From: Lingula anatina | Taxonomy: Eukaryota; Animalia; Brachiopoda | DNA length: 64,000 nt | Direction of reading: 5' to 3' | Assembly: GCA_051362555.1 (NCBI GenBank) | Contig: CM120640.1 | Span: 23,670,225 to 23,734,224 of the forward strand | Shown here: piece after piece, positions 1 through 64,000 of the stretch | Position numbering within the stretch: the stretch's first letter is position 1 | Layout: each line of letters opens with the position of its first letter | Program-made: the position numbers and the translations under genes | Notes under the pieces: model-generated | What the model was told of the DNA's origin: nothing | The model's database searches: none | Seen by the model: only the letters and a program-made list of their open reading frames with translations

Positions 1-1264
1 AGACAAAGGATTTTTGCATTAAGGTGCTGCTTTCATCTTTTTGTGTTGTGGAAATGCATGATGGTTTTATTTGCACTTTCAAGGAAAATGGCAAAAGGAC
101 AGAGAAGATATCCCATTGTGTAGGCTTTTATTTGGTCTCCTTTGCATTACACTTGTAGATGTTTGATAGCTTTTCCTCTCTTAGAGAAACCAGCAGGGTG
201 CCTTTTTCCTGTGCAGAGATAAAAGTGTTAGATACTAACAGGAGGCGGATCCGCATGAAAACCCTAAAACAGCAATGACTAGAAGGTTTCTCATGAATTC
301 CTTGAATTCACTTCTTTCTTTATTGTAGTGAGAGAGTTTTATATGGGGTTTGCTATTTTTCTCCCTTTTTATAGAAGCAAAGTCTTTATGAATTATCAAT
401 ATGTAATATTACTCTGCAATCAAAATGGGTCAAATTAAAGGTTTAGGCAATCATTATTATGAGAAAGTTATGATGATGCAATACAGTTGAGGATATTGTC
501 ACTCTTTGCCCAAAACTTCTTATTTACTGTCTTACATACATTCTTTTTGGGTAATAAATGAATCTTCAGGGTTCAGAGACTAAATAAATTAACATTTACA
601 CATATGTTATCTTATGGGTGACATCATAATTGCGATTTTGGGGTAAAAACTAAAAAATTGGTTTCTCAAATTTCTTTTACCTGAGCACCCACAATCACCC
701 TTTTAATGCTGATTTCATGACATGATTTAGTACTCCAAAATCCTGCCAGTGATTTTTCCTAAAAATGTTCAGATTTTATTGTCGATAAAGCAAAATTATG
801 CCTTTGTTTAATGAAAATCTGTAATTACTCCATAACTCCATAACAAAAACATTTAAACCAAAATGAAGGCAAGGGATTGTAGCTTATACATTCCTGGTCA
901 ACTCTGCCAAAATTTTCTTGATAAAATTTTGTTCAGGGTTGAAGTTACGCCCCATACTGATTGCTATCTTACCTCAAATTAGAAAGGTGTTAAATTGAAG
1001 ATTAAAACTTAAACATACATTATACATTGCAACAAAAAATATAAATGCCGATATTTTATATTTTCCTGTTTCCTGGGTTTTTTATTGTTTTAAATCTGCA
1101 CAAAGATAGGTGCATTATTGAATAATGAGATGTAGGAAAAAACTCATTTTCGGTATCTGGATGATAATAAAGGATTACAATGTCCTTAATGATATAATTG
1201 ATACGAGGGTTTGTTTGCAAGTGCTGATTTTTCACAATTATATAAATGAAGGTATCAATAAGTA

Positions 1265-1342
1265 AATGGATGATAATTAAATGAATAGGTAAACGTATGA
1301 ATGAATTAGTGAATGAAAAAGATGAATAAATTGATAAATAAA
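1265..1342. repeat. Degenerate (ATGA/ATAA)n low-complexity tract
   Basis: Repeated atgaat/ataaat units. Confidence 0.6.
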
Positions 1343-4300
1343 GTTTTAAAAATTGCAACAAGAGAATCTATGCGTACACAGTATACAGTGATGGCATAAC
1401 AAGTGATGTGAGAGAATAGGTCATATGTTAAATGAGCTCAATTCTGGTATTAGCATCCTCCACATTACTAGTAATCACCGTTTGAGCAAAATTGTGTACC
1501 AAAATGATTTACAGGGACATTTTCGATGAGAAACAATGAGATAGTTATAGAAATGTGTAGATTACCATGTTTTGTAGGGTACTCATCATTTTATTTTACA
1601 TTAAGAAAGAATGAAAAGCACAAGTTGTGACGGTTTGCATACAGTGCATTTAGGTATTTGATATGGTAATGGCCTGAAATCTTCCAGAATAGCCACTTTA
1701 CAGTAATTTCTATATTTCCTGATTACTGCAATTTAGGTGTGAGGTTTTCCACATTTTCCACTTTGTGTGTCACTCCATCACAGATGGTTATTACCATTTG
1801 TGGTTTGCTCTTTGTAGAAATTAGATAAAAAAACTAATCATCTCTGATTCACTGATACACTAGTAGTATCGTGTACGGTTTTTCTTTTGTAACTCATTAA
1901 TAAAAATTGCTTTAGGCTGGTTGGTGTGATTGAAATTCTAGAAGAGAGATATGTAGATTTCATGATGCAGGTGTGCGTGATCATGTAACCATCTCATAAA
2001 CAACAAACAACTTTAATTAGTTGGGTTATGTTTTTATTTTTAAAGATGCAGCAAGTTGAAGGTAAAATAGTTTTATTTTCACTCTTAAATTCATTTAAGA
2101 GATTGTATGTTAATTTTGCATCTCTTTGTTAGGAAATGAGTGTACTAGAGAAATTGATTTTCAACTACCACATTGGAAATGAGCTGAGCAAAAGGAATGA
2201 ACTGGCCACTCTCAGGTCATCCAAAGATCGTCACGACATGCCCATAGTGACAAGAAAATCTAAAAAATTACACAGAATTTAAGATCTTTTCAAAAATACT
2301 TTCCTGAGTACTACATATAATATTATGTGAGAAGTCAGGATAATATAGGACACTGTTGAATCATTTGGCCTCATATGAAGCCCCGACAGTACAATTTCAA
2401 AGTCTCTTGTGATTGGAAGGAGAATTCCCTGTCGAACCAATCGAGTCATGCTAATCATGTAAATTGGTTGTTCATTCTGACATCTGTGAAATACACTGGG
2501 AAATGAAGGGATCAATACACAGTTGATTCTAGTGCAGGTGGTGCAATTGTCTTTAGGAGCTGTAAAACCAGGAGCAACATCATGCAATCAACTGACATAA
2601 TAAGATAGAACTGCTGTGCCGTGCCTCTGCTTACCCCATTGCTCTCTCGGTCTTTGCATGACAGTGACAATTACTTTATGGAACTAATACTACTGGTATT
2701 TGAATGCACTGTCTTAAATTTTTTTTGTCGGCACTTAACATGATATTTATTAAACTTAAGCTTTGCCATTGACATAAAAAATATAAAAAACAGTGTAAAT
2801 AATGTATAAACAGCACTCTCTAGATCTGCATGTGGCTATTTTGTTGCATGTATGGAACTGAAGCTGCAGAATGCACTGTTTGGCATATACATTATTTAAG
2901 TCTATGCCATTATCAAGAAAAAAATCAACAGAACATGTTTTCGTGTCTAAATGTACATGTATATAATGTTATTTGTTCTCTTTATCTGGATTATCTGGAC
3001 TGAAGAGCATTTTTAATAGAATTTAGTGTTTTTACATCATCAGCTCTTCTAGAATATAATTATTAAGATAATTCTGAGGACCAGTTTGCTGGATTTGATT
3101 CTGAAGAATCAATACATCTCCTTTTTTTTCTGTTTATCATTTCCCTTGCCAACATACTGCATGGTTCTTGTAAATTTATATGCTTGGCACTTAGGGGTCC
3201 ACACCTTATCATCCTGAAAAACTGATTAAAAAACAGTGGGAGGGTTCTGAACTGCTTTTCTCTGCTGACCTCAGAATGGGAGATGGAAAAAAAGAAGGAA
3301 AATTGATATCTAATCTGTGCTCTATGATGAAACTGGAAGTGATGGTTGAAGTTTTTATTTTAGAAAAATCAATGAATTTAGATGAAATTGACAGCTTTTT
3401 ACGCTTGCTGGATTGTTGATGTCTTTTAATATACATAATGACCATATTCCATCAAAGAGTATTATGAAGAAGGCATTTTTGTGTAGGGAAGAAGACCTCA
3501 TTAGCTGCAAAGTTGATGACTTTGACAATATTAAGAGAGCATTGATATGAAGAAAGACTGGATATCACGAGGTTTAATAAAGAAGGGAATGAAGAACACC
3601 TGCTGTGTCTGAGTTACAGTGTAGTGTGTTTATTTTTCACTCATGTCCCTTACAATAACATCTTCATTTTATGTTTCTTTATGTATCTGTATATAGTTAA
3701 ATTTATTTGATAATGAACACAGCATACACCTCAAAAACGAGGATTATTTTTTAAAGGATTTTAAAAATCTAAAAAGTCATCTCATGTATATATGAAATCG
3801 GGAACAAACAGTTTTACTCTCTTTATAAATTAACTGTTAACTATCATCATTTTGTACAGTGACCTATTAGAATAAAACTATGGTAGCCTATGCAGGGATT
3901 CTCCTTGTTCTGGCTCTGCACTTTTCTATCTGGACTGAGCATAGTAAAATACACTGCTAATCAACTCCAGTGCAGTGTAGATCTATTTCAATCTAATGAC
4001 ATTATAATATACTATTTCCCAAAAGATGACACTGTAATCAAGTTTTATGATTTTAAATCAAATGTTAGATGACTTTTTGCACTGGAATGTCATTAATGGT
4101 TAGATCTCTATTTCATAAAGCTGCACTGTCTTATTATGTCTCAGAGTCTGAAGATGCCTTTTGCGAAACTGAAAACAAAATGGGAGCTTAAAGCATGCCG
4201 AAGCACAAGCTGATGTTGAATCTTTTATGACAAAGTGAGTTGAATAGAAGAAGCCATACTAATAAAAATGTAAAAGCTATTACCATTATTTTCCTTGAGA

Positions 4301-6619
4301 GTGGTTAAGCTAATTGTTGGTAAGATTTGTCTTAGAAAATAAGTTTGTGAAAAAAACAAGCACCATTAGGCGATTCTGATATTCCCATGCTTTTCCTCAT
4401 TTGGCAATCACATCTTGTTTTTATTTTTGTGCCTGAAAGGTTTTGGTCAGTCTAATCTCAGACAGACAGAAAAACATTTCTCACTGTACAGAATCATTTA
4501 AAAATATTTATTTTTAGAATACAATACCTAAATTAAAGCTAGCCAAGGGTCATGCACTATACTTACTTCCAAACTGATGTATTTGATATATTTTGCAGTC
4601 AAGTCCAATTTGTACCAGACCAAGTAGATTACATTTTGAGTAACACCAGTTGTCAGCATTTGGTACAATTGAACCACCAAGTAATTGCTTTTCCAAAGCC
4701 ACTGAAATGAATCAACATATGGGTAAGCCAACTAACACTGTTTAAATTGTTTTAAAATTTTTTGAATAGAAGACGTGTGGTCAATAATTTAAAAACGACC
4801 TGTGCTTTAATATAACATTTCAACAGGGAGACTGAACAAAATAGTTCGTGACAAATTAAGTGTTTTTTTGGGAGGAGGCATTTGCTCCATGCCTTCCTTG
4901 TTGGACCGTCAATGTAGAGAGTGCCACATATGGATGATTTAAAGGGATAGCAGGTGTAGAACAAATAAAGGGACAGACCCACAGGAGGAGTGAATAATGA
5001 AATATTGGGTAGGGTTGGGTAAATTTTAGAAAACGGTTAATATCCTTGGTGACTTGTGCTTGCAGTGTTCAGCTACTGTTTTGTGTTCCTGGAACTATTG
5101 AATCCATTTGACTTTATGGATTTACCAGATATTTGAAATCAGTGAAATTTAGATATTTTTGTCTTCACCAGATCAGCTTTAATAAGCAAGTTGTTTATCC
5201 GTTTAGCAGAATTGAAGGAGGTAGGTAACAATGTCTATTTCTGTATTAATGGATGTGGTGGTGTTAGGGTGTGCGTTAGAAGTTATCATATTGTCAGATA
5301 TGTTTAGATCCTTAAAAGATTATGATGTTGACAAAAGTAAATTTGAATTGTTACCATTGATTAGAAGTATACAATTTGAAATAAAAATGCTGGATATTTT
5401 ACAAAATGGTTTAAGACTTGTTTTTAAATTAAACAGTTATTCCCAACAGAAAATCCTTAAAGTGCATTCTCTCTCCCCAGAGTATTACTTCATTTAGTGT
5501 ACTTTATTCTTAGTTGCTCACTAACCTGGTTGTATTACTTTGGTTGCTGAAACACTTCCATCTCTTAACTCCAAATTCAGTTCATTTATGGTAACATTTT
5601 GAAGAGTCTCAATTAATTTTATTTACGAAAAAAATAGCAACTGGAAAATATGATTTGACATTTGGATTTGGTTCTTACTTCACAGTGTTTTTAAGTTCTT
5701 TTCAAAGTTTAATTACCGTAAAGCAGCAATCATTCTCCTCCAGCTGTTGCATCTGTGAGAAGATGATGATAAACTCGGGGACTAAAGAAAATATAGATCT
5801 GTATGAGACAGACTAAGAAATCATTTTGGATTAACTTTTATTAATTTGGGTGATGGATGACCTTTCCCCAGGGTACTTGATCGTACAGCAGTCTTTACTC
5901 ATGACTAAATGGAATTCCCTCTTCTGATATCGTTGAATAAACAGCCATTTGCTGAGCTAGAGATGTGACATTTCTATTACCATGAAAATTTAATGAAGTA
6001 AGCTGTGCAATTGCTGGAGAAATTGCCTCTGTGCTGGGCAGGTTTGGAGTAGTTCAGTGGACCAGCATGGTATTGAGACAAAGTCTATGGTTATTTATAA
6101 TTGAAGGTGTCGTGGCGATTAGTAAAGAAGGAAGTCCTTAAGAGTAGATAAGTTTCATTTCATTTATTTATTGATCATTTCATTTTTTTTATTTTACTGA
6201 GTCATCTTCTCATTCTTCATTTATAACTTTTGTTGCTGTTAAGCTTTAAAATATTTCCATGGCATTTGGAAATCAAATATTTGTCTGTACTTATGGACTA
6301 ATTTATCTCATTATATATAACTATTTGGGTCACATCTAATCCATTCTTTTTTGGTTATGGCCAGTGTTTATATTATCACTAGAATCAAAGATTTAAACCA
6401 TCCTCTGTGGTAATATTTAGAAAATGGATCAAATAATTGACCATTTATGATCAGAAAGGGAACATTAATTCCATATGTATCATATATGTAATTACATTCA
6501 CTCAATATACCTGAGTACAGTAATTGCCTTTGAACCCAGTAAGTTCAAACAGCAATTTCCTTAAAGAGGGAAAGTTCAGTGTTATTGACAGGCCCTATTA
6601 TAATGGAGGAAATTATAGG

Positions 6620-7245
6620 TAGGCTGGGAGCTAATTACAGACCTGGATGGCTTCCCATTAAAATTAATTACCCCCTATTGCCCAAGAAGTGCATTGCAGT
6701 TGGCTTCTACAGATCACCCATGCTATGTCCAGTAGCTTCCCCAGTAGCCTGAAGGCAATCAGAAGTGATGGACAGTTCAACTGCTAGTGCCAGCCTGCCT
6801 GTCACCTGAGATATTCATTAGTCTAGCTGTGCTGTGGTGGTGGACTGGAGCATCTCAGCCACATTGCTACTGTTCAAGCAAGTGCCCAGGTCTGGTACTA
6901 CCAAGGAAATTTGCTTCCTTTTAATAATACCGTACCAGCTGGTCCAGGTAAAGAAGGCCACATTATTGTGGGTCACTTAAGCAGCTGGTGTTTTGACCTG
7001 TGTAGGTCAGATATCAGCTCCCAGGTGCCATAGGGAATAAGGCTTAATATAGCCACAGAGGAGGACACTTAGATATTAGCTCAAACAATGTGGGGATTGT
7101 AAACTGCTTGGAGATTACTTATGAAAATTCATGAATCATGAGGCTTCTGCCCATATGGTGTATATGTGACTAGTGCAGGCTAACACTATTGGAATTACAT
7201 AACAGATATCTCGAAGAGAGAAATAAGTGTCCAGCCAAGAACTAG
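6620..7245 (+). other. Candidate non-coding 5' exon or promoter-proximal region (start approximate)
   Basis: Block that is GC-richer than its surroundings, ending in a strong TAG|GTGAGT donor at 7246; no open frame in phase with Ig1. Confidence 0.25.
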
Positions 7246-8141
7246 GTGAGTAAATTTGTGTGCCATGGTGTGGGTTGCTTTGAAATTATTTGAAAGTCAC
7301 AGTAAATGATGTGGTCTTAGAATAGAACTTCGAATGTTCATGATAATAATGGATTGCTTACCCAAAAGATAGGTAGGGCTCTAGATGTTTTGTAAACTCT
7401 TTTTGTCAGTGAATTGTGTGAGGATGATTATGATCTCTTAGGACCTTAGTACATGCTTGGCATTTAAATATGTGTGCTCTCATCCATGTTGAACAATACC
7501 TGTACTTAATCTTTGTTAAGGAGATATTACACTGACTTTGAGTTTTATTTATGGTATATGTGTCACTTCATGAAAAATGTAGTTGTTTTCACCAAACCGT
7601 GAAAACTACAGGAAATAATTACTGACCATGAAGCATGAATTGTGGTTTCAAGATGAACGTTAAATTATACAGTCTATGATCAGTAAGATGCATTTTGCTG
7701 ACAAGAACAATTTTGTAGTGGTGTCAATGTGCGTGTAAAATCTAGGCATCCATACACTGTAATTTTCATAAGGCTGACTTGTTTTCTTTTTCACTAAAAC
7801 ATCACAATAATTGAGTAATATTGTAATAAGTTTCTTGTACACTGGCTAAGTGAATAGCTAGACACAAGTAGTAATAAATTATGGTATAAGGGGAAATTCC
7901 TCCTTTGTACATTATAATTTCTTTATATAGATAAAATATATGGGATTGCATTGGAGTCTTTCACCTTAGTCTTGTCCTTAAACCTTTCTTTTATGATTAA
8001 TTCTCACCTGTCAGATTTACCTGTTTTGTATGGTCATAAATCACTGAGAGAGAGAGCACAGAACAAAATACTGCAGTGGGAGGGTGACAGTGATTAACAT
8101 AGGGGTCCTGATTGGATATAAAGTAAAAATCGTAATGTGTG

Positions 8142-8179
8142 TTTTTTTTTCTTTTCTTTTCTTTTCTTTTCTTTTCTTT
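8142..8179. repeat. Poly-T followed by a (CTTTT)5 simple repeat
   Basis: Direct read. Confidence 0.9.
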
Positions 8180-8537
8180 GCTTTGTTGTAGTTAATAAGT
8201 ACCCTCTTTCATAATGCTCCTCTCACCTGTGTCATATTGTTGATAATTTAAAAGTTACGTGCGGCTGGATTGAAATTATGTAAATTTATATGTAAAAGAA
8301 CAAGTCAGATTTTATTGACCACATTTTTTTGTTTAGTTTGTGATCCTTTGACCTAGATTCAACTCTGTTATTATGTTCATGAGGAGGATGATGTATTTTA
8401 CTTATGGAAGGTGGGGAAAAATAATAATGCTAAAAATAGTTGAGTATGACCAAGAAGGTCCTTCCTGATATTATTAAGAGATACGTTTTGGTTCATATCA
8501 ATTTATTTTTCAAGTGCCTTATTTATTTCTGATATAT

Positions 8538-8713
8538 CAGACTTGTAAACAGAGGGGATTGGAAGGTTTAGAAGATCCATGGTCCTGGCTGAAAAGATCA
8601 ACTCTGAATTAAAATTTTGATCTAAGGTCTGTATCATTTCTCAGGTTTGGGCAACTTCCACAAAATGTAAGAAGTCACTTAACCCCCTCCCCCCTTTGCT
8701 GACCACAGGTCTG
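8538..8713. mobile_element. Possible degenerate short MITE
   Basis: Ends CAGACTTGTAAACAGAGGGG and CCCCCTTTGCTGACCACAGGTCTG are loosely inverted-complementary. Confidence 0.25.
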
Positions 8714-9028
8714 TGTAATCAGTAGTCAGTATTTTTTATACATTTTTATACACATTGGACAAGAAAAAAACAATGCTGTTTGTCATGCATGAAAATATGT
8801 CCTAATGGCGTCATTTTGACATGATCAAAATCATCAGCATGGAAAAATTTGCAATCTGATTTTTTCTTTTGTCTTATGATGTTTTATCTTACCCATGAAA
8901 TAGTAAGTGGCACGTGCATGAAAAATTGATCTGATAAACTTTTGGTCTTGTGGCAGATGCCACTAACCCCGTACCAATCGTGGACACGAGTCCCGAAATA
9001 CGTCCTCGCTCATTTGTCTTTCCTACAG

Positions 9029-9163
9029 CCACAGTTGATGGTGTCTTACAAAGAAGGTGACAGTAGTGGTTAATATTGCATGAAACGAGAAATCTTACAC
9101 AGTTTTAAGAATTAAAAAAGGCAAACAGATTTTAGAGTTGAAGTAACACAGAAGCAATCATTG
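9029..9163 (+). other. Candidate non-coding 5'UTR exon of Lar
   Basis: Strong acceptor ctcatttgtctttcctacag, upstream CACTAAC branch-point-like motif at 8961-8967, TTG|GTGAGT donor; stops in all three frames; locally CpG-retaining flank. Confidence 0.35.
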
Positions 9164-12100
9164 GTGAGTTTCCTGTATTTGATTAGAGTTGTGTAGCTTT
9201 TAGTTTCTTTTAGTGATGAATTGTTAGGTGAGCATGGTATTTGCTTGAATTAGTAGGTGAATACTTTGATTTGAATTTTTTAAATTAAAGACTTGAATGT
9301 GATGTACCAGCTGGTGGTAAAGAGGAAATAAAGGGAATATATGAAAATGATAAAAATTTAAAATATTTTAAGAAGCAGGATATTGCAAGCAGTTGAATGT
9401 GAATCACACACACAATTATATGAATTAAGTTTGATAAAATGTGATAAAGTAATTTTTGTAGGAAATATGATGTGAAAATCAGTCTGAGATAAATAATGGA
9501 CTATGGTGGTTCTGTGGATATTTTACTATGAGGTTTCCTGGTGTATCCTGGCCACTTGACAGTTCAGATTTTATTTAATCCATTGAATTGATGGCAATCA
9601 GATAATTTTAGATTAAAAATTGATATCATATTGTCTACTGCAGATAACCACAGAATAGAATAAACTTTAATACTGGAAAAAACTTTTAACCTTAAGAGTA
9701 ACTCATTTTGTACGTTTTTTCTATGAATATTTAACCTGTCACAATAGTTATTTCAAACATTCTATACTACCAGTATTCAGGATCTTATCATATAGACAGG
9801 CCTTATCACTGAATAGAAGGCCAATAAAAGAGGATTGTTATTTCATCCAACCTTTTTTTACAAAGCAATTTGTCCCTATGAATTCATGTAGAAAATATGG
9901 CTTTGATGAACACATTGATAACATTGGATTGGACCGACCGACTGTATAGGATCCCAGTGGCAACCTCACTACTACTTTGGCTTCTTTGGGAAAATTATAA
10001 CCCAGAACTGCCTGTATATGTTGTTTTATTTTCTTGTCTGTATTTTCATCTTTTGATTTGAAATTATTTATGCTTAACTGCTCAATGTCCAGGGGAATGA
10101 GAACTGTTTACAAACAAAACTTCAAAAGTAAATACAAGATACTGCTGAGATGCGGCACCTTTGAAAAAAATTGAGGTTACTAATCTTCTATGAGGTTTAT
10201 TTGGGTAGAATGACTTCTACAATCCTCAATCTTGTTCTCCATTGACTTGCATTGTGACAAAATAGCTATGTACACAACCACTTCATTTAACATACATTTG
10301 AGACGGAATTGTGAATTTTCATATCACCCTTTACACTATGTAATGAAATTGTCAAAAAATGAGCTCTCTGATGATTGTGTCGCCAGATTTTGTAAGATTA
10401 CATAAAAGAATGCTAGAAATGGAGACTGATCTTGGTCCAGATATGAGATGTTTTGTAAGTGCTGCCTTTGAAGTAGACCCCTTCATTGTACTGTCTAGCT
10501 ATATCAAAGTCATGAGGGACGGGGCCAGGGTGGCATTTTCAATACTAGGGGTACAACAGCATTTAAAGCAGTGAAAGGTGAAACATCGTTTATGAAATTA
10601 AGTTTGTGTAAAGGTTGGCAATAAGTCAATTTTGAATGCAAGCTTTATTATTAATGGAAACATATTATAATGTTGAACTTGTCCTTTCATAAACAAACTC
10701 TGCCTGTACTTTGTCACCTTTGAGTTTTATATTCTTGAAAGTGTAGTACATAGTCTCTCCAATCCAAAACAAGTAGGTTTTACTTCTGTAACCTTGCTGT
10801 GTTCAAAACAACAACAGATCAGTTCAAGATATTTGACATTTTAAATATAGTTGTACAAGAGATTGCTGTATATGATTCTTGTTCATGTTGGAATACAATC
10901 AGTGCCAAGCTTGGAGACAGCTCTCGTGAGACATTGGACAAATTATCGCTTCTTACACATCCCTGTCATCATTAAGGACATACTTTATGTCTGTCAGGAG
11001 ACATTAGGTAGGAAATAACAAGTCACTTGTCTATATGTACTAATGTACTATTTTATAAATTTGATTGTCTTTTTAAAGGGGTTTAATTTTCAGGGAAAAA
11101 CATTAGAAAATACATCTGAAACGAGCTTAACTGAACATCATTTACACATGTGGCACTATATTTGTTTTGTTTTTTTTTTCCTTCTTAGAAAAAATGTCAT
11201 GTATACTAATATGTCTGTCTGCCATATTTTTACTTGTCAACTTAATCAGTACTTAGCATTTCTTTTGATATATTCATTCTTGGCAGATCCAATGTCATTA
11301 AGTTTTTTTTTTGGAGGGAGAGATAAACTGCTTTCCATACATGTCTTTGGAAAAAGTGTTTCATGTATGCCAAAAGATTGAGGTTATTAATTCAACAAAT
11401 GTGATCAAAATTTACAAAAATTAAAACTTATAGTATATATTATATAGCTTGACTTGTAAGTTAACCCTAACTAACTGATATACATTTTACCCTCCATGTA
11501 TTTAGCATTAGTGAAACATTGGTGAACCAGTAAATGTATGCTAGTGAATCCGGTTAAAAATATTGCATTATACCAGCATTCATCTGAGCAGTTTTCTGAA
11601 GAAAAGAAACATGGCAGGTTTTTAGCTCATCTCATCTCCAGAAGTTAAGGGAAAGACAAACAGTTTAAAAATAGAAACTTTCACAGACAGACTTGCCCAG
11701 CTGGAGCCAAACATCTGTTGAAGGGAGTAGTAGGAGAGCATAGCCTGAGGATTGTGCCTGCTGTGATCAGAGCCATTATATCTCACCCTGGAATGTAATT
11801 GCATCAAAGTTAGACCACGCACAAGCTATCTAGATTGCGATCTCAGCAGCCATAGTGTGGAGTGGTCTCAAATCAGTTAGCACTCCCTGTCTTGGTGGCA
11901 CACTCCTTTGTGTAGCTTGCAGTAGTAAGTTGTGTGTTGAGCATGGAGGAGGAATAACAACAACTGGAACAGTTTTGGGAATTTTTATAAGAAGTGGATA
12001 TTGTAGCCTTTAAGGTAAACTTTGTTGTGTTTTTGAATAGTAAGAGTTGAGTTTATATCAGTGACTGATGTTAGATCTCTGCTTAATGAGTGTAAGGTAT

Positions 12101-15100
12101 GTGACATAGCTGTTCCCTTAAACTGCGTTAGTTTGTTTGGAAAGCCTCTCCGCATTGGGTGAAGTTCATTGTGAAATTATAAGTAAAACACTTATGTTAA
12201 GGGATGTTGGACTCGATAGATGAAAAATTTTTGTTTTCTATTTTTTTACTTGTTAAAAGTTCTGAATACAACTGGTACTGAAATAAAGTTAAATTGTTGT
12301 TACTCTACAGCATGTAAATATATAGTTATCAACCTTTTTGACTTGCTTATTTACCGGCAAATATCATGTATTGCCGTTGCTATTCACTGGCTATCCTTGT
12401 ATGTTTGCATTCTGTAGCAGATGCAGGCTATGGGCATGACATATGACACACATTTCTGTCAGCGGAATTATAATCCGTTTATGATATAAACTATGCAGGC
12501 TTGAATGGACTGTTCACCTGGATGAATGTATGTTTACACACACCACAGGTTAAAACACCAGCATGGGAGGAAGTGATATTCTTATATGCATAATTGAATA
12601 AAACGCTATATTGCATTAGCAAAAAAGGACAGATCCTTGCCACATTGAGCGTTTTGTTGCACAGGAAGGAAAGAATTAAAGGAGAGAGGCCAAGAGAAAA
12701 GTGTACACCTGAGTGTCTAACACCTACCCAAGTCATGAGGAAAGCCTGAAGCACTAGAGACATGGAGCCAAGACAAAGATAGTATCTCAGACAACAGACA
12801 GATAAGACCATACTGATAAAAGGAATACTAAGTGACTGCCTAAGCAGAGTTCAACAAAGGATGTCACTTGTTAGCCAGGAATAATTAAGAAGAAGAAAGA
12901 ATAAGTCACATTTTCTAATTTCACTGCTGATGCTCCATATTGGAATAAACAGTTGCTGACTGTTAGAATTCATTTCCATTGTGATGGCAACGCTCTGTGA
13001 AAAGAGATTGCAGTTGAAAGTGAGGAAGTTCAAGTGTTACGACAAGAAGGAATAAAAAACCATTGGTCTGGCTTGATAACATGCACACTAGAACATCTAA
13101 TTGTATCTAATGTGATGGTGTGTTGAGATAGTCCTCCCTCCAGCTGGTTACACTTCTAATGAGTATGGATGACATATACTAGCAGCCTGTACAGTCCCTA
13201 GGGCCTTGTTATGTGCAGCTCATGGGAAAACTTGTCAGCAAGCCTCCTGTTGTTCCTTGATGTATGAATAATGAGAAGTGATAATATGTATTACTGCTGA
13301 AGTGGACTTTCTGTGTTTCTTACCCAGAAATTGAAACTTTTTGGACACAAATTCATGGAATTACTCAAGGTTGTTGGTATGTGAATACACTGACATTTAT
13401 CAGATTAAACGAAAGGTATATCATATATCACCTGTCCTAGATGGAGGGAGAACATTTTAAGAGACATACAAAGAAACATTTGTATTGTTCTGGATTTGGC
13501 AGAAAAAGGGCATGTTACTTCCAGTGACATGGATGGCTTGTGACATCTTTTTTTTGGAAACACCCTGATGAAGAATTGAGCAAGTTGCCTATGCTTGACT
13601 ACTGGAACTAAATAATGCTCTCTCTGGTTACAAGGAGTGGAATGGATACGTGAGCTTAGAAGAAGAAAATACCAAGTATTGAAATACATTGTGGTTAAGA
13701 ATGAACAGTTAAGTTTGCAAACAAGATTTACTTGATTACTTACTAGATGTATTTGAACATGTTACTACAGGTCAAGGGAAACTAGACAGGAATGCTGGTT
13801 ACACGTTGCGAGCTCGATTTTTTTAATGTCATCCAAATACCAACAGATTGTTTGACATTTAAAAATAATAGCAACTGAGCAATTGAGATAGATGATCTTT
13901 TTCAGTAGGGAGTGACAGTTTATAACATTTTTAGCAGAGAGTTGTGAATATGGACCAGGTATCAGATGACAAAGTCACCTGAAAATTACAGAAATAAGCC
14001 GTGAAATCTACATTCGAGAATAATGGAAAGAGAGTGATTGAGATAATGAAACTTTATCCGTGATGGGAAATGACTGAAAATCACTTTTTTTGTCACACAA
14101 TTGTTGACCTGTGATCAGATGACGCAAGTTGTGCCACTTTTGGATTGATTATAAATACATTAGCTTATATAAGGAATAACTTCCTCTGGTAAGTGACTGT
14201 TGTATTCATAGCAATTGTGAAATTGCCAGCTATGGATACTACCAAGGCTTCTGTAAAAAGCTAAAAGAATGACACTTTATTAGCATACTTTTGTATTATG
14301 TAATTCTAAATATAATTTCAACAGCTTGTTTCCTTACAGAAAATAATTTCTGTTGTTCAAAATCCATCATCCTGTCAATGTTCATATTTGATGTATTCAG
14401 AGAGGCATGTTTAACATTCTCCCTGTCTGTCAAGAGAGATTTATATGTGAGCAGATGTCAACATTTCTTTTAGTTAAGTGGGAAAGTTTGGAAAGGGCAG
14501 CGAAAGGTTGAAAAGCTGCATATTTTCACACCCAAAAGAATGATTACTGTTAACCTCTTGGATAAGATGTGATTTTTTTTTCGTGAGAAATTATGGGCGT
14601 TATCAGAATATTTTAATCAAACGTACAGAATGCATGGGGAGTTTGAAAGTGTGTTTTCACAATATGGAAAAAAGTAGATAGAGACGACATCATCTGTCTT
14701 ATAAATTAAATATTGTTGTCTTTACTCTATTTTTTACTTCATTTCTAGATTATTTTCATTCTATTGATTGTTTAGAAATTGCCCCCAGATAAGAAATATA
14801 GAGTTTGCATGTCTGGGATATAATCCTTGCTATTTCTGTCAAATTAAAGAATGTTCATTGTTTTGACTCTAGGCTCTTTAGCTTGAGCATGCAGCTTTGT
14901 AGACATAAGGCTTATTACATTGATCTGTTAAACAGCTAGTGCCCTAACGGTCAAACTAATGTTCAAACACTGGAAACTCATTTGAGGAGAGGAGAGTAAA
15001 GCAATGGATGTGTTTTCTCTCCTGAAGCATTCTTAGCTAATCAGATTGTGTGGCGGAGGTTGTGCTGTTGTGTTCTCTGTTTTCATTTGTGATTATGCTG

Positions 15101-17470
15101 ACTTATATGTGAAATAGTGCAATATGCTGTGTGGATGGTTGCTAATACCTATGGTGTATACAGGTGTATTTGGATAAGATTACGTGAGGGAGTCCTGGAA
15201 GGAAATCGTTAGGTTAAATATAATATTGCGGCCAAATCTCTTTTAGTGACTGACCCCCCCCTTAGGGTCAGAGTGCAGGAATCACTAGGCAGGGTCCAAG
15301 AGGCAGGCTCCCCCTATACAACACGGGTAAGCAGTGGAAAGAGCTAATATTTAGAGAACAAACTTGCAGAACATAAGTGGGATTTTTTCCTCTTTTGTGC
15401 CCGAGTTCTGTTGACACATTCCTTCCACCCCCTGTCTTGGTTGCAGCAATGAATGTGTCCTGTTGTAGCCGTTACTTCAACTGTAACACCCTGAACTAGA
15501 GTTTTCAGTTTACCTCTTTTCTTTGAAGAGAAAAGTTCAGGCCATAGACAAAAAGGGGGCACAGGCTCCATTTACATTCAATAGGAAAAAGTGTGAAAGA
15601 TCGGGCAGCCTGATTTGAACTGGATTGTGTACTAAAATTTGCTCCGCTTTCACGTAACTGTCAACAACAAGAACAAGGACAGAAACAAGGAAATTAGAGA
15701 AGAATAAGGGCACTGTTTGAATATATAAGAGTCCCACTTGGGACTGGTAAACACTTTTGAAATCTCGTCCTTGATCAGGGTTTTACAGAATACACCAGGT
15801 TAATGAGAACTTTGTGTGGTAAGTGCATGCTGTTAGACTGTCATTTTTTCACTTTTGAACAAGTTCTATTAGAGGTGAATAATGGCAAGTAGTGGTTTTT
15901 ATGTGGAGTAAATAGTTCAGTTCATTACCATGTGGTGACCAAATGTGCTTGATTATTGCTAACAAAGCTGTGGTCTGAAGTCACATATTGTAGACTGAAA
16001 GTGTCACATGTTGGCATTTCAAAATTTGCATTTTTTGTATGTTATCACAGTTTTATGAATTATTGTGGTTTGATATGCCACAAATCAAGACATTTTGGTA
16101 AGTGTCAGAATATATGTGGGGTAAATTTATGGTTTAATGTGATATTGTTTATAAATATGTTGTTATCCAATGTGGACCTGAACCAGATTATTGATATGTG
16201 AAGATAATTTGAAGAAAAAAGAATGTGTGTCATACCCTCCCTCTTAAACTTTTATAATTAAAAAATGTTAATTATTGGTATTAAAAAAAGTCTACATTTT
16301 CTCACTGTAGACAAGGTCAAGTTTCCATTGTGAAGCTGAATATTGATGTTGAAGGAAAAAGTAACCCTTTCACATTGCTTGTTCATTAAAATAAAGTGTT
16401 TTTCCCAAAAAGTTCATCTACATTATTTACAAAAAAAGTCAGTTAAGTCACAAAATGTATGTCTTAACCAGACTGAGAATTAGTTTGGGAACAAAAACCA
16501 TTGCTGGTGGGAATTATGCCTAGCATGTGGTGAAAGCAGTTAGATCTGCCGTTACAGTCATTAAATGAACCATGTGCCGTGACGGATTTTAATTGGTGTG
16601 AAAAAAAACTTAGAACTTTGTAAAAGTAAAAGGTGATTCATGGTATATAAACATAATGTCCAGCCACAAACAAAACATAATCGTGTTGTAATGAACCACA
16701 ATATTTTTCTGTTACTCTGACATTAGAAAGTTACAAGAGTTGAACAAGTAGAACAGTTGTCATATCTTCTCAGAAGGGGTCCCAAATATGATAGAAAACA
16801 AAAATAGGTGCCAAAACAGGACATAAAGGATCCTGTTGTTCCTTAGTTACAAGGGCATAAGAAATTATAAAAACACCAGTTTTACTGTTTAGCTAATGAA
16901 CAAAACAAGCTGTCATGGAAGGTTCAGTCTATATTTAAAGGTCCTAAGGCAAAAAAGTAGAAATAAGATTATATCAGTTATTGTTGTATAGATTACTTTA
17001 TAAAAAGAGTTATATTGTATAGAATGGTTTGTTTGAAATTAAGGGTCAGCAAAAAAGTGTGAAATAAACGTACCGTGGGTGTTGAAATCGGTTATTTTTA
17101 GTTCAGACAAGTGGGATCCACCCATCTATTATTTTCAGCTGATATCCCATGGTAACAACTCCAATAGCAAACACCATTGTGGATACTGTCAGTACTAATA
17201 ATAACTTGTAAATAAAAAGCTTCGCTAGTCTTCCAATGGTATTATTAAAATACACTAGCTTAAAGAAGGCACTTCAGTTTTCTTACAGCAGGTAAGGAGC
17301 TTAAGGTATTTTAATCTTTTTTTTTACCTGGGATTTAAGTAGAGACAAGATTGTATTAGAATTTAAATGAACAAAAAAGTAATGTTGGCAGCAGATTACA
17401 TTTTAAGTTGAGATCAAATCCCAGTTTCTTTAGCTGTTTGTGTTGGTGAGAATGTGTACTGTTGATAGAC

Positions 17471-20400
17471 TGAGTCAGTGTTTGATTTTACTATTTAAGT
17501 TTCTACACATTTTCCTGATTAATTTATAAACCCTTGAAAAATGTGTCCATCAACCAGTTTTATGTAAGGATGGGATAGAGAAAATGAATTCATAAAATGT
17601 TTGGTACTATTTCGACAAATTGACAGGGACAATTTTTTCCCACTAGCTGATTTGGCAAGTGGAACTGAGCATTTATCGTTAAACAAAGTTATCATTGTGT
17701 GACCACATGCAAGGTATCCATGTATTAGCTATATTATGTGAAATTAGCCTTCTGTTAGGTAGGGGGTGGATATTTTAAAACTGAGTCAGCGTCTTTTGTT
17801 AACCGGAATATATCCAAGCCATTTTGCTCGAGGCCCCATCACCAAATTTAATACCTGGTTAGAAGGCAAGAGAGTGGGTTGAATGACATGCTACTGTTTC
17901 CTAATGTTTTCTGTGTCATCCCACATATTTTCCTGATATTCAAATATTAAGATATTGAATATTTCCTATTGAGATTAAAACAAAAATTCTTGGTCATTAT
18001 CATGTCATTTTGTACACAGTTCATAGATAAAAGACATTTGTGCTAAATGCACACATCAGAATTGGCAGTTGGAAATAATTTCTATTGATTTATTCTGTGA
18101 AAATGCATAAAAATTTGATGGGTGATCATTGGTGATGGTGGTGGTAGAGAGGGAGCAGTGTACAGTTTCTTTGGTAGAAATTTTCCCTATTTCAGTCCTT
18201 TAAACTGAACTGATATAAACCAATTTTGAGAAAGGGCTTGGATCTACTCATTGTTTACTTTGCACAGTTGGTGTGGTAATGTCTATAGAAGCTGTGATGT
18301 AATATTTCTCCTTTACTGAAGAAGGTATGCCAAGTGGCAGTCTCCTGTAGGGTTCTATAGAAGTAGTACACAGTATTTGATATGACACTTCTCTAGGCAA
18401 GATGTTATTATTCATGATTTAACAGAAAGTATTTTTTTTTTGCCTGGGTCAGTCTCATTTTCCACTGAACATTTTTTTTTCTTTAGGAATTTTCTTTAAA
18501 TAATGAGTGTGTAACCTAAATTAGATTTGTAAGCGTGAAACATCTCATGAATTACACCTTATGTTGGACATCTATGCAGGTAGATTAGTGTGTTTTAATA
18601 GATAAAGTGAGCAGTTTAATGGAAAGGCTTGCGGATATATGAGGAACCGCATGTAAGCAAGTAATCACTTTAAGCTTATCAGGTTTTGGTGGTTTGATAG
18701 AAAGTGAATGTTTCTGTTGTTGTTCCCATATTGAATTGGATATGTGACTTAACATGTACCTGAGATGTTTATTTATCATTGTAAAGTATACAGAGTTTGC
18801 TGCCAGGCTGATATTCCTTATCTTGTGCCTAATGGAGATTATTCGGTACGTGCTTGATGGCAGGGTTCGAAATAACGGCCCATCCAGGTCCCTTTGCAAG
18901 GCCATTTTCTTGATAATTCGTATCACTTTTGGATACATTACTGGTAGTGACTGGCCAGGATTCAGGATAAGAGAAGTTACGCTATTGGAAACATTTTGGA
19001 GTTTTTGACAAGTGAGCACTACATGTGTGTTTGTAAAGGTTGAGTGAATAATAGAGTGTCCAACCCACCTGTTCCAGCTCCTTAAGAATTTTTCCCTTTG
19101 TTTTTGTTGTTATCAATAGAGGGCATTGTCTATCAGAGAAACCCAAGAAGCTCTGATGTCTAATTTCAAGAACAATTTGGGTTATACTTTTTCAATTCTG
19201 AAAAGAACTTTTTGAGTGGTTGCTGTACTTGTGGTGAATACTAAGTAGCTAAAAAATCTTGTCATCAACTTAACAGCCACCAATAAGTTTGCCAAAATAA
19301 CAAAGGTCAGGATTTTTGAAAATTAATCGGTTGAGATTTTTGCAGGTGGTTGAAGTATCAAATTTTAACCGTTTTGCTTTTCCATTGGGAAACTGGATCC
19401 CTTCTCTCTGCATACCTGTGTTATTGAGATGTCAAAAGCACTACTGTTAGTATTGTGTGAGGCCCTGGTGAGTCATCAGGGGGACACTTTTTCCAAAGTC
19501 CTCTTATATTTGTGTGCACAGGTAGCTGTGAGTAATGACGCAGTGGTCTGTGATAGAAGGTTCAATAGACAGTGGTGGGAATTTGGTTTCAGACTCTCAC
19601 GTCCAGTTTGTTTGATGTAAGTAGGTTTATGTTTGTATTTGTTTATTTATGAAAAATAGCTCCTAGGCGTATTTGAAATTCAACATATTTTGATGCCTTA
19701 CCAACAGTGAGATCTGTCTTCAGGAAGTGTTTATTGTTAATGTGATTTAATTATTTAGGGATTTTACTGAGATTTGATTGAACCAATTTAAGATGTGATA
19801 TTTTAAATTAAGTTGGCCTGAGGTTACCGAGTTATGACTGTGTTGTTGTAGAACCCTATTAGTATAAAATGTGTTGTTGTAGAACACTATTAAAATACTT
19901 CAACCCCAGGGCAGCATGTTCATAACAAATTTATATGTCTATTGGAAGAAAAAAGAGTTAAAGATAATTTTACAAGTAAGATCATCTAAGGACAGAATTG
20001 ATGCTGTATTTTATTTCTGGCTGTTTAATTATCGTACAGATTTTATACAGATGTGGTTTGATTTAAATATTCAAATCTGCTCTACCACAATCATTGTTCC
20101 TGTCAATAGGGGGCAGCACATATATGCAATGTATGCAAGTTTCTGGTGTGTCCTTTGTTTTCATTTGCTGCAATCCTGATTGAGTACAAATTGTGCTACT
20201 GGTTTTCTTTAATTTTGCTATCAATAATGGCTTTGGTTTTTGGATAGGCTCAGTCCCCTTGCAGCACATCGGCAACGTGTATGTTAAGCTAATATGCTGT
20301 TTTACATGCATCACGCAAAGAAAATGGTCCCAATAGAAAAAAGTCAGAATTTGAAATTGACCTAGGAGAAAAAATAGACAAGATCTCGGGAATTGAGAGT

Positions 20401-21998
20401 GACATTTTCTTCGGCTGCAGTTTCTGACCAGACAGTTCTCTTCAGGGTTATATTCATGAAATTTTAAGTATTATTTGATGGAAATGAGGAATAGTTATTA
20501 GCCTGCCAAATGCAACATTCATTTCCTCCACTAAAAATTACAGTGCATTCTATCTTGATTTACCTTTGCATTTCTCTTAATGCTCCATAATACTTTTGAA
20601 ATAAAACAAAATTTACTCTAATATTCACAGTAGATGTTTTTTAGAAAAGGCTGTAAACTTTTTTCATCTGCAGAAAATAAAGCTGTATTTTCAAAAATGA
20701 GATTTTTACAGAAAAGAAAGATAGTTGAAATATTTTTGATAAAGAGAGAGTTTTGTGGTTCTGGCTTGTATGCACATGAAGACTTACACATGGATGATAG
20801 CAATCCAATACTCGTGTCACCAGGTGTAGAATGAGTAGTACTACATAGATATCCACACATGTTCCGTCTTCCCAGTTCTGCCTTGTGACAGATGTCTCCC
20901 TCAGTCATCAAAAGTACTAACTCTGTGGCATAATGTTCTACGTTTGAGAAATTAATAGCTTGTCTCTGATATTGATAATGCAGTTACGTTTTCACATGTA
21001 ATGTTATTACACCAGGTTGTACTAATGACTTCATTGATGACTTCATTGACAAGGTATCTGCATTAGTTTTGATGAACAATTGATTGAGTGACTCATTATG
21101 CCCATGATAAGCTAGACCCCCGTGTATATTGTCTTGTATGAAATATTGAAATAAATCTAAAAAGCCTTTTATGGTTTATATAACATTGTGAATATTGATA
21201 AACTCTATCCAGTATTAATTTTCAAGGGTAATACCTTATGTGAACATTGACCTTATAGTGCATTGGTTTAAAGAGAAAAAACGGTTTAACAAATGGCTGA
21301 ATATAGATAATTTAGTGGAGTTAAATCACTCTTGCCTTTACTTGCACTAAGTGAAAGAGAAAACATGGTGTGACCACAATGTGATGGAAATGTTCAACAC
21401 AAAGGGCACAGCTATTAGGTTGCTGACTTTCTGTCTGAGCTCATTCAGTCTGTCAGGACAGCTTTTCTGTGTCGTTTGTTCATCTATTTTGCGGTATTTT
21501 ACCATGGGTCGGAAGGTTTTTTTTTTTTTACAAGGTTTAGCGAAGGTAATACAAGGATGACTCAGTCCTTTTTGTGATCAGTAAAAGCAAAGTTTTAGGA
21601 TGTTGATTTTTTAAAAAAATTTTTACTAGTGAAAAAGGTATTTGATTTATTTAGTGGAGTATATTTTATTAATATTTATTCATAGTTATTATGTTTCACA
21701 ACAAGCACATAGCGACTTGTGTAAAAACTTCAAAAGAAAAAAAAAACTATGACTCATTGGAACATTGGTTTAAATAATTCCCCCAGCTGCAGTTACAGCT
21801 CTTAATTGTTAAAAAAACTGTATTAGCGGTTTTGCTCTATGCTAGCCGAGTCTTTATCCTGACAATTGCATGATTTAATTTTGATTAGGTTATCAAATTT
21901 GTGTCAATCTTCCTGCAATAAGTAATGAAATTATAACTTTCTAGTGATCAGCTGTGATTTTATCATGAGCTGAAAATCTGTCAACGTAATGTGAGTCA
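17471..21998. promoter_or_regulatory. Cluster of AP-1 (TGASTCA) sites upstream of leader exon A
   Basis: Perfect sites at 17471, 17782, 19469, 21089, 21558, 21750 and 21992. Confidence 0.4.
19839..19892. repeat. Local tandem duplication, period 31 (tgtgttgttgtagaac[c/a]ctatta x2)
   Basis: Direct read; 22 of 23 nt identical. Confidence 0.85.
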
Positions 21999-22671
21999 TT
22001 TTACTCATAAAACAATTTTATAGTCCTTATTGTCTTGTTTCTTTTGTATTTATTTTGATTTATAATCATGAGCAGCATTGACATCCTGTAAGAAGCACAG
22101 AAATATGAGATATGTTCTTTTTTGATTGCAGCTGGTATACAATGGGATATTGTTGATTGTTATCTGTTGGCACAAGTCCCAATCAATTCAGTTGTAATCC
22201 CTTAGGCTATAGGTTGGGGAGAAATTCACACCTTCTTTTCTACAAAGTCCACTTTTATTACAGGCTCATGGCGGTCACTTGTAAAGGCAGGAGTAACATT
22301 TACCAGCCTTTATTTTGCCTGTCACACTACCTTGCTCAATAGGTGAATTAGCTCAAACTTGATTGGCTCCTTTGTTGAACCAGACTGAGGCTTGCACATG
22401 AATAATTAATATCTTACTGTACTGTGTGTGAGTGTTTGTAAGTGTATACACAAAGCTGCATGGCAGTGGATGTAGAGAGGTGTTGAACTATATTCTACAG
22501 TGACAAGAGGGGAATTCCAAGTCACATGGAGTACCAGTACTAACTGAAGCAAGGTTTCTTTCTACTCAGGATTACCATTCAGGAGTGCCCAGAACAGCAG
22601 CAGAGAGAGGGAGAGAAGAGGAAGGAGGGGTGTTGACAACTGGTAGTAGTAGGGTCCAGTCAGGCCAGTAT

Positions 22672-22708
22672 TCTTACCATTTGTTTCGTGTATGTTTTCT
22701 AGGTAAGC
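22672..22708 (+). other. Composite 3'ss/5'ss (recursive-splice-like site) at the start of leader exon A
   Basis: tcttaccatttgtttcgtgtatgttttctAG|GTAAGC, with about 32 nt free of AG upstream. Confidence 0.4.
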
Positions 22709-22727
22709 TAAGCGCTGGCAAATTACA

Positions 22728-22821
22728 ATGAAGCCTAGCTTAGGGGACCAAGTTCTCATCTTCTTAGCAACATTATGCTTGGCCTCCTGTCGATTGTCAG
22801 AAGCGGACGATGGAAATTTAC
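22728..22821 (+). CDS. Lar: Lar leader exon A: signal peptide MKPSLGDQVLIFLATLCLASCRLSEA-DDGNL, splices in phase 1 to the Ig1 exon
   Basis: ACAATG start context; in-frame upstream TAA at 22704-22706; hydrophobic core VLIFLATLCLA; S-E-A cleavage motif; 31 codons + 1 nt then GTGAGT donor at 22822; C + AT (37918) gives His and continues in frame into EPSIIQ. Confidence 0.8.
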
Positions 22822-25800
22822 GTGAGTACACCTTTAATTTTTCATATTTTTCAAATGTGGTTTTGTGTTATTGAGAAATCTCCCGCTAGTCCTTAGCCAT
22901 CACTTTCAATGAAATCCCATTAGTGAAGTATTTGGACATTACACAAGCAGTGAGAAATCGTTTAACTGTCAAGTGAGTCTCATAGTGTAACATTACCTAG
23001 AATGCCTTCTGCCTTCTCCCTCATTGAAATACATGAGATTGACAGCTAAGTGCTAGTAGATCATGTGGTTTAATGTCAGGCCTGACACTGCTTTTATCCA
23101 TTTTATGATCAAATTGAATTCCTTGTTTGATTTGGTTACTGTTTAATCTGAGATTGTTTCAGGCCCTGAATATCGGTGGACATGAAAGCTTTTAGAATAG
23201 ATACAAATTACTTTCTTTCATGCAAGGTAATAATGAAATGCGGTGTCATTGTTCGATAATGCACACCTGTATTTGGAAAGGTGTAACTTGACATCAGACA
23301 TGTAAAGGATACCAAGAAATTCAATCAGAAATTAATCATTCGGGGGCAGTTGATTTTGGTTAATGAATAAGGCAAATAGTGGTATATATATGGTTCTATT
23401 TTTAATGGTTCACTGGGTAAAAGCACACCATCCTGACCCCTCTTCTGCTCTGATACTGAGCCTTTCTTGATACAGATGGCTAGGTGGTTAGGAGGAGGTT
23501 TCTCTCAGTCTGAGATTTATTATATGAAATAGTTACTTGTGATTTATATCTGTAAAAAAATTAATTTTTTTTTTCACATTTTGAGGGGAGGAGCGCAAGG
23601 GGTACACATGGATCAGTGAATTGTGAGGGGTTCACTAAGATCCAAAGTTACTTTTGATGTTTCTTTAAAATTTCGTACCAGAGTATCCAGGAAAAACCTT
23701 TGCCTTTTTAAAACCAGTTTTCATTGTGTCCCAGCACATTCTTTAAGCTGTGTAATTAATCCTGTTTTGGGAAATAAGATTTTTTTACTCTCCTTGCACT
23801 CCTCTGAATGCTAAGAGCATGTAATCTAATTGTTCACGATCCAGCACTGATCAGCTGTGTGATAAAGCACAGAAGAGCTTTTGCTCGAAACCCTGCTATC
23901 TATCCTCAAGGCCTGCCATTTGGGAAAACAGAAAAAATTGAACCTGGATTGGTGGATAAAAATTAACAGTTTCAACCTAAAAGAAAAAGAGATACTGAGC
24001 ACTCCCATGTCACCAAAATTCTAATTTCCTTAGAATGCAGAGTACTTCTGGTTCAAGAGGTTGTGCTTTTATACATTTAGCCTGAATGGTAGAGCACACA
24101 TAGGAATAAAATACACTAATATAGTACATACACAAGTTATTTATAAAATGGTACCATTTAATAACATGAACAAATGATTGAGAAGACAAAGCAGAAAAAC
24201 AGAAATAATGTTGCTACAATACACCCTTTTCTCATGACTGGAGTGCTGGGCTTGGCTTTTGCTTTCTTTGATCATGCAACTCTGCTTGACATTTATAGCT
24301 TAAGAGTAAAGCTAAATGCTATATTCATAATTCATTATTCACAATGATACCCAACCTCAAAGTCTGTACCAGAACAGTGCGTTTTAATGGCTGCTCTCTG
24401 GCCTGTCTACAATACATGATTGATATGTAGGAGCAAAAAAAAAAAAAAAAAAAGTCCATACACAGGAATCATACTCGAGTTTGACATGTTACTGGTGTGA
24501 TGTATTGGTTGACTATTGTGGCAATTCCTATGCCAGCAATATGTATTGAGTTGAATAATGGAGAGCAGCATAGAATGACTGATGGATTTCTGGAGTGTTC
24601 AGTACAGAAAAATATTAAAAGTAATGGCCACATCAGTATAAAGTCTTGTGTCTCCTTCCAGCATCATGGCTTAAAGAAATGTGTCCCCTGATCCTGCTGA
24701 CTTGTAATGGTCGAGTTTAGAGGGAAGAAATATGCATAATCAGCCTGACTGCCTGCTCACAGAAACAGGCAATTAGAGGAGCTCCTTGCTGTGTTAGGCA
24801 CTTCAAAACGTCCCTTAAGTCGATCAACTTGGCTATTTTAGCTATAAATTTGAGAAAAGACCCATGCAAGGTTACTCTACTATGCGGCACATGGCGACAA
24901 AGTTAACTTTCCTGTTATTGATCTCCAAAAGGGAGACTGCAAGCCGGTGTGTGTATATTGGTTGGGTTGGACTAACAAGTGTGGAAATTCAGGGCTAGGC
25001 TGGCTGATTGATTTTCATCTAATTACAATATATCCTATTAGACCCAGAGGCTCAAACTTTCAGTTTTCATTAATTATTCAGGTAGAAAAGTTTGTGATAC
25101 TTTAGTCCAAAGTTGATACTAATGTCCCTGACAGGCAGATAATTGTAAAAAGAATGGAAATACGCTGAATGATCGAGTAGAATTCCCATTTCCAGCACTG
25201 ATTTTAAGACTAAACAACTGGGTACATTTGAGTGCAGATACTGATCACTCAGGCTGAAAAAGATGCCAGTTTTTGTTTGTTTTTGCTGAAAACAATTGGC
25301 ACACTAGAAGATACCATTTCTAAACAAAATAGAAGACCAGAGTCTTCAGGAAGTAAGACCAATCCCAATCCAAATCCAGAGGCAGTAATTTTGAGTTCTT
25401 TGATTATCTGGCCAACACACCTGTGCAGTGGTGCTGGTAGTTTGATATTGGAAATGGGTTTTAAGGTCCAAGTTTAGTGTAATTATTGGTGGAAGAGATC
25501 TAGAAAACTTCAGAACCTTTCAGACCATGTACCTGTATTCTGCATTTAAAACAGCATGGTTGTTTTGAATTAGGAATGGAAGTTCTGTGATACATTTCAA
25601 CATTAATGTACCAAAGGTCTGCATGGAACAGTGCAGAGAGATGGCAAAAGCATATTCTGTTATGATAGCTGCATATGACATGTGGAAAGGCAACTGCTGT
25701 CTGAAATGGATAGGGATTCAATATTTAGACTGTTTTCAGCCATTGCTTTAAATATAATTGGCAGAATTGGCTTGGAGAACACTTCTGTTTAGACAGCAGG

Positions 25801-28800
25801 ATTGATGGGCCATCATTTAAGGGCTTTTGCCCCTTCACCTGTGAGAACTACCTCAACAATTCCATGCATGCAGATTCTAATAATACTGGCCATATTTGTG
25901 TAGGACACTCAGTGATGCTTAATATGTGCCAGAGCTTGCTCTGAAGAGATAGAGATGATGTACAGCAAAAGGTGTTTGCACTGTACTGCTGTGCTTATAG
26001 GCCCGTTGCTGCGCAAAAACATGTTTGATATTGCCATTATTGTGATGAAATTGATAGTTAACCGCATCAGGTGTTACTGATTTTCCTTTATCGGCCCCAC
26101 CCTCTTCGCCTTTGTAAGAAAATATATCTACCATGCCAGGTATATGCATATTAAAAATTACTTTTGTTTTTGAAGGTATTGTTTTTGGTATTGATTGTGA
26201 ATAGTTGACATTCCCAGCCTTTCTGTGCACCTGGCTTGTGAAAACACTTTTATCCATGTTTGGTTCAATCCCAGTGTTTTCATGTATGAAAGAATATCAA
26301 GTTGATGATGAGAAATGCAGAGGCAGTCCTCAGATCTCTGGGTCTAAAATTGATTCTGATCCCCTTCATGTAAGATAGTGTGAATATGAATGCCGAGGCG
26401 TGTTTGAACCGATAAAATGTATCATGTATCAGTTCTACATGCCGACTACTGCAAATGGGTGGATTATAATAAATAAGATATGTTATTGAGAATAAGCCGT
26501 CTGAGTGTCTCCTGGTCATCTCCTGGGGTCAGGTCAGTGTGAGAATCTCATATGGCCATTTTTTTGTAGCTCAAGTCGCAGGATCGAGATGATTTGCATA
26601 AATTATTCACGACTTTGGAGTACTCAAGTTCTGTTGAATGTAATTCTGTGACACAGAGTGTATTGATTACTTGGACTTAAATGATAAGCTACCAAGCATT
26701 ATGTCAACATTGAAGACTCCATACTTGATTCATTCCCAATTTTCTCAGCATTGACAAATAGACTGAGGCTATCAATTAGGCTTCTTTTTATTTGCATGCT
26801 TCATTAAAAACCCAACAAAACCCACCAGTGCAGATGATGCGTATTCCATGGTGTCTTTACACTATGTTAAATACCTTCAATACTAGGATTAGATCATATG
26901 TGCATGGCTACACGTACACACACGTACACACATGCATGCACTTACTGCTTACAAAATTAGATTTCTATTACTGCTTTATGTGTTATGAAATATAATAACA
27001 TCAATACAGTAATAGATATAGACCCCAAAAACGCAAGTTTCAGGGAACATGGGAGGAATCACAACCTTTGCATGATACTTGACATTCAATCACCCAACTT
27101 TCCATGCCAGTGATTATGGGATAATTCCCCCACTTTGCCCATTATATCTCATATGACACCCACATTATTTACATGATCTATAGATATGAATTTTTTGAAG
27201 GCCAACCTTTTGTTCATATTGTTCCTGTAATTGCTGAAACGTTAGCCTAAATTTTGATAATGCAAAAATAGCATTATATTCCCACTAGTGCATTCTATTT
27301 GTTCAGTTTATGGTCAGTGAGTTCTCGGTAATAATGAAGTTCTTGTGGTGGCTTTAAATTGCTTGTGACTGAAAACAATGCACTCTCAGATACTTATATC
27401 TTGAATGTGATTATATTTTACCCCCTCCCCCCCCCCAAAAAAAAAAAAGGATTAGAGCAATCAATTACATAATGTTGAGTACAAATATTTGAAAAAAAAA
27501 CTCAGAGAAACAGTTTTCTTATCTTGAAGTCTGAAGACTGAATGTTCTCTCTCACAGAATGGATGTTCATCATTAATCCTTTGTCTCATTAAAACATTGC
27601 TTGATGAGAGAAAAATTATCTGTCAATTAAATGGAATGATAAATGGCAGCATATGAACTTGTATTTATCAGTACTGATAACACGGATTCATATTAAAAAG
27701 CAAATTAATGGAAATGGAGGAAATGGAACCAACAAAGAAGGTTGGGGGCTTTGTTGGCATCACTGTGATTGGCGTCATGTGTTTTAAGATTTGTGTTAAT
27801 TAAGATGGAATTGTATGATTCTGGCGCCAGTCAGGGTTTGAGCTGTTTGGTCACATTTGTAAATGCAGCAAAGCGTGTGGCTTTTAACTTAATGGGAAAG
27901 TCATCAACTGCTCGCAGGAATTTCCAGGGAATGAAACGGAAAATGTTTTGTTGTCTCTTGACCTGGAAATAAGATATTTTCCAACTGTGTCAATATATAT
28001 TCTGCTTGCAATTTTTAGTGCATTAACTTTGTAGGTGATTTGGTTTTTGGATGTTCATCTGGACAAGCTATTGTAGAATTTTGTGCCTTAAAAAGAGGAT
28101 ATCCAATAATTGCTGGTTTTAAAAACCAGTGGAAATTGGAAAGTAAGACAAGAGTCGCAAAAAGTGACTCAAGATGTAATTTGTCAAATGACAAAAAACA
28201 AGATTTCTACTTGAAGCAAATGTATGCTTTTACCTATGCTTTAAGTTTCGTTTCATCTCATACAGCTAAAACAAAACAAAAATTCACTGAATGCATGGAA
28301 AAGGTGGCAGGTATAGGCATTCATTCTTGATTCTACCAAGTGACAGATCTGAGTTTGATCTAAAACATCCTGGTGAAAGTGCTACTTCAAATGTTTTCTG
28401 GTTGTTAAATGTTTCACAGAATGAACTCCTCTTACATTCAAGACAACTACAAGCCAAAGTTTTAGAATGGGATTATCAGGGTTCAGAAAAAGAGAGGGGG
28501 GGCGTGATGATGTTTTATCATGCAATTTGTCATTTAAGGTCCAAAATTTTCAGCTGTGGGATGTCTTTTTGCTTAAAGGTCGTAATCTGTACACAGGTTG
28601 ATATTCTGTTGGGGGAAAATCATGTATAATGTAAGGTGCTTGCTTGTTGTCTTGCATAATTAAGGCAATCCCAGTTGCTTGAAGATCAAGGTGACCATAA
28701 CATTGTTTGCTCCAAACAATATTGGCTCAAAGTATAAGGCATGAAACTTGTCTCTGCATCCATGACCTGGACCATTTATCCTGTAATGTGCCCCATCATA

Positions 28801-29896
28801 CTTTAAAAATTTGTCAAGGAACAGTTTTAAGAGAAAAATATATTAAAAATTAATGAATGCAACTTGGGAGGGAAAAAAACAACCGAAAAGTCGGCTTCAC
28901 ATAATGATTTGGTATTATTGTAGATTGTGGTATTGAATGGTTCAAGAAATATTTAGAATCATTTTGGTCAGGCTTATAAGTTCAAAACACCAATCAATTC
29001 TGTATTTCAGACTCCTATCAGGCTGAAATGGAATGACATAATTTCTGTCTTCAAAAGATAGCCCATTAAGCAGCACTAAATGGACATACACTTGACATTT
29101 AAGTCCTCATAAATACTGAATTCCTACTGGAAATGGGGCATTATCTGGTCAGTTTTGCAAAGCCAAATTCTTGCAAATGTCAATATTTATGTGGTATTGA
29201 CTGTTATTTAGAAAGAAGATATTATAAGATGGCAGCTACTAGGATTGATTCAGCTGAAGGATAACATGGAGTGGAGAAGATTCTAAGCAAATTGTAGTGT
29301 ACTAACATCATTTCCTCCTTGTTTGACTGATATGATTTCCTATCCATATCTCCTTCCTGTAACCTTCATGAGAAGTTAGACAACCTGTGATAATTGCATT
29401 AGTCTAGGGTTACTGGTATGTAATCCAAAGATGATTCAGAAGGAGAAAAAAATGCTAAAGAAAAAATCATAAGCTGAAATTGATCAACCGTCCTTTCATC
29501 ACTCATATAACCGAGCCCTGGAACCTATTTTCCAGTCCCAGCAGGAGAAGCCTGTGGAGTCACTAAGTGATGTCAGTCACCATATCAATTACAACCATTC
29601 TATTCTCACTGTGGTTCCAGCTCATTAGACACAGATTGACACTAAGTGGAAGATAACTCGGCCCAAAAAAAAGTGTGAACTGGTTTGTGTAGTACTAACT
29701 CCTGGCCTCTCCTCCAACTGGTTTTCATGCAACTTTTCAAGTGCAGAACCATTAGGCTATTCAAAGCAAACATGACCTTTTACACCAGTGTTATGCCCTC
29801 TGTTATATATTGCATGGTTATTCATAGCTGCTGAGGAATGGGTGTTGTTAGAAAGGCAGACTGTTCATAATCCTGTATGACATGCAAAATCATATT

Positions 29897-29898
<2 letters not shown>

Positions 29899-29978
<80 letters not shown>
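29899..29978. repeat. (TA)40 microsatellite
   Basis: Uninterrupted TA run; it explains the YIYI ORFs at 29877 and 29882. Confidence 0.98.
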
Positions 29979-29983
<5 letters not shown>

Positions 29984-32900
29984 CCAATTGCTGAACCAGA
30001 TCTCGTTAACCTTTGTTTTGCATTCAGCACCAACATTACACCCTATGATACCCGCAAAGGTGACTTATGGGGATAGAGCTTGATATATCAGTTATCTACC
30101 TGACATGATGCACATTATTAGAGGAAATGGCAGAAGCTTGTGCAAAGGCTTAAGCTGCATCAAGGTGGGGCCCCAAGGTCTACATCCCACATGGGGCTTT
30201 AAGTCTTACATATGATAAATTCAATGATTTTAGAAGGATTTCAGTCCTGATTCAACACTTGAGGTATAAAGTGTCCAATAAAATACTGCCATAAAACAGC
30301 AATATTATTTCACTAGAGCTTTATTCATATTCAAGAAGTAATCCTACCCTTCAAACAATAACTTAATCAGTTCAAAGGGAGGGACTTATGTGAATATTAA
30401 TATGATAGAGTATGTTTTCTGAACAAAAAAAAATGTGCCTGGGTGATTTTTATGATGACCTGTAAGAACCTCCAGATATAAGATGATGTTATTTGCACAA
30501 GTAATAGAAGTCTTGGTCATATTAATACATTGTCAAGAACAGCATCCGTTGTGTATCGCCAAAAATTGACAATAAAAGTAAGAAAAAAAACATAATATAG
30601 TGACTTTAAACTACTGTGTATCTTAATTGAGATATATCATGAAGGCATGTCAGAATTGCATTGGTTTCATGTACAGCAACCCAGTGGTGTCCTTACTGCC
30701 TGGTACACAGCATGTTCTTAATTCACACTTTACCCTGGCAATTTGTACCTGACAGAATATAATATCCTGCTATCTGTGCTGACGGAATGATATTGCCAGG
30801 TATGAATTATATGACTAATACTGCTTTGTTGGTGTAACAGTTGGAAGTCATGCATGCATACAGCAATGTTGTAAATTACAATAAAGCATGCTAAATGTAA
30901 CACACAAGTAGTTGTTTAAAGGTTCATTTTCTAGTGTCCATCAAGTGAGCATACAAATGGTTGTCATGATGGTCAGAATCTAATTTAGTTCTGAAACGTG
31001 TCCAAGACTGAACCTTTATTAACAGCAGAGGGGACATAATTTTTTTTTCACATTCTGTTGTCTTCATAAAACATAGACAGGAAGTCCCCTTGAAGCAGCT
31101 TAGTTTATTTGATAGTCACCTTGCCTTTGATGTTTTTACCTCTCACCTGAACCAGGGCAGAAGTCAAGTTATTGGATAGTAAAAGTAGCCTTGCGGCAGT
31201 GTTGTCCCCTCACACCTCTAACAAGAATAAAGTGTATGTTAGAGCTAATTATTTGTATGTAGTTCTCTTGTGCATACTGCTGGGACCCTTGAACTAATTA
31301 GGCCATTGATTCTGGTGTAATACTACAGTGAAGGCTTTACTCTTGATGTAGTCGTGCAATTTTTTATTTATGGCTTTTGAGCATGCCACGATTCCAGTAG
31401 TGTCTTCCTGAAAAGGCTTAAAAATGATAGATGCTTTTGAAATAACTAGATTCCAATGTGTTGGACTTCCTTGTATAAAGTGAAGGTATAAATGTCTTTC
31501 TGAGGTAATATCTCTTACATGAAAACAAAATGTGGTTGAATGAACACAGCTGAACATGTGGCACCCGTATTCTTGTCAAATCCGAGGAAGATGATGTAAA
31601 TGATATCTTTTCTATCCTCAAGCTCAAATCTAGCTGGCGAATAAAAATTGGATTATTCATCTGTCAAATTGCTGCCATTTTCATGCATGGAGGTTATGGG
31701 GTCTGGGGTGATTGAATTAGCCTGGGATCAATACACCTCCTGGGATTTTCAGATGCATTCTTATAAAAAAAAGAAAGGAACATGTGCAAAGAATTGCAAC
31801 ATTTATTGAATTGTTTTAACGTAAAAGGCTATGTGGTTTGGGGAGGGGGGGGGGGGAGAGATAGAAGATGTGCTTTAACTTGCATGGTGTTAAGTACGGA
31901 TAATGGTCCATGGAGAAAAAAAGAGATCAGTAAGCTTTGAAAATTGATCAAGAAAAAAAAATGAACCTGAAGATGGATGGGATGAATAGCAAGTTTGGAT
32001 ATTTTAGGAGGGGAGGGGGAGGGGGGAAAAAATTAAATTGTTACTTTTCCCATTAGACCTGGCATCCTTCACTGAAAACCTTACAAAGAGACTTATTATG
32101 TTTTAAGCATAGCATATTACATGAAATGTATGCCTGTGTTCCTTCTGTGGTTTTTGGATCATTGAACTTTTCCACACACAAGATACTTCTTTGAATTCTG
32201 TCCCTTAATTTGGTTTGTGAGTGCTCATAAAATACAATTGAATTAGTGTTACATATTGAGTATCACAAGGCACCATAAAACAACAGCGAAAAAAATCCGG
32301 AAAGTGCTGGATTGATTGATCTGCCCTTGCCCCCTATAATTGGGATCCAGTCTTTGTAAAGTCTATCTGCTTTTATATCATCAATTGCTGATCAATGAGG
32401 TGTTGAGGTAGTAGCCTATAAAGAGAATATTGCTGTTATCACAGCTCAGTGCTTTCCAATACTGTAATGTTAGTATTGGAATAGTTTGGGTCAGGGTATA
32501 GTATGACTTGTTTGATGTGGTATTTTCCACATGCATACCACAAACAACAGTTTGAAAAACTTGACTGGAGACAGTTTTTGTTTGTTGGACAACCTTCTGT
32601 GACAATTGAATGAATGTGCCATTCCGTTATGTGCATGATCAAAATCAACCGCAGAATGCAGATACAGTTACTTCTTATACTTACAGCATTCATCAAAGAA
32701 AGAATTGGTTTTTGGGATGATTATTACTCCGTTCTGGGGGTCGTGAACACCATCACTCCCCAATAATTATGTGCACCTAAAGTGGTGTCAAATATAAAGT
32801 CCAGGGATGGTTTAAAGTTCATCATTTACATATATGTTTGTAATTCCAGACATAAACTAGCCAACCATATCAGTTTATTTTTATAGTTTATTTAGCTTAG

Positions 32901-35900
32901 CCAGATAAACCAGGGTTTCATTTGTTTTGACCTAAGTAATAAGAGAAGAGGCTAGTAGTCTAACCCTACCCACTTCACATTATATACATATTGTCAACAG
33001 ATATCCTATAACTATGTATTTTTACAGAAAGCATACAATAGTATATTTTTCCATCAGATTTCTATGAAGAATATGCCCTTTGTTGTCTGATGTGATTGCA
33101 ACTAGAAGCTCTGTGCCACAGGGGGGTTGTGTATGCAGAAGCCAGATGTGTTGACCACTTTTCTTTTTCATTTCAAGAAAATGCCATTTGTTCCAAAACT
33201 AAATGAAATTGTTAACATTGTTATCCTAGCCAAGGCACGTATGTCAGTCTCCCACATCAGTACCATGTTGCCTGTAATTGGAGTGGAAAGGGGAAACAGT
33301 TTTTCGATCTGTTGTTGAAACAGTAACATAAGTTTTTTTATCTATTCAGGGCTTAACATAGTGTCCAATATCATGGGATTTTGTATGCTCAAAATTCATA
33401 CTAAATCTACTCTTTGGAAGCCGAACTAACAGTACCAAATTGAAATAAAAGATAAATTTTCACACAAAAACTAGCAAACCAAAAAAAAAAAAAAATTATA
33501 TTGCAATATGTTGCATATAGTGCATTTTTTATCAAAAAGCTTGGCGAGACAGATGTTAGTGGAATTGAACATTAGCCCGGAGGATAAAAAGAAACGAGAG
33601 TGAAAAATCAACATTTATCACCATTTACCACTCATGAAATCAAATCAATGATACATATTGTTCTCTATATGTACACACTTCAAAGTATTACCACATTTCT
33701 TCTGTTACCTTACAACAGTAGTACTAGCATAGTCTGTAGAACTAAGTAGATTCTTAGTAACACCTTCTGTTCTTTTTAATAGTGCTTGTCTTTGCTAGTC
33801 AATATGTTTATAAAGCTCTTCGACAGATGGTTGGAGGTGATATATGCACTTGGAAAACAAGCTCTTATGGATTATATTTGTTTAGAATGGTAGTGGATTT
33901 CTGGTGTAGTTAAAATGGGATGTGGGCCCCAGTCTTACAAGTGATTTCAAGGGGGATAATTGATTAAAAAATTGATGGGAGAAATATGCACTAGAAGCCC
34001 TCATTGTTCATACACATGCGTAAACTAACGATATTAAAAATACCAACCAAATATCAGTACCTAGTATCTTTTGGGAAAACATTTTGTATATAGTTTGTTG
34101 AGCACTGTGCTGCAACATCTGCCGCAACTGAGTAGGTTCTGAGAAGTACTTGGTACGAGACTTAGTCAGCGAAGCCTGTGGTAGAAACCCTCTTCACAGA
34201 CAAAGACAGGACTCCCAAGAGGGGATACTTGTCCCACTGAAATTGAAATGATAGTGATGACTTTCATTAAAAATAAGCAATAATAACTCGGTTCATATTG
34301 TTAATGAACTGAATCACCCGGATAGCCATGGGTCACATGTTATGTGGAACATTGTGCAACTAACATATGGGTCTGAGTGAAAATGACCTTATCAATAGAG
34401 CCGTGGTTAATTAATCCCTTGTCAGCAATACTGAATGCTGCAAAGTCACCAGAGAAATCATAGGATTCAACAAAGCGAGGAGAAAAATAAGTTTGTAATT
34501 TGAGCATAGGGGATAGGTTGACTTTTTGTTGGTTTGCAAAAAAAAAAGTAATATCTTGATTAGGTATGAATTTTGCTATCGATCGTGCACGGGTTTCTAT
34601 CAGTAAATGAGCAAGGGATAGTGTGATACTGTGGCATTGAGCACACTTAAAGCGCTGCGCCACTCAACTTATCTTTGACATGATGAATTAGACCTTTAAT
34701 AATACCTACATAGATTTATAATACTGTGCCAGTGGGACATTTTTTTATGATTGAAAGAAAATAAATTTTTCCTTCACCCACCCATAAGTATATTTTTTAC
34801 CTTTTATCCAAACGAGTGTCTTTCTACTTCAATTGGTTACTCATCAATTTCCAAAAAGTAATATCAGGGTAAGCAATTGGTTGAGGAATATATCTTTTGT
34901 AGTTTCACATCTGAAATCAAACACAACATCTTTTCCACTCTTTGCCTCTAATATTCAGGACATCCTTTTGATTGGAAGCCAAAAACATATCAGCCACCGA
35001 ACATCTGTGCATTGAGACTTTCACTTACTTTTTTGCAAAGATCATTTTTGCAATTGGTAGCAAAATTAATTTTGTATGTAATAGTGCTAGTCACAGGTCT
35101 TTCTCAGTGGGCATGTTCTAGGTATATACATATTGGGAGTTCATGACAAAAATTGACTTTGTCTCTTGCTCGTGAGCGAGTCTTTATCATTTGCGACTTC
35201 CTGCTGGAAACTTAATCAGTCTGAAAGATGATCATCACATCGCAATTGGCATATTGCATGCAAGCAGTAATGTGTATTAGATGTTGATGCCAGCAGTAAA
35301 CCCCTCAAACACTAGAAATAGTTGTTGAGAGGAAAAATTCATTCATTCATTAGGTGCATTTAAATGTTAAAGATAATGTTTGTTTTTGAATCATGCTGTG
35401 GAGAAAATACAAGGTAATGAAGATGTGTCAGTTTTGCTGCCAGACTAGGTTTTAGATAAAATACCTTATAAATCAAAACACTCCCCCTTATATTTCAACT
35501 GTCTGGGTTTAAAATTGAAAAGAGTTTGTTATTTGTCATTTTCCATTCAGGGAGGGTTTTATTGTCCTTTGTTTGTGGGAGAATTTCTCAAACAAAGCCA
35601 TTCTGTACAACCCGGGAGGGCGGGCCTGGAGGATAGACAGCACACTGGGTAAATTTGAACAGACTCAGCCAATTAATATTGCAATAGTCTCTGCTGTGGG
35701 AAATCCTGTATAATACATAATTGAATTATTTTCTTCATAATGCACTAACAATAGAAACTGCCTGGTCTGCATTTGAACTGCTCTTCAAGATGATATAACA
35801 TTTGCTTGAGAAGAAGGCTTTTGTTTTTCCAAAGACATCTGAAATGTCAAAGGATGGTTTATACTGCTTACGGTTTTTGTTAAATCTGACGTGAAGGAGG

Positions 35901-37220
35901 CACCTTAAAGAATGCTTTTTCCATGGATCAATTGAAGTTTTTTCATAGTGCATAAAAAAAGCATTCAGTTAAATTTAATCTTGTAAATCTGTAGAGTATT
36001 GTTGCAGTTTTTTTTTTAAATGATATCAGGATTTACTTCAGAAATAAACAGAGGATCGGTGCCAACTTGGAAAAACCAATGAATGCATGATGTGTGTCAC
36101 TTGAGAGAATGAGGGATCTTATGTGGGTGTGTGATCTGCATTCTTAACAACATTGCATTCAATCAATCTAACTTTTCATTGCTTTCATCTTAGACTTTGC
36201 ACATATACTACTAATGTATCTTGGGCATTTTTCAGAGTATCCCTTATAGGCATTGCTGACAACTTGCTAAAGTGTGTGTGTGGTTTTATAAAGATTCTTG
36301 CAGACTTGTGCCTCCCAACATAACAACAGAACATCCCAGCTCTGCTCCTCACTAGATGCTTGGGATGTTCTATTGTTGTATCTTGGCTGAACTTGGCATG
36401 ACAGACTGCAAATTGAATTAAACTATTTCTCACTTAGCACTAACTAACCAAATACATTGCATTAATTACGCACAGGTGCAAATACCTCTACCCTGGAGTT
36501 CCGATTTGTCAACTATGTAACACGTAAGTAGCAGGTAGATGCATGGTGCTTGAGCAGGTATGACCAGTTACACCACAAAGGCAAAAAGAATTTCATAATT
36601 AGAACAAAGTAAACTTCTCCCACTTCAAAGTCAACTACCTCTTACATAGGCATACATGTATGTGCAGATATGTGGTTCTGCAGCTAGCAACTCGCAATAT
36701 TTTTGCAGAATTATAAGGAAAAAGTAATAAATACTGCCAGAAACAAAGGTAGGATCCATTTTCCTACATATGAAGTCCATTTTTCTGAAATATTCTAGCT
36801 TTGGGTTTTGCTAAGTTAGTTAAGCCTTTACGTCATACAGTCTGATTTGCAGACAAACAAAACTGTTGGAGTGATATGTAATTTTATCAGGAAAACTTGG
36901 CACAATAAAACGTACCAGTTGCCTAGGATTTACTCATTAGGTGGTTATTCTAAAGCAGTGGTTACCACAACAGGACTGCAAAATAAAGAGAACCTTTTTA
37001 GTTAGCACCTTCAAAGGATCATGTCGTCTCACTTTTCACTTCAAATTGGTAAAAGTTGGGTGGGAGACCCCTGTACCTCTTCTCACACAACGATAATGAG
37101 TTCAGGATGTGTTTGAAGTCTGCTAGGCATGCTTAAAAAACTCATTTCTACAAAAGAATTGAAATCAGATCTGTTGTTTTAATACCCAGGTCAAAACGTC
37201 CAGCATCTTTAATATGCAAG

Positions 37221-37258
37221 TTTTTTTCCTTTTGCATTTCCATCTGTGTTAGGTAAGT
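37221..37258 (+). other. Recursive-splice-like site
   Basis: tttttttccttttgcatttccatctgtgttAG|GTAAGT: 30-nt AG-free pyrimidine tract followed by a consensus donor. Confidence 0.35.
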
Positions 37259-37917
37259 TCTTGAAAGCCAGACTGAAAAAATGAACATTTAAAGCTGGCA
37301 TGTACGAGTTAAACAAATTTGGAGCTCACTTTAAATGTTCTCAGCATAAAACCTAGGTTATTAACATATTTGCAACACACACCATGCGGAAAATATTTTT
37401 TTGCCTTTGTGATGTAGTTGGCATACACTACTAACAGCACTGTGTGATAAAAGATCATGTCAAAGAAAAGATAAAGATGTATTAACTTTCAATACAATCA
37501 AAGTCAATGTTGAAGATTTTTGTTTAGTTCTGAAGTTGCCACAAGAAACTGTTGCCTGTTATGCAATGAAAGAAAGCATTTCTTAGAGAGGTGTTGTCTG
37601 TTCTGCAAAGTCACAATGGTGGCAGCGGTGGGATCAATCTCAAATACAACTTTGCAGTCGTAGATAAACCCTAAGTCTAACATTTATGGCAGCAGTTTTT
37701 TGTGGCAGTTTTTGAAACTTGGCAAAAATCATCTGCCGTGATTTTGTTGTGTTTAAAGTGATGTGAAGTTTGACATGATTCTTTTTGCTTTGTTTCCCCC
37801 TTCTGGTTTGGACTGTTAGTGCTTTTATTACCTTTGCCCTCTTAACTTCTATAACTAGGGTGGGGGTAAAGACATCAAAGAAAGATGAATAATTTTCCAT
37901 TCTTACTCTTTTTTCAG

Positions 37918-38217
37918 ATGAACCCTCAATAATCCAATCTCCACAAAGCAAGAAGGCTCCAAATGGAGGTATTGTGAGCTTCTTCTGCAAGGCAAGTGGG
38001 AACCCCGCACCAGATATAAAATGGCAGAAAAATGGAAACGATTTGGGTACCTCAAAGCAACGCTACCTGGTGTTTGATATGCCATTTGGGTCCGTCTTGA
38101 GGATAGAGCCAGTGAGACAGAGAAGAGATGATGCTATGTTCACATGCACGGCCACCAATGGGGTGGGAGAGGCAGCCTCTGCTCAAGCACAGTTGACGGT
38201 ATATCCCAATGATATGG
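37918..38217 (+). CDS. Lar: Lar exon: Ig-like domain 1 (EPSIIQSPQ...SFFCKASGNPAPDIKWQKNG...SVLRIEPVRQRRDDAMFTCTATNGVGE...LTVYP)
   Basis: ttcttactcttttttcag acceptor, G|GTATGT donor, 300 nt, phase 1-1; I-set Ig Cys/Trp pattern and LAR-typical SFxCxAxGxPxP and SVLRIEP motifs. Confidence 0.95.
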
Positions 38218-38997
38218 GTATGTCATTCAATTATTAGATGTCAAGATTAAAAAGCTGATGGTGCTAATTTGTACTTTATTGCTACTCATTCATTTCCTAT
38301 GTGGTTGTCAATTTCCCATGATAAGATATCGGGATTGGTATTAGATATCTGATGGCGTGAGTGAATTAGCAGGCAAAAAGCATGATCTGCCACTGAAATG
38401 GTCCTATATCACATAAAGCCACAGTCCACAGTAAAGTTCCCAATTAAGACATCATATTCGTATGGCAAGCTGAATATCAGCCTGTCTAAGTGCCAAAAGT
38501 TCAGAGATCTGTAGCATTTTCAAAAGAAAGTTTTTCTAGTTCCATCTTTTTGCCCAAGGCATAACAGCTGTCATAGTAAGTGATGTTGACATCTGGGAAG
38601 AAAGTTTCTTCTGTCTGTTCTGTTTGCTTATCATATCTTCAGTGGGGAAACACGTCCATTCCTTTACTTTCTTTATTTCAGCATCATGCCCGCTATTCAG
38701 TCCTTTTGCTCTACTGTCAGTACTACTAAACAAGAGGAAGAGCAATAACATATTATATTAAGATGTAAGCTTTTCAAACAGACACAGAGTGTGTGTAAAT
38801 TGATAGAAGTACGAGAATAAGTTGATATTTCCTCTGCTGCATCTATTCATCATTCATCATCCCGTGCATTGTGGATTCGTTTCCTGTCATTTGTGCCGAG
38901 GATAGATAGATAAAGTTAATCTTTTATCTCTATATTGGCCAGCCAGTTCATTGGCGTGTGGAGGACATGTCACCTTTCAAATTTCATTATTAAAATC

Positions 38998-39061
38998 ATG
39001 TTGAAATACTGCATCACATATTTGCTTTATTTTATTATGTCATCCTACAACTGCTCTATTG
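38998..39061 (+). CDS. Lar: Candidate Lar alternative leader exon B: signal-peptide-like MLKYCITYLLYFIMSSYNCSI, phase 1 to the Ig2 exon
   Basis: AAAATCATG start; basic residue then hydrophobic core then small polar residues; 21 codons + G, then strong TTG|GTAAGC donor; in frame with the Ig2 exon (G+AG = Glu). Caveat: T-rich DNA readily encodes hydrophobic peptides. Confidence 0.5.
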
Positions 39062-42000
39062 GTAAGCGTTCTCTGCTCTTGATAATCATTTCCCACAAGA
39101 TATCTAATTATACACACCTACCGACAAATTTTAATGTAATTTGTTGTGTACTATGGATGAGAACTTGCCCATAATTTAATTTACCTCATATGTTATTTAT
39201 GAGAAAGTATGAAATAGCTCAGGTTTTCTTCCTGGTCTGTAATACATGAGTTTTGAAGTTTTGTCTGATCATGCATGAGTGTATTACAAACAAGTTACCA
39301 GTTTTTGCACCAAACCTAGAGCAGACAGAAAGGCTATGGGAATTAATGTTTTATCTTCTTAACATAGCCATCCTTCTCTTCTCTTATCACCTCCCATACT
39401 CTCCCTGTTTTATATTTTTCTATAAAAATGAAGAAAATATACATTTATAGGACTAATCGCTGAAGTTGTGGGATGTTTGAGGGACAAGAAATAGTCATTG
39501 AGGTCTTACGTTTCTCTGGGACTTCAAGAGGAGATTGTCTGATGGATGGGGCGGGGTGTGTCAGCATTAACATTTTTATACTCATTCACATTGGTGTGCC
39601 CTTTACTCCGGATCATTGGATGTCTTCTAGAATGAATAGGGATCTTTTTACTTATTGTGTAGAAAAAATATATGCTACCCTCTTATCCTTTTATGTACAG
39701 GCTAACTTGGAGTGGGTTTTCCAAGGTGGTCATAGAATGTCTGTCCTCACAAGCTGTCATCTCATAACAATTGTATTGGCACCGGGTGCTGAGTTATGAT
39801 AGAGTACCTGGGCTTTCTTTCTCTGTTGGTAAACCTTTTTGGCCCAAGTTATATTCAGTTTCTAAAACATTTAGTTCCGCATGGTAATTGTATCTGGATT
39901 TTATTTTAGTAAGGCTAACAGAGATTAATGCAGCATGGCCTGCAAGGTTTGCTATCCAGTGTGTTTCTAAGCATAGGGACCTGTAGGTTGAGTTATGATA
40001 TGTCACTGACAGACCAGAACACAAGGGAAACCACTTTACTGGTATATAGGATACTGCAGTTTTGTTAGAGAGATAATGTTTTGCATTCTCATGTTTTTTT
40101 TTTCTTCTTTCTTTCAATTTTGAATTGAAGCATGGGCCTGTGCAGTGTTGTGGGATTTCCTTTGCACAAAGGCTCATAATGCGTGGAGGAAATTGTCCCA
40201 TCTGGAACTTAGATTTTATTGAATTGTTTCTTTAATTATCAAAAGTAGAAAAGCAGCCAGTGTTCTTTTTCTAACTGGAGTGCACTAACTGAGGTCTAGA
40301 GTGCAAGTCTGTAACCATCTACAATTTCATGTGTAACAGACCCCTAATGTGTATGAAATGCAATATTTGGTCATTTTCTTTTTTTGAATTTGATATGTCT
40401 TCAAAGGATCCAGAGTTTTTTCTTTCTTTAATTTTAACTATAACCATTTTTCAAAGTTGATCATTTTCAATGCCGTGGTGTTTTAAAGGAACAAATTATT
40501 GTTGCTAAATAAGACTTTGAAAGCTATTTCTTATCAATTTTTTTATCAATTTACCTTATCACTTTCCCTATCACTTTCCTCTCCCTCAATGCCGTCTTCA
40601 TCTGATTCAATCTTTCACATAACTTGCTTTATTGTGATTTTTAAAAAATGCCTCCAAAATTTTCTGTGTATTTCTTGTCTCACTTCAGTATGGTTAAATA
40701 TCTGATTTATAGAATCTTGCTAATATTTAAGTGTGCTTTAAGTGATTTTCATCTGCCCAGGAATTGAGCAGTGGCCTTTTATCTAAGTGGCTACACAGCT
40801 GAAGCACAGTGTGGCCTTTTCCTCTCAGTCTCCACATGTGAAAGTGCATCGTCTCTTTAAGTGGTTGTAAACTGCCCAAAAAACATACTATGGCCTTTAT
40901 ACTTTTTAACCTCTACAGCTTATCATCTCCTTAACCTTTATGTCAAAATAGTTCTTTAGAAGTGGCACTTTTAGCCAAAATTTGCCTGGAGGGCTGCTTT
41001 TTTATCCCCCTGTCAGAAGTGGCGGATAGTTTAGCTCAGATGTAATACTCTTTAATGTGCAAAAGGCATTGTGCTCATTTGTGGCATGCAAGCACGCCTG
41101 TACGTCTGATCAAGATGGATTCTTGATGTATTACATTAATGAAACATTTTGCATTAACACTAATGTTTTTAACAACCTCTTATCTTGAGTAGTGGTTTTC
41201 TTGTCATCAAATAAATGACAAGTATAAAATTGACCTTGTTAAACCGACTTTGCCAAAATGTTGGCTAAAAGCAATAGTGCCTCCTCCCTTTCCACTTAAT
41301 TTGAAACCAAGTGACCACACCAGTTCTTTTTGTTATGTGGGTGCATACTGTTTATTTGACATCTTTTGCAGTTTGTCTCTATAAAAAAAGAAAAAGAAAA
41401 GAAAACAGTGGTGTTAGTGACAGTGCTGCTTTCAGGTTCAGATGAGGTCACCATAGTGCATATTGTGTTTAGATATTTGTTAATCATTCATAACATGGAC
41501 AGGGATTGGTGTGACTAAAGTTGAGATGGGCTATAGAAAGGCACTAAGTCTTTCTACTTTCATAGTGCATAGTATGGAAAGAAATAACATTTCCAAGTGT
41601 ACATACTTGTATCGATAATAAGTTTATTTGAATTCCAATAACTTGGGGGAATATGCCAGAGTCTCTCAGTTAAGTATTTCTGAAGGCACCCTCTTGTTTT
41701 GGGGCCTATCTCCAAAACAAACACTCCAGCCTTGTATTGGACCTGCCAGCCTTCATTAGTATTGGGGTGAGAACTTAAAAAACCTTTTCATGCATTTGTT
41801 TTTGCTGTCTGTCACTTTGTTATCACCAAGACTAGGACTAGAAATTTAAGTAATTGTTTTGGGTCTGCTTCTCAAGTCTCTTAGGTGATTTTCACAGAAG
41901 GAAACTTTGAAAAAAATGAATTTAAATGGATAAAAGACAGATTTGCGTGGTATTGATGACATTTTTGGGCTCACAAAGCCCTGATATCTTGTGGTGCCAA

Positions 42001-43117
42001 AGACTGGGCAATTTTATCTTTTTATTGACAGTAATAATTTAAGATAAACAAAAGAATGAAGATAACTTGCCAGGTTTAAGTGAAAAAGAAATAAGCAACT
42101 TCTATATCTGCCACCACAAGTGCCCCTCTATTATGTTATAGTTACAGTTGGATCTATTTTTGGTTTTCCTTCTTTTTGCAAGGCAAATGTGATTATGTTC
42201 TCTCTGCTGTACAGTTGGGGAAATGTAATTACTCATTTCCCTGTAAGATTTAAGTAATGCTTTAACAATGTGTGTGAATTTTTTTTTCACTTGTATTTTA
42301 GGATCTGCATCTCATTTTCACATCATTGAGACGCTGGATTTTTCTTTCTCACCAAACAGACTTAATTCAATTTGAATTCCAAATAAAATAAGGTTGGAGT
42401 GTTAGGTCTTAGGTCAAGCCGTATTTTTATTTTTAACTGACAAGTGCAACTTGCGCCTGTTTCGCATTTATGTCCAGATGTATTGTAATGTTTTGATGTT
42501 ACAGCCAAAGCCACATGGAGTTCCACTTAAAGCTACATCCATTTTTTTTTTTTTTTTTTTTTTTTTTGTCTCTGGGACTGACTGATCGGCCCTCCCTTAA
42601 AACATCTTGGCATGAGAGTTGGTGTATTTGCAGTCCGAGTCCTCTAAGGGTCACTTCATTGATGATCCTATCTCCCTATATCAACAACTGGCCCTGCTGC
42701 TACCAATTTCATCTTATTTGGCTTCACTGCTTATCCGTGCCATTGTGGGTTTCCATTTGGACACTGTTGCTACCTTGTGGGCTGCTCTCTAAAAAGATAC
42801 ACATTTCTGCCACCCAGGTTTAGCAAAGATTAGTTTTCTTTCCGATACTATCTAAATATGTTTCTGTTTTGCAAAAATATGTTCTTTACACTGATTCTAA
42901 CTAGGGAGACCACACACTGAACATTGAAATGGTACTGAGCTTGATATTGTTTTTGATTAAAATGGTGATATATAATTAGAATCTAATAAAAGAATAAGTT
43001 TTAGATGCTTATCAGTTTACTATGAACTTTCAGAATTTAAAATCTCACTCCCAAAAGCTGGTTTAAACAAAATATTAAATTTTTTTTCTGATAGAATTTT
43101 CAGATATGCAGAATTGT

Positions 43118-43433
43118 GGAGGGCAGCCCTCTATTCCAAGGGTCCACTGTTCAGAAACTAAAAGAGCCTTGATCAGAAATTGACTGCTTTTCCGAAGGTC
43201 CACCTTTCAGAATGTTTGAGGGTTTGCTATTCCAAATGTCCTCCATCCGAAAAAAGTCGATTGATGCAATAGCTGCACATAAACAAGTTGTATTAGTTGT
43301 GTAATCAGGGCACTGACCTTGTGTTAAAGAAGTGCATTTAAATTGCTAACTTGGTGATGTTTAGGCTATATCTGTAACCTTAGGAATAGCAGACCCTCGG
43401 AACAGGGGACCCTCAGAATAAAGAGGCACATCC
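43118..43433. mobile_element. MITE-like non-autonomous DNA element with imperfect inverted ends built from ~16-bp subrepeats
   Basis: Left ccctctattccaagggtccactgttcag matches the reverse complement of the right end (cctctttattctgagggtcccctgttccgagggtctgctattcc); further degenerate ttccgagggtc-like units at 43189-43250; no clear target-site duplication. Confidence 0.65.
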
Positions 43434-43519
43434 AACTTTAGGTATATTTTTGTTTGGTCCCTGATTCTAGATCTCGCCTTATATGTAAATATTCATTTTT
43501 TTTGCCTTTGACATTGTAG

Positions 43520-43696
43520 AGATGCCACGCACAGCTCCAAAAATTGTAGTCCAACCCAACCTGAAGTCTGTAGAGAAGGACCGGCCTGCCAGTATGCAGT
43601 GTGCAACAGAGGGGACTCCCCCACCTAGGATATACTGGCTTAAGGACTATATACCAGTGGATATATCAGACCCTAGGATAACTGTCTCTGAATCTG
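43520..43696 (+). CDS. Lar: Lar exon: Ig2 N-terminal part (EMPRTAPKIVVQPNLKSVEKDRPASMQCATEGTPPPRIYWLKDYIPVDISDPRITVSES)
   Basis: ttgtag acceptor after a T-rich tract, G|GTAACA donor, 177 nt, phase 1-1; resembles LAR PxLKxVE and WxKDxxPVD motifs. Confidence 0.93.
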
Positions 43697-44065
43697 GTAA
43701 CATATTGCTATGTGGTGTTGTATATTCTGTAACCACCGACTGGAAGAAAAAAGTTAATTCATTCATCTGACTGCAGTGTGATTTAATCCATGTCTGCAGC
43801 AGTGTAGTTTTAGTTAGCCAGAGATGACTGTATTGAATAAAACATTTAAATGTGCAAATGATTGATTGCATTATGTCATACACTAATATGTTTAATAAGA
43901 AATTCCAAATGGTATTTTGCATTGATTCACTTTCAAACCAATGTGCACATTTTATATCAAGTAGCATTATGAACAAAACCATTAGAACCTTGTGAATGTA
44001 GTGATAGATAACTGATTTCCTGAGGCTTTCTGACTGACAGTAATGGTCTGTGGTTGATATTGCAG

Positions 44066-44176
44066 GCACGCTCAATATTATGAACAGCCGAAAATCAGAT
44101 CAAGGGAAATATGAATGTGTTGCAGAGAATGAAGCTGGAGTGGCCTATTCCTATGCTGCCAATCTATATGTGAGAG
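44066..44176 (+). CDS. Lar: Lar exon: Ig2 C-terminal part ([37 protein letters not shown])
   Basis: ttgcag acceptor, G|GTAAGC donor, 111 nt, phase 1-1; [10 protein letters not shown] and ANLYVR are hallmark LAR-RPTP motifs. Confidence 0.96.
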
Positions 44177-47100
44177 GTAAGCCCTGTGCTGAGAACCATT
44201 GTGCTTTGCTCTGTTGTTGTCCTCTCCTTTCAAACAAAACATCTTAAAAGCATCAACTTCCACTTTTGATAAAACAAATAAACATACCATTGTACTACTA
44301 CAGGGGAAAATGGGAAATAAATTCAAAAATACAGGAACATGAAAACTGAAAGAGCACTCCCAGATCAATTAATGGAACTTGAAGAAAAGAATAGACAGGT
44401 GCGAGCGGCAGACAGTCTCTAGATAGCTCAAGTGATTGTCAGATAACTGAGCACTAGTTCGTCAATCATTTATGACTGTGTTTGCTTTGTAAGAATAACC
44501 TGCACTTGATCTTAGAACATTTATGCCTATTTGACTAGGTATTCCAATTGAACTGAAAAGTTCCAAATATATAAAAACTCTAATTTAATAAAGAAAAGAC
44601 ACAATTGAGAGAAACTGATATGACATATTTTCTTGCCCTGGGCTCAGATGTAGGTTAGCCAGAGTCATTCATTCTCTCTCTGCCTAAGGTGGCCTTTTTT
44701 TTAAGTGGTAAAATCATAAGACTTGACTATTGATTACTCCAAGTCTGTACCAACACAACACAAAGTGAGATGCAGTAATGGTTTCCAAATTTCTAACATC
44801 TCACTTATGCAAAATTTTAACACTTTCATTATGTATTTTTTTAACACACAAAAAGAAAAAAAACTGTAAGGCAAATGCAATGCATTTTTGAGAGCTTTCC
44901 AATCATCTTTTCCTGATATTGCTAACAAAACAGTTTCAGGAAAATCTAATCAGTTCTGTTTGAATTTAGTCATTAATTACCTTATATGTGTCAGGAATGC
45001 AGCCTTAGTAACATATGGCCTTCTGAAAGAGATCTGATTAGGTGTTAATATGATCAAATGTTTCTGAGTTGTAACGGAACTGTTATGTAGGATTCCATTT
45101 CCTTTGGCAACAGTTTTGTTCTTGGGCTCAGGATTCACTTTGTTCACTCCTTGTGTACACAATACTGGGATTAGGCTATGACTCATACTCTGGACCTGCT
45201 TGACAAAATTTGGTAATAGCATTCAAGGAAAAACAATCGAGATGGCTTCCAAACTGTAGCTGTCAGTGCTTACTTGATAAAAATTTAAAGATTACTCTGG
45301 ACAGATGAGAAAAGATTTTTCAAGATGAAGCAAACTGGCTTAATAAACATTAGTGAAGGGGTGAGAAATGAATTAATAGACTGTACTGTATTATTTGACT
45401 GATTTCTGCACAGTTCAAGCTGATCCTACAGCTCCGTATAATCGGTCATTTCGTTAGGAAAAGAACATCAAGAACTGTTATGTGCTGTTAGTGCAAAGTA
45501 ATAAAAGATGGGTCAATTATATCTCAACATCAGAATTGTTTTTTAGAATTCACCAATTGCCCTTTTTTCCCTGCAGTATGAAATTCTTAGAAACAGCAGA
45601 TTTAGAGCACAGGACTGGCAAAAATGCAGTTATGCTCTCAGTAAGTCTGTCCAATTTTAGCTATTTCATACAGTGATTCCTTGTCTGGTTTGGGGGTGTT
45701 TCAGCCTGCAGGTTTGTTTGAATATGATGAATTTGATAGCATCTAAAGCCACATTGATTTTTATCTACTGAAAAGAATGATCAATATGAATATGAACTGT
45801 TGCTTAAGGTTGATGAATTTACACCTTATTGTAAGTCTGATTAATGAAAGCTCTATAATTAGGTTGAGAAACAGACATTTATTGCCCCAAGAATAAATAT
45901 TTGTATGTAAAGAAGGATTTTAGAATGACATAAAAAGCATGATGATTTGGTGCATCAATATTCGTGACTGAAAAATGCTGAAATTCATTTCTTATTTGAT
46001 TGAAATCGTGATGACATAAAAGAAATTGTAATAGGAACACCTCACCTTAATTCCAATTAAAGGAAATTGAGTCCTCATTTAAATAATTGTAATTGCTTGA
46101 ATTGTTTAGATCACTAAGTCAACATCCACTGATAGATAAAAAGCTATTGATTTTGGTCTTAGATGTGTTTGTATTCACTGGGGTATACTCCGGACGTCAA
46201 GACTGGAAGGGAAGGCGGCCATTATTTGGCACTGCTGCCTTATGAGAATTATCACAACAGTAAAGATGATCAATAATCCAAATATTTACCTGCTCTTTGG
46301 AGAACTCTAAGTTCACAGACATTGACGGACATAAAAAAGGAACCTGACTGCAGGATGTAGTTTCAAAAGATTTTTTTCTTTAGACAGATATTAGCCATCT
46401 TTTTGCAGCCAAATGAATTCTTTTTACTTGTAAATTTTTTGTGCATAAGTTGTGTCTTAAGGATAAATGTATGAAAAGGATTTAAAGCTGGAAATTGTAT
46501 ATTGACATACTATTTCACTCTTGTTACAGCATGATTTGATTGTTCAAGTCAACAGCTGCATATCCCTATGTAATAATAATGTCTCAGTTTTGTCTTGCTG
46601 TGTCTGTAGGGGAATAGGATTACATTATCCATATTTCTCCACAGTAGGTTGTTACATAATGGAAAGTCGCATTGCATTCCACTTGAATAATCTTGATAGA
46701 TGACTAACTTTGCACATATATTACCATTTATTCTGCAGTGGGAGACTTCTGCTTGATTTATTGCAATATTTTTTCCACTTCATATTTTAAACATTACTCA
46801 AATGATTCGCTTCTGTTCACACAGCACATTGGTTAACTAAATGCCATTCCAGCCAGAACTTGTCTGGGGAAGCACCATAAATATCAATGATAATTTGATA
46901 TATTACAACCATTGTGTTCATAACTACCATATTTTAGATTTTGTGTGCATCTACTGTAGACCTTGAGACATTTCAATTTTTTTTTTCAATTCATTTCTTA
47001 AAGAAAATTCAAAATGCAACTAATTCTAAGATAGAGTAAGCTAAATTTATGTAGATTAATGGGTCACTTCAGCTCTGCATAGGGTCCCTTATCTTTGGCT

Positions 47101-50100
47101 TTGTGGTAATTCATATGCATCTTTTTTCCTATCCAGACTTCTTTATACTGTTGTGTGAAAAAGTGTTGTTATCATCCTTTTTCTGGCCTAGATTGAAAAC
47201 GAGTAGGGCCCCTGCATGAAATGGCATTTGCTGGGGTTCCCCACCAAGGACAGACTGATAAGAGGGGTATCAAAGAGGGCTACATTGTCTTATCCAAACA
47301 CTGAGCTAAAATCTGAAGGGATTGCTCACTGGGGAATTGATAAAGAAACTTGGACCAGCTCTTGCTTCCATGTTTGTGGCTGCTGATCAATAAACAGTTT
47401 GTGTTGAATGAAGCAGGACACGAATATCACTGATATGCCTTTGAAGATTAAAGTCAATAGGTTAATGTCTCGTACCAGCAGGCATATAGTGGAAGAATTA
47501 CACGAAACCAGACCAAGAAAAGAAGCCAGTGGAATTTCTTTTTTCCCCCTAACTTGGGCAATTAAATTGTTACTTTTGATCATTGTTCACTGCGGAGTGC
47601 GTACACTCCTTGAGTGGCCATCCTGCAGTGCAGCAATCTTTCAGTTGTGATACAGCTAGACTCCAGGGTTCAACTCTGACATTTTGGTTTTCATTTAGAT
47701 CTGAAGCACCATAGCTGAGCATCTTATCATGTGAGATTACTCTGATTCATTCTCATGCAAGAGGATCTCTAGAGCAAAGTCTTCACAGCCAGTGCTTTGA
47801 AAAATACACTAAGTTGGTTACTTAAAGGTTAGGCTAGATTACATGTGACCCATATCCCTTTTATAGCTTGTCACCTAAGTGCATTATCAAATTGTTGCAT
47901 TAGAAACTGATGGTATCGTGGGGTCTCTGTCAGAATTAAATAATCTATGAACCTTATTCTTAGGTCAGTTTCTCCTTGTATGCACCACTGGCTTCTTTCA
48001 AAAACTAAAGTAATGTATCCTTTAATGAGCAAAATTCATAAAACATTCAAATGGTTAACCTACAAAATGTGGACTCAAGGAACTTGATAAATATTGAAGC
48101 AGCAGTGAAGCAGGAAAATTTGTGGTTGGCAAGCAAGAACACACTTTAGGGTAGAGATAATGCAAACTTGCTGCTATCTTTCTTAGTAAGACACTTGTAA
48201 AGGTCAGGAGTCTGTAAGCTTCCAAGGAATTTTGAAAGATTTGATTCAAGGTGTTTCCTTTTAGGCTGCTCTGCATTGTGAATTATGTCCAGGTTTACCC
48301 CTACTGAATAACCTAATTGAATGAATTGAATGCTGCAACAGTTAATTTAAGTAAAGTTCAGTAAAAAAAGAATGTGAAATTACTACAAGGAAATGAAAAA
48401 AGAATCCAATTTCACTTAAAAGACACTTACACGCTGCCTGTGAAGCATTATGATGTGAATAAAGAGTTTGATTGATTTTTTTCTTTTGTGGGAAAGCTTT
48501 TTTGCCTTCTAAGAATGAAAAACCCTTCTTTAAGATGTATTTTACACTTAAAATGATCAATAAGTTTTTTTTTGCAGGGCACATTGATTGTAGCTTTAGG
48601 GGGAGAATAGATGTTTTGAATCTGGTCTAATTGCAGGCTGAACATCTGAGAAAATTCCATGACCTCTTCTACTTAAGATTCGACTCAAACCACTAGAATG
48701 GGGAGTTTTCCCAATCCCTCTGCTCATTATGTTACTGTGTTAATTGCTTAATGGAAACGGCCATTCAATTTACAGACATAGTCATGCTAATATTTCTACA
48801 AATATTGGCACTGCCCCAATATTTAGCTCAAACTGCAGAGCGGGTGGTTTTTCTTGGTTCTGCAGCATTAAATGTGAGCAATATATTGAAAAATAACAGC
48901 AATGGTAGCTTTTGCAGCAAAGAACAGCCTGCTCATGGTTCTGTGAGCGTGAGAGGAAAAAAGACAGTTGCATCTTGTCTAACTTTATAGAAGGAATAAA
49001 TAGCTTTGGCAAACATGCTGCTTATTGCTAATAATAGGTTATTCTATGTTGTGTAAGGGAGCTTTTGTAGAGCTCTCTGTCTGCCAGTTAACCTGTCTGC
49101 AAGAGATGTTGACATACAACAGGGAATTGAGCTGGTCATAGAATCAATAATATTGGAATAGCAGCAACCCATCTGTCAGGAACTTGCCTGGTGATGGGGA
49201 AGCAAACAGTGTGCAGGAATTTTCTGCTTGATGCTGTCTATTAACTGGATGTCAAAGAAGTTGTTTTATTAAAGAAAACAATTTAAAATATGAATTTCAC
49301 AGTAGGTGGGTTGAAATAATCCCATGTTTTTATATATTTTTTCATATAGTATAATGTAACAAAAAAAAAAAAAAAAGATTGAGACCCTCCCCTCCCTCCC
49401 CAAAAACCTATCCCCTTAAGCACACATACATACATGCATATACATTCTAGAATCCCTTAGTGTTATGCTATCCATGCTTAATATTTTCTTGTTTGATTAA
49501 GATTTTTTAAAACCCAGTTGAATTTTATTTATGTAATATTTTGTCTTTCTTGACTTTATGTTCACATTTAGCCAGAAAATCCCATTTCAAGAAAATTAAA
49601 TACAGGAAGCAACAAATCTTAAAGCATTCTACTGTTTCACCAAAGAGACATTTGATCCTGATCTGAATACAAGTTACTCAGTACGCTGACCCCAGCAAAT
49701 GGGGCCATATTTTTAGTTCAAAAAGTGTAAGACACCGGAATGAACAAATGTCTTTTCAATGCATATGATTTGATCATTCCAAGTCATTGATGTTGCAGCA
49801 AATAAGTGGCACTTCAGTTAATCAAGATATTGAAATAGAACCAGACTCCAGGTTCAGATGTGTGCTTTAAGATTAGCATAGAGGGATTACTGGTGCTACG
49901 GCCCATTGTACACAACTGCCTGTTGAGATTAACCATGTATGCCCAATATGAGCCCTTGGTGGTTTTGGAATCAGTAGAAATCATTCAACTGGCAATTTGT
50001 CTGTACTTAATGCAAAAGTTCCTGAGGGGAAGCAAGCTGGGCATAAACAAAATGATTTCAACAGAATTTTATGTACTTTGCACTGCCCTTGAACAAACAA

Positions 50101-50905
50101 ATAAGGAAAAAATTACTACATTAACGAATTGCAGTATTGCAATGATTTAATGGTGATAAATAATTTATCTGCAACTGTTAATCAGTAACACATTTTGTGT
50201 ATTATGCAAATTTAAGCAGTGGCAATAGTTGACTGCAGAGAGACAAAAATTACTATTATACCTTCAGTTCAGTGTAAACCAGTAGCAGACGCCATAATGT
50301 CCAATTTTGTAAAACAAATACCTACCCACATATTCCATGTTAATTTATGACCTGGGAGCGTACAATGTAGGATATTGAAAGGGTTCCAATCAATGTAGGA
50401 AAATGAAATAGAAATGGTTAATGAGACCCGTCATGCAATTCTTGGGGGAGGTAATAAGGGATGTCAGTTGATTATGGTTGCTATGATGTAAATTGCCAAA
50501 CATCTGGTTTTAGTTTTGTTACATGGAACAGTTCTTAAACTATGCCTTTGAATTGCTGCCCCCTCCACTATTTAGGAATTGCATATCCAATTATAGGTAT
50601 AGATATTTTGACTTGATATGACAGGGTTATGTTTCAATAAGAATGGATTTGTTTGTCTAATCATGAACAGTACAAAGTCAATCGGATTGTGACTGTTGAG
50701 ATTAACCTTCTCTACCACAATTAAATGGACCTGCTCTAGCACAACCATAAAAAAGCCTCACAATTGGATTCTAAATACATAGTCTATGTTAACGCATACT
50801 TGGTACATAGTCTTCATTATTTTATAATAATTGATGATTTCTCTCTTTTGATAATGATATCAATAAACAGCAAACTATATTTAGTCTTGTATTTTTCTAT
50901 TTCAG

Positions 50906-51178
50906 TACGTAATGTGGCTCCTCGTTTCTCCATCCAGCCCCCAGAAATGTTGGATGTGATGCCAGGAGGCGACATCAACATCACCTGTGTTGCTGTGGGT
51001 TCTCCAATGCCTGTCGTTAGGTGGAAGTTAGGTGTCACAGATCTAGCCCCAGTGGCTGATGCCCCCTTGGGAAAGAATGTTCTCATCCTGAAGGATGTTC
51101 AACAATCTGCAAATTATACTTGCTTTGCAGCTTCTGATTTGGGCAATATCGAAGCTATTACTCAGGTCAAGGTCAAAG
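50906..51178 (+). CDS. Lar: Lar exon: Ig3 ([13 protein letters not shown]...[23 protein letters not shown]...[25 protein letters not shown])
   Basis: ttttctatttcag acceptor, AAG|GTTGGT donor, 273 nt, phase 1-1; [12 protein letters not shown] and SANYTC are LAR Ig3 signatures. Confidence 0.96.
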
Positions 51179-52464
51179 GTTGGTGGACCAGTTTATTTAT
51201 CATGTTGACAGTCAATTGAAATTCTGTCTGTTAGAATTAATTGATATGATAAATTAGGTGTCTGTCTAGTAGATCTAGCCCTGCTTCATGCATGCACTTA
51301 GATAGGTAGATGGAGGCAGAGTTTTATGAATTTTCATAGATGTGCTTAAAGTGTATGCAAGTGGGAAAGAAAAAATGCGTTTAAGACATTATAATGTGAT
51401 TTTTAAATTAGCAGTGGTGTAATCAAAATGTTTGTGACTGTTTTAGCATGGTGTATAGAAGTGTCATATGTGTATTAGGCACTAGTGTGTGCTGCATGCA
51501 ACTTCCCCCAATTTTAAAAAAAAAACTACTATCAGTCTGCTTCAAGAAAAATGGCTCCACTTGAAGATCTTGCTTTACTGTCAAAACAATCTGTGTTGTG
51601 GGTTGTCTAAGAATAATATTGAGAGTAACTATAAATGCTTAATCCTCTATGTTTAATGCAGTCCACTGCATGTTTTCACTGCTCACTTCCTTTTGGGTTA
51701 TATCTGTTCAGAAATGAATTTAATACTGATAATAATTTTAATTGACATAATTTTTAATCTGCAAGCTTAATATGCTGATCATATTTTCTGTAACATTGGA
51801 CAAAAATATTTATAAGTATAACATAGTATCTTCCCAACAAAATAACAGTTAAATTGCATCTTAGCATATCATTATCATTGTCCTTTGTACAAGATTCACT
51901 AGATACCAGCCCATAATTAAATCTGTCATTCATTTGACGTCAATATTTTATGCACTGAGAAGCTATCTAGAAGCCATGATAAGTTCAGAGAAGAGACAGT
52001 GAAGAAACAATATTTACTCGTCCTTTTTCTGCAGAACTTCACAAATATTTTTCATCTTCATGTTATTTTTGCATTGAAAAAACTATTCCCTAGGTCTTTG
52101 CAATGGGGACCCATGCTTAACAAGGAATCCAGGTGACCATTAATATCACAGCACCATACAATTTTTTATTATGCACAGCAGCACTGTTTTTGTCCTCCTG
52201 TATCTGTCACAAACCTTTTATTTTAGTCCAGTGTATGAGGCAAAAATACACTGAAAAGTAACATCTTTAAATGTAGGGCGATAAGCTTGATACTAGTGGA
52301 AAAAAAATGGGAATATTAGTTTATGTGTACAATATATTTTTATGTATATGTGTACATTTTCAAATTGGATACAAACTCTATATTTGTTGTACATTTTTTA
52401 TGGGTTTTGTGGAGGACTAAAACAAATGAACATCACATTAAGTACACCCTTTTTTGCCTTTCAG

Positions 52465-52752
52465 CGCTTCCCAATCCTCCTGTTCACCTCGAGATATCCG
52501 AGGTCACAGCCACATCTGTTAAACTTAGTTGGGATGAAGGAAACAATGATCCCATAGACAGTTATATTATCAACTATAAGCCCAAGTATAAGCAAGGTGT
52601 GGAAAGCAAATCAATATCAGGCATTGTAGAAACTGAACACACTATTACTGGCCTGGTCTCTTATACCATCTATGAGTTCAGAGTAGTAGCAGTCAACAAT
52701 ATTGGGCGAGGGAGACCCAGTGAGCCAAAAGAGTGTACAACTGGGGAACAAC
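52465..52752 (+). CDS. Lar: Lar exon: fibronectin type III domain 1 (ALPNPP...EVTATSVKLSWD...YTIYEFRVVAVNNIGRGRPS...TTGEQ)
   Basis: ttttttgcctttcag acceptor, C|GTATGT donor, 288 nt, phase 1-1; FN3 Trp/Tyr pattern matching LAR FN1. Confidence 0.95.
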
Positions 52753-53320
52753 GTATGTAGGATAGTTCTTATTTATTATAACCAATATTTTACCTATCTC
52801 TATCTCTCTTTCTTTCTTTTTTTACTGTGTGCTGTTTATATCAGGAGTGAAACTTTCCCTTTCTGTTTTGTATAATGTTTAAAAAAGATTAGTGGATCTC
52901 TGAGTTTGAGAATGTGATTTTTAATAATCCTAACTAAAATAATGAATACTAGACAGAGCTCTCCTTTCACTTTGGCATGAGTAATGTAATTTTTATTAAT
53001 ATTTACACAAGCATTTATTTTTCATCATAATTAATTTTCAAAGAATGGCTGTATGGCAGTGGATTTTAACATTGTAGCCAGGTCGTAAGCTTAGGTTCAG
53101 TTCCACCAAGCTTCAGCCAGATGCTCTAGCACATGGCTGTGGTCAACCTGCTCTGCTGGCATGTCTGCTTGTTTTCCATGTTTTGGTTAGAAATGAACAA
53201 AATTAAGTTTTTATCTTAATATTGTATGACGTTTGCCTTGTGGTTTGAAATTTGGCTTGGTGTGTTTAAACATTAGTAAATGTTGATGTGAACATTTCTT
53301 TTCTCTGTATTTGATCTCAG

Positions 53321-53421
53321 AGCCCAGTACACCTCCACGCAATGTCCGAGCCCGTCCATTAAGTACTAGCACACTATATGTCCAGTGGGATGAGCCAGAA
53401 ATACCCAATGGACTCATCTTG
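53321..53421 (+). CDS. Lar: Lar exon: FN2 N-terminal part ([34 protein letters not shown]); absent from the ORF track
   Basis: ttgatctcag acceptor, TTG|GTAAGT donor, 101 nt, phase 1-0; matches the LAR PRNVxARxLS...VQWxEPExPNG pattern. Confidence 0.95.
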
Positions 53422-53785
53422 GTAAGTTCACTTCAACCGACAGTGTAAAAGTATTGTTGTTCAGAAATTGAACAGTAAGTTCATCTTTCTCCCTATAGGT
53501 GGCAGGCAAGTGAGCTACACATTGTGGTTGTTGTGCAGTAAATGTGTTTTTGCCAAATGGATGCAATCTATATAGTGCAGTGCTTTGAACAGTGTTAAAG
53601 TTGATTTGATTGCTGTTCTTCATCTTTATCATCATCTTGCATTACATTAAAAAATGAAATGTATAAAAATACTGATTCTCTGAAAGAGTGTTAAAACATT
53701 TTGTTGCCTGTTTGTCTAAAAGAAATATCATAAAGAAATGTTTTCCCTCAAGATCACTGAAAATATATCAACTACTCACTTCCAG

Positions 53786-53996
53786 GGATACCAGGTGTAC
53801 TACACCCTGAAAGAGGAAGGCGAGAACTTAGCCGAAAGACCTTATTACACATGGCAAAACATGGCAGTTACTGATAAGGTAGCCAATATTCGTAACCTGT
53901 CTCCAAACAGGACATATGTTGTCTGTGTCCTGGGAAGAACCAGCGTTGGCGATGGACCTCCGTCAGAGTATGTTGAAGTCCTAACAAGACAAGGAG
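53786..53996 (+). CDS. Lar: Lar exon: FN2 C-terminal part (GYQVYYT...NLSPNRTYVVCVLGRTSVGDGPPSEYVEVLTRQG)
   Basis: cacttccag acceptor, GAG|GTGAGT donor, 211 nt, phase 0-1; GYxVYYT, TSVGDGP and TxQG motifs of LAR FN2. Confidence 0.95.
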
Positions 53997-56900
53997 GTGA
54001 GTTGAGTGTATATTGACACTTGATAAACTTTTCAACATGTTAGGATTTATAAATACATATGCATGTACGTACTATTTTACATATACGTGTTTGAGAACGT
54101 AAAGCATCACCTGCACTTCTTGCACCTGTAATTAGCCAACTCATTTTCTAGTGTTGCATACAACCTTTTTGTTACATTGACACTGTCTGACAGCTAGAAC
54201 ACTGAATGTGGTATCTGTATAACAAAGTCACCACTTATGTGCTATGCATGCTGGGAAGGACAACTACTGGATGTTGTATTCATGAATTAATCAATACTCA
54301 AAACTCCATATAGGATGTATTCTATCATTCCTTCCTGACAAACCTAGAAAAACATTTTCCGCAATCAGGACTATTTTGCATGCAAAGTGATAATATTGTG
54401 CTGGTCCATAGGAATAGTGTGTGACCTGTCTTAGGTGTACTCATTGTGGCATAGGGACATACAGGAAGCATGATATATTGTGTGTAGTGTAAAGCTGCAT
54501 GGGTCCAGCTTCTAGTAGAAGTATTGTGTGTATTCAATCAACAGAAATATGTCTTGTAGGTTAACTAGGCATGTATGCCTCCATGTCTACTAATAATTAA
54601 GATTAAGATCACATCATGGTATCGATCTATTCTTATTGCTGTTCTGTGTGAACTCTCCTGTGAAAATTTTAACACGAAGGTGCATCTATCAATAAAGCAA
54701 ATGATGAAATAAAGTATTTTAGTAGACAAAAGAAAATGTTAACAGAAACAGATATTGATTATTTCAAATTATTATGTAGGAAGTAATAATACATGAAGAT
54801 ATTTAATGCATTTTTTTTCTACAAAAAATGCAAAAAGGTTTCATACACATGTAAGCAGAACTTTTTTCTTGAAAAATTGGAACTAAGTCTTAGACATACA
54901 TTACTTCAGTGAACAGGTTTCCCAATCCTCGTAAGTAGATGGTAAAGTACATGGAGCTTTTAACACTGCTTAGTAGATGGAACACACAAAGCCATTCGGA
55001 TATCTGATTTTTTTTCTCAACAAATTTGGATGGGAGGGGGTTCAACCAACAGGGTCACTAAGTAAATGTGCTGTTTGGTTGTTATATGGTATCCATGGCA
55101 ACAGAGGTTTGTGTGTATTGATCTACTCTCTGATTATATTGTTCAGTGGTCTGCTGATATATGAATGCAATGAATTCTGGAAATGATGGAATGGATATTG
55201 ACTCTACTTCTCCTTTCTTAACCAGAGGCATGTTTTTTAATAAGACTTAGTACTCATGAGCTTATTATGCTCCTAATTTTACCCCCCCCCTCATTTTTTA
55301 AACATATATGACCTTAGTTTGGGGAATGACAAGGACCACGTAGATTCTCTATATCTGTAACATAGCATATCTGTCTTTAATATTTATGTGTGATTTTCAC
55401 TCCCATATTTGTTAATTGGTCAACATACCATTCCAGAAATCCATTGCATTTATGTTGTAGACAGTCTTAAGTCTTCAATAAATCTTTTATTGTGTACAAA
55501 ATTTCTTCAGAACAATTTGACACATCTCGGGTGTTGCATGGCTGTATCTCAATTGTATTTCTCAATTGGAGAAATACAGACTGTACAACTAAGCTAGTAG
55601 GCCATTCCATGCACTGGCCATGATGACTAAATGCTATTTCCATATACTGAATATTCACTTGTGGTTTAGTTTCTTTGCATACAGCTCATATGATTTTATT
55701 CACGGTTTTTCACTTGCTCTTATATTGTAAAATCATGTTATCTTTTCATATGTAAGTATGTTTCAAGCTGATTTTAACATGAAACTTTTTGCATGTTTTG
55801 GGCTAATTTGATGAAAGAAAATGATGTTTCTTTATTCACTTTTGTTATTTTTTGTAAATATCAAGTTGAAATAAGGACTGTTTGCATGCAAATATGCTGC
55901 CTCTATTAATTGTTTTATAATCCAAACAGATTTATTCTTACTTTAAAGCATTTTCATTTTCACCCAGAAAAATTTACTCGATTGGGTGAAAAGATTATGT
56001 AAAATGTTTTCTTTGTCACCGGTGGGTATTTTTATATGTTATTTGTTTCAGAAATGTTGTTTTGATGTAAAACATGAGACCCTATTTCAATAACTTCACA
56101 TTTTTTTCTTCTACATCTATTATCTCCAACTAGAGCATAAGATTATACTACTGATGTAATACACCAGAGCTTGTATGGTTTGTAGGAATGTTGTGTTCAT
56201 ATATTGGACAGTTGGACCTCTCGTGAAATTGAAACTGCAGCTATAGATCATCATCCACCTGTACCTGTATTTAGAAATAATCAGCCAGTAGATCTGCATG
56301 GTCCGAGATGTAATTACAAAAAGGTGTGAAAACTGTCCGGGAATTGCCTGGACTGCATGCATGGCTTGAAATAATAAATGATGATTGATTAATGAGATGA
56401 AACTAAAATCCTTCAGGTAAATCCTTCAGTAAGAAGAAATAAATAACCCCACCTGTATTTGTTTTAGGGTCAATGTGTGGTTGTTAGGTGTTTAATTGAA
56501 GTTATACAGTAATGACAGTGTTAGTGACATATTTTCCCTTGCAATGATGAGCTGTTGAACATTTTATCCACCAGAGTATTTGTCATGGAAATGTGCTGCA
56601 ATGGCTAACATAATTATGCAGTATATATGTAGTCTTAAAAAGATGTAAAGCTGGAAACCAGAAGCAGTTGTCTGTGTTCACAGTTATTCTTGTCTTATTA
56701 TTAAATCGTGTCAGTACACTGCATGGTTTGTGAAAGATGCTGTTTTTAGAATGTTTTCTAGAATTCTGGCAAGAAAGAAGTATGTCTGTGCAATTCCTGC
56801 CAAGAAATAACCTTGTTTAAACATAATTACTTCAAGCAAGATATAGGGTTTGTTTTTTCTAGCTTCAGGTATTTAGGGTAACTTTTCACACTATGTGTGT

Positions 56901-59189
56901 GAAAGGGGTAGGGTTAGAACAATTTTTTTATTGTATTAAATAAATAAAAACTGTATGAATTTACCAGCTAAATATCAGATTTAAAAATCTATGTAAAAAA
57001 TCATTTAAGGAAGAAAATGGACATTTCTTACAGTCCAATATAGTCATTCTGGAGTAGAAAATACTCAAAGAAAGTTCATTAAAAAGTTGAAGACATTTAG
57101 ACAGTTTTGTCAGAATGAGATAATGGTGCTAATATTTCTGTCAGTAGCCTTTTGTCAGACTGCATTCAGCAACTGCTTTATGTGACTGACCTGCCTTAAC
57201 CAGAACAACCTTTTGAACAACTCTAGTGCCCTTGTCAAAAGGGTTCATGTAGTTCTAATTATCCCTGTGAGGAAACTGATACCAAGTGCTGCCGTTAAAA
57301 CAAATGATTGCCAATTATATTAAACAAAATGAGAAAAAGAGGTGAAATTAATCTGGGTTAGGGTATTAACAGTTTCTGGCAATTTGTTGGAAAAAAATTA
57401 TATAGGGAGTAGAATAATGAATAAGTTTACACAGCAAATATAGCTTATTGACTTGAATGTCATTTAATTAACAGAGCTGTTAACTTTGGAGAATAAATGG
57501 ATAATTGAGAATGAAAGCGAAGTGGGAAAAATGTCAACCCTTGGTGAGTCCACATCGATCCAAGAGACTCAGTGGGCATAATTTTGCATTCACTATGGTC
57601 GGCCTGTCAGTGCCATCTGAATTATTACTTCATAAACCTTCAACTTTATTGACATGTCAGGAAAAACGAGAAAAGTTAAGTTGTCAGTTAGCAAAAGTCA
57701 ATGACGCTCAGGAAGATTTTCCTCATAATATCTTAATTATCTGCTGCGACCTCTTGGATATCATGGGTCCTCTGCGGCATTGCCGATATGGCCCTGTGGA
57801 CTTGGCTATATTTTAAACTCTGTTATGTGAGGCCATGTTATGTGCTTCCTCTGCTCTATACATATTTGAGGCATTTTACTAGCTCTACACAAGCACAGGT
57901 CGTACTGTTTTTGCAGTTTCTTGGGACCAGTGATGTATACATTTTTGAAAAACATTAATATACTGATTGCTGATCCTTGCCTTGTTTTTGTGGAGCTTTT
58001 GCGATGTTTACATAAACTTTTTTCTGTGGTCAAATCAGAAATGTCATTTGGGATTTTTAGTTGATGGAAAATGCAATAGATGTTTTGACATCTGCACTAA
58101 TATTTCTTAATAGCATTTTGATTTGTATTTCTCAAGTAAGTAGCTTTTCTAAAGATGAAACGAAGAATTTTGAATTGTCACTTTTGATTTTCAATGTTTT
58201 GTTTTTTTTTTTTTTGTCATTAATTAGAAAAAAGGTTTGGAAAAAGCATCTCAAATGAACCAAGGTCTTTTAAACTGTCCTAAAATGTCTTAAGAAACCT
58301 GATCACAATCAAAAGATAAAACCTATATATACACTGAAACTTTAAGTAAATGTAAAGAAAACCTATGGTATCATATTGAATCTAACTCATCTCCTCCAAC
58401 AGTCATCTAAATTAAATCAGGAAATCGGATCAATATTTCTAGATAATCACATTGTTTGTTTCACCTATGCTACATTTTGCTGCATTTCTGCCAGGACTAA
58501 TGTTCGTCTGACATTTTGTCTGGCTAAACAGACTTGTATTTTATGATAGGAAATAGAGGCTCCAGTGCCAGTTAAACTGGAATAACTGGATGTAGACAGT
58601 TCTCTTTATTGAATGCTTGAATTAATTGACGAGGCTCGGAATCAATTGAGTTTACATTGATCCAATTGCATGTTATAGTTTGTGGATAGTAAGAATATGA
58701 AGTGTCCACATCTCATTCCATCATATTCCCCCCCTCTTACACATATATCTCTTGTATGTATGAATATGACATCACAGCATCTCACCACCAGTCTAGAATA
58801 TAAAAAGGATGACCAGATCAAGATCTCTGCAATCAAAAGGCATCTCTTTCACTATTGAAGGGAGTCCCTAAGCCACAAGTTGTTGTTGAAACTCAATCCC
58901 CTTCTCATAAACACCTAGGGAGCAGCAGTTTGCCTGTATTGTGCTGAAGCAATGGAGGATATGGAGCTAAACCATTATTCCTGCACTAAGGTGTTTAGAT
59001 AGGAGGGACTATTATGTCCTGTACCTTGGGGTTTAGTTGAGTGAAAATATTGTACAACATTGGAATCCTGGCATAATCAACTGCATAGAGCAGCTTCTTG
59101 AATGAGGTTCACTGATTACCCAGAACCTGGATTTTCTGAATCCCAATAAAAGCGCTCTTAGCTTAAGGGTTCTTATATGCTGGAGAGAA

Positions 59190-59933
59190 AATAATTAGCA
59201 TAGAGCTTAGGATATGCCACTCAGGCCAACTGACATGGGATGGGGGTTGTCCTGATTCTAAACAGATGTCTTAGTAGTAACTAGAACTGCTGGTGGTGCA
59301 ACCTGCAGGGAACAATCTAAGCCGCGTGCTGTGGGCAGCCATTAGCATAAGGATATGCTGTCTCTCCTGAGCCATGAAAGCCAGCTTAGTAATATGCTGA
59401 TGAGGAGGTCGCTGTTGTCAGTGTCAGAACAGCTGCATTCAAGTGTGTAGAACAGTTTTCTATAGATCAGAGGTGAAGAGAAGTGTTAGGTTGGAGTCCG
59501 AGGACAGTAACAAAAACAGTGGTCATTTCTGTACTACACAGTCGCTTACTCTTACTGGGCAGTCTTTTGTAGGAATGCAAACTACTGTGACCTACTAGGT
59601 ATATACTACCTATACAGACAGGGCTAGTGAATCACTACCTGTAACTGGAGAGAGATAACTGGGATACCAGCAAACATGTTAAATGGGAAGACTATATTGT
59701 AGTTTTACTCGGTGATTTATAAAGTAGGGAAAAATTAAGTTGATGAAAAAGCCTTGGGAGATATTGAAAGGTTGAATGGAATGGATTTTTCTCCTGAAAG
59801 GCCAAAGGTTATAACAGATTGTTCCATGTGAAAGGACTGGCAGAGTGACCTGTTGTACTAGAAGGGTGTTAGTGTGACTACACGCTAATTCATCAGCTTG
59901 CCAAATCTTTGAAGAAGGTAGAAAAGAGTAAGG
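59190..59933 (+). promoter_or_regulatory. Candidate internal promoter and 5'UTR for leader exon C
   Basis: GC-richer block; duplicated ATTAGCATA...GGATATGC motif (59194-59217, 59341-59358); Inr-like TCAGTG near 59418; no convincing acceptor just upstream of the ATG. Confidence 0.4.
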
Positions 59934-60024
59934 ATGGGGAGACTTCTCCGTCCTGTATTAATTGAGATTTTATACTTTTTGCTATTGGCACACACAGATG
60001 TTAACAGTCAAGGAGACGGGAAAG
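59934..60024 (+). CDS. Lar: Lar internal alternative leader exon C: signal peptide MGRLLRPVLIEILYFLLLAHTDVNS-QGDGK, phase 1 to the FN3 exon
   Basis: AGGATGG start (A at -3, G at +4); in-frame upstream TAG at 59919-59921; basic n-region, hydrophobic h-region, V-N-S cleavage motif; 30 codons + G then AAG|GTGAGC donor; G+TG (61304) gives Val and continues into PEQPRN. Confidence 0.78.
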
Positions 60025-61303
60025 GTGAGCTTTGCTAAGTATCCTATAAAAAAAAGAGACATTCAGTTTTTAATTGACATTCATGGGTTTTCTCTCTGGG
60101 TGTGAGTTTTGATAGCTATCATGTGATTACAAACTTTTTTCGTTTAGTTCAAGTTTGCATGTCTGTTTGTAAGTTGTTTTGATTGCAGTTGCACCTTAGA
60201 GCTTTGGAAGTGTCTTGATTGTTATTCAACAATTATTTGAAGAGATTTCTCTCTCTTTTCATTCTACATCTTTTTCCTAAGAAACTTTTCTGCTTCTGTT
60301 CAGTGCCATTATTGAAGACTTGTATATTTGACGCAGGTCTTTCATTCTTCTATCTCCTATCCTCCTTTGACCATCCCCTCAGAAGAAGCACACTCCTTTT
60401 CGGAGCTGTTGCCTCGTATGTCAGATGTTTTGTGTGATCAATGGTAGTGTCACATTTGAATGGACATTTGAGTGCATTAGAGGAGGGACGCTTTGTTTGC
60501 AAAATTGGGTCAGAGCCTTGTATTGTGTGGTGTGTGAAGAAATGTTATAGAGTATGCTCATGCAGCACCGTCTAATTTTGTAATCCTGTAATGTTAGCAC
60601 AATTCACTTTGCCAGCATGTTAACTTGTATTGTCATTGGGGAGGATAGGTAAGGCAAAGTTTGGAGTGGAAATATATGGAGACTGCTGTGTGCTGTGAAG
60701 CAGAAATGTTTATAGTCATTGCTTTTACCTTGAAAAACAACCTTTTTTTGCTGAAGTTGAATGGTGGTCATGACTGACTCTTTGGTTGTAGAAACCCTGA
60801 TGTCATACATCATTGTATACTAATACATATTTACATATATTTGAAACACGAAAGCATACTCTTTACTTGTCATTTTTCAAAATGATGTACTTTGTGATTA
60901 TTTTGTCATTTATTTAAATTATGTTACCTTTTGAAAAAGATTGAATTGGTGGCTGATGTGTTTGCATAAAAAATAGAAATATCCAGACTGACTCATTTTT
61001 AAGGTTGATAATTTGATAGCTTCATCATAAAGGAAATTATATATCATTACTCTTCTCATTGCCCATAATCATCTAATCTGGCTCATCAGATTGTTATCTG
61101 GGATCAAAATTATGCAAACATCAACTGATCAAATATAATGACAACATTGTAACTCATATTATATTGAAATCATTTTTTCCACAAGATTTAGATACTTCTT
61201 AACACTTAAATAATTTTTAAAAAGTTTTATTGCACTTGAATTTTTTGTTCTGTCAATTTTTTAATTCTTGGAATTTATTTGAATTATTTTTCTTATATCA
61301 CAG

Positions 61304-61588
61304 TGCCAGAGCAACCTAGGAATTTACAGACCGAGGTACGAGGCCCAGACCAGATTTACGTTACCTGGGAAAAACCAGAGAATTCTGACGACATTATCAC
61401 AAGTTATGAGTTATATTACCAATCTCCATCAAGGGGGAAGGTCCGTGTGACCATCCAGCCCCCAGTGGAGAGTTACCTGTTGGAGGATCTAATCCCAGCC
61501 ACAGTATACAACATCCATGTCCTTGCTAAATCAGAGAGGGGGACAGGGCCTGAGAGCCCTGTAGTCCAAGCAACAACGCAGGAGTTCA
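61304..61588 (+). CDS. Lar: Lar exon: FN3 (VPEQPRNLQTEV...YVTWEKP...LEDLIPATVYNIHVLAKSERGTGP...TTQEF)
   Basis: tcttatatcacag acceptor, A|GTGAGT donor, 285 nt, phase 1-1; FN3 consensus following TRQG as in LAR proteins. Confidence 0.94.
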
Positions 61589-64000
61589 GTGAGTACTGCC
61601 TTTTATTTGCTATTAGAAATACAGACAGGATTACAGTTCCTAGGATTATGATTGTCAGTAGTTCATTATAGTTACTAAGTAGTTGGTTGCTGTATCATGT
61701 GGAAACAAAAGGAAATGGGACTATTTCAGCTGTATTGAGTATTTAATTTTAAATCACAATCTGTCAGAATTCCCTATTTCATGTATGATAAAAAATACAT
61801 TATGTGGTTTAAAAGAATTCATAGGAGCACTGCATTTTTGACTATGACTTTTTTTATGGGAATGGGAATGTTCAGAAAAATGTTAAGTCCAAAATTGTGC
61901 CAGAGATAAAGAATACCTTATAGCAGTATCAAGTGAAAACTCTCTTGAATTTTACTGAAATTTTCATAAACATATCAGCATTTGAAGTTTGGTACATTTT
62001 TTAAAATCCACTCACTACATATCACCGATATCGTAACCATCTTTCCGCTGCACTGTTATTGCCTTCGTGGCATCTGATAACTGTTCTAAAGTTAGTAGAC
62101 AAACATGGAACAGTATCCAGCATGGTCTGTAGACAAGAATCTACTGTTTAAAGCCACTGTACAGGTGGTGGGCAGATGAGAAGCGAGCTTAAGACAGACA
62201 GGTTTACACAAGCTGGGACTCTGCTTAATATGTCCTGGTATGAAAGAATAAACTAAAAGCTTACCAGGATGCTGCAGTATGGTGTAATATTAACTTAACA
62301 TTAAGCTGTGGAAAAAAAAACCACATGGAGCAACATCCTTGGTGTGTTTATTTTCCTTGAGGATTTATGGAAGATTGACCTCTTGTTTATAATGCTGACC
62401 TGGTGGCATGCTTTGTCTCCAAATATCATTTCCCTCATTTCTGTACACACAAAAAAAGAAAGTAATCTAAGTAATCTGATCTTATCATCCAGGTCTTTGC
62501 ATTAATTGATTCCAAATAGTTTTAACAGCTGTCATATGGTTTAATGCCAATGATAAGATTAAGAGAACCCTTAATCCTGAGTGATTGATTTCTTGCTACC
62601 CCACCCCCTCTACCAATACTGCCCTGATCCTAGAAAAAAAGAAATTTAAGTGTGTATTTTTAGTTGCCTTATCATTTTGCTATTTTTATTAGAAGCTTAA
62701 TATGATGTGATATTGTTCCACAGTGGCAAACAATGAACAAACAAGATGTCTAGATGTGACGTCCTGTTTTTTTTTACTCGATATTTGATCATTTTCTTTT
62801 TTTTTTTTTTTTTTTCATTGCTGGGCTCACACTTCATAGTTAATCTTTACTTGATAAGAATGTTGAAAGCTTGAGTGTAAAGATAAAACAATTGGGAAAT
62901 GTGAGTCCTGTCCTTGTAGTGTTGTATCAATTTTGAAATTCATGCAGAAGTAAGAGCTGGCACCATAGAATTAAATATTTCATTGAATGCAACAATGGTT
63001 TCTACCAGCAAAGTCTCATTTCGGAAATTTTGACTTTTATGATCATCATTGATAAATGAAAATATCATTTGAATGAGTGTATTTAAAAAAATAGATAGAA
63101 AATAAAAATATTTCCAAATATCAATTATGTTGCAGTTTTGCAAATTTATCAGTTGGCATTTCTGCATGAATTGACTGTTTACTGTATCTGTTGTTGTTGT
63201 TATGTCCAGTACTGGACTCACTAGCATAAATTTGTTTTATGTAGATCATTTGAATTTTTTCAAATAAAATATCAATAAAAAGGCGCTTCAGGGGGAGGGA
63301 TTCAATAATTCAAGTTTGTTTCAGAGGAAATATTTTGAACATTTGGCTTAAATATAATATGCTAACTAGTGTAAGTCTAGAAATGCCTCTACAGGGAGGT
63401 TGCAATGGAGGAGATGTGAATTTTTTTTTTTTTTTTAATTGTCGTTATATTACCAAATATCATTGGATGAATTTTGGCAATAATAATTCACATTGAAATC
63501 TTCCCTGTGTTGGTATAAAATGTTTGAATGCTGTGATTGTCCCTTAATAGATAGCGTAGTATAATGATTACAATATCATTATATTGATTTTACTGTCATG
63601 CCATACAATAGATTAAGCAAGGTAAAATATTACAAAAGAAAAACTAGTGCATGGCTGTTACTGTAAATTGAATTTGACCGAATGTAAAAGAAAAGCAAAA
63701 CAACCAAATGATTTAGATTAAATGGAAATTGGAATGAAATCCTTGCACTAGTCTTCATTTTGTCTTATCCAACATGAAGACCTGGAGTCTGTTCTCGGCC
63801 CTATGTTTAGACTGCCAAGATAGCCCACAAGCATATACTCACCTTTCCATGAGATTGCTATCTAGATAACAAATGAAGGAATGTTCAAATATGAAGGAGA
63901 AAATGCCATCTCAATATGGTTGAATTCTCAATTTATTTGCCAAATTATTTGTTTTTCGACAAGTGCAAAATTGGAAGTTATTGTGCATTCCTTTCAGAAA

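Follow-up and report, generated by a model that had tools for sequence, protein, structure and literature searches.

The DNA analysed here, a 64-kb stretch referred to as the window, contains the 5′ half of the Lar gene of Lingula anatina. Assignment to the LAR (type IIa receptor tyrosine phosphatase) class was based on three Ig domains, 8-9 FN3 repeats, one membrane segment, and tandem phosphatase domains. Pfam returned three Ig domains, eight fn3 stretches (E ≤ 1e-5), and two Y_phosphatase domains, and the best PDB matches of Ig1 were PTPRD and Dlar. The exons in the window are identical to RefSeq XP_013388176.1. The gene had been correctly identified as LAR in a preliminary description of this DNA.

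All features lie on the + strand. They begin with the signal-peptide exon of full-length Lar (L1, 22703..22821), an optional 48-nt mini-exon between the signal peptide and Ig1 (36476..36523; in four of five RefSeq isoforms, in frame and flanked by AG/GT), and the Ig1 exon (37918..38217; RefSeq match, covered by reads). These are followed by the two exons of Ig2 (43520..43696 and 44066..44176) and by RefSeq-matching exons for Ig3 (50906..51178), FN3 repeat 1 (52465..52752), FN3 repeat 2 (53321..53421 and 53786..53996), and FN3 repeat 3 (61304..61588). Two further segments are candidate leaders: L2 (38998..39061), most likely a chance ATG..GT segment, and L3 (59934..60024), which sits between FN3 repeats 2 and 3 in a 7.3-kb intron and is likely a signal-peptide leader missing from the annotation.

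RNA reads came from four of the nine raw-read runs labelled with the same species (tissues unspecified), with 6-30% of each run read, and a junction was listed when three reads from two starts supported it. Ig1 was joined to the first Ig2 exon by 7, 7, 18, and 31 reads, the direct joint of the second Ig2 exon had 13, 18, 26, and 28 reads, and loose read ends at this second exon continued straight into Ig3. The splice path is Ig1>Ig2>Ig3. No insert of the meA or meB type was seen at Ig2 in the reads of the four runs, and three AG..GT candidates for such microexons in the Ig2-Ig3 intron were rejected with zero read support. The annotated variation of the ectodomain among RefSeq isoforms consists of the skipping of FN1 (in X3), FN4, FN9, and the 48-nt pre-Ig1 exon. 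Exon skipping was absent from the preliminary description.

L1 is used as the leader of the full-length receptor, as had been proposed. From its ATG at 22728 it encodes the first 31 residues of all five RefSeq isoforms, and its last 30 nt were found as loose ends ahead of 37918 in 4, 16, 28, and 37 reads. The junction 22821>37918 was present in 4/4 runs (85 reads). Because an acceptor is predicted 25 nt 5′ of the ATG (boundary 22703) and several RefSeq accessions have the X1 protein in common, L1 is probably not the first exon, and probably an internal one behind non-coding exons.

Geometry and scoring of the three leader segments

Three leader exons had been described. The geometry of all three was confirmed. 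The ATGs at 22728, 38998, and 59934 each have A at -3, and the frames that they open, 94, 64, and 91 nt long, all end in phase 1 and run in frame onto the acceptors at 37918 (Ig1), 43520 (Ig2), and 61304. Such agreement of phase counts for little, as phase 1 predominates among the introns here and a donor picked at random fits in one case out of three. The frame of L3 does match the 61304 acceptor, but the exon that would be entered is the third FN3 repeat and not the first.

The support for the three leaders is unequal. Peptides were scored with a home-made classifier (not SignalP), for which 38 LAR-family signal peptides served as the reference (range 0.1-6.1). L1 (3.0) and L3 (2.8) fell within this range, whereas the likeness of L2 (-6.4) to a signal peptide did not exceed chance. 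The donors, all described earlier as strong, are TAC/GTGAGT in L1, TTG/GTAAGC in L2, and AAG/GTGAGC in L3. With a home-made matrix, which gave 1.0-7.5 bits for the annotated donors of Lar, only the near-consensus donor of L3 was strong (7.0 bits), that of L2 being moderate (3.5) and that of L1 weak (2.2). On the sense strand of the 64 kb only L1 and L3 reached the signal-peptide range, and no segment did so on the antisense strand. Hydrophobic ATG..GT segments at 24882, 33181, 39796, and 44778 were rejected as they lie under the reference range, yet they score above L2. No leader ahead of FN1, as found in molluscs, was scored within 51179-52464. Repeats were also considered as a source of the leaders and do not explain them.

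L3 and a predicted Ig-less receptor

The reading that we prefer, with about even confidence, is that the gene gives rise to full-length Lar from L1 and likely to an Ig-less receptor from L3, L2 being a likely chance segment. A promoter inside the 7.3-kb intron would produce a transcript in which L3 is spliced onto FN3 repeat 3. The predicted product, of about 1510 aa, would be exported via the L3 peptide, with cleavage predicted by eye near VNS/QG. It would keep FN3 repeats 3-9, the membrane segment, and both phosphatase domains, and would drop Ig1-3 and FN1-2. In the sections of PMC4239663 consulted, the vertebrate ligand sites are assigned to Ig1 (proteoglycan), Ig1-3 (TrkC), and FN1-2 (NGL-3). 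With these sites lost, the short form would signal uncoupled from such ligands, like PTP-3B of Caenorhabditis elegans. The remaining variety of the ectodomain would come from splicing, by skipping of single FN3 repeats and by the optional, probably neural, glycosylated mini-exon.

That L3 is a real leader we consider somewhat more probable than the combined reading. By the same classifier it has the make-up of a PTP-3B-type leader, namely an ATG, a signal peptide, and an in-phase donor to an FN3 exon. L3 was rejected as a cassette read in frame, since a stop in that frame lies five codons upstream. The 400 nt 5′ of L3 contain seven ATGs, so the 5′ UTR must be short or spliced. Sequence statistics and existing precedents make an Ig-less receptor from this internal leader plausible.

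The main alternative, less probable but serious, is that L1 is the sole genuine leader, with L2 and L3 arising by chance as ATG..GT segments of AT-rich introns, and that all variety is due to splicing. It agrees with the fact that 5/5 RefSeq isoforms open with L1 and with the absence of an L3 protein from these five isoforms and from the hits of two protein searches covering its length. Among 230 LAR-like proteins none has a leader entering at FN3 repeat 3, mollusc leaders entering at repeat 1. A search for LAR proteins led by FN3-3, limited to 512-1631 aa and crowded by unrelated FN3 proteins, gave none, and a search with the FN3-3 exon among 50% representatives returned mostly multi-FN3 repeats and carried no information. 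Moreover, a segment in the signal-peptide range with any usable donor arose in 47 of 150 simulated windows. Against this alternative stands the pairing in L3 of a mid-range peptide score with a near-top donor. Segments in the signal-peptide range occurred in 27, 14, and 1 of 150 simulated windows with donors of at least 2.2, 3.4, and 6.9 bits, respectively, where the strictest figure takes L3's own donor score as the threshold; a simpler filter gave 0/40. In addition, L3 is in sense orientation, the intron that holds it is large, and related phyla have internal leaders. RefSeq does model internal leaders in molluscs, yet L3 is unannotated.

It is improbable that L3 is real but spliced from non-coding exons shared with L1 instead of having its own promoter. 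L1 itself resembles an internal exon (acceptor 22703; several accessions sharing the X1 protein), and weak AG sites precede L3 at 59725, 59801, 59808, and 59915; however, the pyrimidine fractions at these sites are only 0.60-0.65, and such a splice must skip eight or more exons.

The preferred reading, with its own promoter for L3, has a close parallel in C. elegans ptp-3. The preliminary description correctly stated that this gene makes the Ig-less PTP-3B from an internal promoter. In the parts of PMC4418752 and bioRxiv 10.1101/2022.08.11.503694 consulted, ptp-3 is one LAR gene with independent promoters, its isoforms differ in the ectodomain, and PTP-3B, devoid of Ig domains, has its own function; three promoters with three ectodomains are already described there for this single locus (PMC4418752). 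PTP-3B keeps 5/9 FN3 repeats, whereas the L3 form would keep seven, and PTP-3B was shown genetically while the L3 form is predicted. Ig-less Lar isoforms are also present in RefSeq for Octopus bimaculoides (XP_052827295), O. sinensis (XP_029640735), and Pomacea canaliculata (XP_025110642), and these signal-peptide-led forms make up 3/230 LAR-like proteins. Each has its own hydrophobic leader joined to an FN3 exon, lacks Ig domains, and has both phosphatase domains. In contrast to L3, their entry point is FN3 repeat 1, with nine repeats retained, their leaders are not evidently similar to L3 by eye, and they are annotation models, not tested proteins. The entry point of L3 at repeat 3 thus differs from those of PTP-3B and of the molluscs. 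L3 would work in the manner of these leaders; this does not imply orthologous exons.

Alternative first exons with their own signal peptides reportedly also set the ectodomain of adhesion receptors in alpha/beta-neurexin, IgLON, and chelicerate sDscam, but these genes are unrelated and their promoters are mapped. If L3 is real, the brachiopod would be a third protostome lineage in which an internal leader yields an Ig-less LAR, and the domain boundary used would also be a third one. This would suggest that intronic signal-peptide exons were recruited repeatedly in a modular gene of phase-1 exons, uncoupling the phosphatase from N-terminal ligands. This would be a modest addition to a known principle, as promoter-chosen LAR ectodomains are already known.

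The proposed delta-Ig1 leader

A delta-Ig1 form would have been the unexpected finding, and the sections of the ptp-3 literature consulted describe none. The earlier interpretation stands for the LAR identity and the full-length leader, but its delta-Ig1 rung is unsupported. The peptide of L2 is rich in Tyr, Ile, and Cys, its core is weak, and it lacks a good cleavage site. It scores under 38/38 reference signal peptides and is beaten by 52% of random ATG..GT segments, and segments of its quality arise in 122/150 simulated windows. The junction 39061>43520 was unlisted in 4/4 runs, compared with 63 Ig1>Ig2 reads; in three runs, 0 reads stood against 56, which gives an upper bound of about 5%. 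Read depth over L2 was 0 in 3/4 runs and at the intron background in the fourth. This negative is softened because these four runs likewise failed to show the annotated 48-nt exon being included. L2 was also rejected as a cassette read in frame from Ig1, the AG sites at 38943 and 38947 being out of phase. L2 is likely a chance segment.

The full ladder, a set of three promoters for a full-length, a delta-Ig1, and an Ig-less receptor in which L2 is confined to a rare cell type or stage, is very unlikely. In its favour are the intact geometry and mid-range donor of L2, four reads of run X1 that cover 38955 (43 nt 5′ of the L2 ATG), nine database proteins that begin within Ig2 (e.g., Octopus X9), and the possible escape of neuron-restricted forms from runs that miss the mini-exon. 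Against it stand the weak peptide and absent reads of L2, a run X1 depth equalled in 5/27 intronic bins, a signal peptide in 0/9 of those proteins, and the V shape into which the LAR Ig domains fold for ligand binding (PMC8711739, in part), which makes removal of Ig1 alone an odd cut. We regard as equally remote the joint scheme of a true three-rung ladder whose neuron- or stage-restricted delta-Ig1 receptor lacks only the proteoglycan-binding domain, leaders invented repeatedly at LAR boundaries (in Lingula at Ig2 and FN3-3, in octopus and apple snail at FN1, in C. elegans at FN5), and an ancient glycosylated pre-Ig1 mini-exon common to lophotrochozoans and arthropods.

The optional mini-exon before Ig1

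The mini-exon (36476-36523), overlooked in the preliminary description, encodes 16 aa including an N-x-S/T sequon. It was skipped in the L1>Ig1 reads, with no inclusion joint listed in the four runs. Its acceptor has a pyrimidine fraction of 0.55, TGC at -18, and CTAAC at -36, and is the only one of ten with CTAAY within 60 nt; TGC by itself occurs at 4/10. The exon thereby carries the sequence signature of eMIC/SRRM4-type short neural exons, which the consulted part of PMC8797185 gives as a weak pyrimidine tract, UGC near the 3′ splice site, and a CUAAY branch point. The 3′ splice site is probably of the neural type. The insert was also considered as an extra beta-strand on Ig1; AlphaFold applied to the mini-exon with Ig1-2 (11 sequences) gave no strand, with low confidence for the insert (residues 1-5 and 7-12 under pLDDT 50), and the idea is unsupported.

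Short optional exons and FN3 number likewise tune the ectodomain of vertebrate LAR-RPTPs, but meA-meD lie in Ig2, the Ig2-3 linker, FN5, and near D1, whereas the Lingula exon precedes Ig1 (PMC8711739 and PMC4239663, in part). A discussion of the pre-Ig1 insert was not found in the literature searched, and the insert is already in RefSeq models. Counterparts occur in 15 other with/without pairs. A sequon-bearing optional insert of 13-19 residues stands directly before Ig1 in brachiopod, cephalopod, gastropod, scorpion, and insect LAR, and it may be the more durable finding at this locus.

Gene identity and the annotated leader

The gene is, judged by its sequence, a member of the LAR family, which Pfam and PDB matches confirmed. 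For the Ig2 exon, a single protein was 100% identical: Lar X2 of Lingula anatina (XP_013388176.1, 1999 aa), whose protein cluster has five members, the RefSeq isoforms X1-X5. The first 613 residues of this protein were reproduced by joining window exons, all on the + strand: the coding part of the L1 exon (22728-22821), Ig1 (37918-38217), Ig2 (two exons, 43520-43696 and 44066-44176), Ig3 (50906-51178), the FN3 repeats FN1 (52465-52752) and FN2 (two exons, 53321-53421 and 53786-53996), and the third repeat, FN3-3 (61304-61588). Single FN3 repeats are skipped in the RefSeq isoforms (FN1 in X3, FN9 in X4, FN4 in X5); skipping of FN1 and FN4 also occurs in molluscs, and that of FN4 in insects and sturgeons. 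No long coding frame was seen in 1-22700, which is probably intron that contains or follows non-coding first Lar exons. Positive GC skew extends over almost the entire window, and a (TA)42 microsatellite lies at 29899-29983.

The preliminary description had proposed a three-promoter ladder, in which leader segments L1 (22728-22821), L2 (38998-39061) and L3 (59934-60024) start a full-length, a delta-Ig1 and an Ig-less receptor. An ATG with A at -3, an open frame, a phase-1 GT donor and an in-frame join were present in all three, the acceptor exon for L3 being FN3-3. The phase agreement carries little information because most Lar introns here are phase 1. The annotation already contains one of the rungs; a second, of a kind known before, is likely; the third, novel one is at chance level without read support. 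The segments were scored with a small home-made classifier, distinct from SignalP and using hydropathy and donor tables, which was trained on 38 hand-picked, mutually non-independent N-termini of LAR relatives against 347 simulated ATG..GT segments. Chance rates came from 150 simulated 64-kb windows, and from 40 for a separate, cruder filter. The predicted signal-peptide character held for L1 (3.0) and L3 (2.8), the sole sense-strand candidates inside the reference range; L2 (-6.4) fell under all 38 references. The antisense strand of the window gave zero candidates in this range.

L1 starts 5/5 RefSeq isoforms. Four of the nine listed raw RNA runs (three studies, tissues unspecified, ~6-30% of each run read) were compared with 30200-44400, a splice joint being listed when at least 3 reads with 2 different starts supported it. 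Loose ends before Ig1 matched the final 30 nt of L1 in 4, 16, 28 and 37 reads, as expected from the joint 22821>37918. With the annotation, these reads show L1 in use as the leader of the full-length receptor. It is probably an internal exon, given a T-rich acceptor at 22703 (of a quality reached in 7% of random 40-nt windows) and at least four accessions encoding the same X1 protein, from which we infer that they differ in the 5' UTR. Runs X7 and X9 showed more exon differences from the window (37918-44176) than runs X1 and X4, which suggests that they come from a more distant population that carries this species name.

A candidate Ig-less entry point

We lean towards regarding L3 (59934-60024), a candidate from sequence, as a real leader. 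This is a rough judgement rather than a computed value, taken from a prior of ~1/4 (related taxa) and a chance of ~0.04 (relevant introns), and halved for its absence from annotation. Its donor (7.0 bits) is among the best of this gene, whose donors span 1.0-7.5. With the donor threshold set at 0.9, 2.2, 3.4 and 6.9, segments in the signal-peptide range arose in 47, 27, 14 and 1 of the 150 simulated windows; the last threshold, L3's own donor value, flatters it. Seven ATGs within 400 nt upstream count against it. The L3 protein (about 1510 aa) was absent from RefSeq and from two protein searches spanning that length, and no relative entering at FN3 repeat 3 was found among 230 LAR-like proteins, taken from lists of at most 15 members per cluster and many of them isoforms or close kin. 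Use of L3 as a coding cassette was rejected because of an in-frame stop five codons upstream.

From a putative promoter, L3 would yield a product without Ig1-3 and FN1-2 that retains FN3 repeats 3-9 together with the membrane segment and the two phosphatase domains. For vertebrate RPTPsigma, excerpts of PMC4239663 place the proteoglycan site on Ig1, report that the three Ig domains are needed for TrkC, and assign NGL-3 binding to FN1-2. If this map can be transferred by analogy to a brachiopod, the cut would strip the entire mapped N-terminal ligand block. According to parts of the published accounts, C. elegans ptp-3 produces three transcripts, each from its own promoter, with three ectodomains (PMC4418752), and PTP-3B, with five FN3 repeats, differs in role from PTP-3A (PMC4418752; bioRxiv 10.1101/2022.08.11.503694). 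RefSeq models from two Octopus species and Pomacea (P0144, P0145, P0166) are Ig-less Lar proteins with their own hydrophobic leader that enter at FN1. Promoter-chosen ectodomains are therefore already a known LAR feature, within which L3, if used, would be a new entry point. The sources also included excerpts of the Lingula genome paper (PMC4595640) and of a review (PMC10084454).

The delta-Ig1 candidate

The proposed delta-Ig1 form was not borne out, the sequence of L2 (38998-39061) being at chance level and without read support. Its joint, 39061>43520, was absent among the joints listed for the four runs, in which Ig1>Ig2 joints had 7, 7, 18 and 31 reads. Three runs had zero depth in the L2 bin; in run X1 the depth was 1.27, with 4 reads over 38955, and 5/27 intronic bins of that run were as deep. 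In the three clean runs, 0/56 reads set a ceiling of ~5% on L2 use. Inclusion of the optional 48-nt exon was likewise not listed in these four runs, though 4/5 RefSeq isoforms contain it; cell-type-restricted forms can thus escape, which weakens the negative result. A segment scoring no lower than L2, with an equally good donor, occurred in 122/150 simulated windows, the cruder filter found L2-like segments in 10/40, and four other sense-strand segments outscored L2. Nine of the 230 listed proteins start within Ig2, with a signal peptide in 0/9; these database models (P0150, P0062, P0123 and six others) probably either lack part of the 5' end or represent cytosolic read-outs. No description of a delta-Ig1 LAR was found in listings and abstracts of open-licence literature.

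The optional exon before Ig1

The 48-nt exon (36476-36523, + strand) encodes 16 residues between the signal peptide and Ig1, with an N-glycosylation sequon. Its neural-type acceptor combines a weak tract with UGC and CUAAY, as a passage of PMC8797185 describes for neural exons that depend on eMIC. In Table S2 of that source, 27 of the 62 matches were covered; they include three fly Lar exons, with lengths of 24, 291 and 9 nt, and none of 42 nt. We compared 16 hand-picked isoform pairs with and without the insert (Lingula, two Octopus, two Haliotis, Pomacea, a scorpion and nine insects, the Cotesia pair being two different species). All 16 inserts have 13-19 residues, N-x-S/T and an aromatic-rich stretch at the end. 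No such insert was found among the members listed for Gigantopelta, Littorina, Patella, Mya, Culicoides and vertebrates, so it may not be universal. AlphaFold gave no confident structure for the insert, and no publication on it was found in the literature searched; RefSeq models already include it, and splicing databases may well do so too.

The vertebrate mini-exons meA-D occupy other positions than this exon, as described in excerpts of PMC8711739. By the same source, introns 43696-44066 and 44176-50906 occupy the meA and meB positions; reads joined their flanking exons directly in 4/4 runs. Three AG..GT candidates, at 48187, 48928 and 49038, were without read support. In Ig1 (37918-38217), the arginine patch is retained, and the basic loop after the tryptophan is K-N-G-N-D-L in Lingula, K-N-G-K-K-V in Dlar and K-K-G-K-K-V in PTPRD; judged by these residues, the Lingula domain may bind proteoglycans less strongly.

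What the first reader, a model, noticed from the sequence alone, without database searches (positions are those of the whole stretch)
59934..60024. Intronic signal-peptide exon predicts a short, Ig-less LAR isoform beginning at FN3
Seen: MGRLLRPVLIEILYFLLLAHTDVNS|QGDGK, an upstream in-frame stop and an AAG|GTGAGC donor 1.28 kb before the FN3 exon, in frame with it. The product would lack Ig1-3 and FN1-2, including the Ig domains that bind heparan/chondroitin sulfate and synaptic partners in known LAR-RPTPs. It resembles C. elegans PTP-3B but starts at a different FN3 repeat, which suggests convergent origin (inference).
Basis: partly seen in the sequence, partly recalled or inferred. Interest (0 to 1): 0.75.

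Follow-up and report, generated by a model that had tools for sequence, protein, structure and literature searches.

The report
Hidden start exon shortens LAR receptor
An exon hidden in an intron of a brachiopod's LAR receptor phosphatase gene is spliced in RNA onto the third fibronectin domain and likely starts a shorter surface receptor without the usual ligand-binding tip, a new case of a trick already known from nematodes.

Summary
Real, and a new case of a known design. The window holds the 5' part of Lingula anatina Lar: ten exons give 629 of 629 residues of RefSeq isoform X1. The exon at 59934-60024 is as described, and RNA reads join its donor to the FN3 exon in 4 of 4 runs laid: 17 of 119 reads entering FN3 (14%). 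Coverage extends about 1 kb upstream, and no splice into it was listed, so it is probably a first exon; the start site is not mapped. None of the 5 Lingula isoforms in the protein collection has it. The predicted 1511-aa product keeps FN3-FN9, membrane span and both phosphatase domains and loses Ig1-3 and FN1-2. Signal-peptide function and translation are untested: there is a Glu in the hydrophobic core and 17 upstream ATGs. Ig-less LARs are known (C. elegans PTP-3B starts at FN5; leaf-beetle models start at FN1), so only the FN3 boundary and the lineage are new. The scan noted a similar arrangement before on other DNA (insect Ptp99A; unchecked).

The parts
58800..59933 (+). Probable 5' untranslated part of the alternative first exon (5' edge approximate); holds 17 ATGs between 59100 and 59933, whose frames all close by 59831
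   Evidence: Summed depth 2.9-7.4 in the four bins from 58719 to 59922 against a mean of 0.57 in 14 upstream intron bins; GC 41.9% over 58800-60024, above all 161 overlapping intron windows (mean 35.1%, bounds chosen afterwards); upstream ATGs
58799..58806 (+). TATA-like box at the 5' edge of the covered region (weak candidate promoter element)
   Evidence: 66 such matches on the + strand of the window, so chance is high
59919..59921 (+). In-frame TAG five codons before the ATG
59934..60024 (+). Coding part of the alternative exon: 30 codons + 1 base, predicted signal peptide, phase-1 donor matching 8 of 9 consensus positions
   Evidence: junction reads
60025..61303 (+). GT-AG intron of the short transcript (1279 nt)
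   Evidence: table of joints: 17 reads in 4 of 4 runs
61304..61588 (+). Exon for the third FN3 repeat, shared acceptor of long and short transcripts
53786..53996 (+). Second FN2 exon; its donor is the competing, canonical partner of the 61304 acceptor
   Evidence: 102 junction reads in 4 of 4 runs
22728..22821 (+). Canonical signal-peptide exon of the long isoforms (coding part), absent from the short form
36476..36523 (+). 16-codon optional mini-exon before Ig1 (absent in RefSeq X2)
37918..51178 (+). Ig1-Ig3 exons (37918-38217, 43520-43696, 44066-44176, 50906-51178), absent from the short form
52465..53421 (+). FN1 exon (52465-52752, optional) and first FN2 exon (53321-53421), absent from the short form

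Best explanation
The stretch is a transcribed exon in the FN2-FN3 intron of the brachiopod Lar gene that is spliced onto the FN3 exon, likely as a first exon from its own promoter, and is predicted to give an Ig-less surface receptor with its own signal peptide. Shown: the splice, its frame and its share (about one in seven reads entering FN3). Inferred: a promoter near 58.8-59.7 kb; translation from 59934; signal-peptide cleavage near residue 21 or 26; continuation through FN4-FN9, the membrane span and both phosphatase domains (1511 aa if downstream splicing follows RefSeq X1). By analogy with PTP-3B and with Ig-deleted fly Lar, it would act as an FN-only adhesion and guidance receptor: same intracellular output, blind to ligands of Ig1-FN2, and expressed under separate control from the long form.
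For: Junction in 4 of 4 runs from 3 studies, 17 of 119 reads, 14% (95% interval 9-22%). Depth steps up about tenfold over 59.0-59.9 kb and falls after the donor (means 0.57, 6.46 and 0.82); the two stranded runs put it mostly on the gene's strand. No joint or loose end into 58.4-59.9 kb was listed. 20 of 20 candidate acceptors there give a stop if joined to the FN2 donor. My signal-exon scan recovers the canonical signal exon and this one among 3 + strand hits. Hydrophobicity lies within the range of 28 LAR N-termini and is reached by 20 of 444 background ATG frames. Nine of the 10 canonical introns mapped, including every domain border, are phase 1, as is the new donor. Precedents: three ptp-3 transcripts with independent promoters (PMC4418752, passages); fly Lar without Ig1-3, or with FN7-9 alone, rescues R7 targeting (PMC5683756, passages); GAG and TrkC sites map to the Ig domains and NGL-3 to FN1-2 of RPTP-sigma (PMC4239663, passages).
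Against: The start site is not mapped, and depth is only about 0-5 per run there, so a splice into the region carried by fewer than 3 reads per run would not be listed. There are 17 upstream ATGs if transcription starts near 59.1 kb or earlier. A Glu interrupts the hydrophobic core and leaves 8 uncharged residues; only 1 of 28 reference cores holds a charged residue. No signal-peptide predictor was available. Among 61 Ig-less of 353 receptor-phosphatase proteins examined, 0 start at FN3 with a hydrophobic leader, so conservation is not shown. Short reads do not link this exon to the membrane span or phosphatase exons, which lie beyond the window.
Confidence: 0.7

Rival explanations
1. It is a real first exon, but its RNA gives little or no surface receptor: upstream reading frames damp translation, or the leader is too weak a signal peptide, so the output is regulatory or a misrouted protein.
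For: 17 upstream ATGs, 8 of them in frame; Glu in the hydrophobic core. The rat liver LAR transcript from intron 11 had no predicted signal peptide (PMC2674045, passages).
Against: All upstream frames close by 59831, none overlaps the ATG. The start context is strong. One run has its depth only from 59622 on (4.41 against 0.11 in the bin before), which fits a short leader. A hydrophobic in-frame leader at a used donor is unlikely by chance.
Confidence: 0.15
2. It is an internal poison exon of the long transcript, included between FN2 and FN3 to trigger decay.
For: Any inclusion after FN2 gives a stop (20 of 20 candidate acceptors). Some candidates have pyrimidine tracts as good as the gene's weaker real acceptors (9-12 of 16). 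Decay would keep such reads rare.
Against: No joint from 53996 into the region and no loose end was listed, although the downstream junction has 8 and 5 reads in two runs. Depth tapers towards 5' and has no sharp left edge at 301-base resolution. A poison exon has no need for a signal-like frame.
Confidence: 0.08
3. It is cryptic intronic transcription that happens to meet a good donor, with no selected function.
For: No FN3-starting form with a hydrophobic leader in other species (0 of 61 Ig-less proteins); low absolute read counts; scattered intron reads elsewhere, such as 56010-56310.
Against: A 10-25% share in each of 4 runs from 3 studies, including animals whose reads differ from the window at many sites; chance rate of such an exon 0.005-0.075 per intron; unusual GC content.
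Confidence: 0.07

Closest known systems
C. elegans PTP-3B (and PTP-3C), short isoforms of ptp-3/LAR
   Same: Ig-less LAR isoform from an independent internal promoter that keeps FN3 repeats and tandem phosphatase domains (PMC4418752 and PMC6984820, passages).
   Different: PTP-3B lacks four FN3 repeats and keeps five; the Lingula form lacks two and would keep seven. PTP-3B has genetic evidence (axon guidance, embryonic junctions, dendrite order); the Lingula form has only junction reads.
RefSeq Lar short isoforms of the leaf beetles Diorhabda sublineata and D. carinulata (P0235, P0241, P0237)
   Same: A separate 30-residue hydrophobic leader joined to an FN3 repeat, with no Ig domain, beside full-length isoforms of the same gene. 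The junction residue differs from the long form in a way that read-through of an AG acceptor cannot give, so it is a spliced exon (inference).
   Different: They start at FN1 and keep all nine repeats; they are gene models, and I saw no reads or DNA for them.
Rat liver LAR transcript from intron 11 (PMC2674045)
   Same: Intronic promoter and new first exon giving an Ig-less LAR (abstract and passages).
   Different: Starts near FN6, its exon is mainly untranslated, and no signal peptide was predicted.
RefSeq Lingula anatina Lar isoforms X1-X5 (XP_013388159 to XP_013388179)
   Same: Same gene; 629 of 629 residues match the window's exons.
   Different: 5 of 5 begin with the canonical signal exon; they differ by cassette exons only.

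Membership tests
Type IIa (LAR) receptor tyrosine phosphatase gene | Three Ig domains followed by FN3 repeats | tested here: met
   Pfam on RefSeq X1: 3 Ig stretches, 9 fn3 stretches; the window encodes the signal peptide to FN3 exactly
Type IIa (LAR) receptor tyrosine phosphatase gene | Single membrane span and two phosphatase domains | tested here: met
   In the RefSeq protein, outside the window: 2 Y_phosphatase stretches, both with the catalytic Cys motif, and a hydrophobic span
Type IIa (LAR) receptor tyrosine phosphatase gene | Basic Ig1 loop for glycosaminoglycan binding (typical, not required for membership) | tested here: not met
   1 basic residue in Lingula against 2-4 in 19 of 19 others aligned; the four-lysine mutant blocks GAG binding in RPTP-sigma (PMC4239663, passage); matching the loop to those four lysines is my reading of the alignment
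PTP-3B-like Ig-less LAR isoform | Transcript enters at an FN3 exon and omits all Ig exons | tested here: met
   Junction 60024-61304 in 4 of 4 runs; in-frame stop before the ATG
PTP-3B-like Ig-less LAR isoform | Own promoter and first exon | tested here: inconclusive
   About 1 kb of coverage with no listed splice into it; no cap or 5'-end data; depth low
PTP-3B-like Ig-less LAR isoform | Own working signal peptide (for PTP-3B this is recalled, not seen in a passage) | tested here: inconclusive
   Basic start, hydrophobic core within the range of 28 LAR leaders, but with a Glu in it; no predictor or assay
PTP-3B-like Ig-less LAR isoform | Starts at FN5 with five FN3 repeats (PTP-3B architecture proper) | tested here: not met
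   Starts at FN3 with seven repeats predicted; so it works like PTP-3B at most and is not its counterpart
PTP-3B-like Ig-less LAR isoform | Keeps the membrane span and phosphatase domains in the same transcript | not testable with these tools
   Those exons lie beyond 64000; no genome is held and no long reads were laid
PTP-3B-like Ig-less LAR isoform | Localisation and function distinct from the long form | not testable with these tools
   Needs expression and genetic work

The most novel reading that the evidence does not exclude
Bilaterians have repeatedly invented an FN-only LAR receptor by planting a new signal-peptide first exon before different phase-1 domain borders (FN1 in leaf beetles, FN3 in this brachiopod, FN5 in nematodes). 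The brachiopod cut removes exactly the Ig1-FN2 block that carries the mapped vertebrate synaptic and proteoglycan ligand sites, so a ligand-switched short LAR would be a general, overlooked second arm of LAR signalling with its own still unknown FN ligands.
Probability: 0.3. Interest if true: 0.6.

Novelty: new variant of a known kind. Interest (0 to 1): 0.4.

Why it matters
It adds an RNA-supported, unannotated LAR isoform in a lophotrochozoan, a branch for which my paper searches found no such report. It suggests that the long/short split known from C. elegans genetics is a recurring design and not a nematode oddity. It gives a natural FN3-FN9 receptor for finding the ligands of LAR's membrane-proximal FN repeats, which fly rescue experiments show to be sufficient for R7 targeting. 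It does not open a new kind of system.

Tried and rejected
No whole genome is held, so downstream exons and other copies were not examined. The run search listed no indexed RNA holder (no evidence either way); 4 of the 9 raw-read runs it offered were laid, and the 5' edge is known only at 301-base resolution from that one call. The protein atlas gave no result for the 30-residue leader. Duplication of the canonical signal exon as origin: not supported (DNA P=0.92, protein P=0.12 against shuffles); no similar sequence elsewhere in the window. Sequence constraint from read variants: 13 variant places are listed in 59092-59926 and none in 59934-60024, but 12 less supported rows were not shown, so this is inconclusive. 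Molluscan Ig-less models starting at FN1 (Pomacea X7, Babylonia X6, a Potamilus model) and mayfly and louse models starting at FN5 were not accepted as precedents: their leaders end in residues that fit read-through of a pyrimidine tract and AG acceptor, the pattern that Lingula's own intron frame before FN1 shows; their DNA was not seen. Mite and aphid models starting at FN2 are undecided. The first mapping of homologue N-termini misplaced domains and was redone. The first exon table had wrong ends and was corrected. Ackley 2005 and Hofmeyer 2009 are not held and are cited only through other papers. PMC10084454 gave nothing useful. No structure or complex prediction was run, as neither would decide the question.

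Full report
Setting. The window is AT-rich animal DNA that holds the 5' coding part of a LAR-type receptor tyrosine phosphatase gene on the + strand. The FN3 exon at 61304 matched one protein among 24 candidates at E below 1e-15: Lar isoform X2 of the brachiopod Lingula anatina, 99% identical. Ten exons from 22728 to 61588 translate to 629 of 629 residues of RefSeq isoform X1: signal peptide, a mini-exon, Ig1-3 and FN1-3. Pfam finds 3 Ig, 9 FN3 and 2 phosphatase stretches in the whole protein. The rest of the gene lies beyond the window, and no genome is held.

The observation. My scan for such exons found 3 on the + strand of the window (the canonical signal exon, this one, and an unverified one at 5231) and 1 on the - strand. 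Simulated introns gave 0.005-0.075 hits each, depending on the donor threshold (thresholds were set after seeing the candidate).

RNA evidence. The run search offered 9 raw-read RNA runs of the same species label; I laid 4, from 3 studies, reading 6-30% of each. The junction 60024-61304 has 2, 2, 8 and 5 reads, and the canonical junction 53996-61304 has 17, 19, 24 and 42. Together that is 17 of 119 reads, 14% (95% interval 9-22%), with 10-25% per run. In one run the two reads share a start and may be one molecule. Summed depth averages 0.57 over 14 upstream intron bins, 6.46 over the three bins from 59020 to 59922, and 0.82 over three bins after the donor. No joint or loose end into the region was listed, but listing needs 3 reads from 2 starts in a run, and depth is low.

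First exon or internal exon. An in-frame cassette is excluded in practice: the stop lies 15 bases before the ATG, the bases between are purine-rich, and 20 of 20 candidate acceptors in 58400-59933 give a stop when joined to the FN2 donor. Coverage tapers towards about 58.4-58.8 kb. The stretch 58800-60024 is the most GC-rich of 161 overlapping intron windows, and a TATA-like box sits at 58799, though 66 such matches occur in the window. A first exon from an intronic promoter is the simplest reading; the start site is not mapped, and a further non-coding exon upstream is not excluded (it would not change the protein). Against efficient translation stand 17 upstream ATGs from 59100 on, but all their frames close by 59831.

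The leader. It has a basic start, a hydrophobic core and small residues at possible cleavage positions before residue 22 or 27 (the -3,-1 rule is recalled). Its best 10-residue hydrophobicity, 2.64, exceeds 7 of 28 LAR N-termini, and its best 12-residue value exceeds 18 of 28; 20 of 444 background ATG frames reach it. A Glu at position 11 is atypical: 1 of 28 reference cores holds a charged residue. No predictor was on hand, so the signal peptide remains a prediction. The exon is not a detectable copy of the canonical signal exon.

Annotation and relatives. The Lingula cluster has 5 members, all starting with the canonical signal exon, and the search, which covered 169-2000 residues, listed no short form; so the isoform is absent from this protein collection, though RefSeq itself was not queried. 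From two further searches (best 120 hits each) and members of 20 clusters (at most 15 listed each), 353 proteins carried the start of the first phosphatase domain and 61 lacked Ig domains (2 of them are sponge proteins of another family). Ten have a short hydrophobic leader directly before an FN repeat: 6 at FN1, 2 at FN2, 2 at FN5 and none at FN3. The 3 that start at FN3 have non-hydrophobic leaders and look like truncated models. Only the 3 leaf-beetle proteins (2 species) must come from a spliced exon, because their junction residue cannot arise by reading through an AG acceptor (inference). The molluscan, mayfly and louse leaders may be read-through artefacts.

Mechanism. Nine of 10 canonical introns mapped, and all domain borders, are phase 1, so any new ATG exon with a phase-1 donor enters in frame at a domain start. 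This makes repeated origin at different repeats easy and fits the different boundaries seen. If downstream splicing follows X1, the precursor has 1511 residues against 2015 and keeps FN3-FN9, the membrane span and both phosphatase domains. In RPTP-sigma the proteoglycan site is on Ig1, TrkC needs the Ig domains and NGL-3 binds FN1-2 (PMC4239663, passages; PMC6078854, passages); the Lingula cut removes that block. Ig-less LAR can still work: fly Lar without Ig1-3, or with FN7-9 alone, rescues R7 targeting (PMC5683756, passages), and PTP-3B serves guidance, embryonic junctions and dendrite order while PTP-3A serves synapses (PMC4418752, PMC6133548, PMC7281833 and bioRxiv 10.1101/2022.08.11.503694, passages). 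Human LAR FN5-8 is reported to bind heparin as well (PMC9346286, passage), so the short form need not be blind to sulfated glycans. Also, Lingula's long form has only 1 basic residue in the Ig1 loop where 19 of 19 others have 2-4, so the contrast between long and short forms may differ from the vertebrate textbook.

What is known. PTP-3B lacks the Ig domains and four FN3 repeats (PMC6984820, passage). ptp-3 has three promoters, and a human five-FN3 form is mentioned (PMC4418752, passages). A rat liver transcript starts in intron 11 (PMC2674045, abstract and passages). Searches for a brachiopod or lophotrochozoan case listed none; the library lacks most subscription journals, the Lingula genome paper was not read, and no supplements were read, so an isoform table there could hold this exon. 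The scan's own index has nothing on this genome or sequence and one unchecked note of a like arrangement in insect Ptp99A.

Verdict. Confidence is 0.7 that it gives a signal-peptide-bearing, Ig-less receptor. It is a new variant of a known kind; interest 0.4.

Noticed in passing
window 52465-52752: The FN1 exon is skipped: 9 reads of run X4 join the end of Ig3 to the first FN2 exon (loose end at 53319), matching RefSeq isoform X3; long isoforms of Babylonia and Pomacea also lack FN1.
   Followed up: partly
window 37918-38217 (Ig1 exon): The basic loop of Ig1 has 1 Lys/Arg in Lingula against 2-4 in 19 other LARs; the basic motif at the start of Ig3 has also lost one Arg. The long form may bind glycosaminoglycans weakly.
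   Followed up: partly
window 5231-5336: A second candidate ATG exon with a hydrophobic stretch and a phase-1 donor (7 of 9), upstream of the canonical signal exon; no reads were laid there, and it may be chance (1 such hit on the - strand).
   Followed up: no
window 36476-36523: A 16-codon optional mini-exon between the signal peptide and Ig1 (absent in X2); similar short inserts appear in mollusc and insect LARs.
   Followed up: partly
window 61304 (FN2-FN3 border), homologues: Several molluscs (Haliotis, Babylonia, Pomacea, Octopus) have a short insert at exactly this border, so the same intron appears to host small optional exons in other lophotrochozoans.
   Followed up: no
proteins P0111, P0372, P0375, P0376 (vertebrate PTPRD models): Goose, sturgeon, snake and turtle models share an identical hydrophobic leader before the Ig2-Ig3 mini-exon; probably read-through of a highly conserved acceptor region, possibly a real Ig3-starting form.
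   Followed up: no
window 58719-59019: Run X1, a stranded library, shows depth 0.99 on the opposite strand at the 5' edge of the exon; about one read pair, which could be divergent transcription from the promoter or noise.
   Followed up: no
window 56010-56611: An isolated patch of intron reads in two runs, unexplained.
   Followed up: no
RefSeq X1 (P0006): At least 4 accessions encode the same X1 protein, which suggests several 5' untranslated variants upstream of 22728.
   Followed up: no
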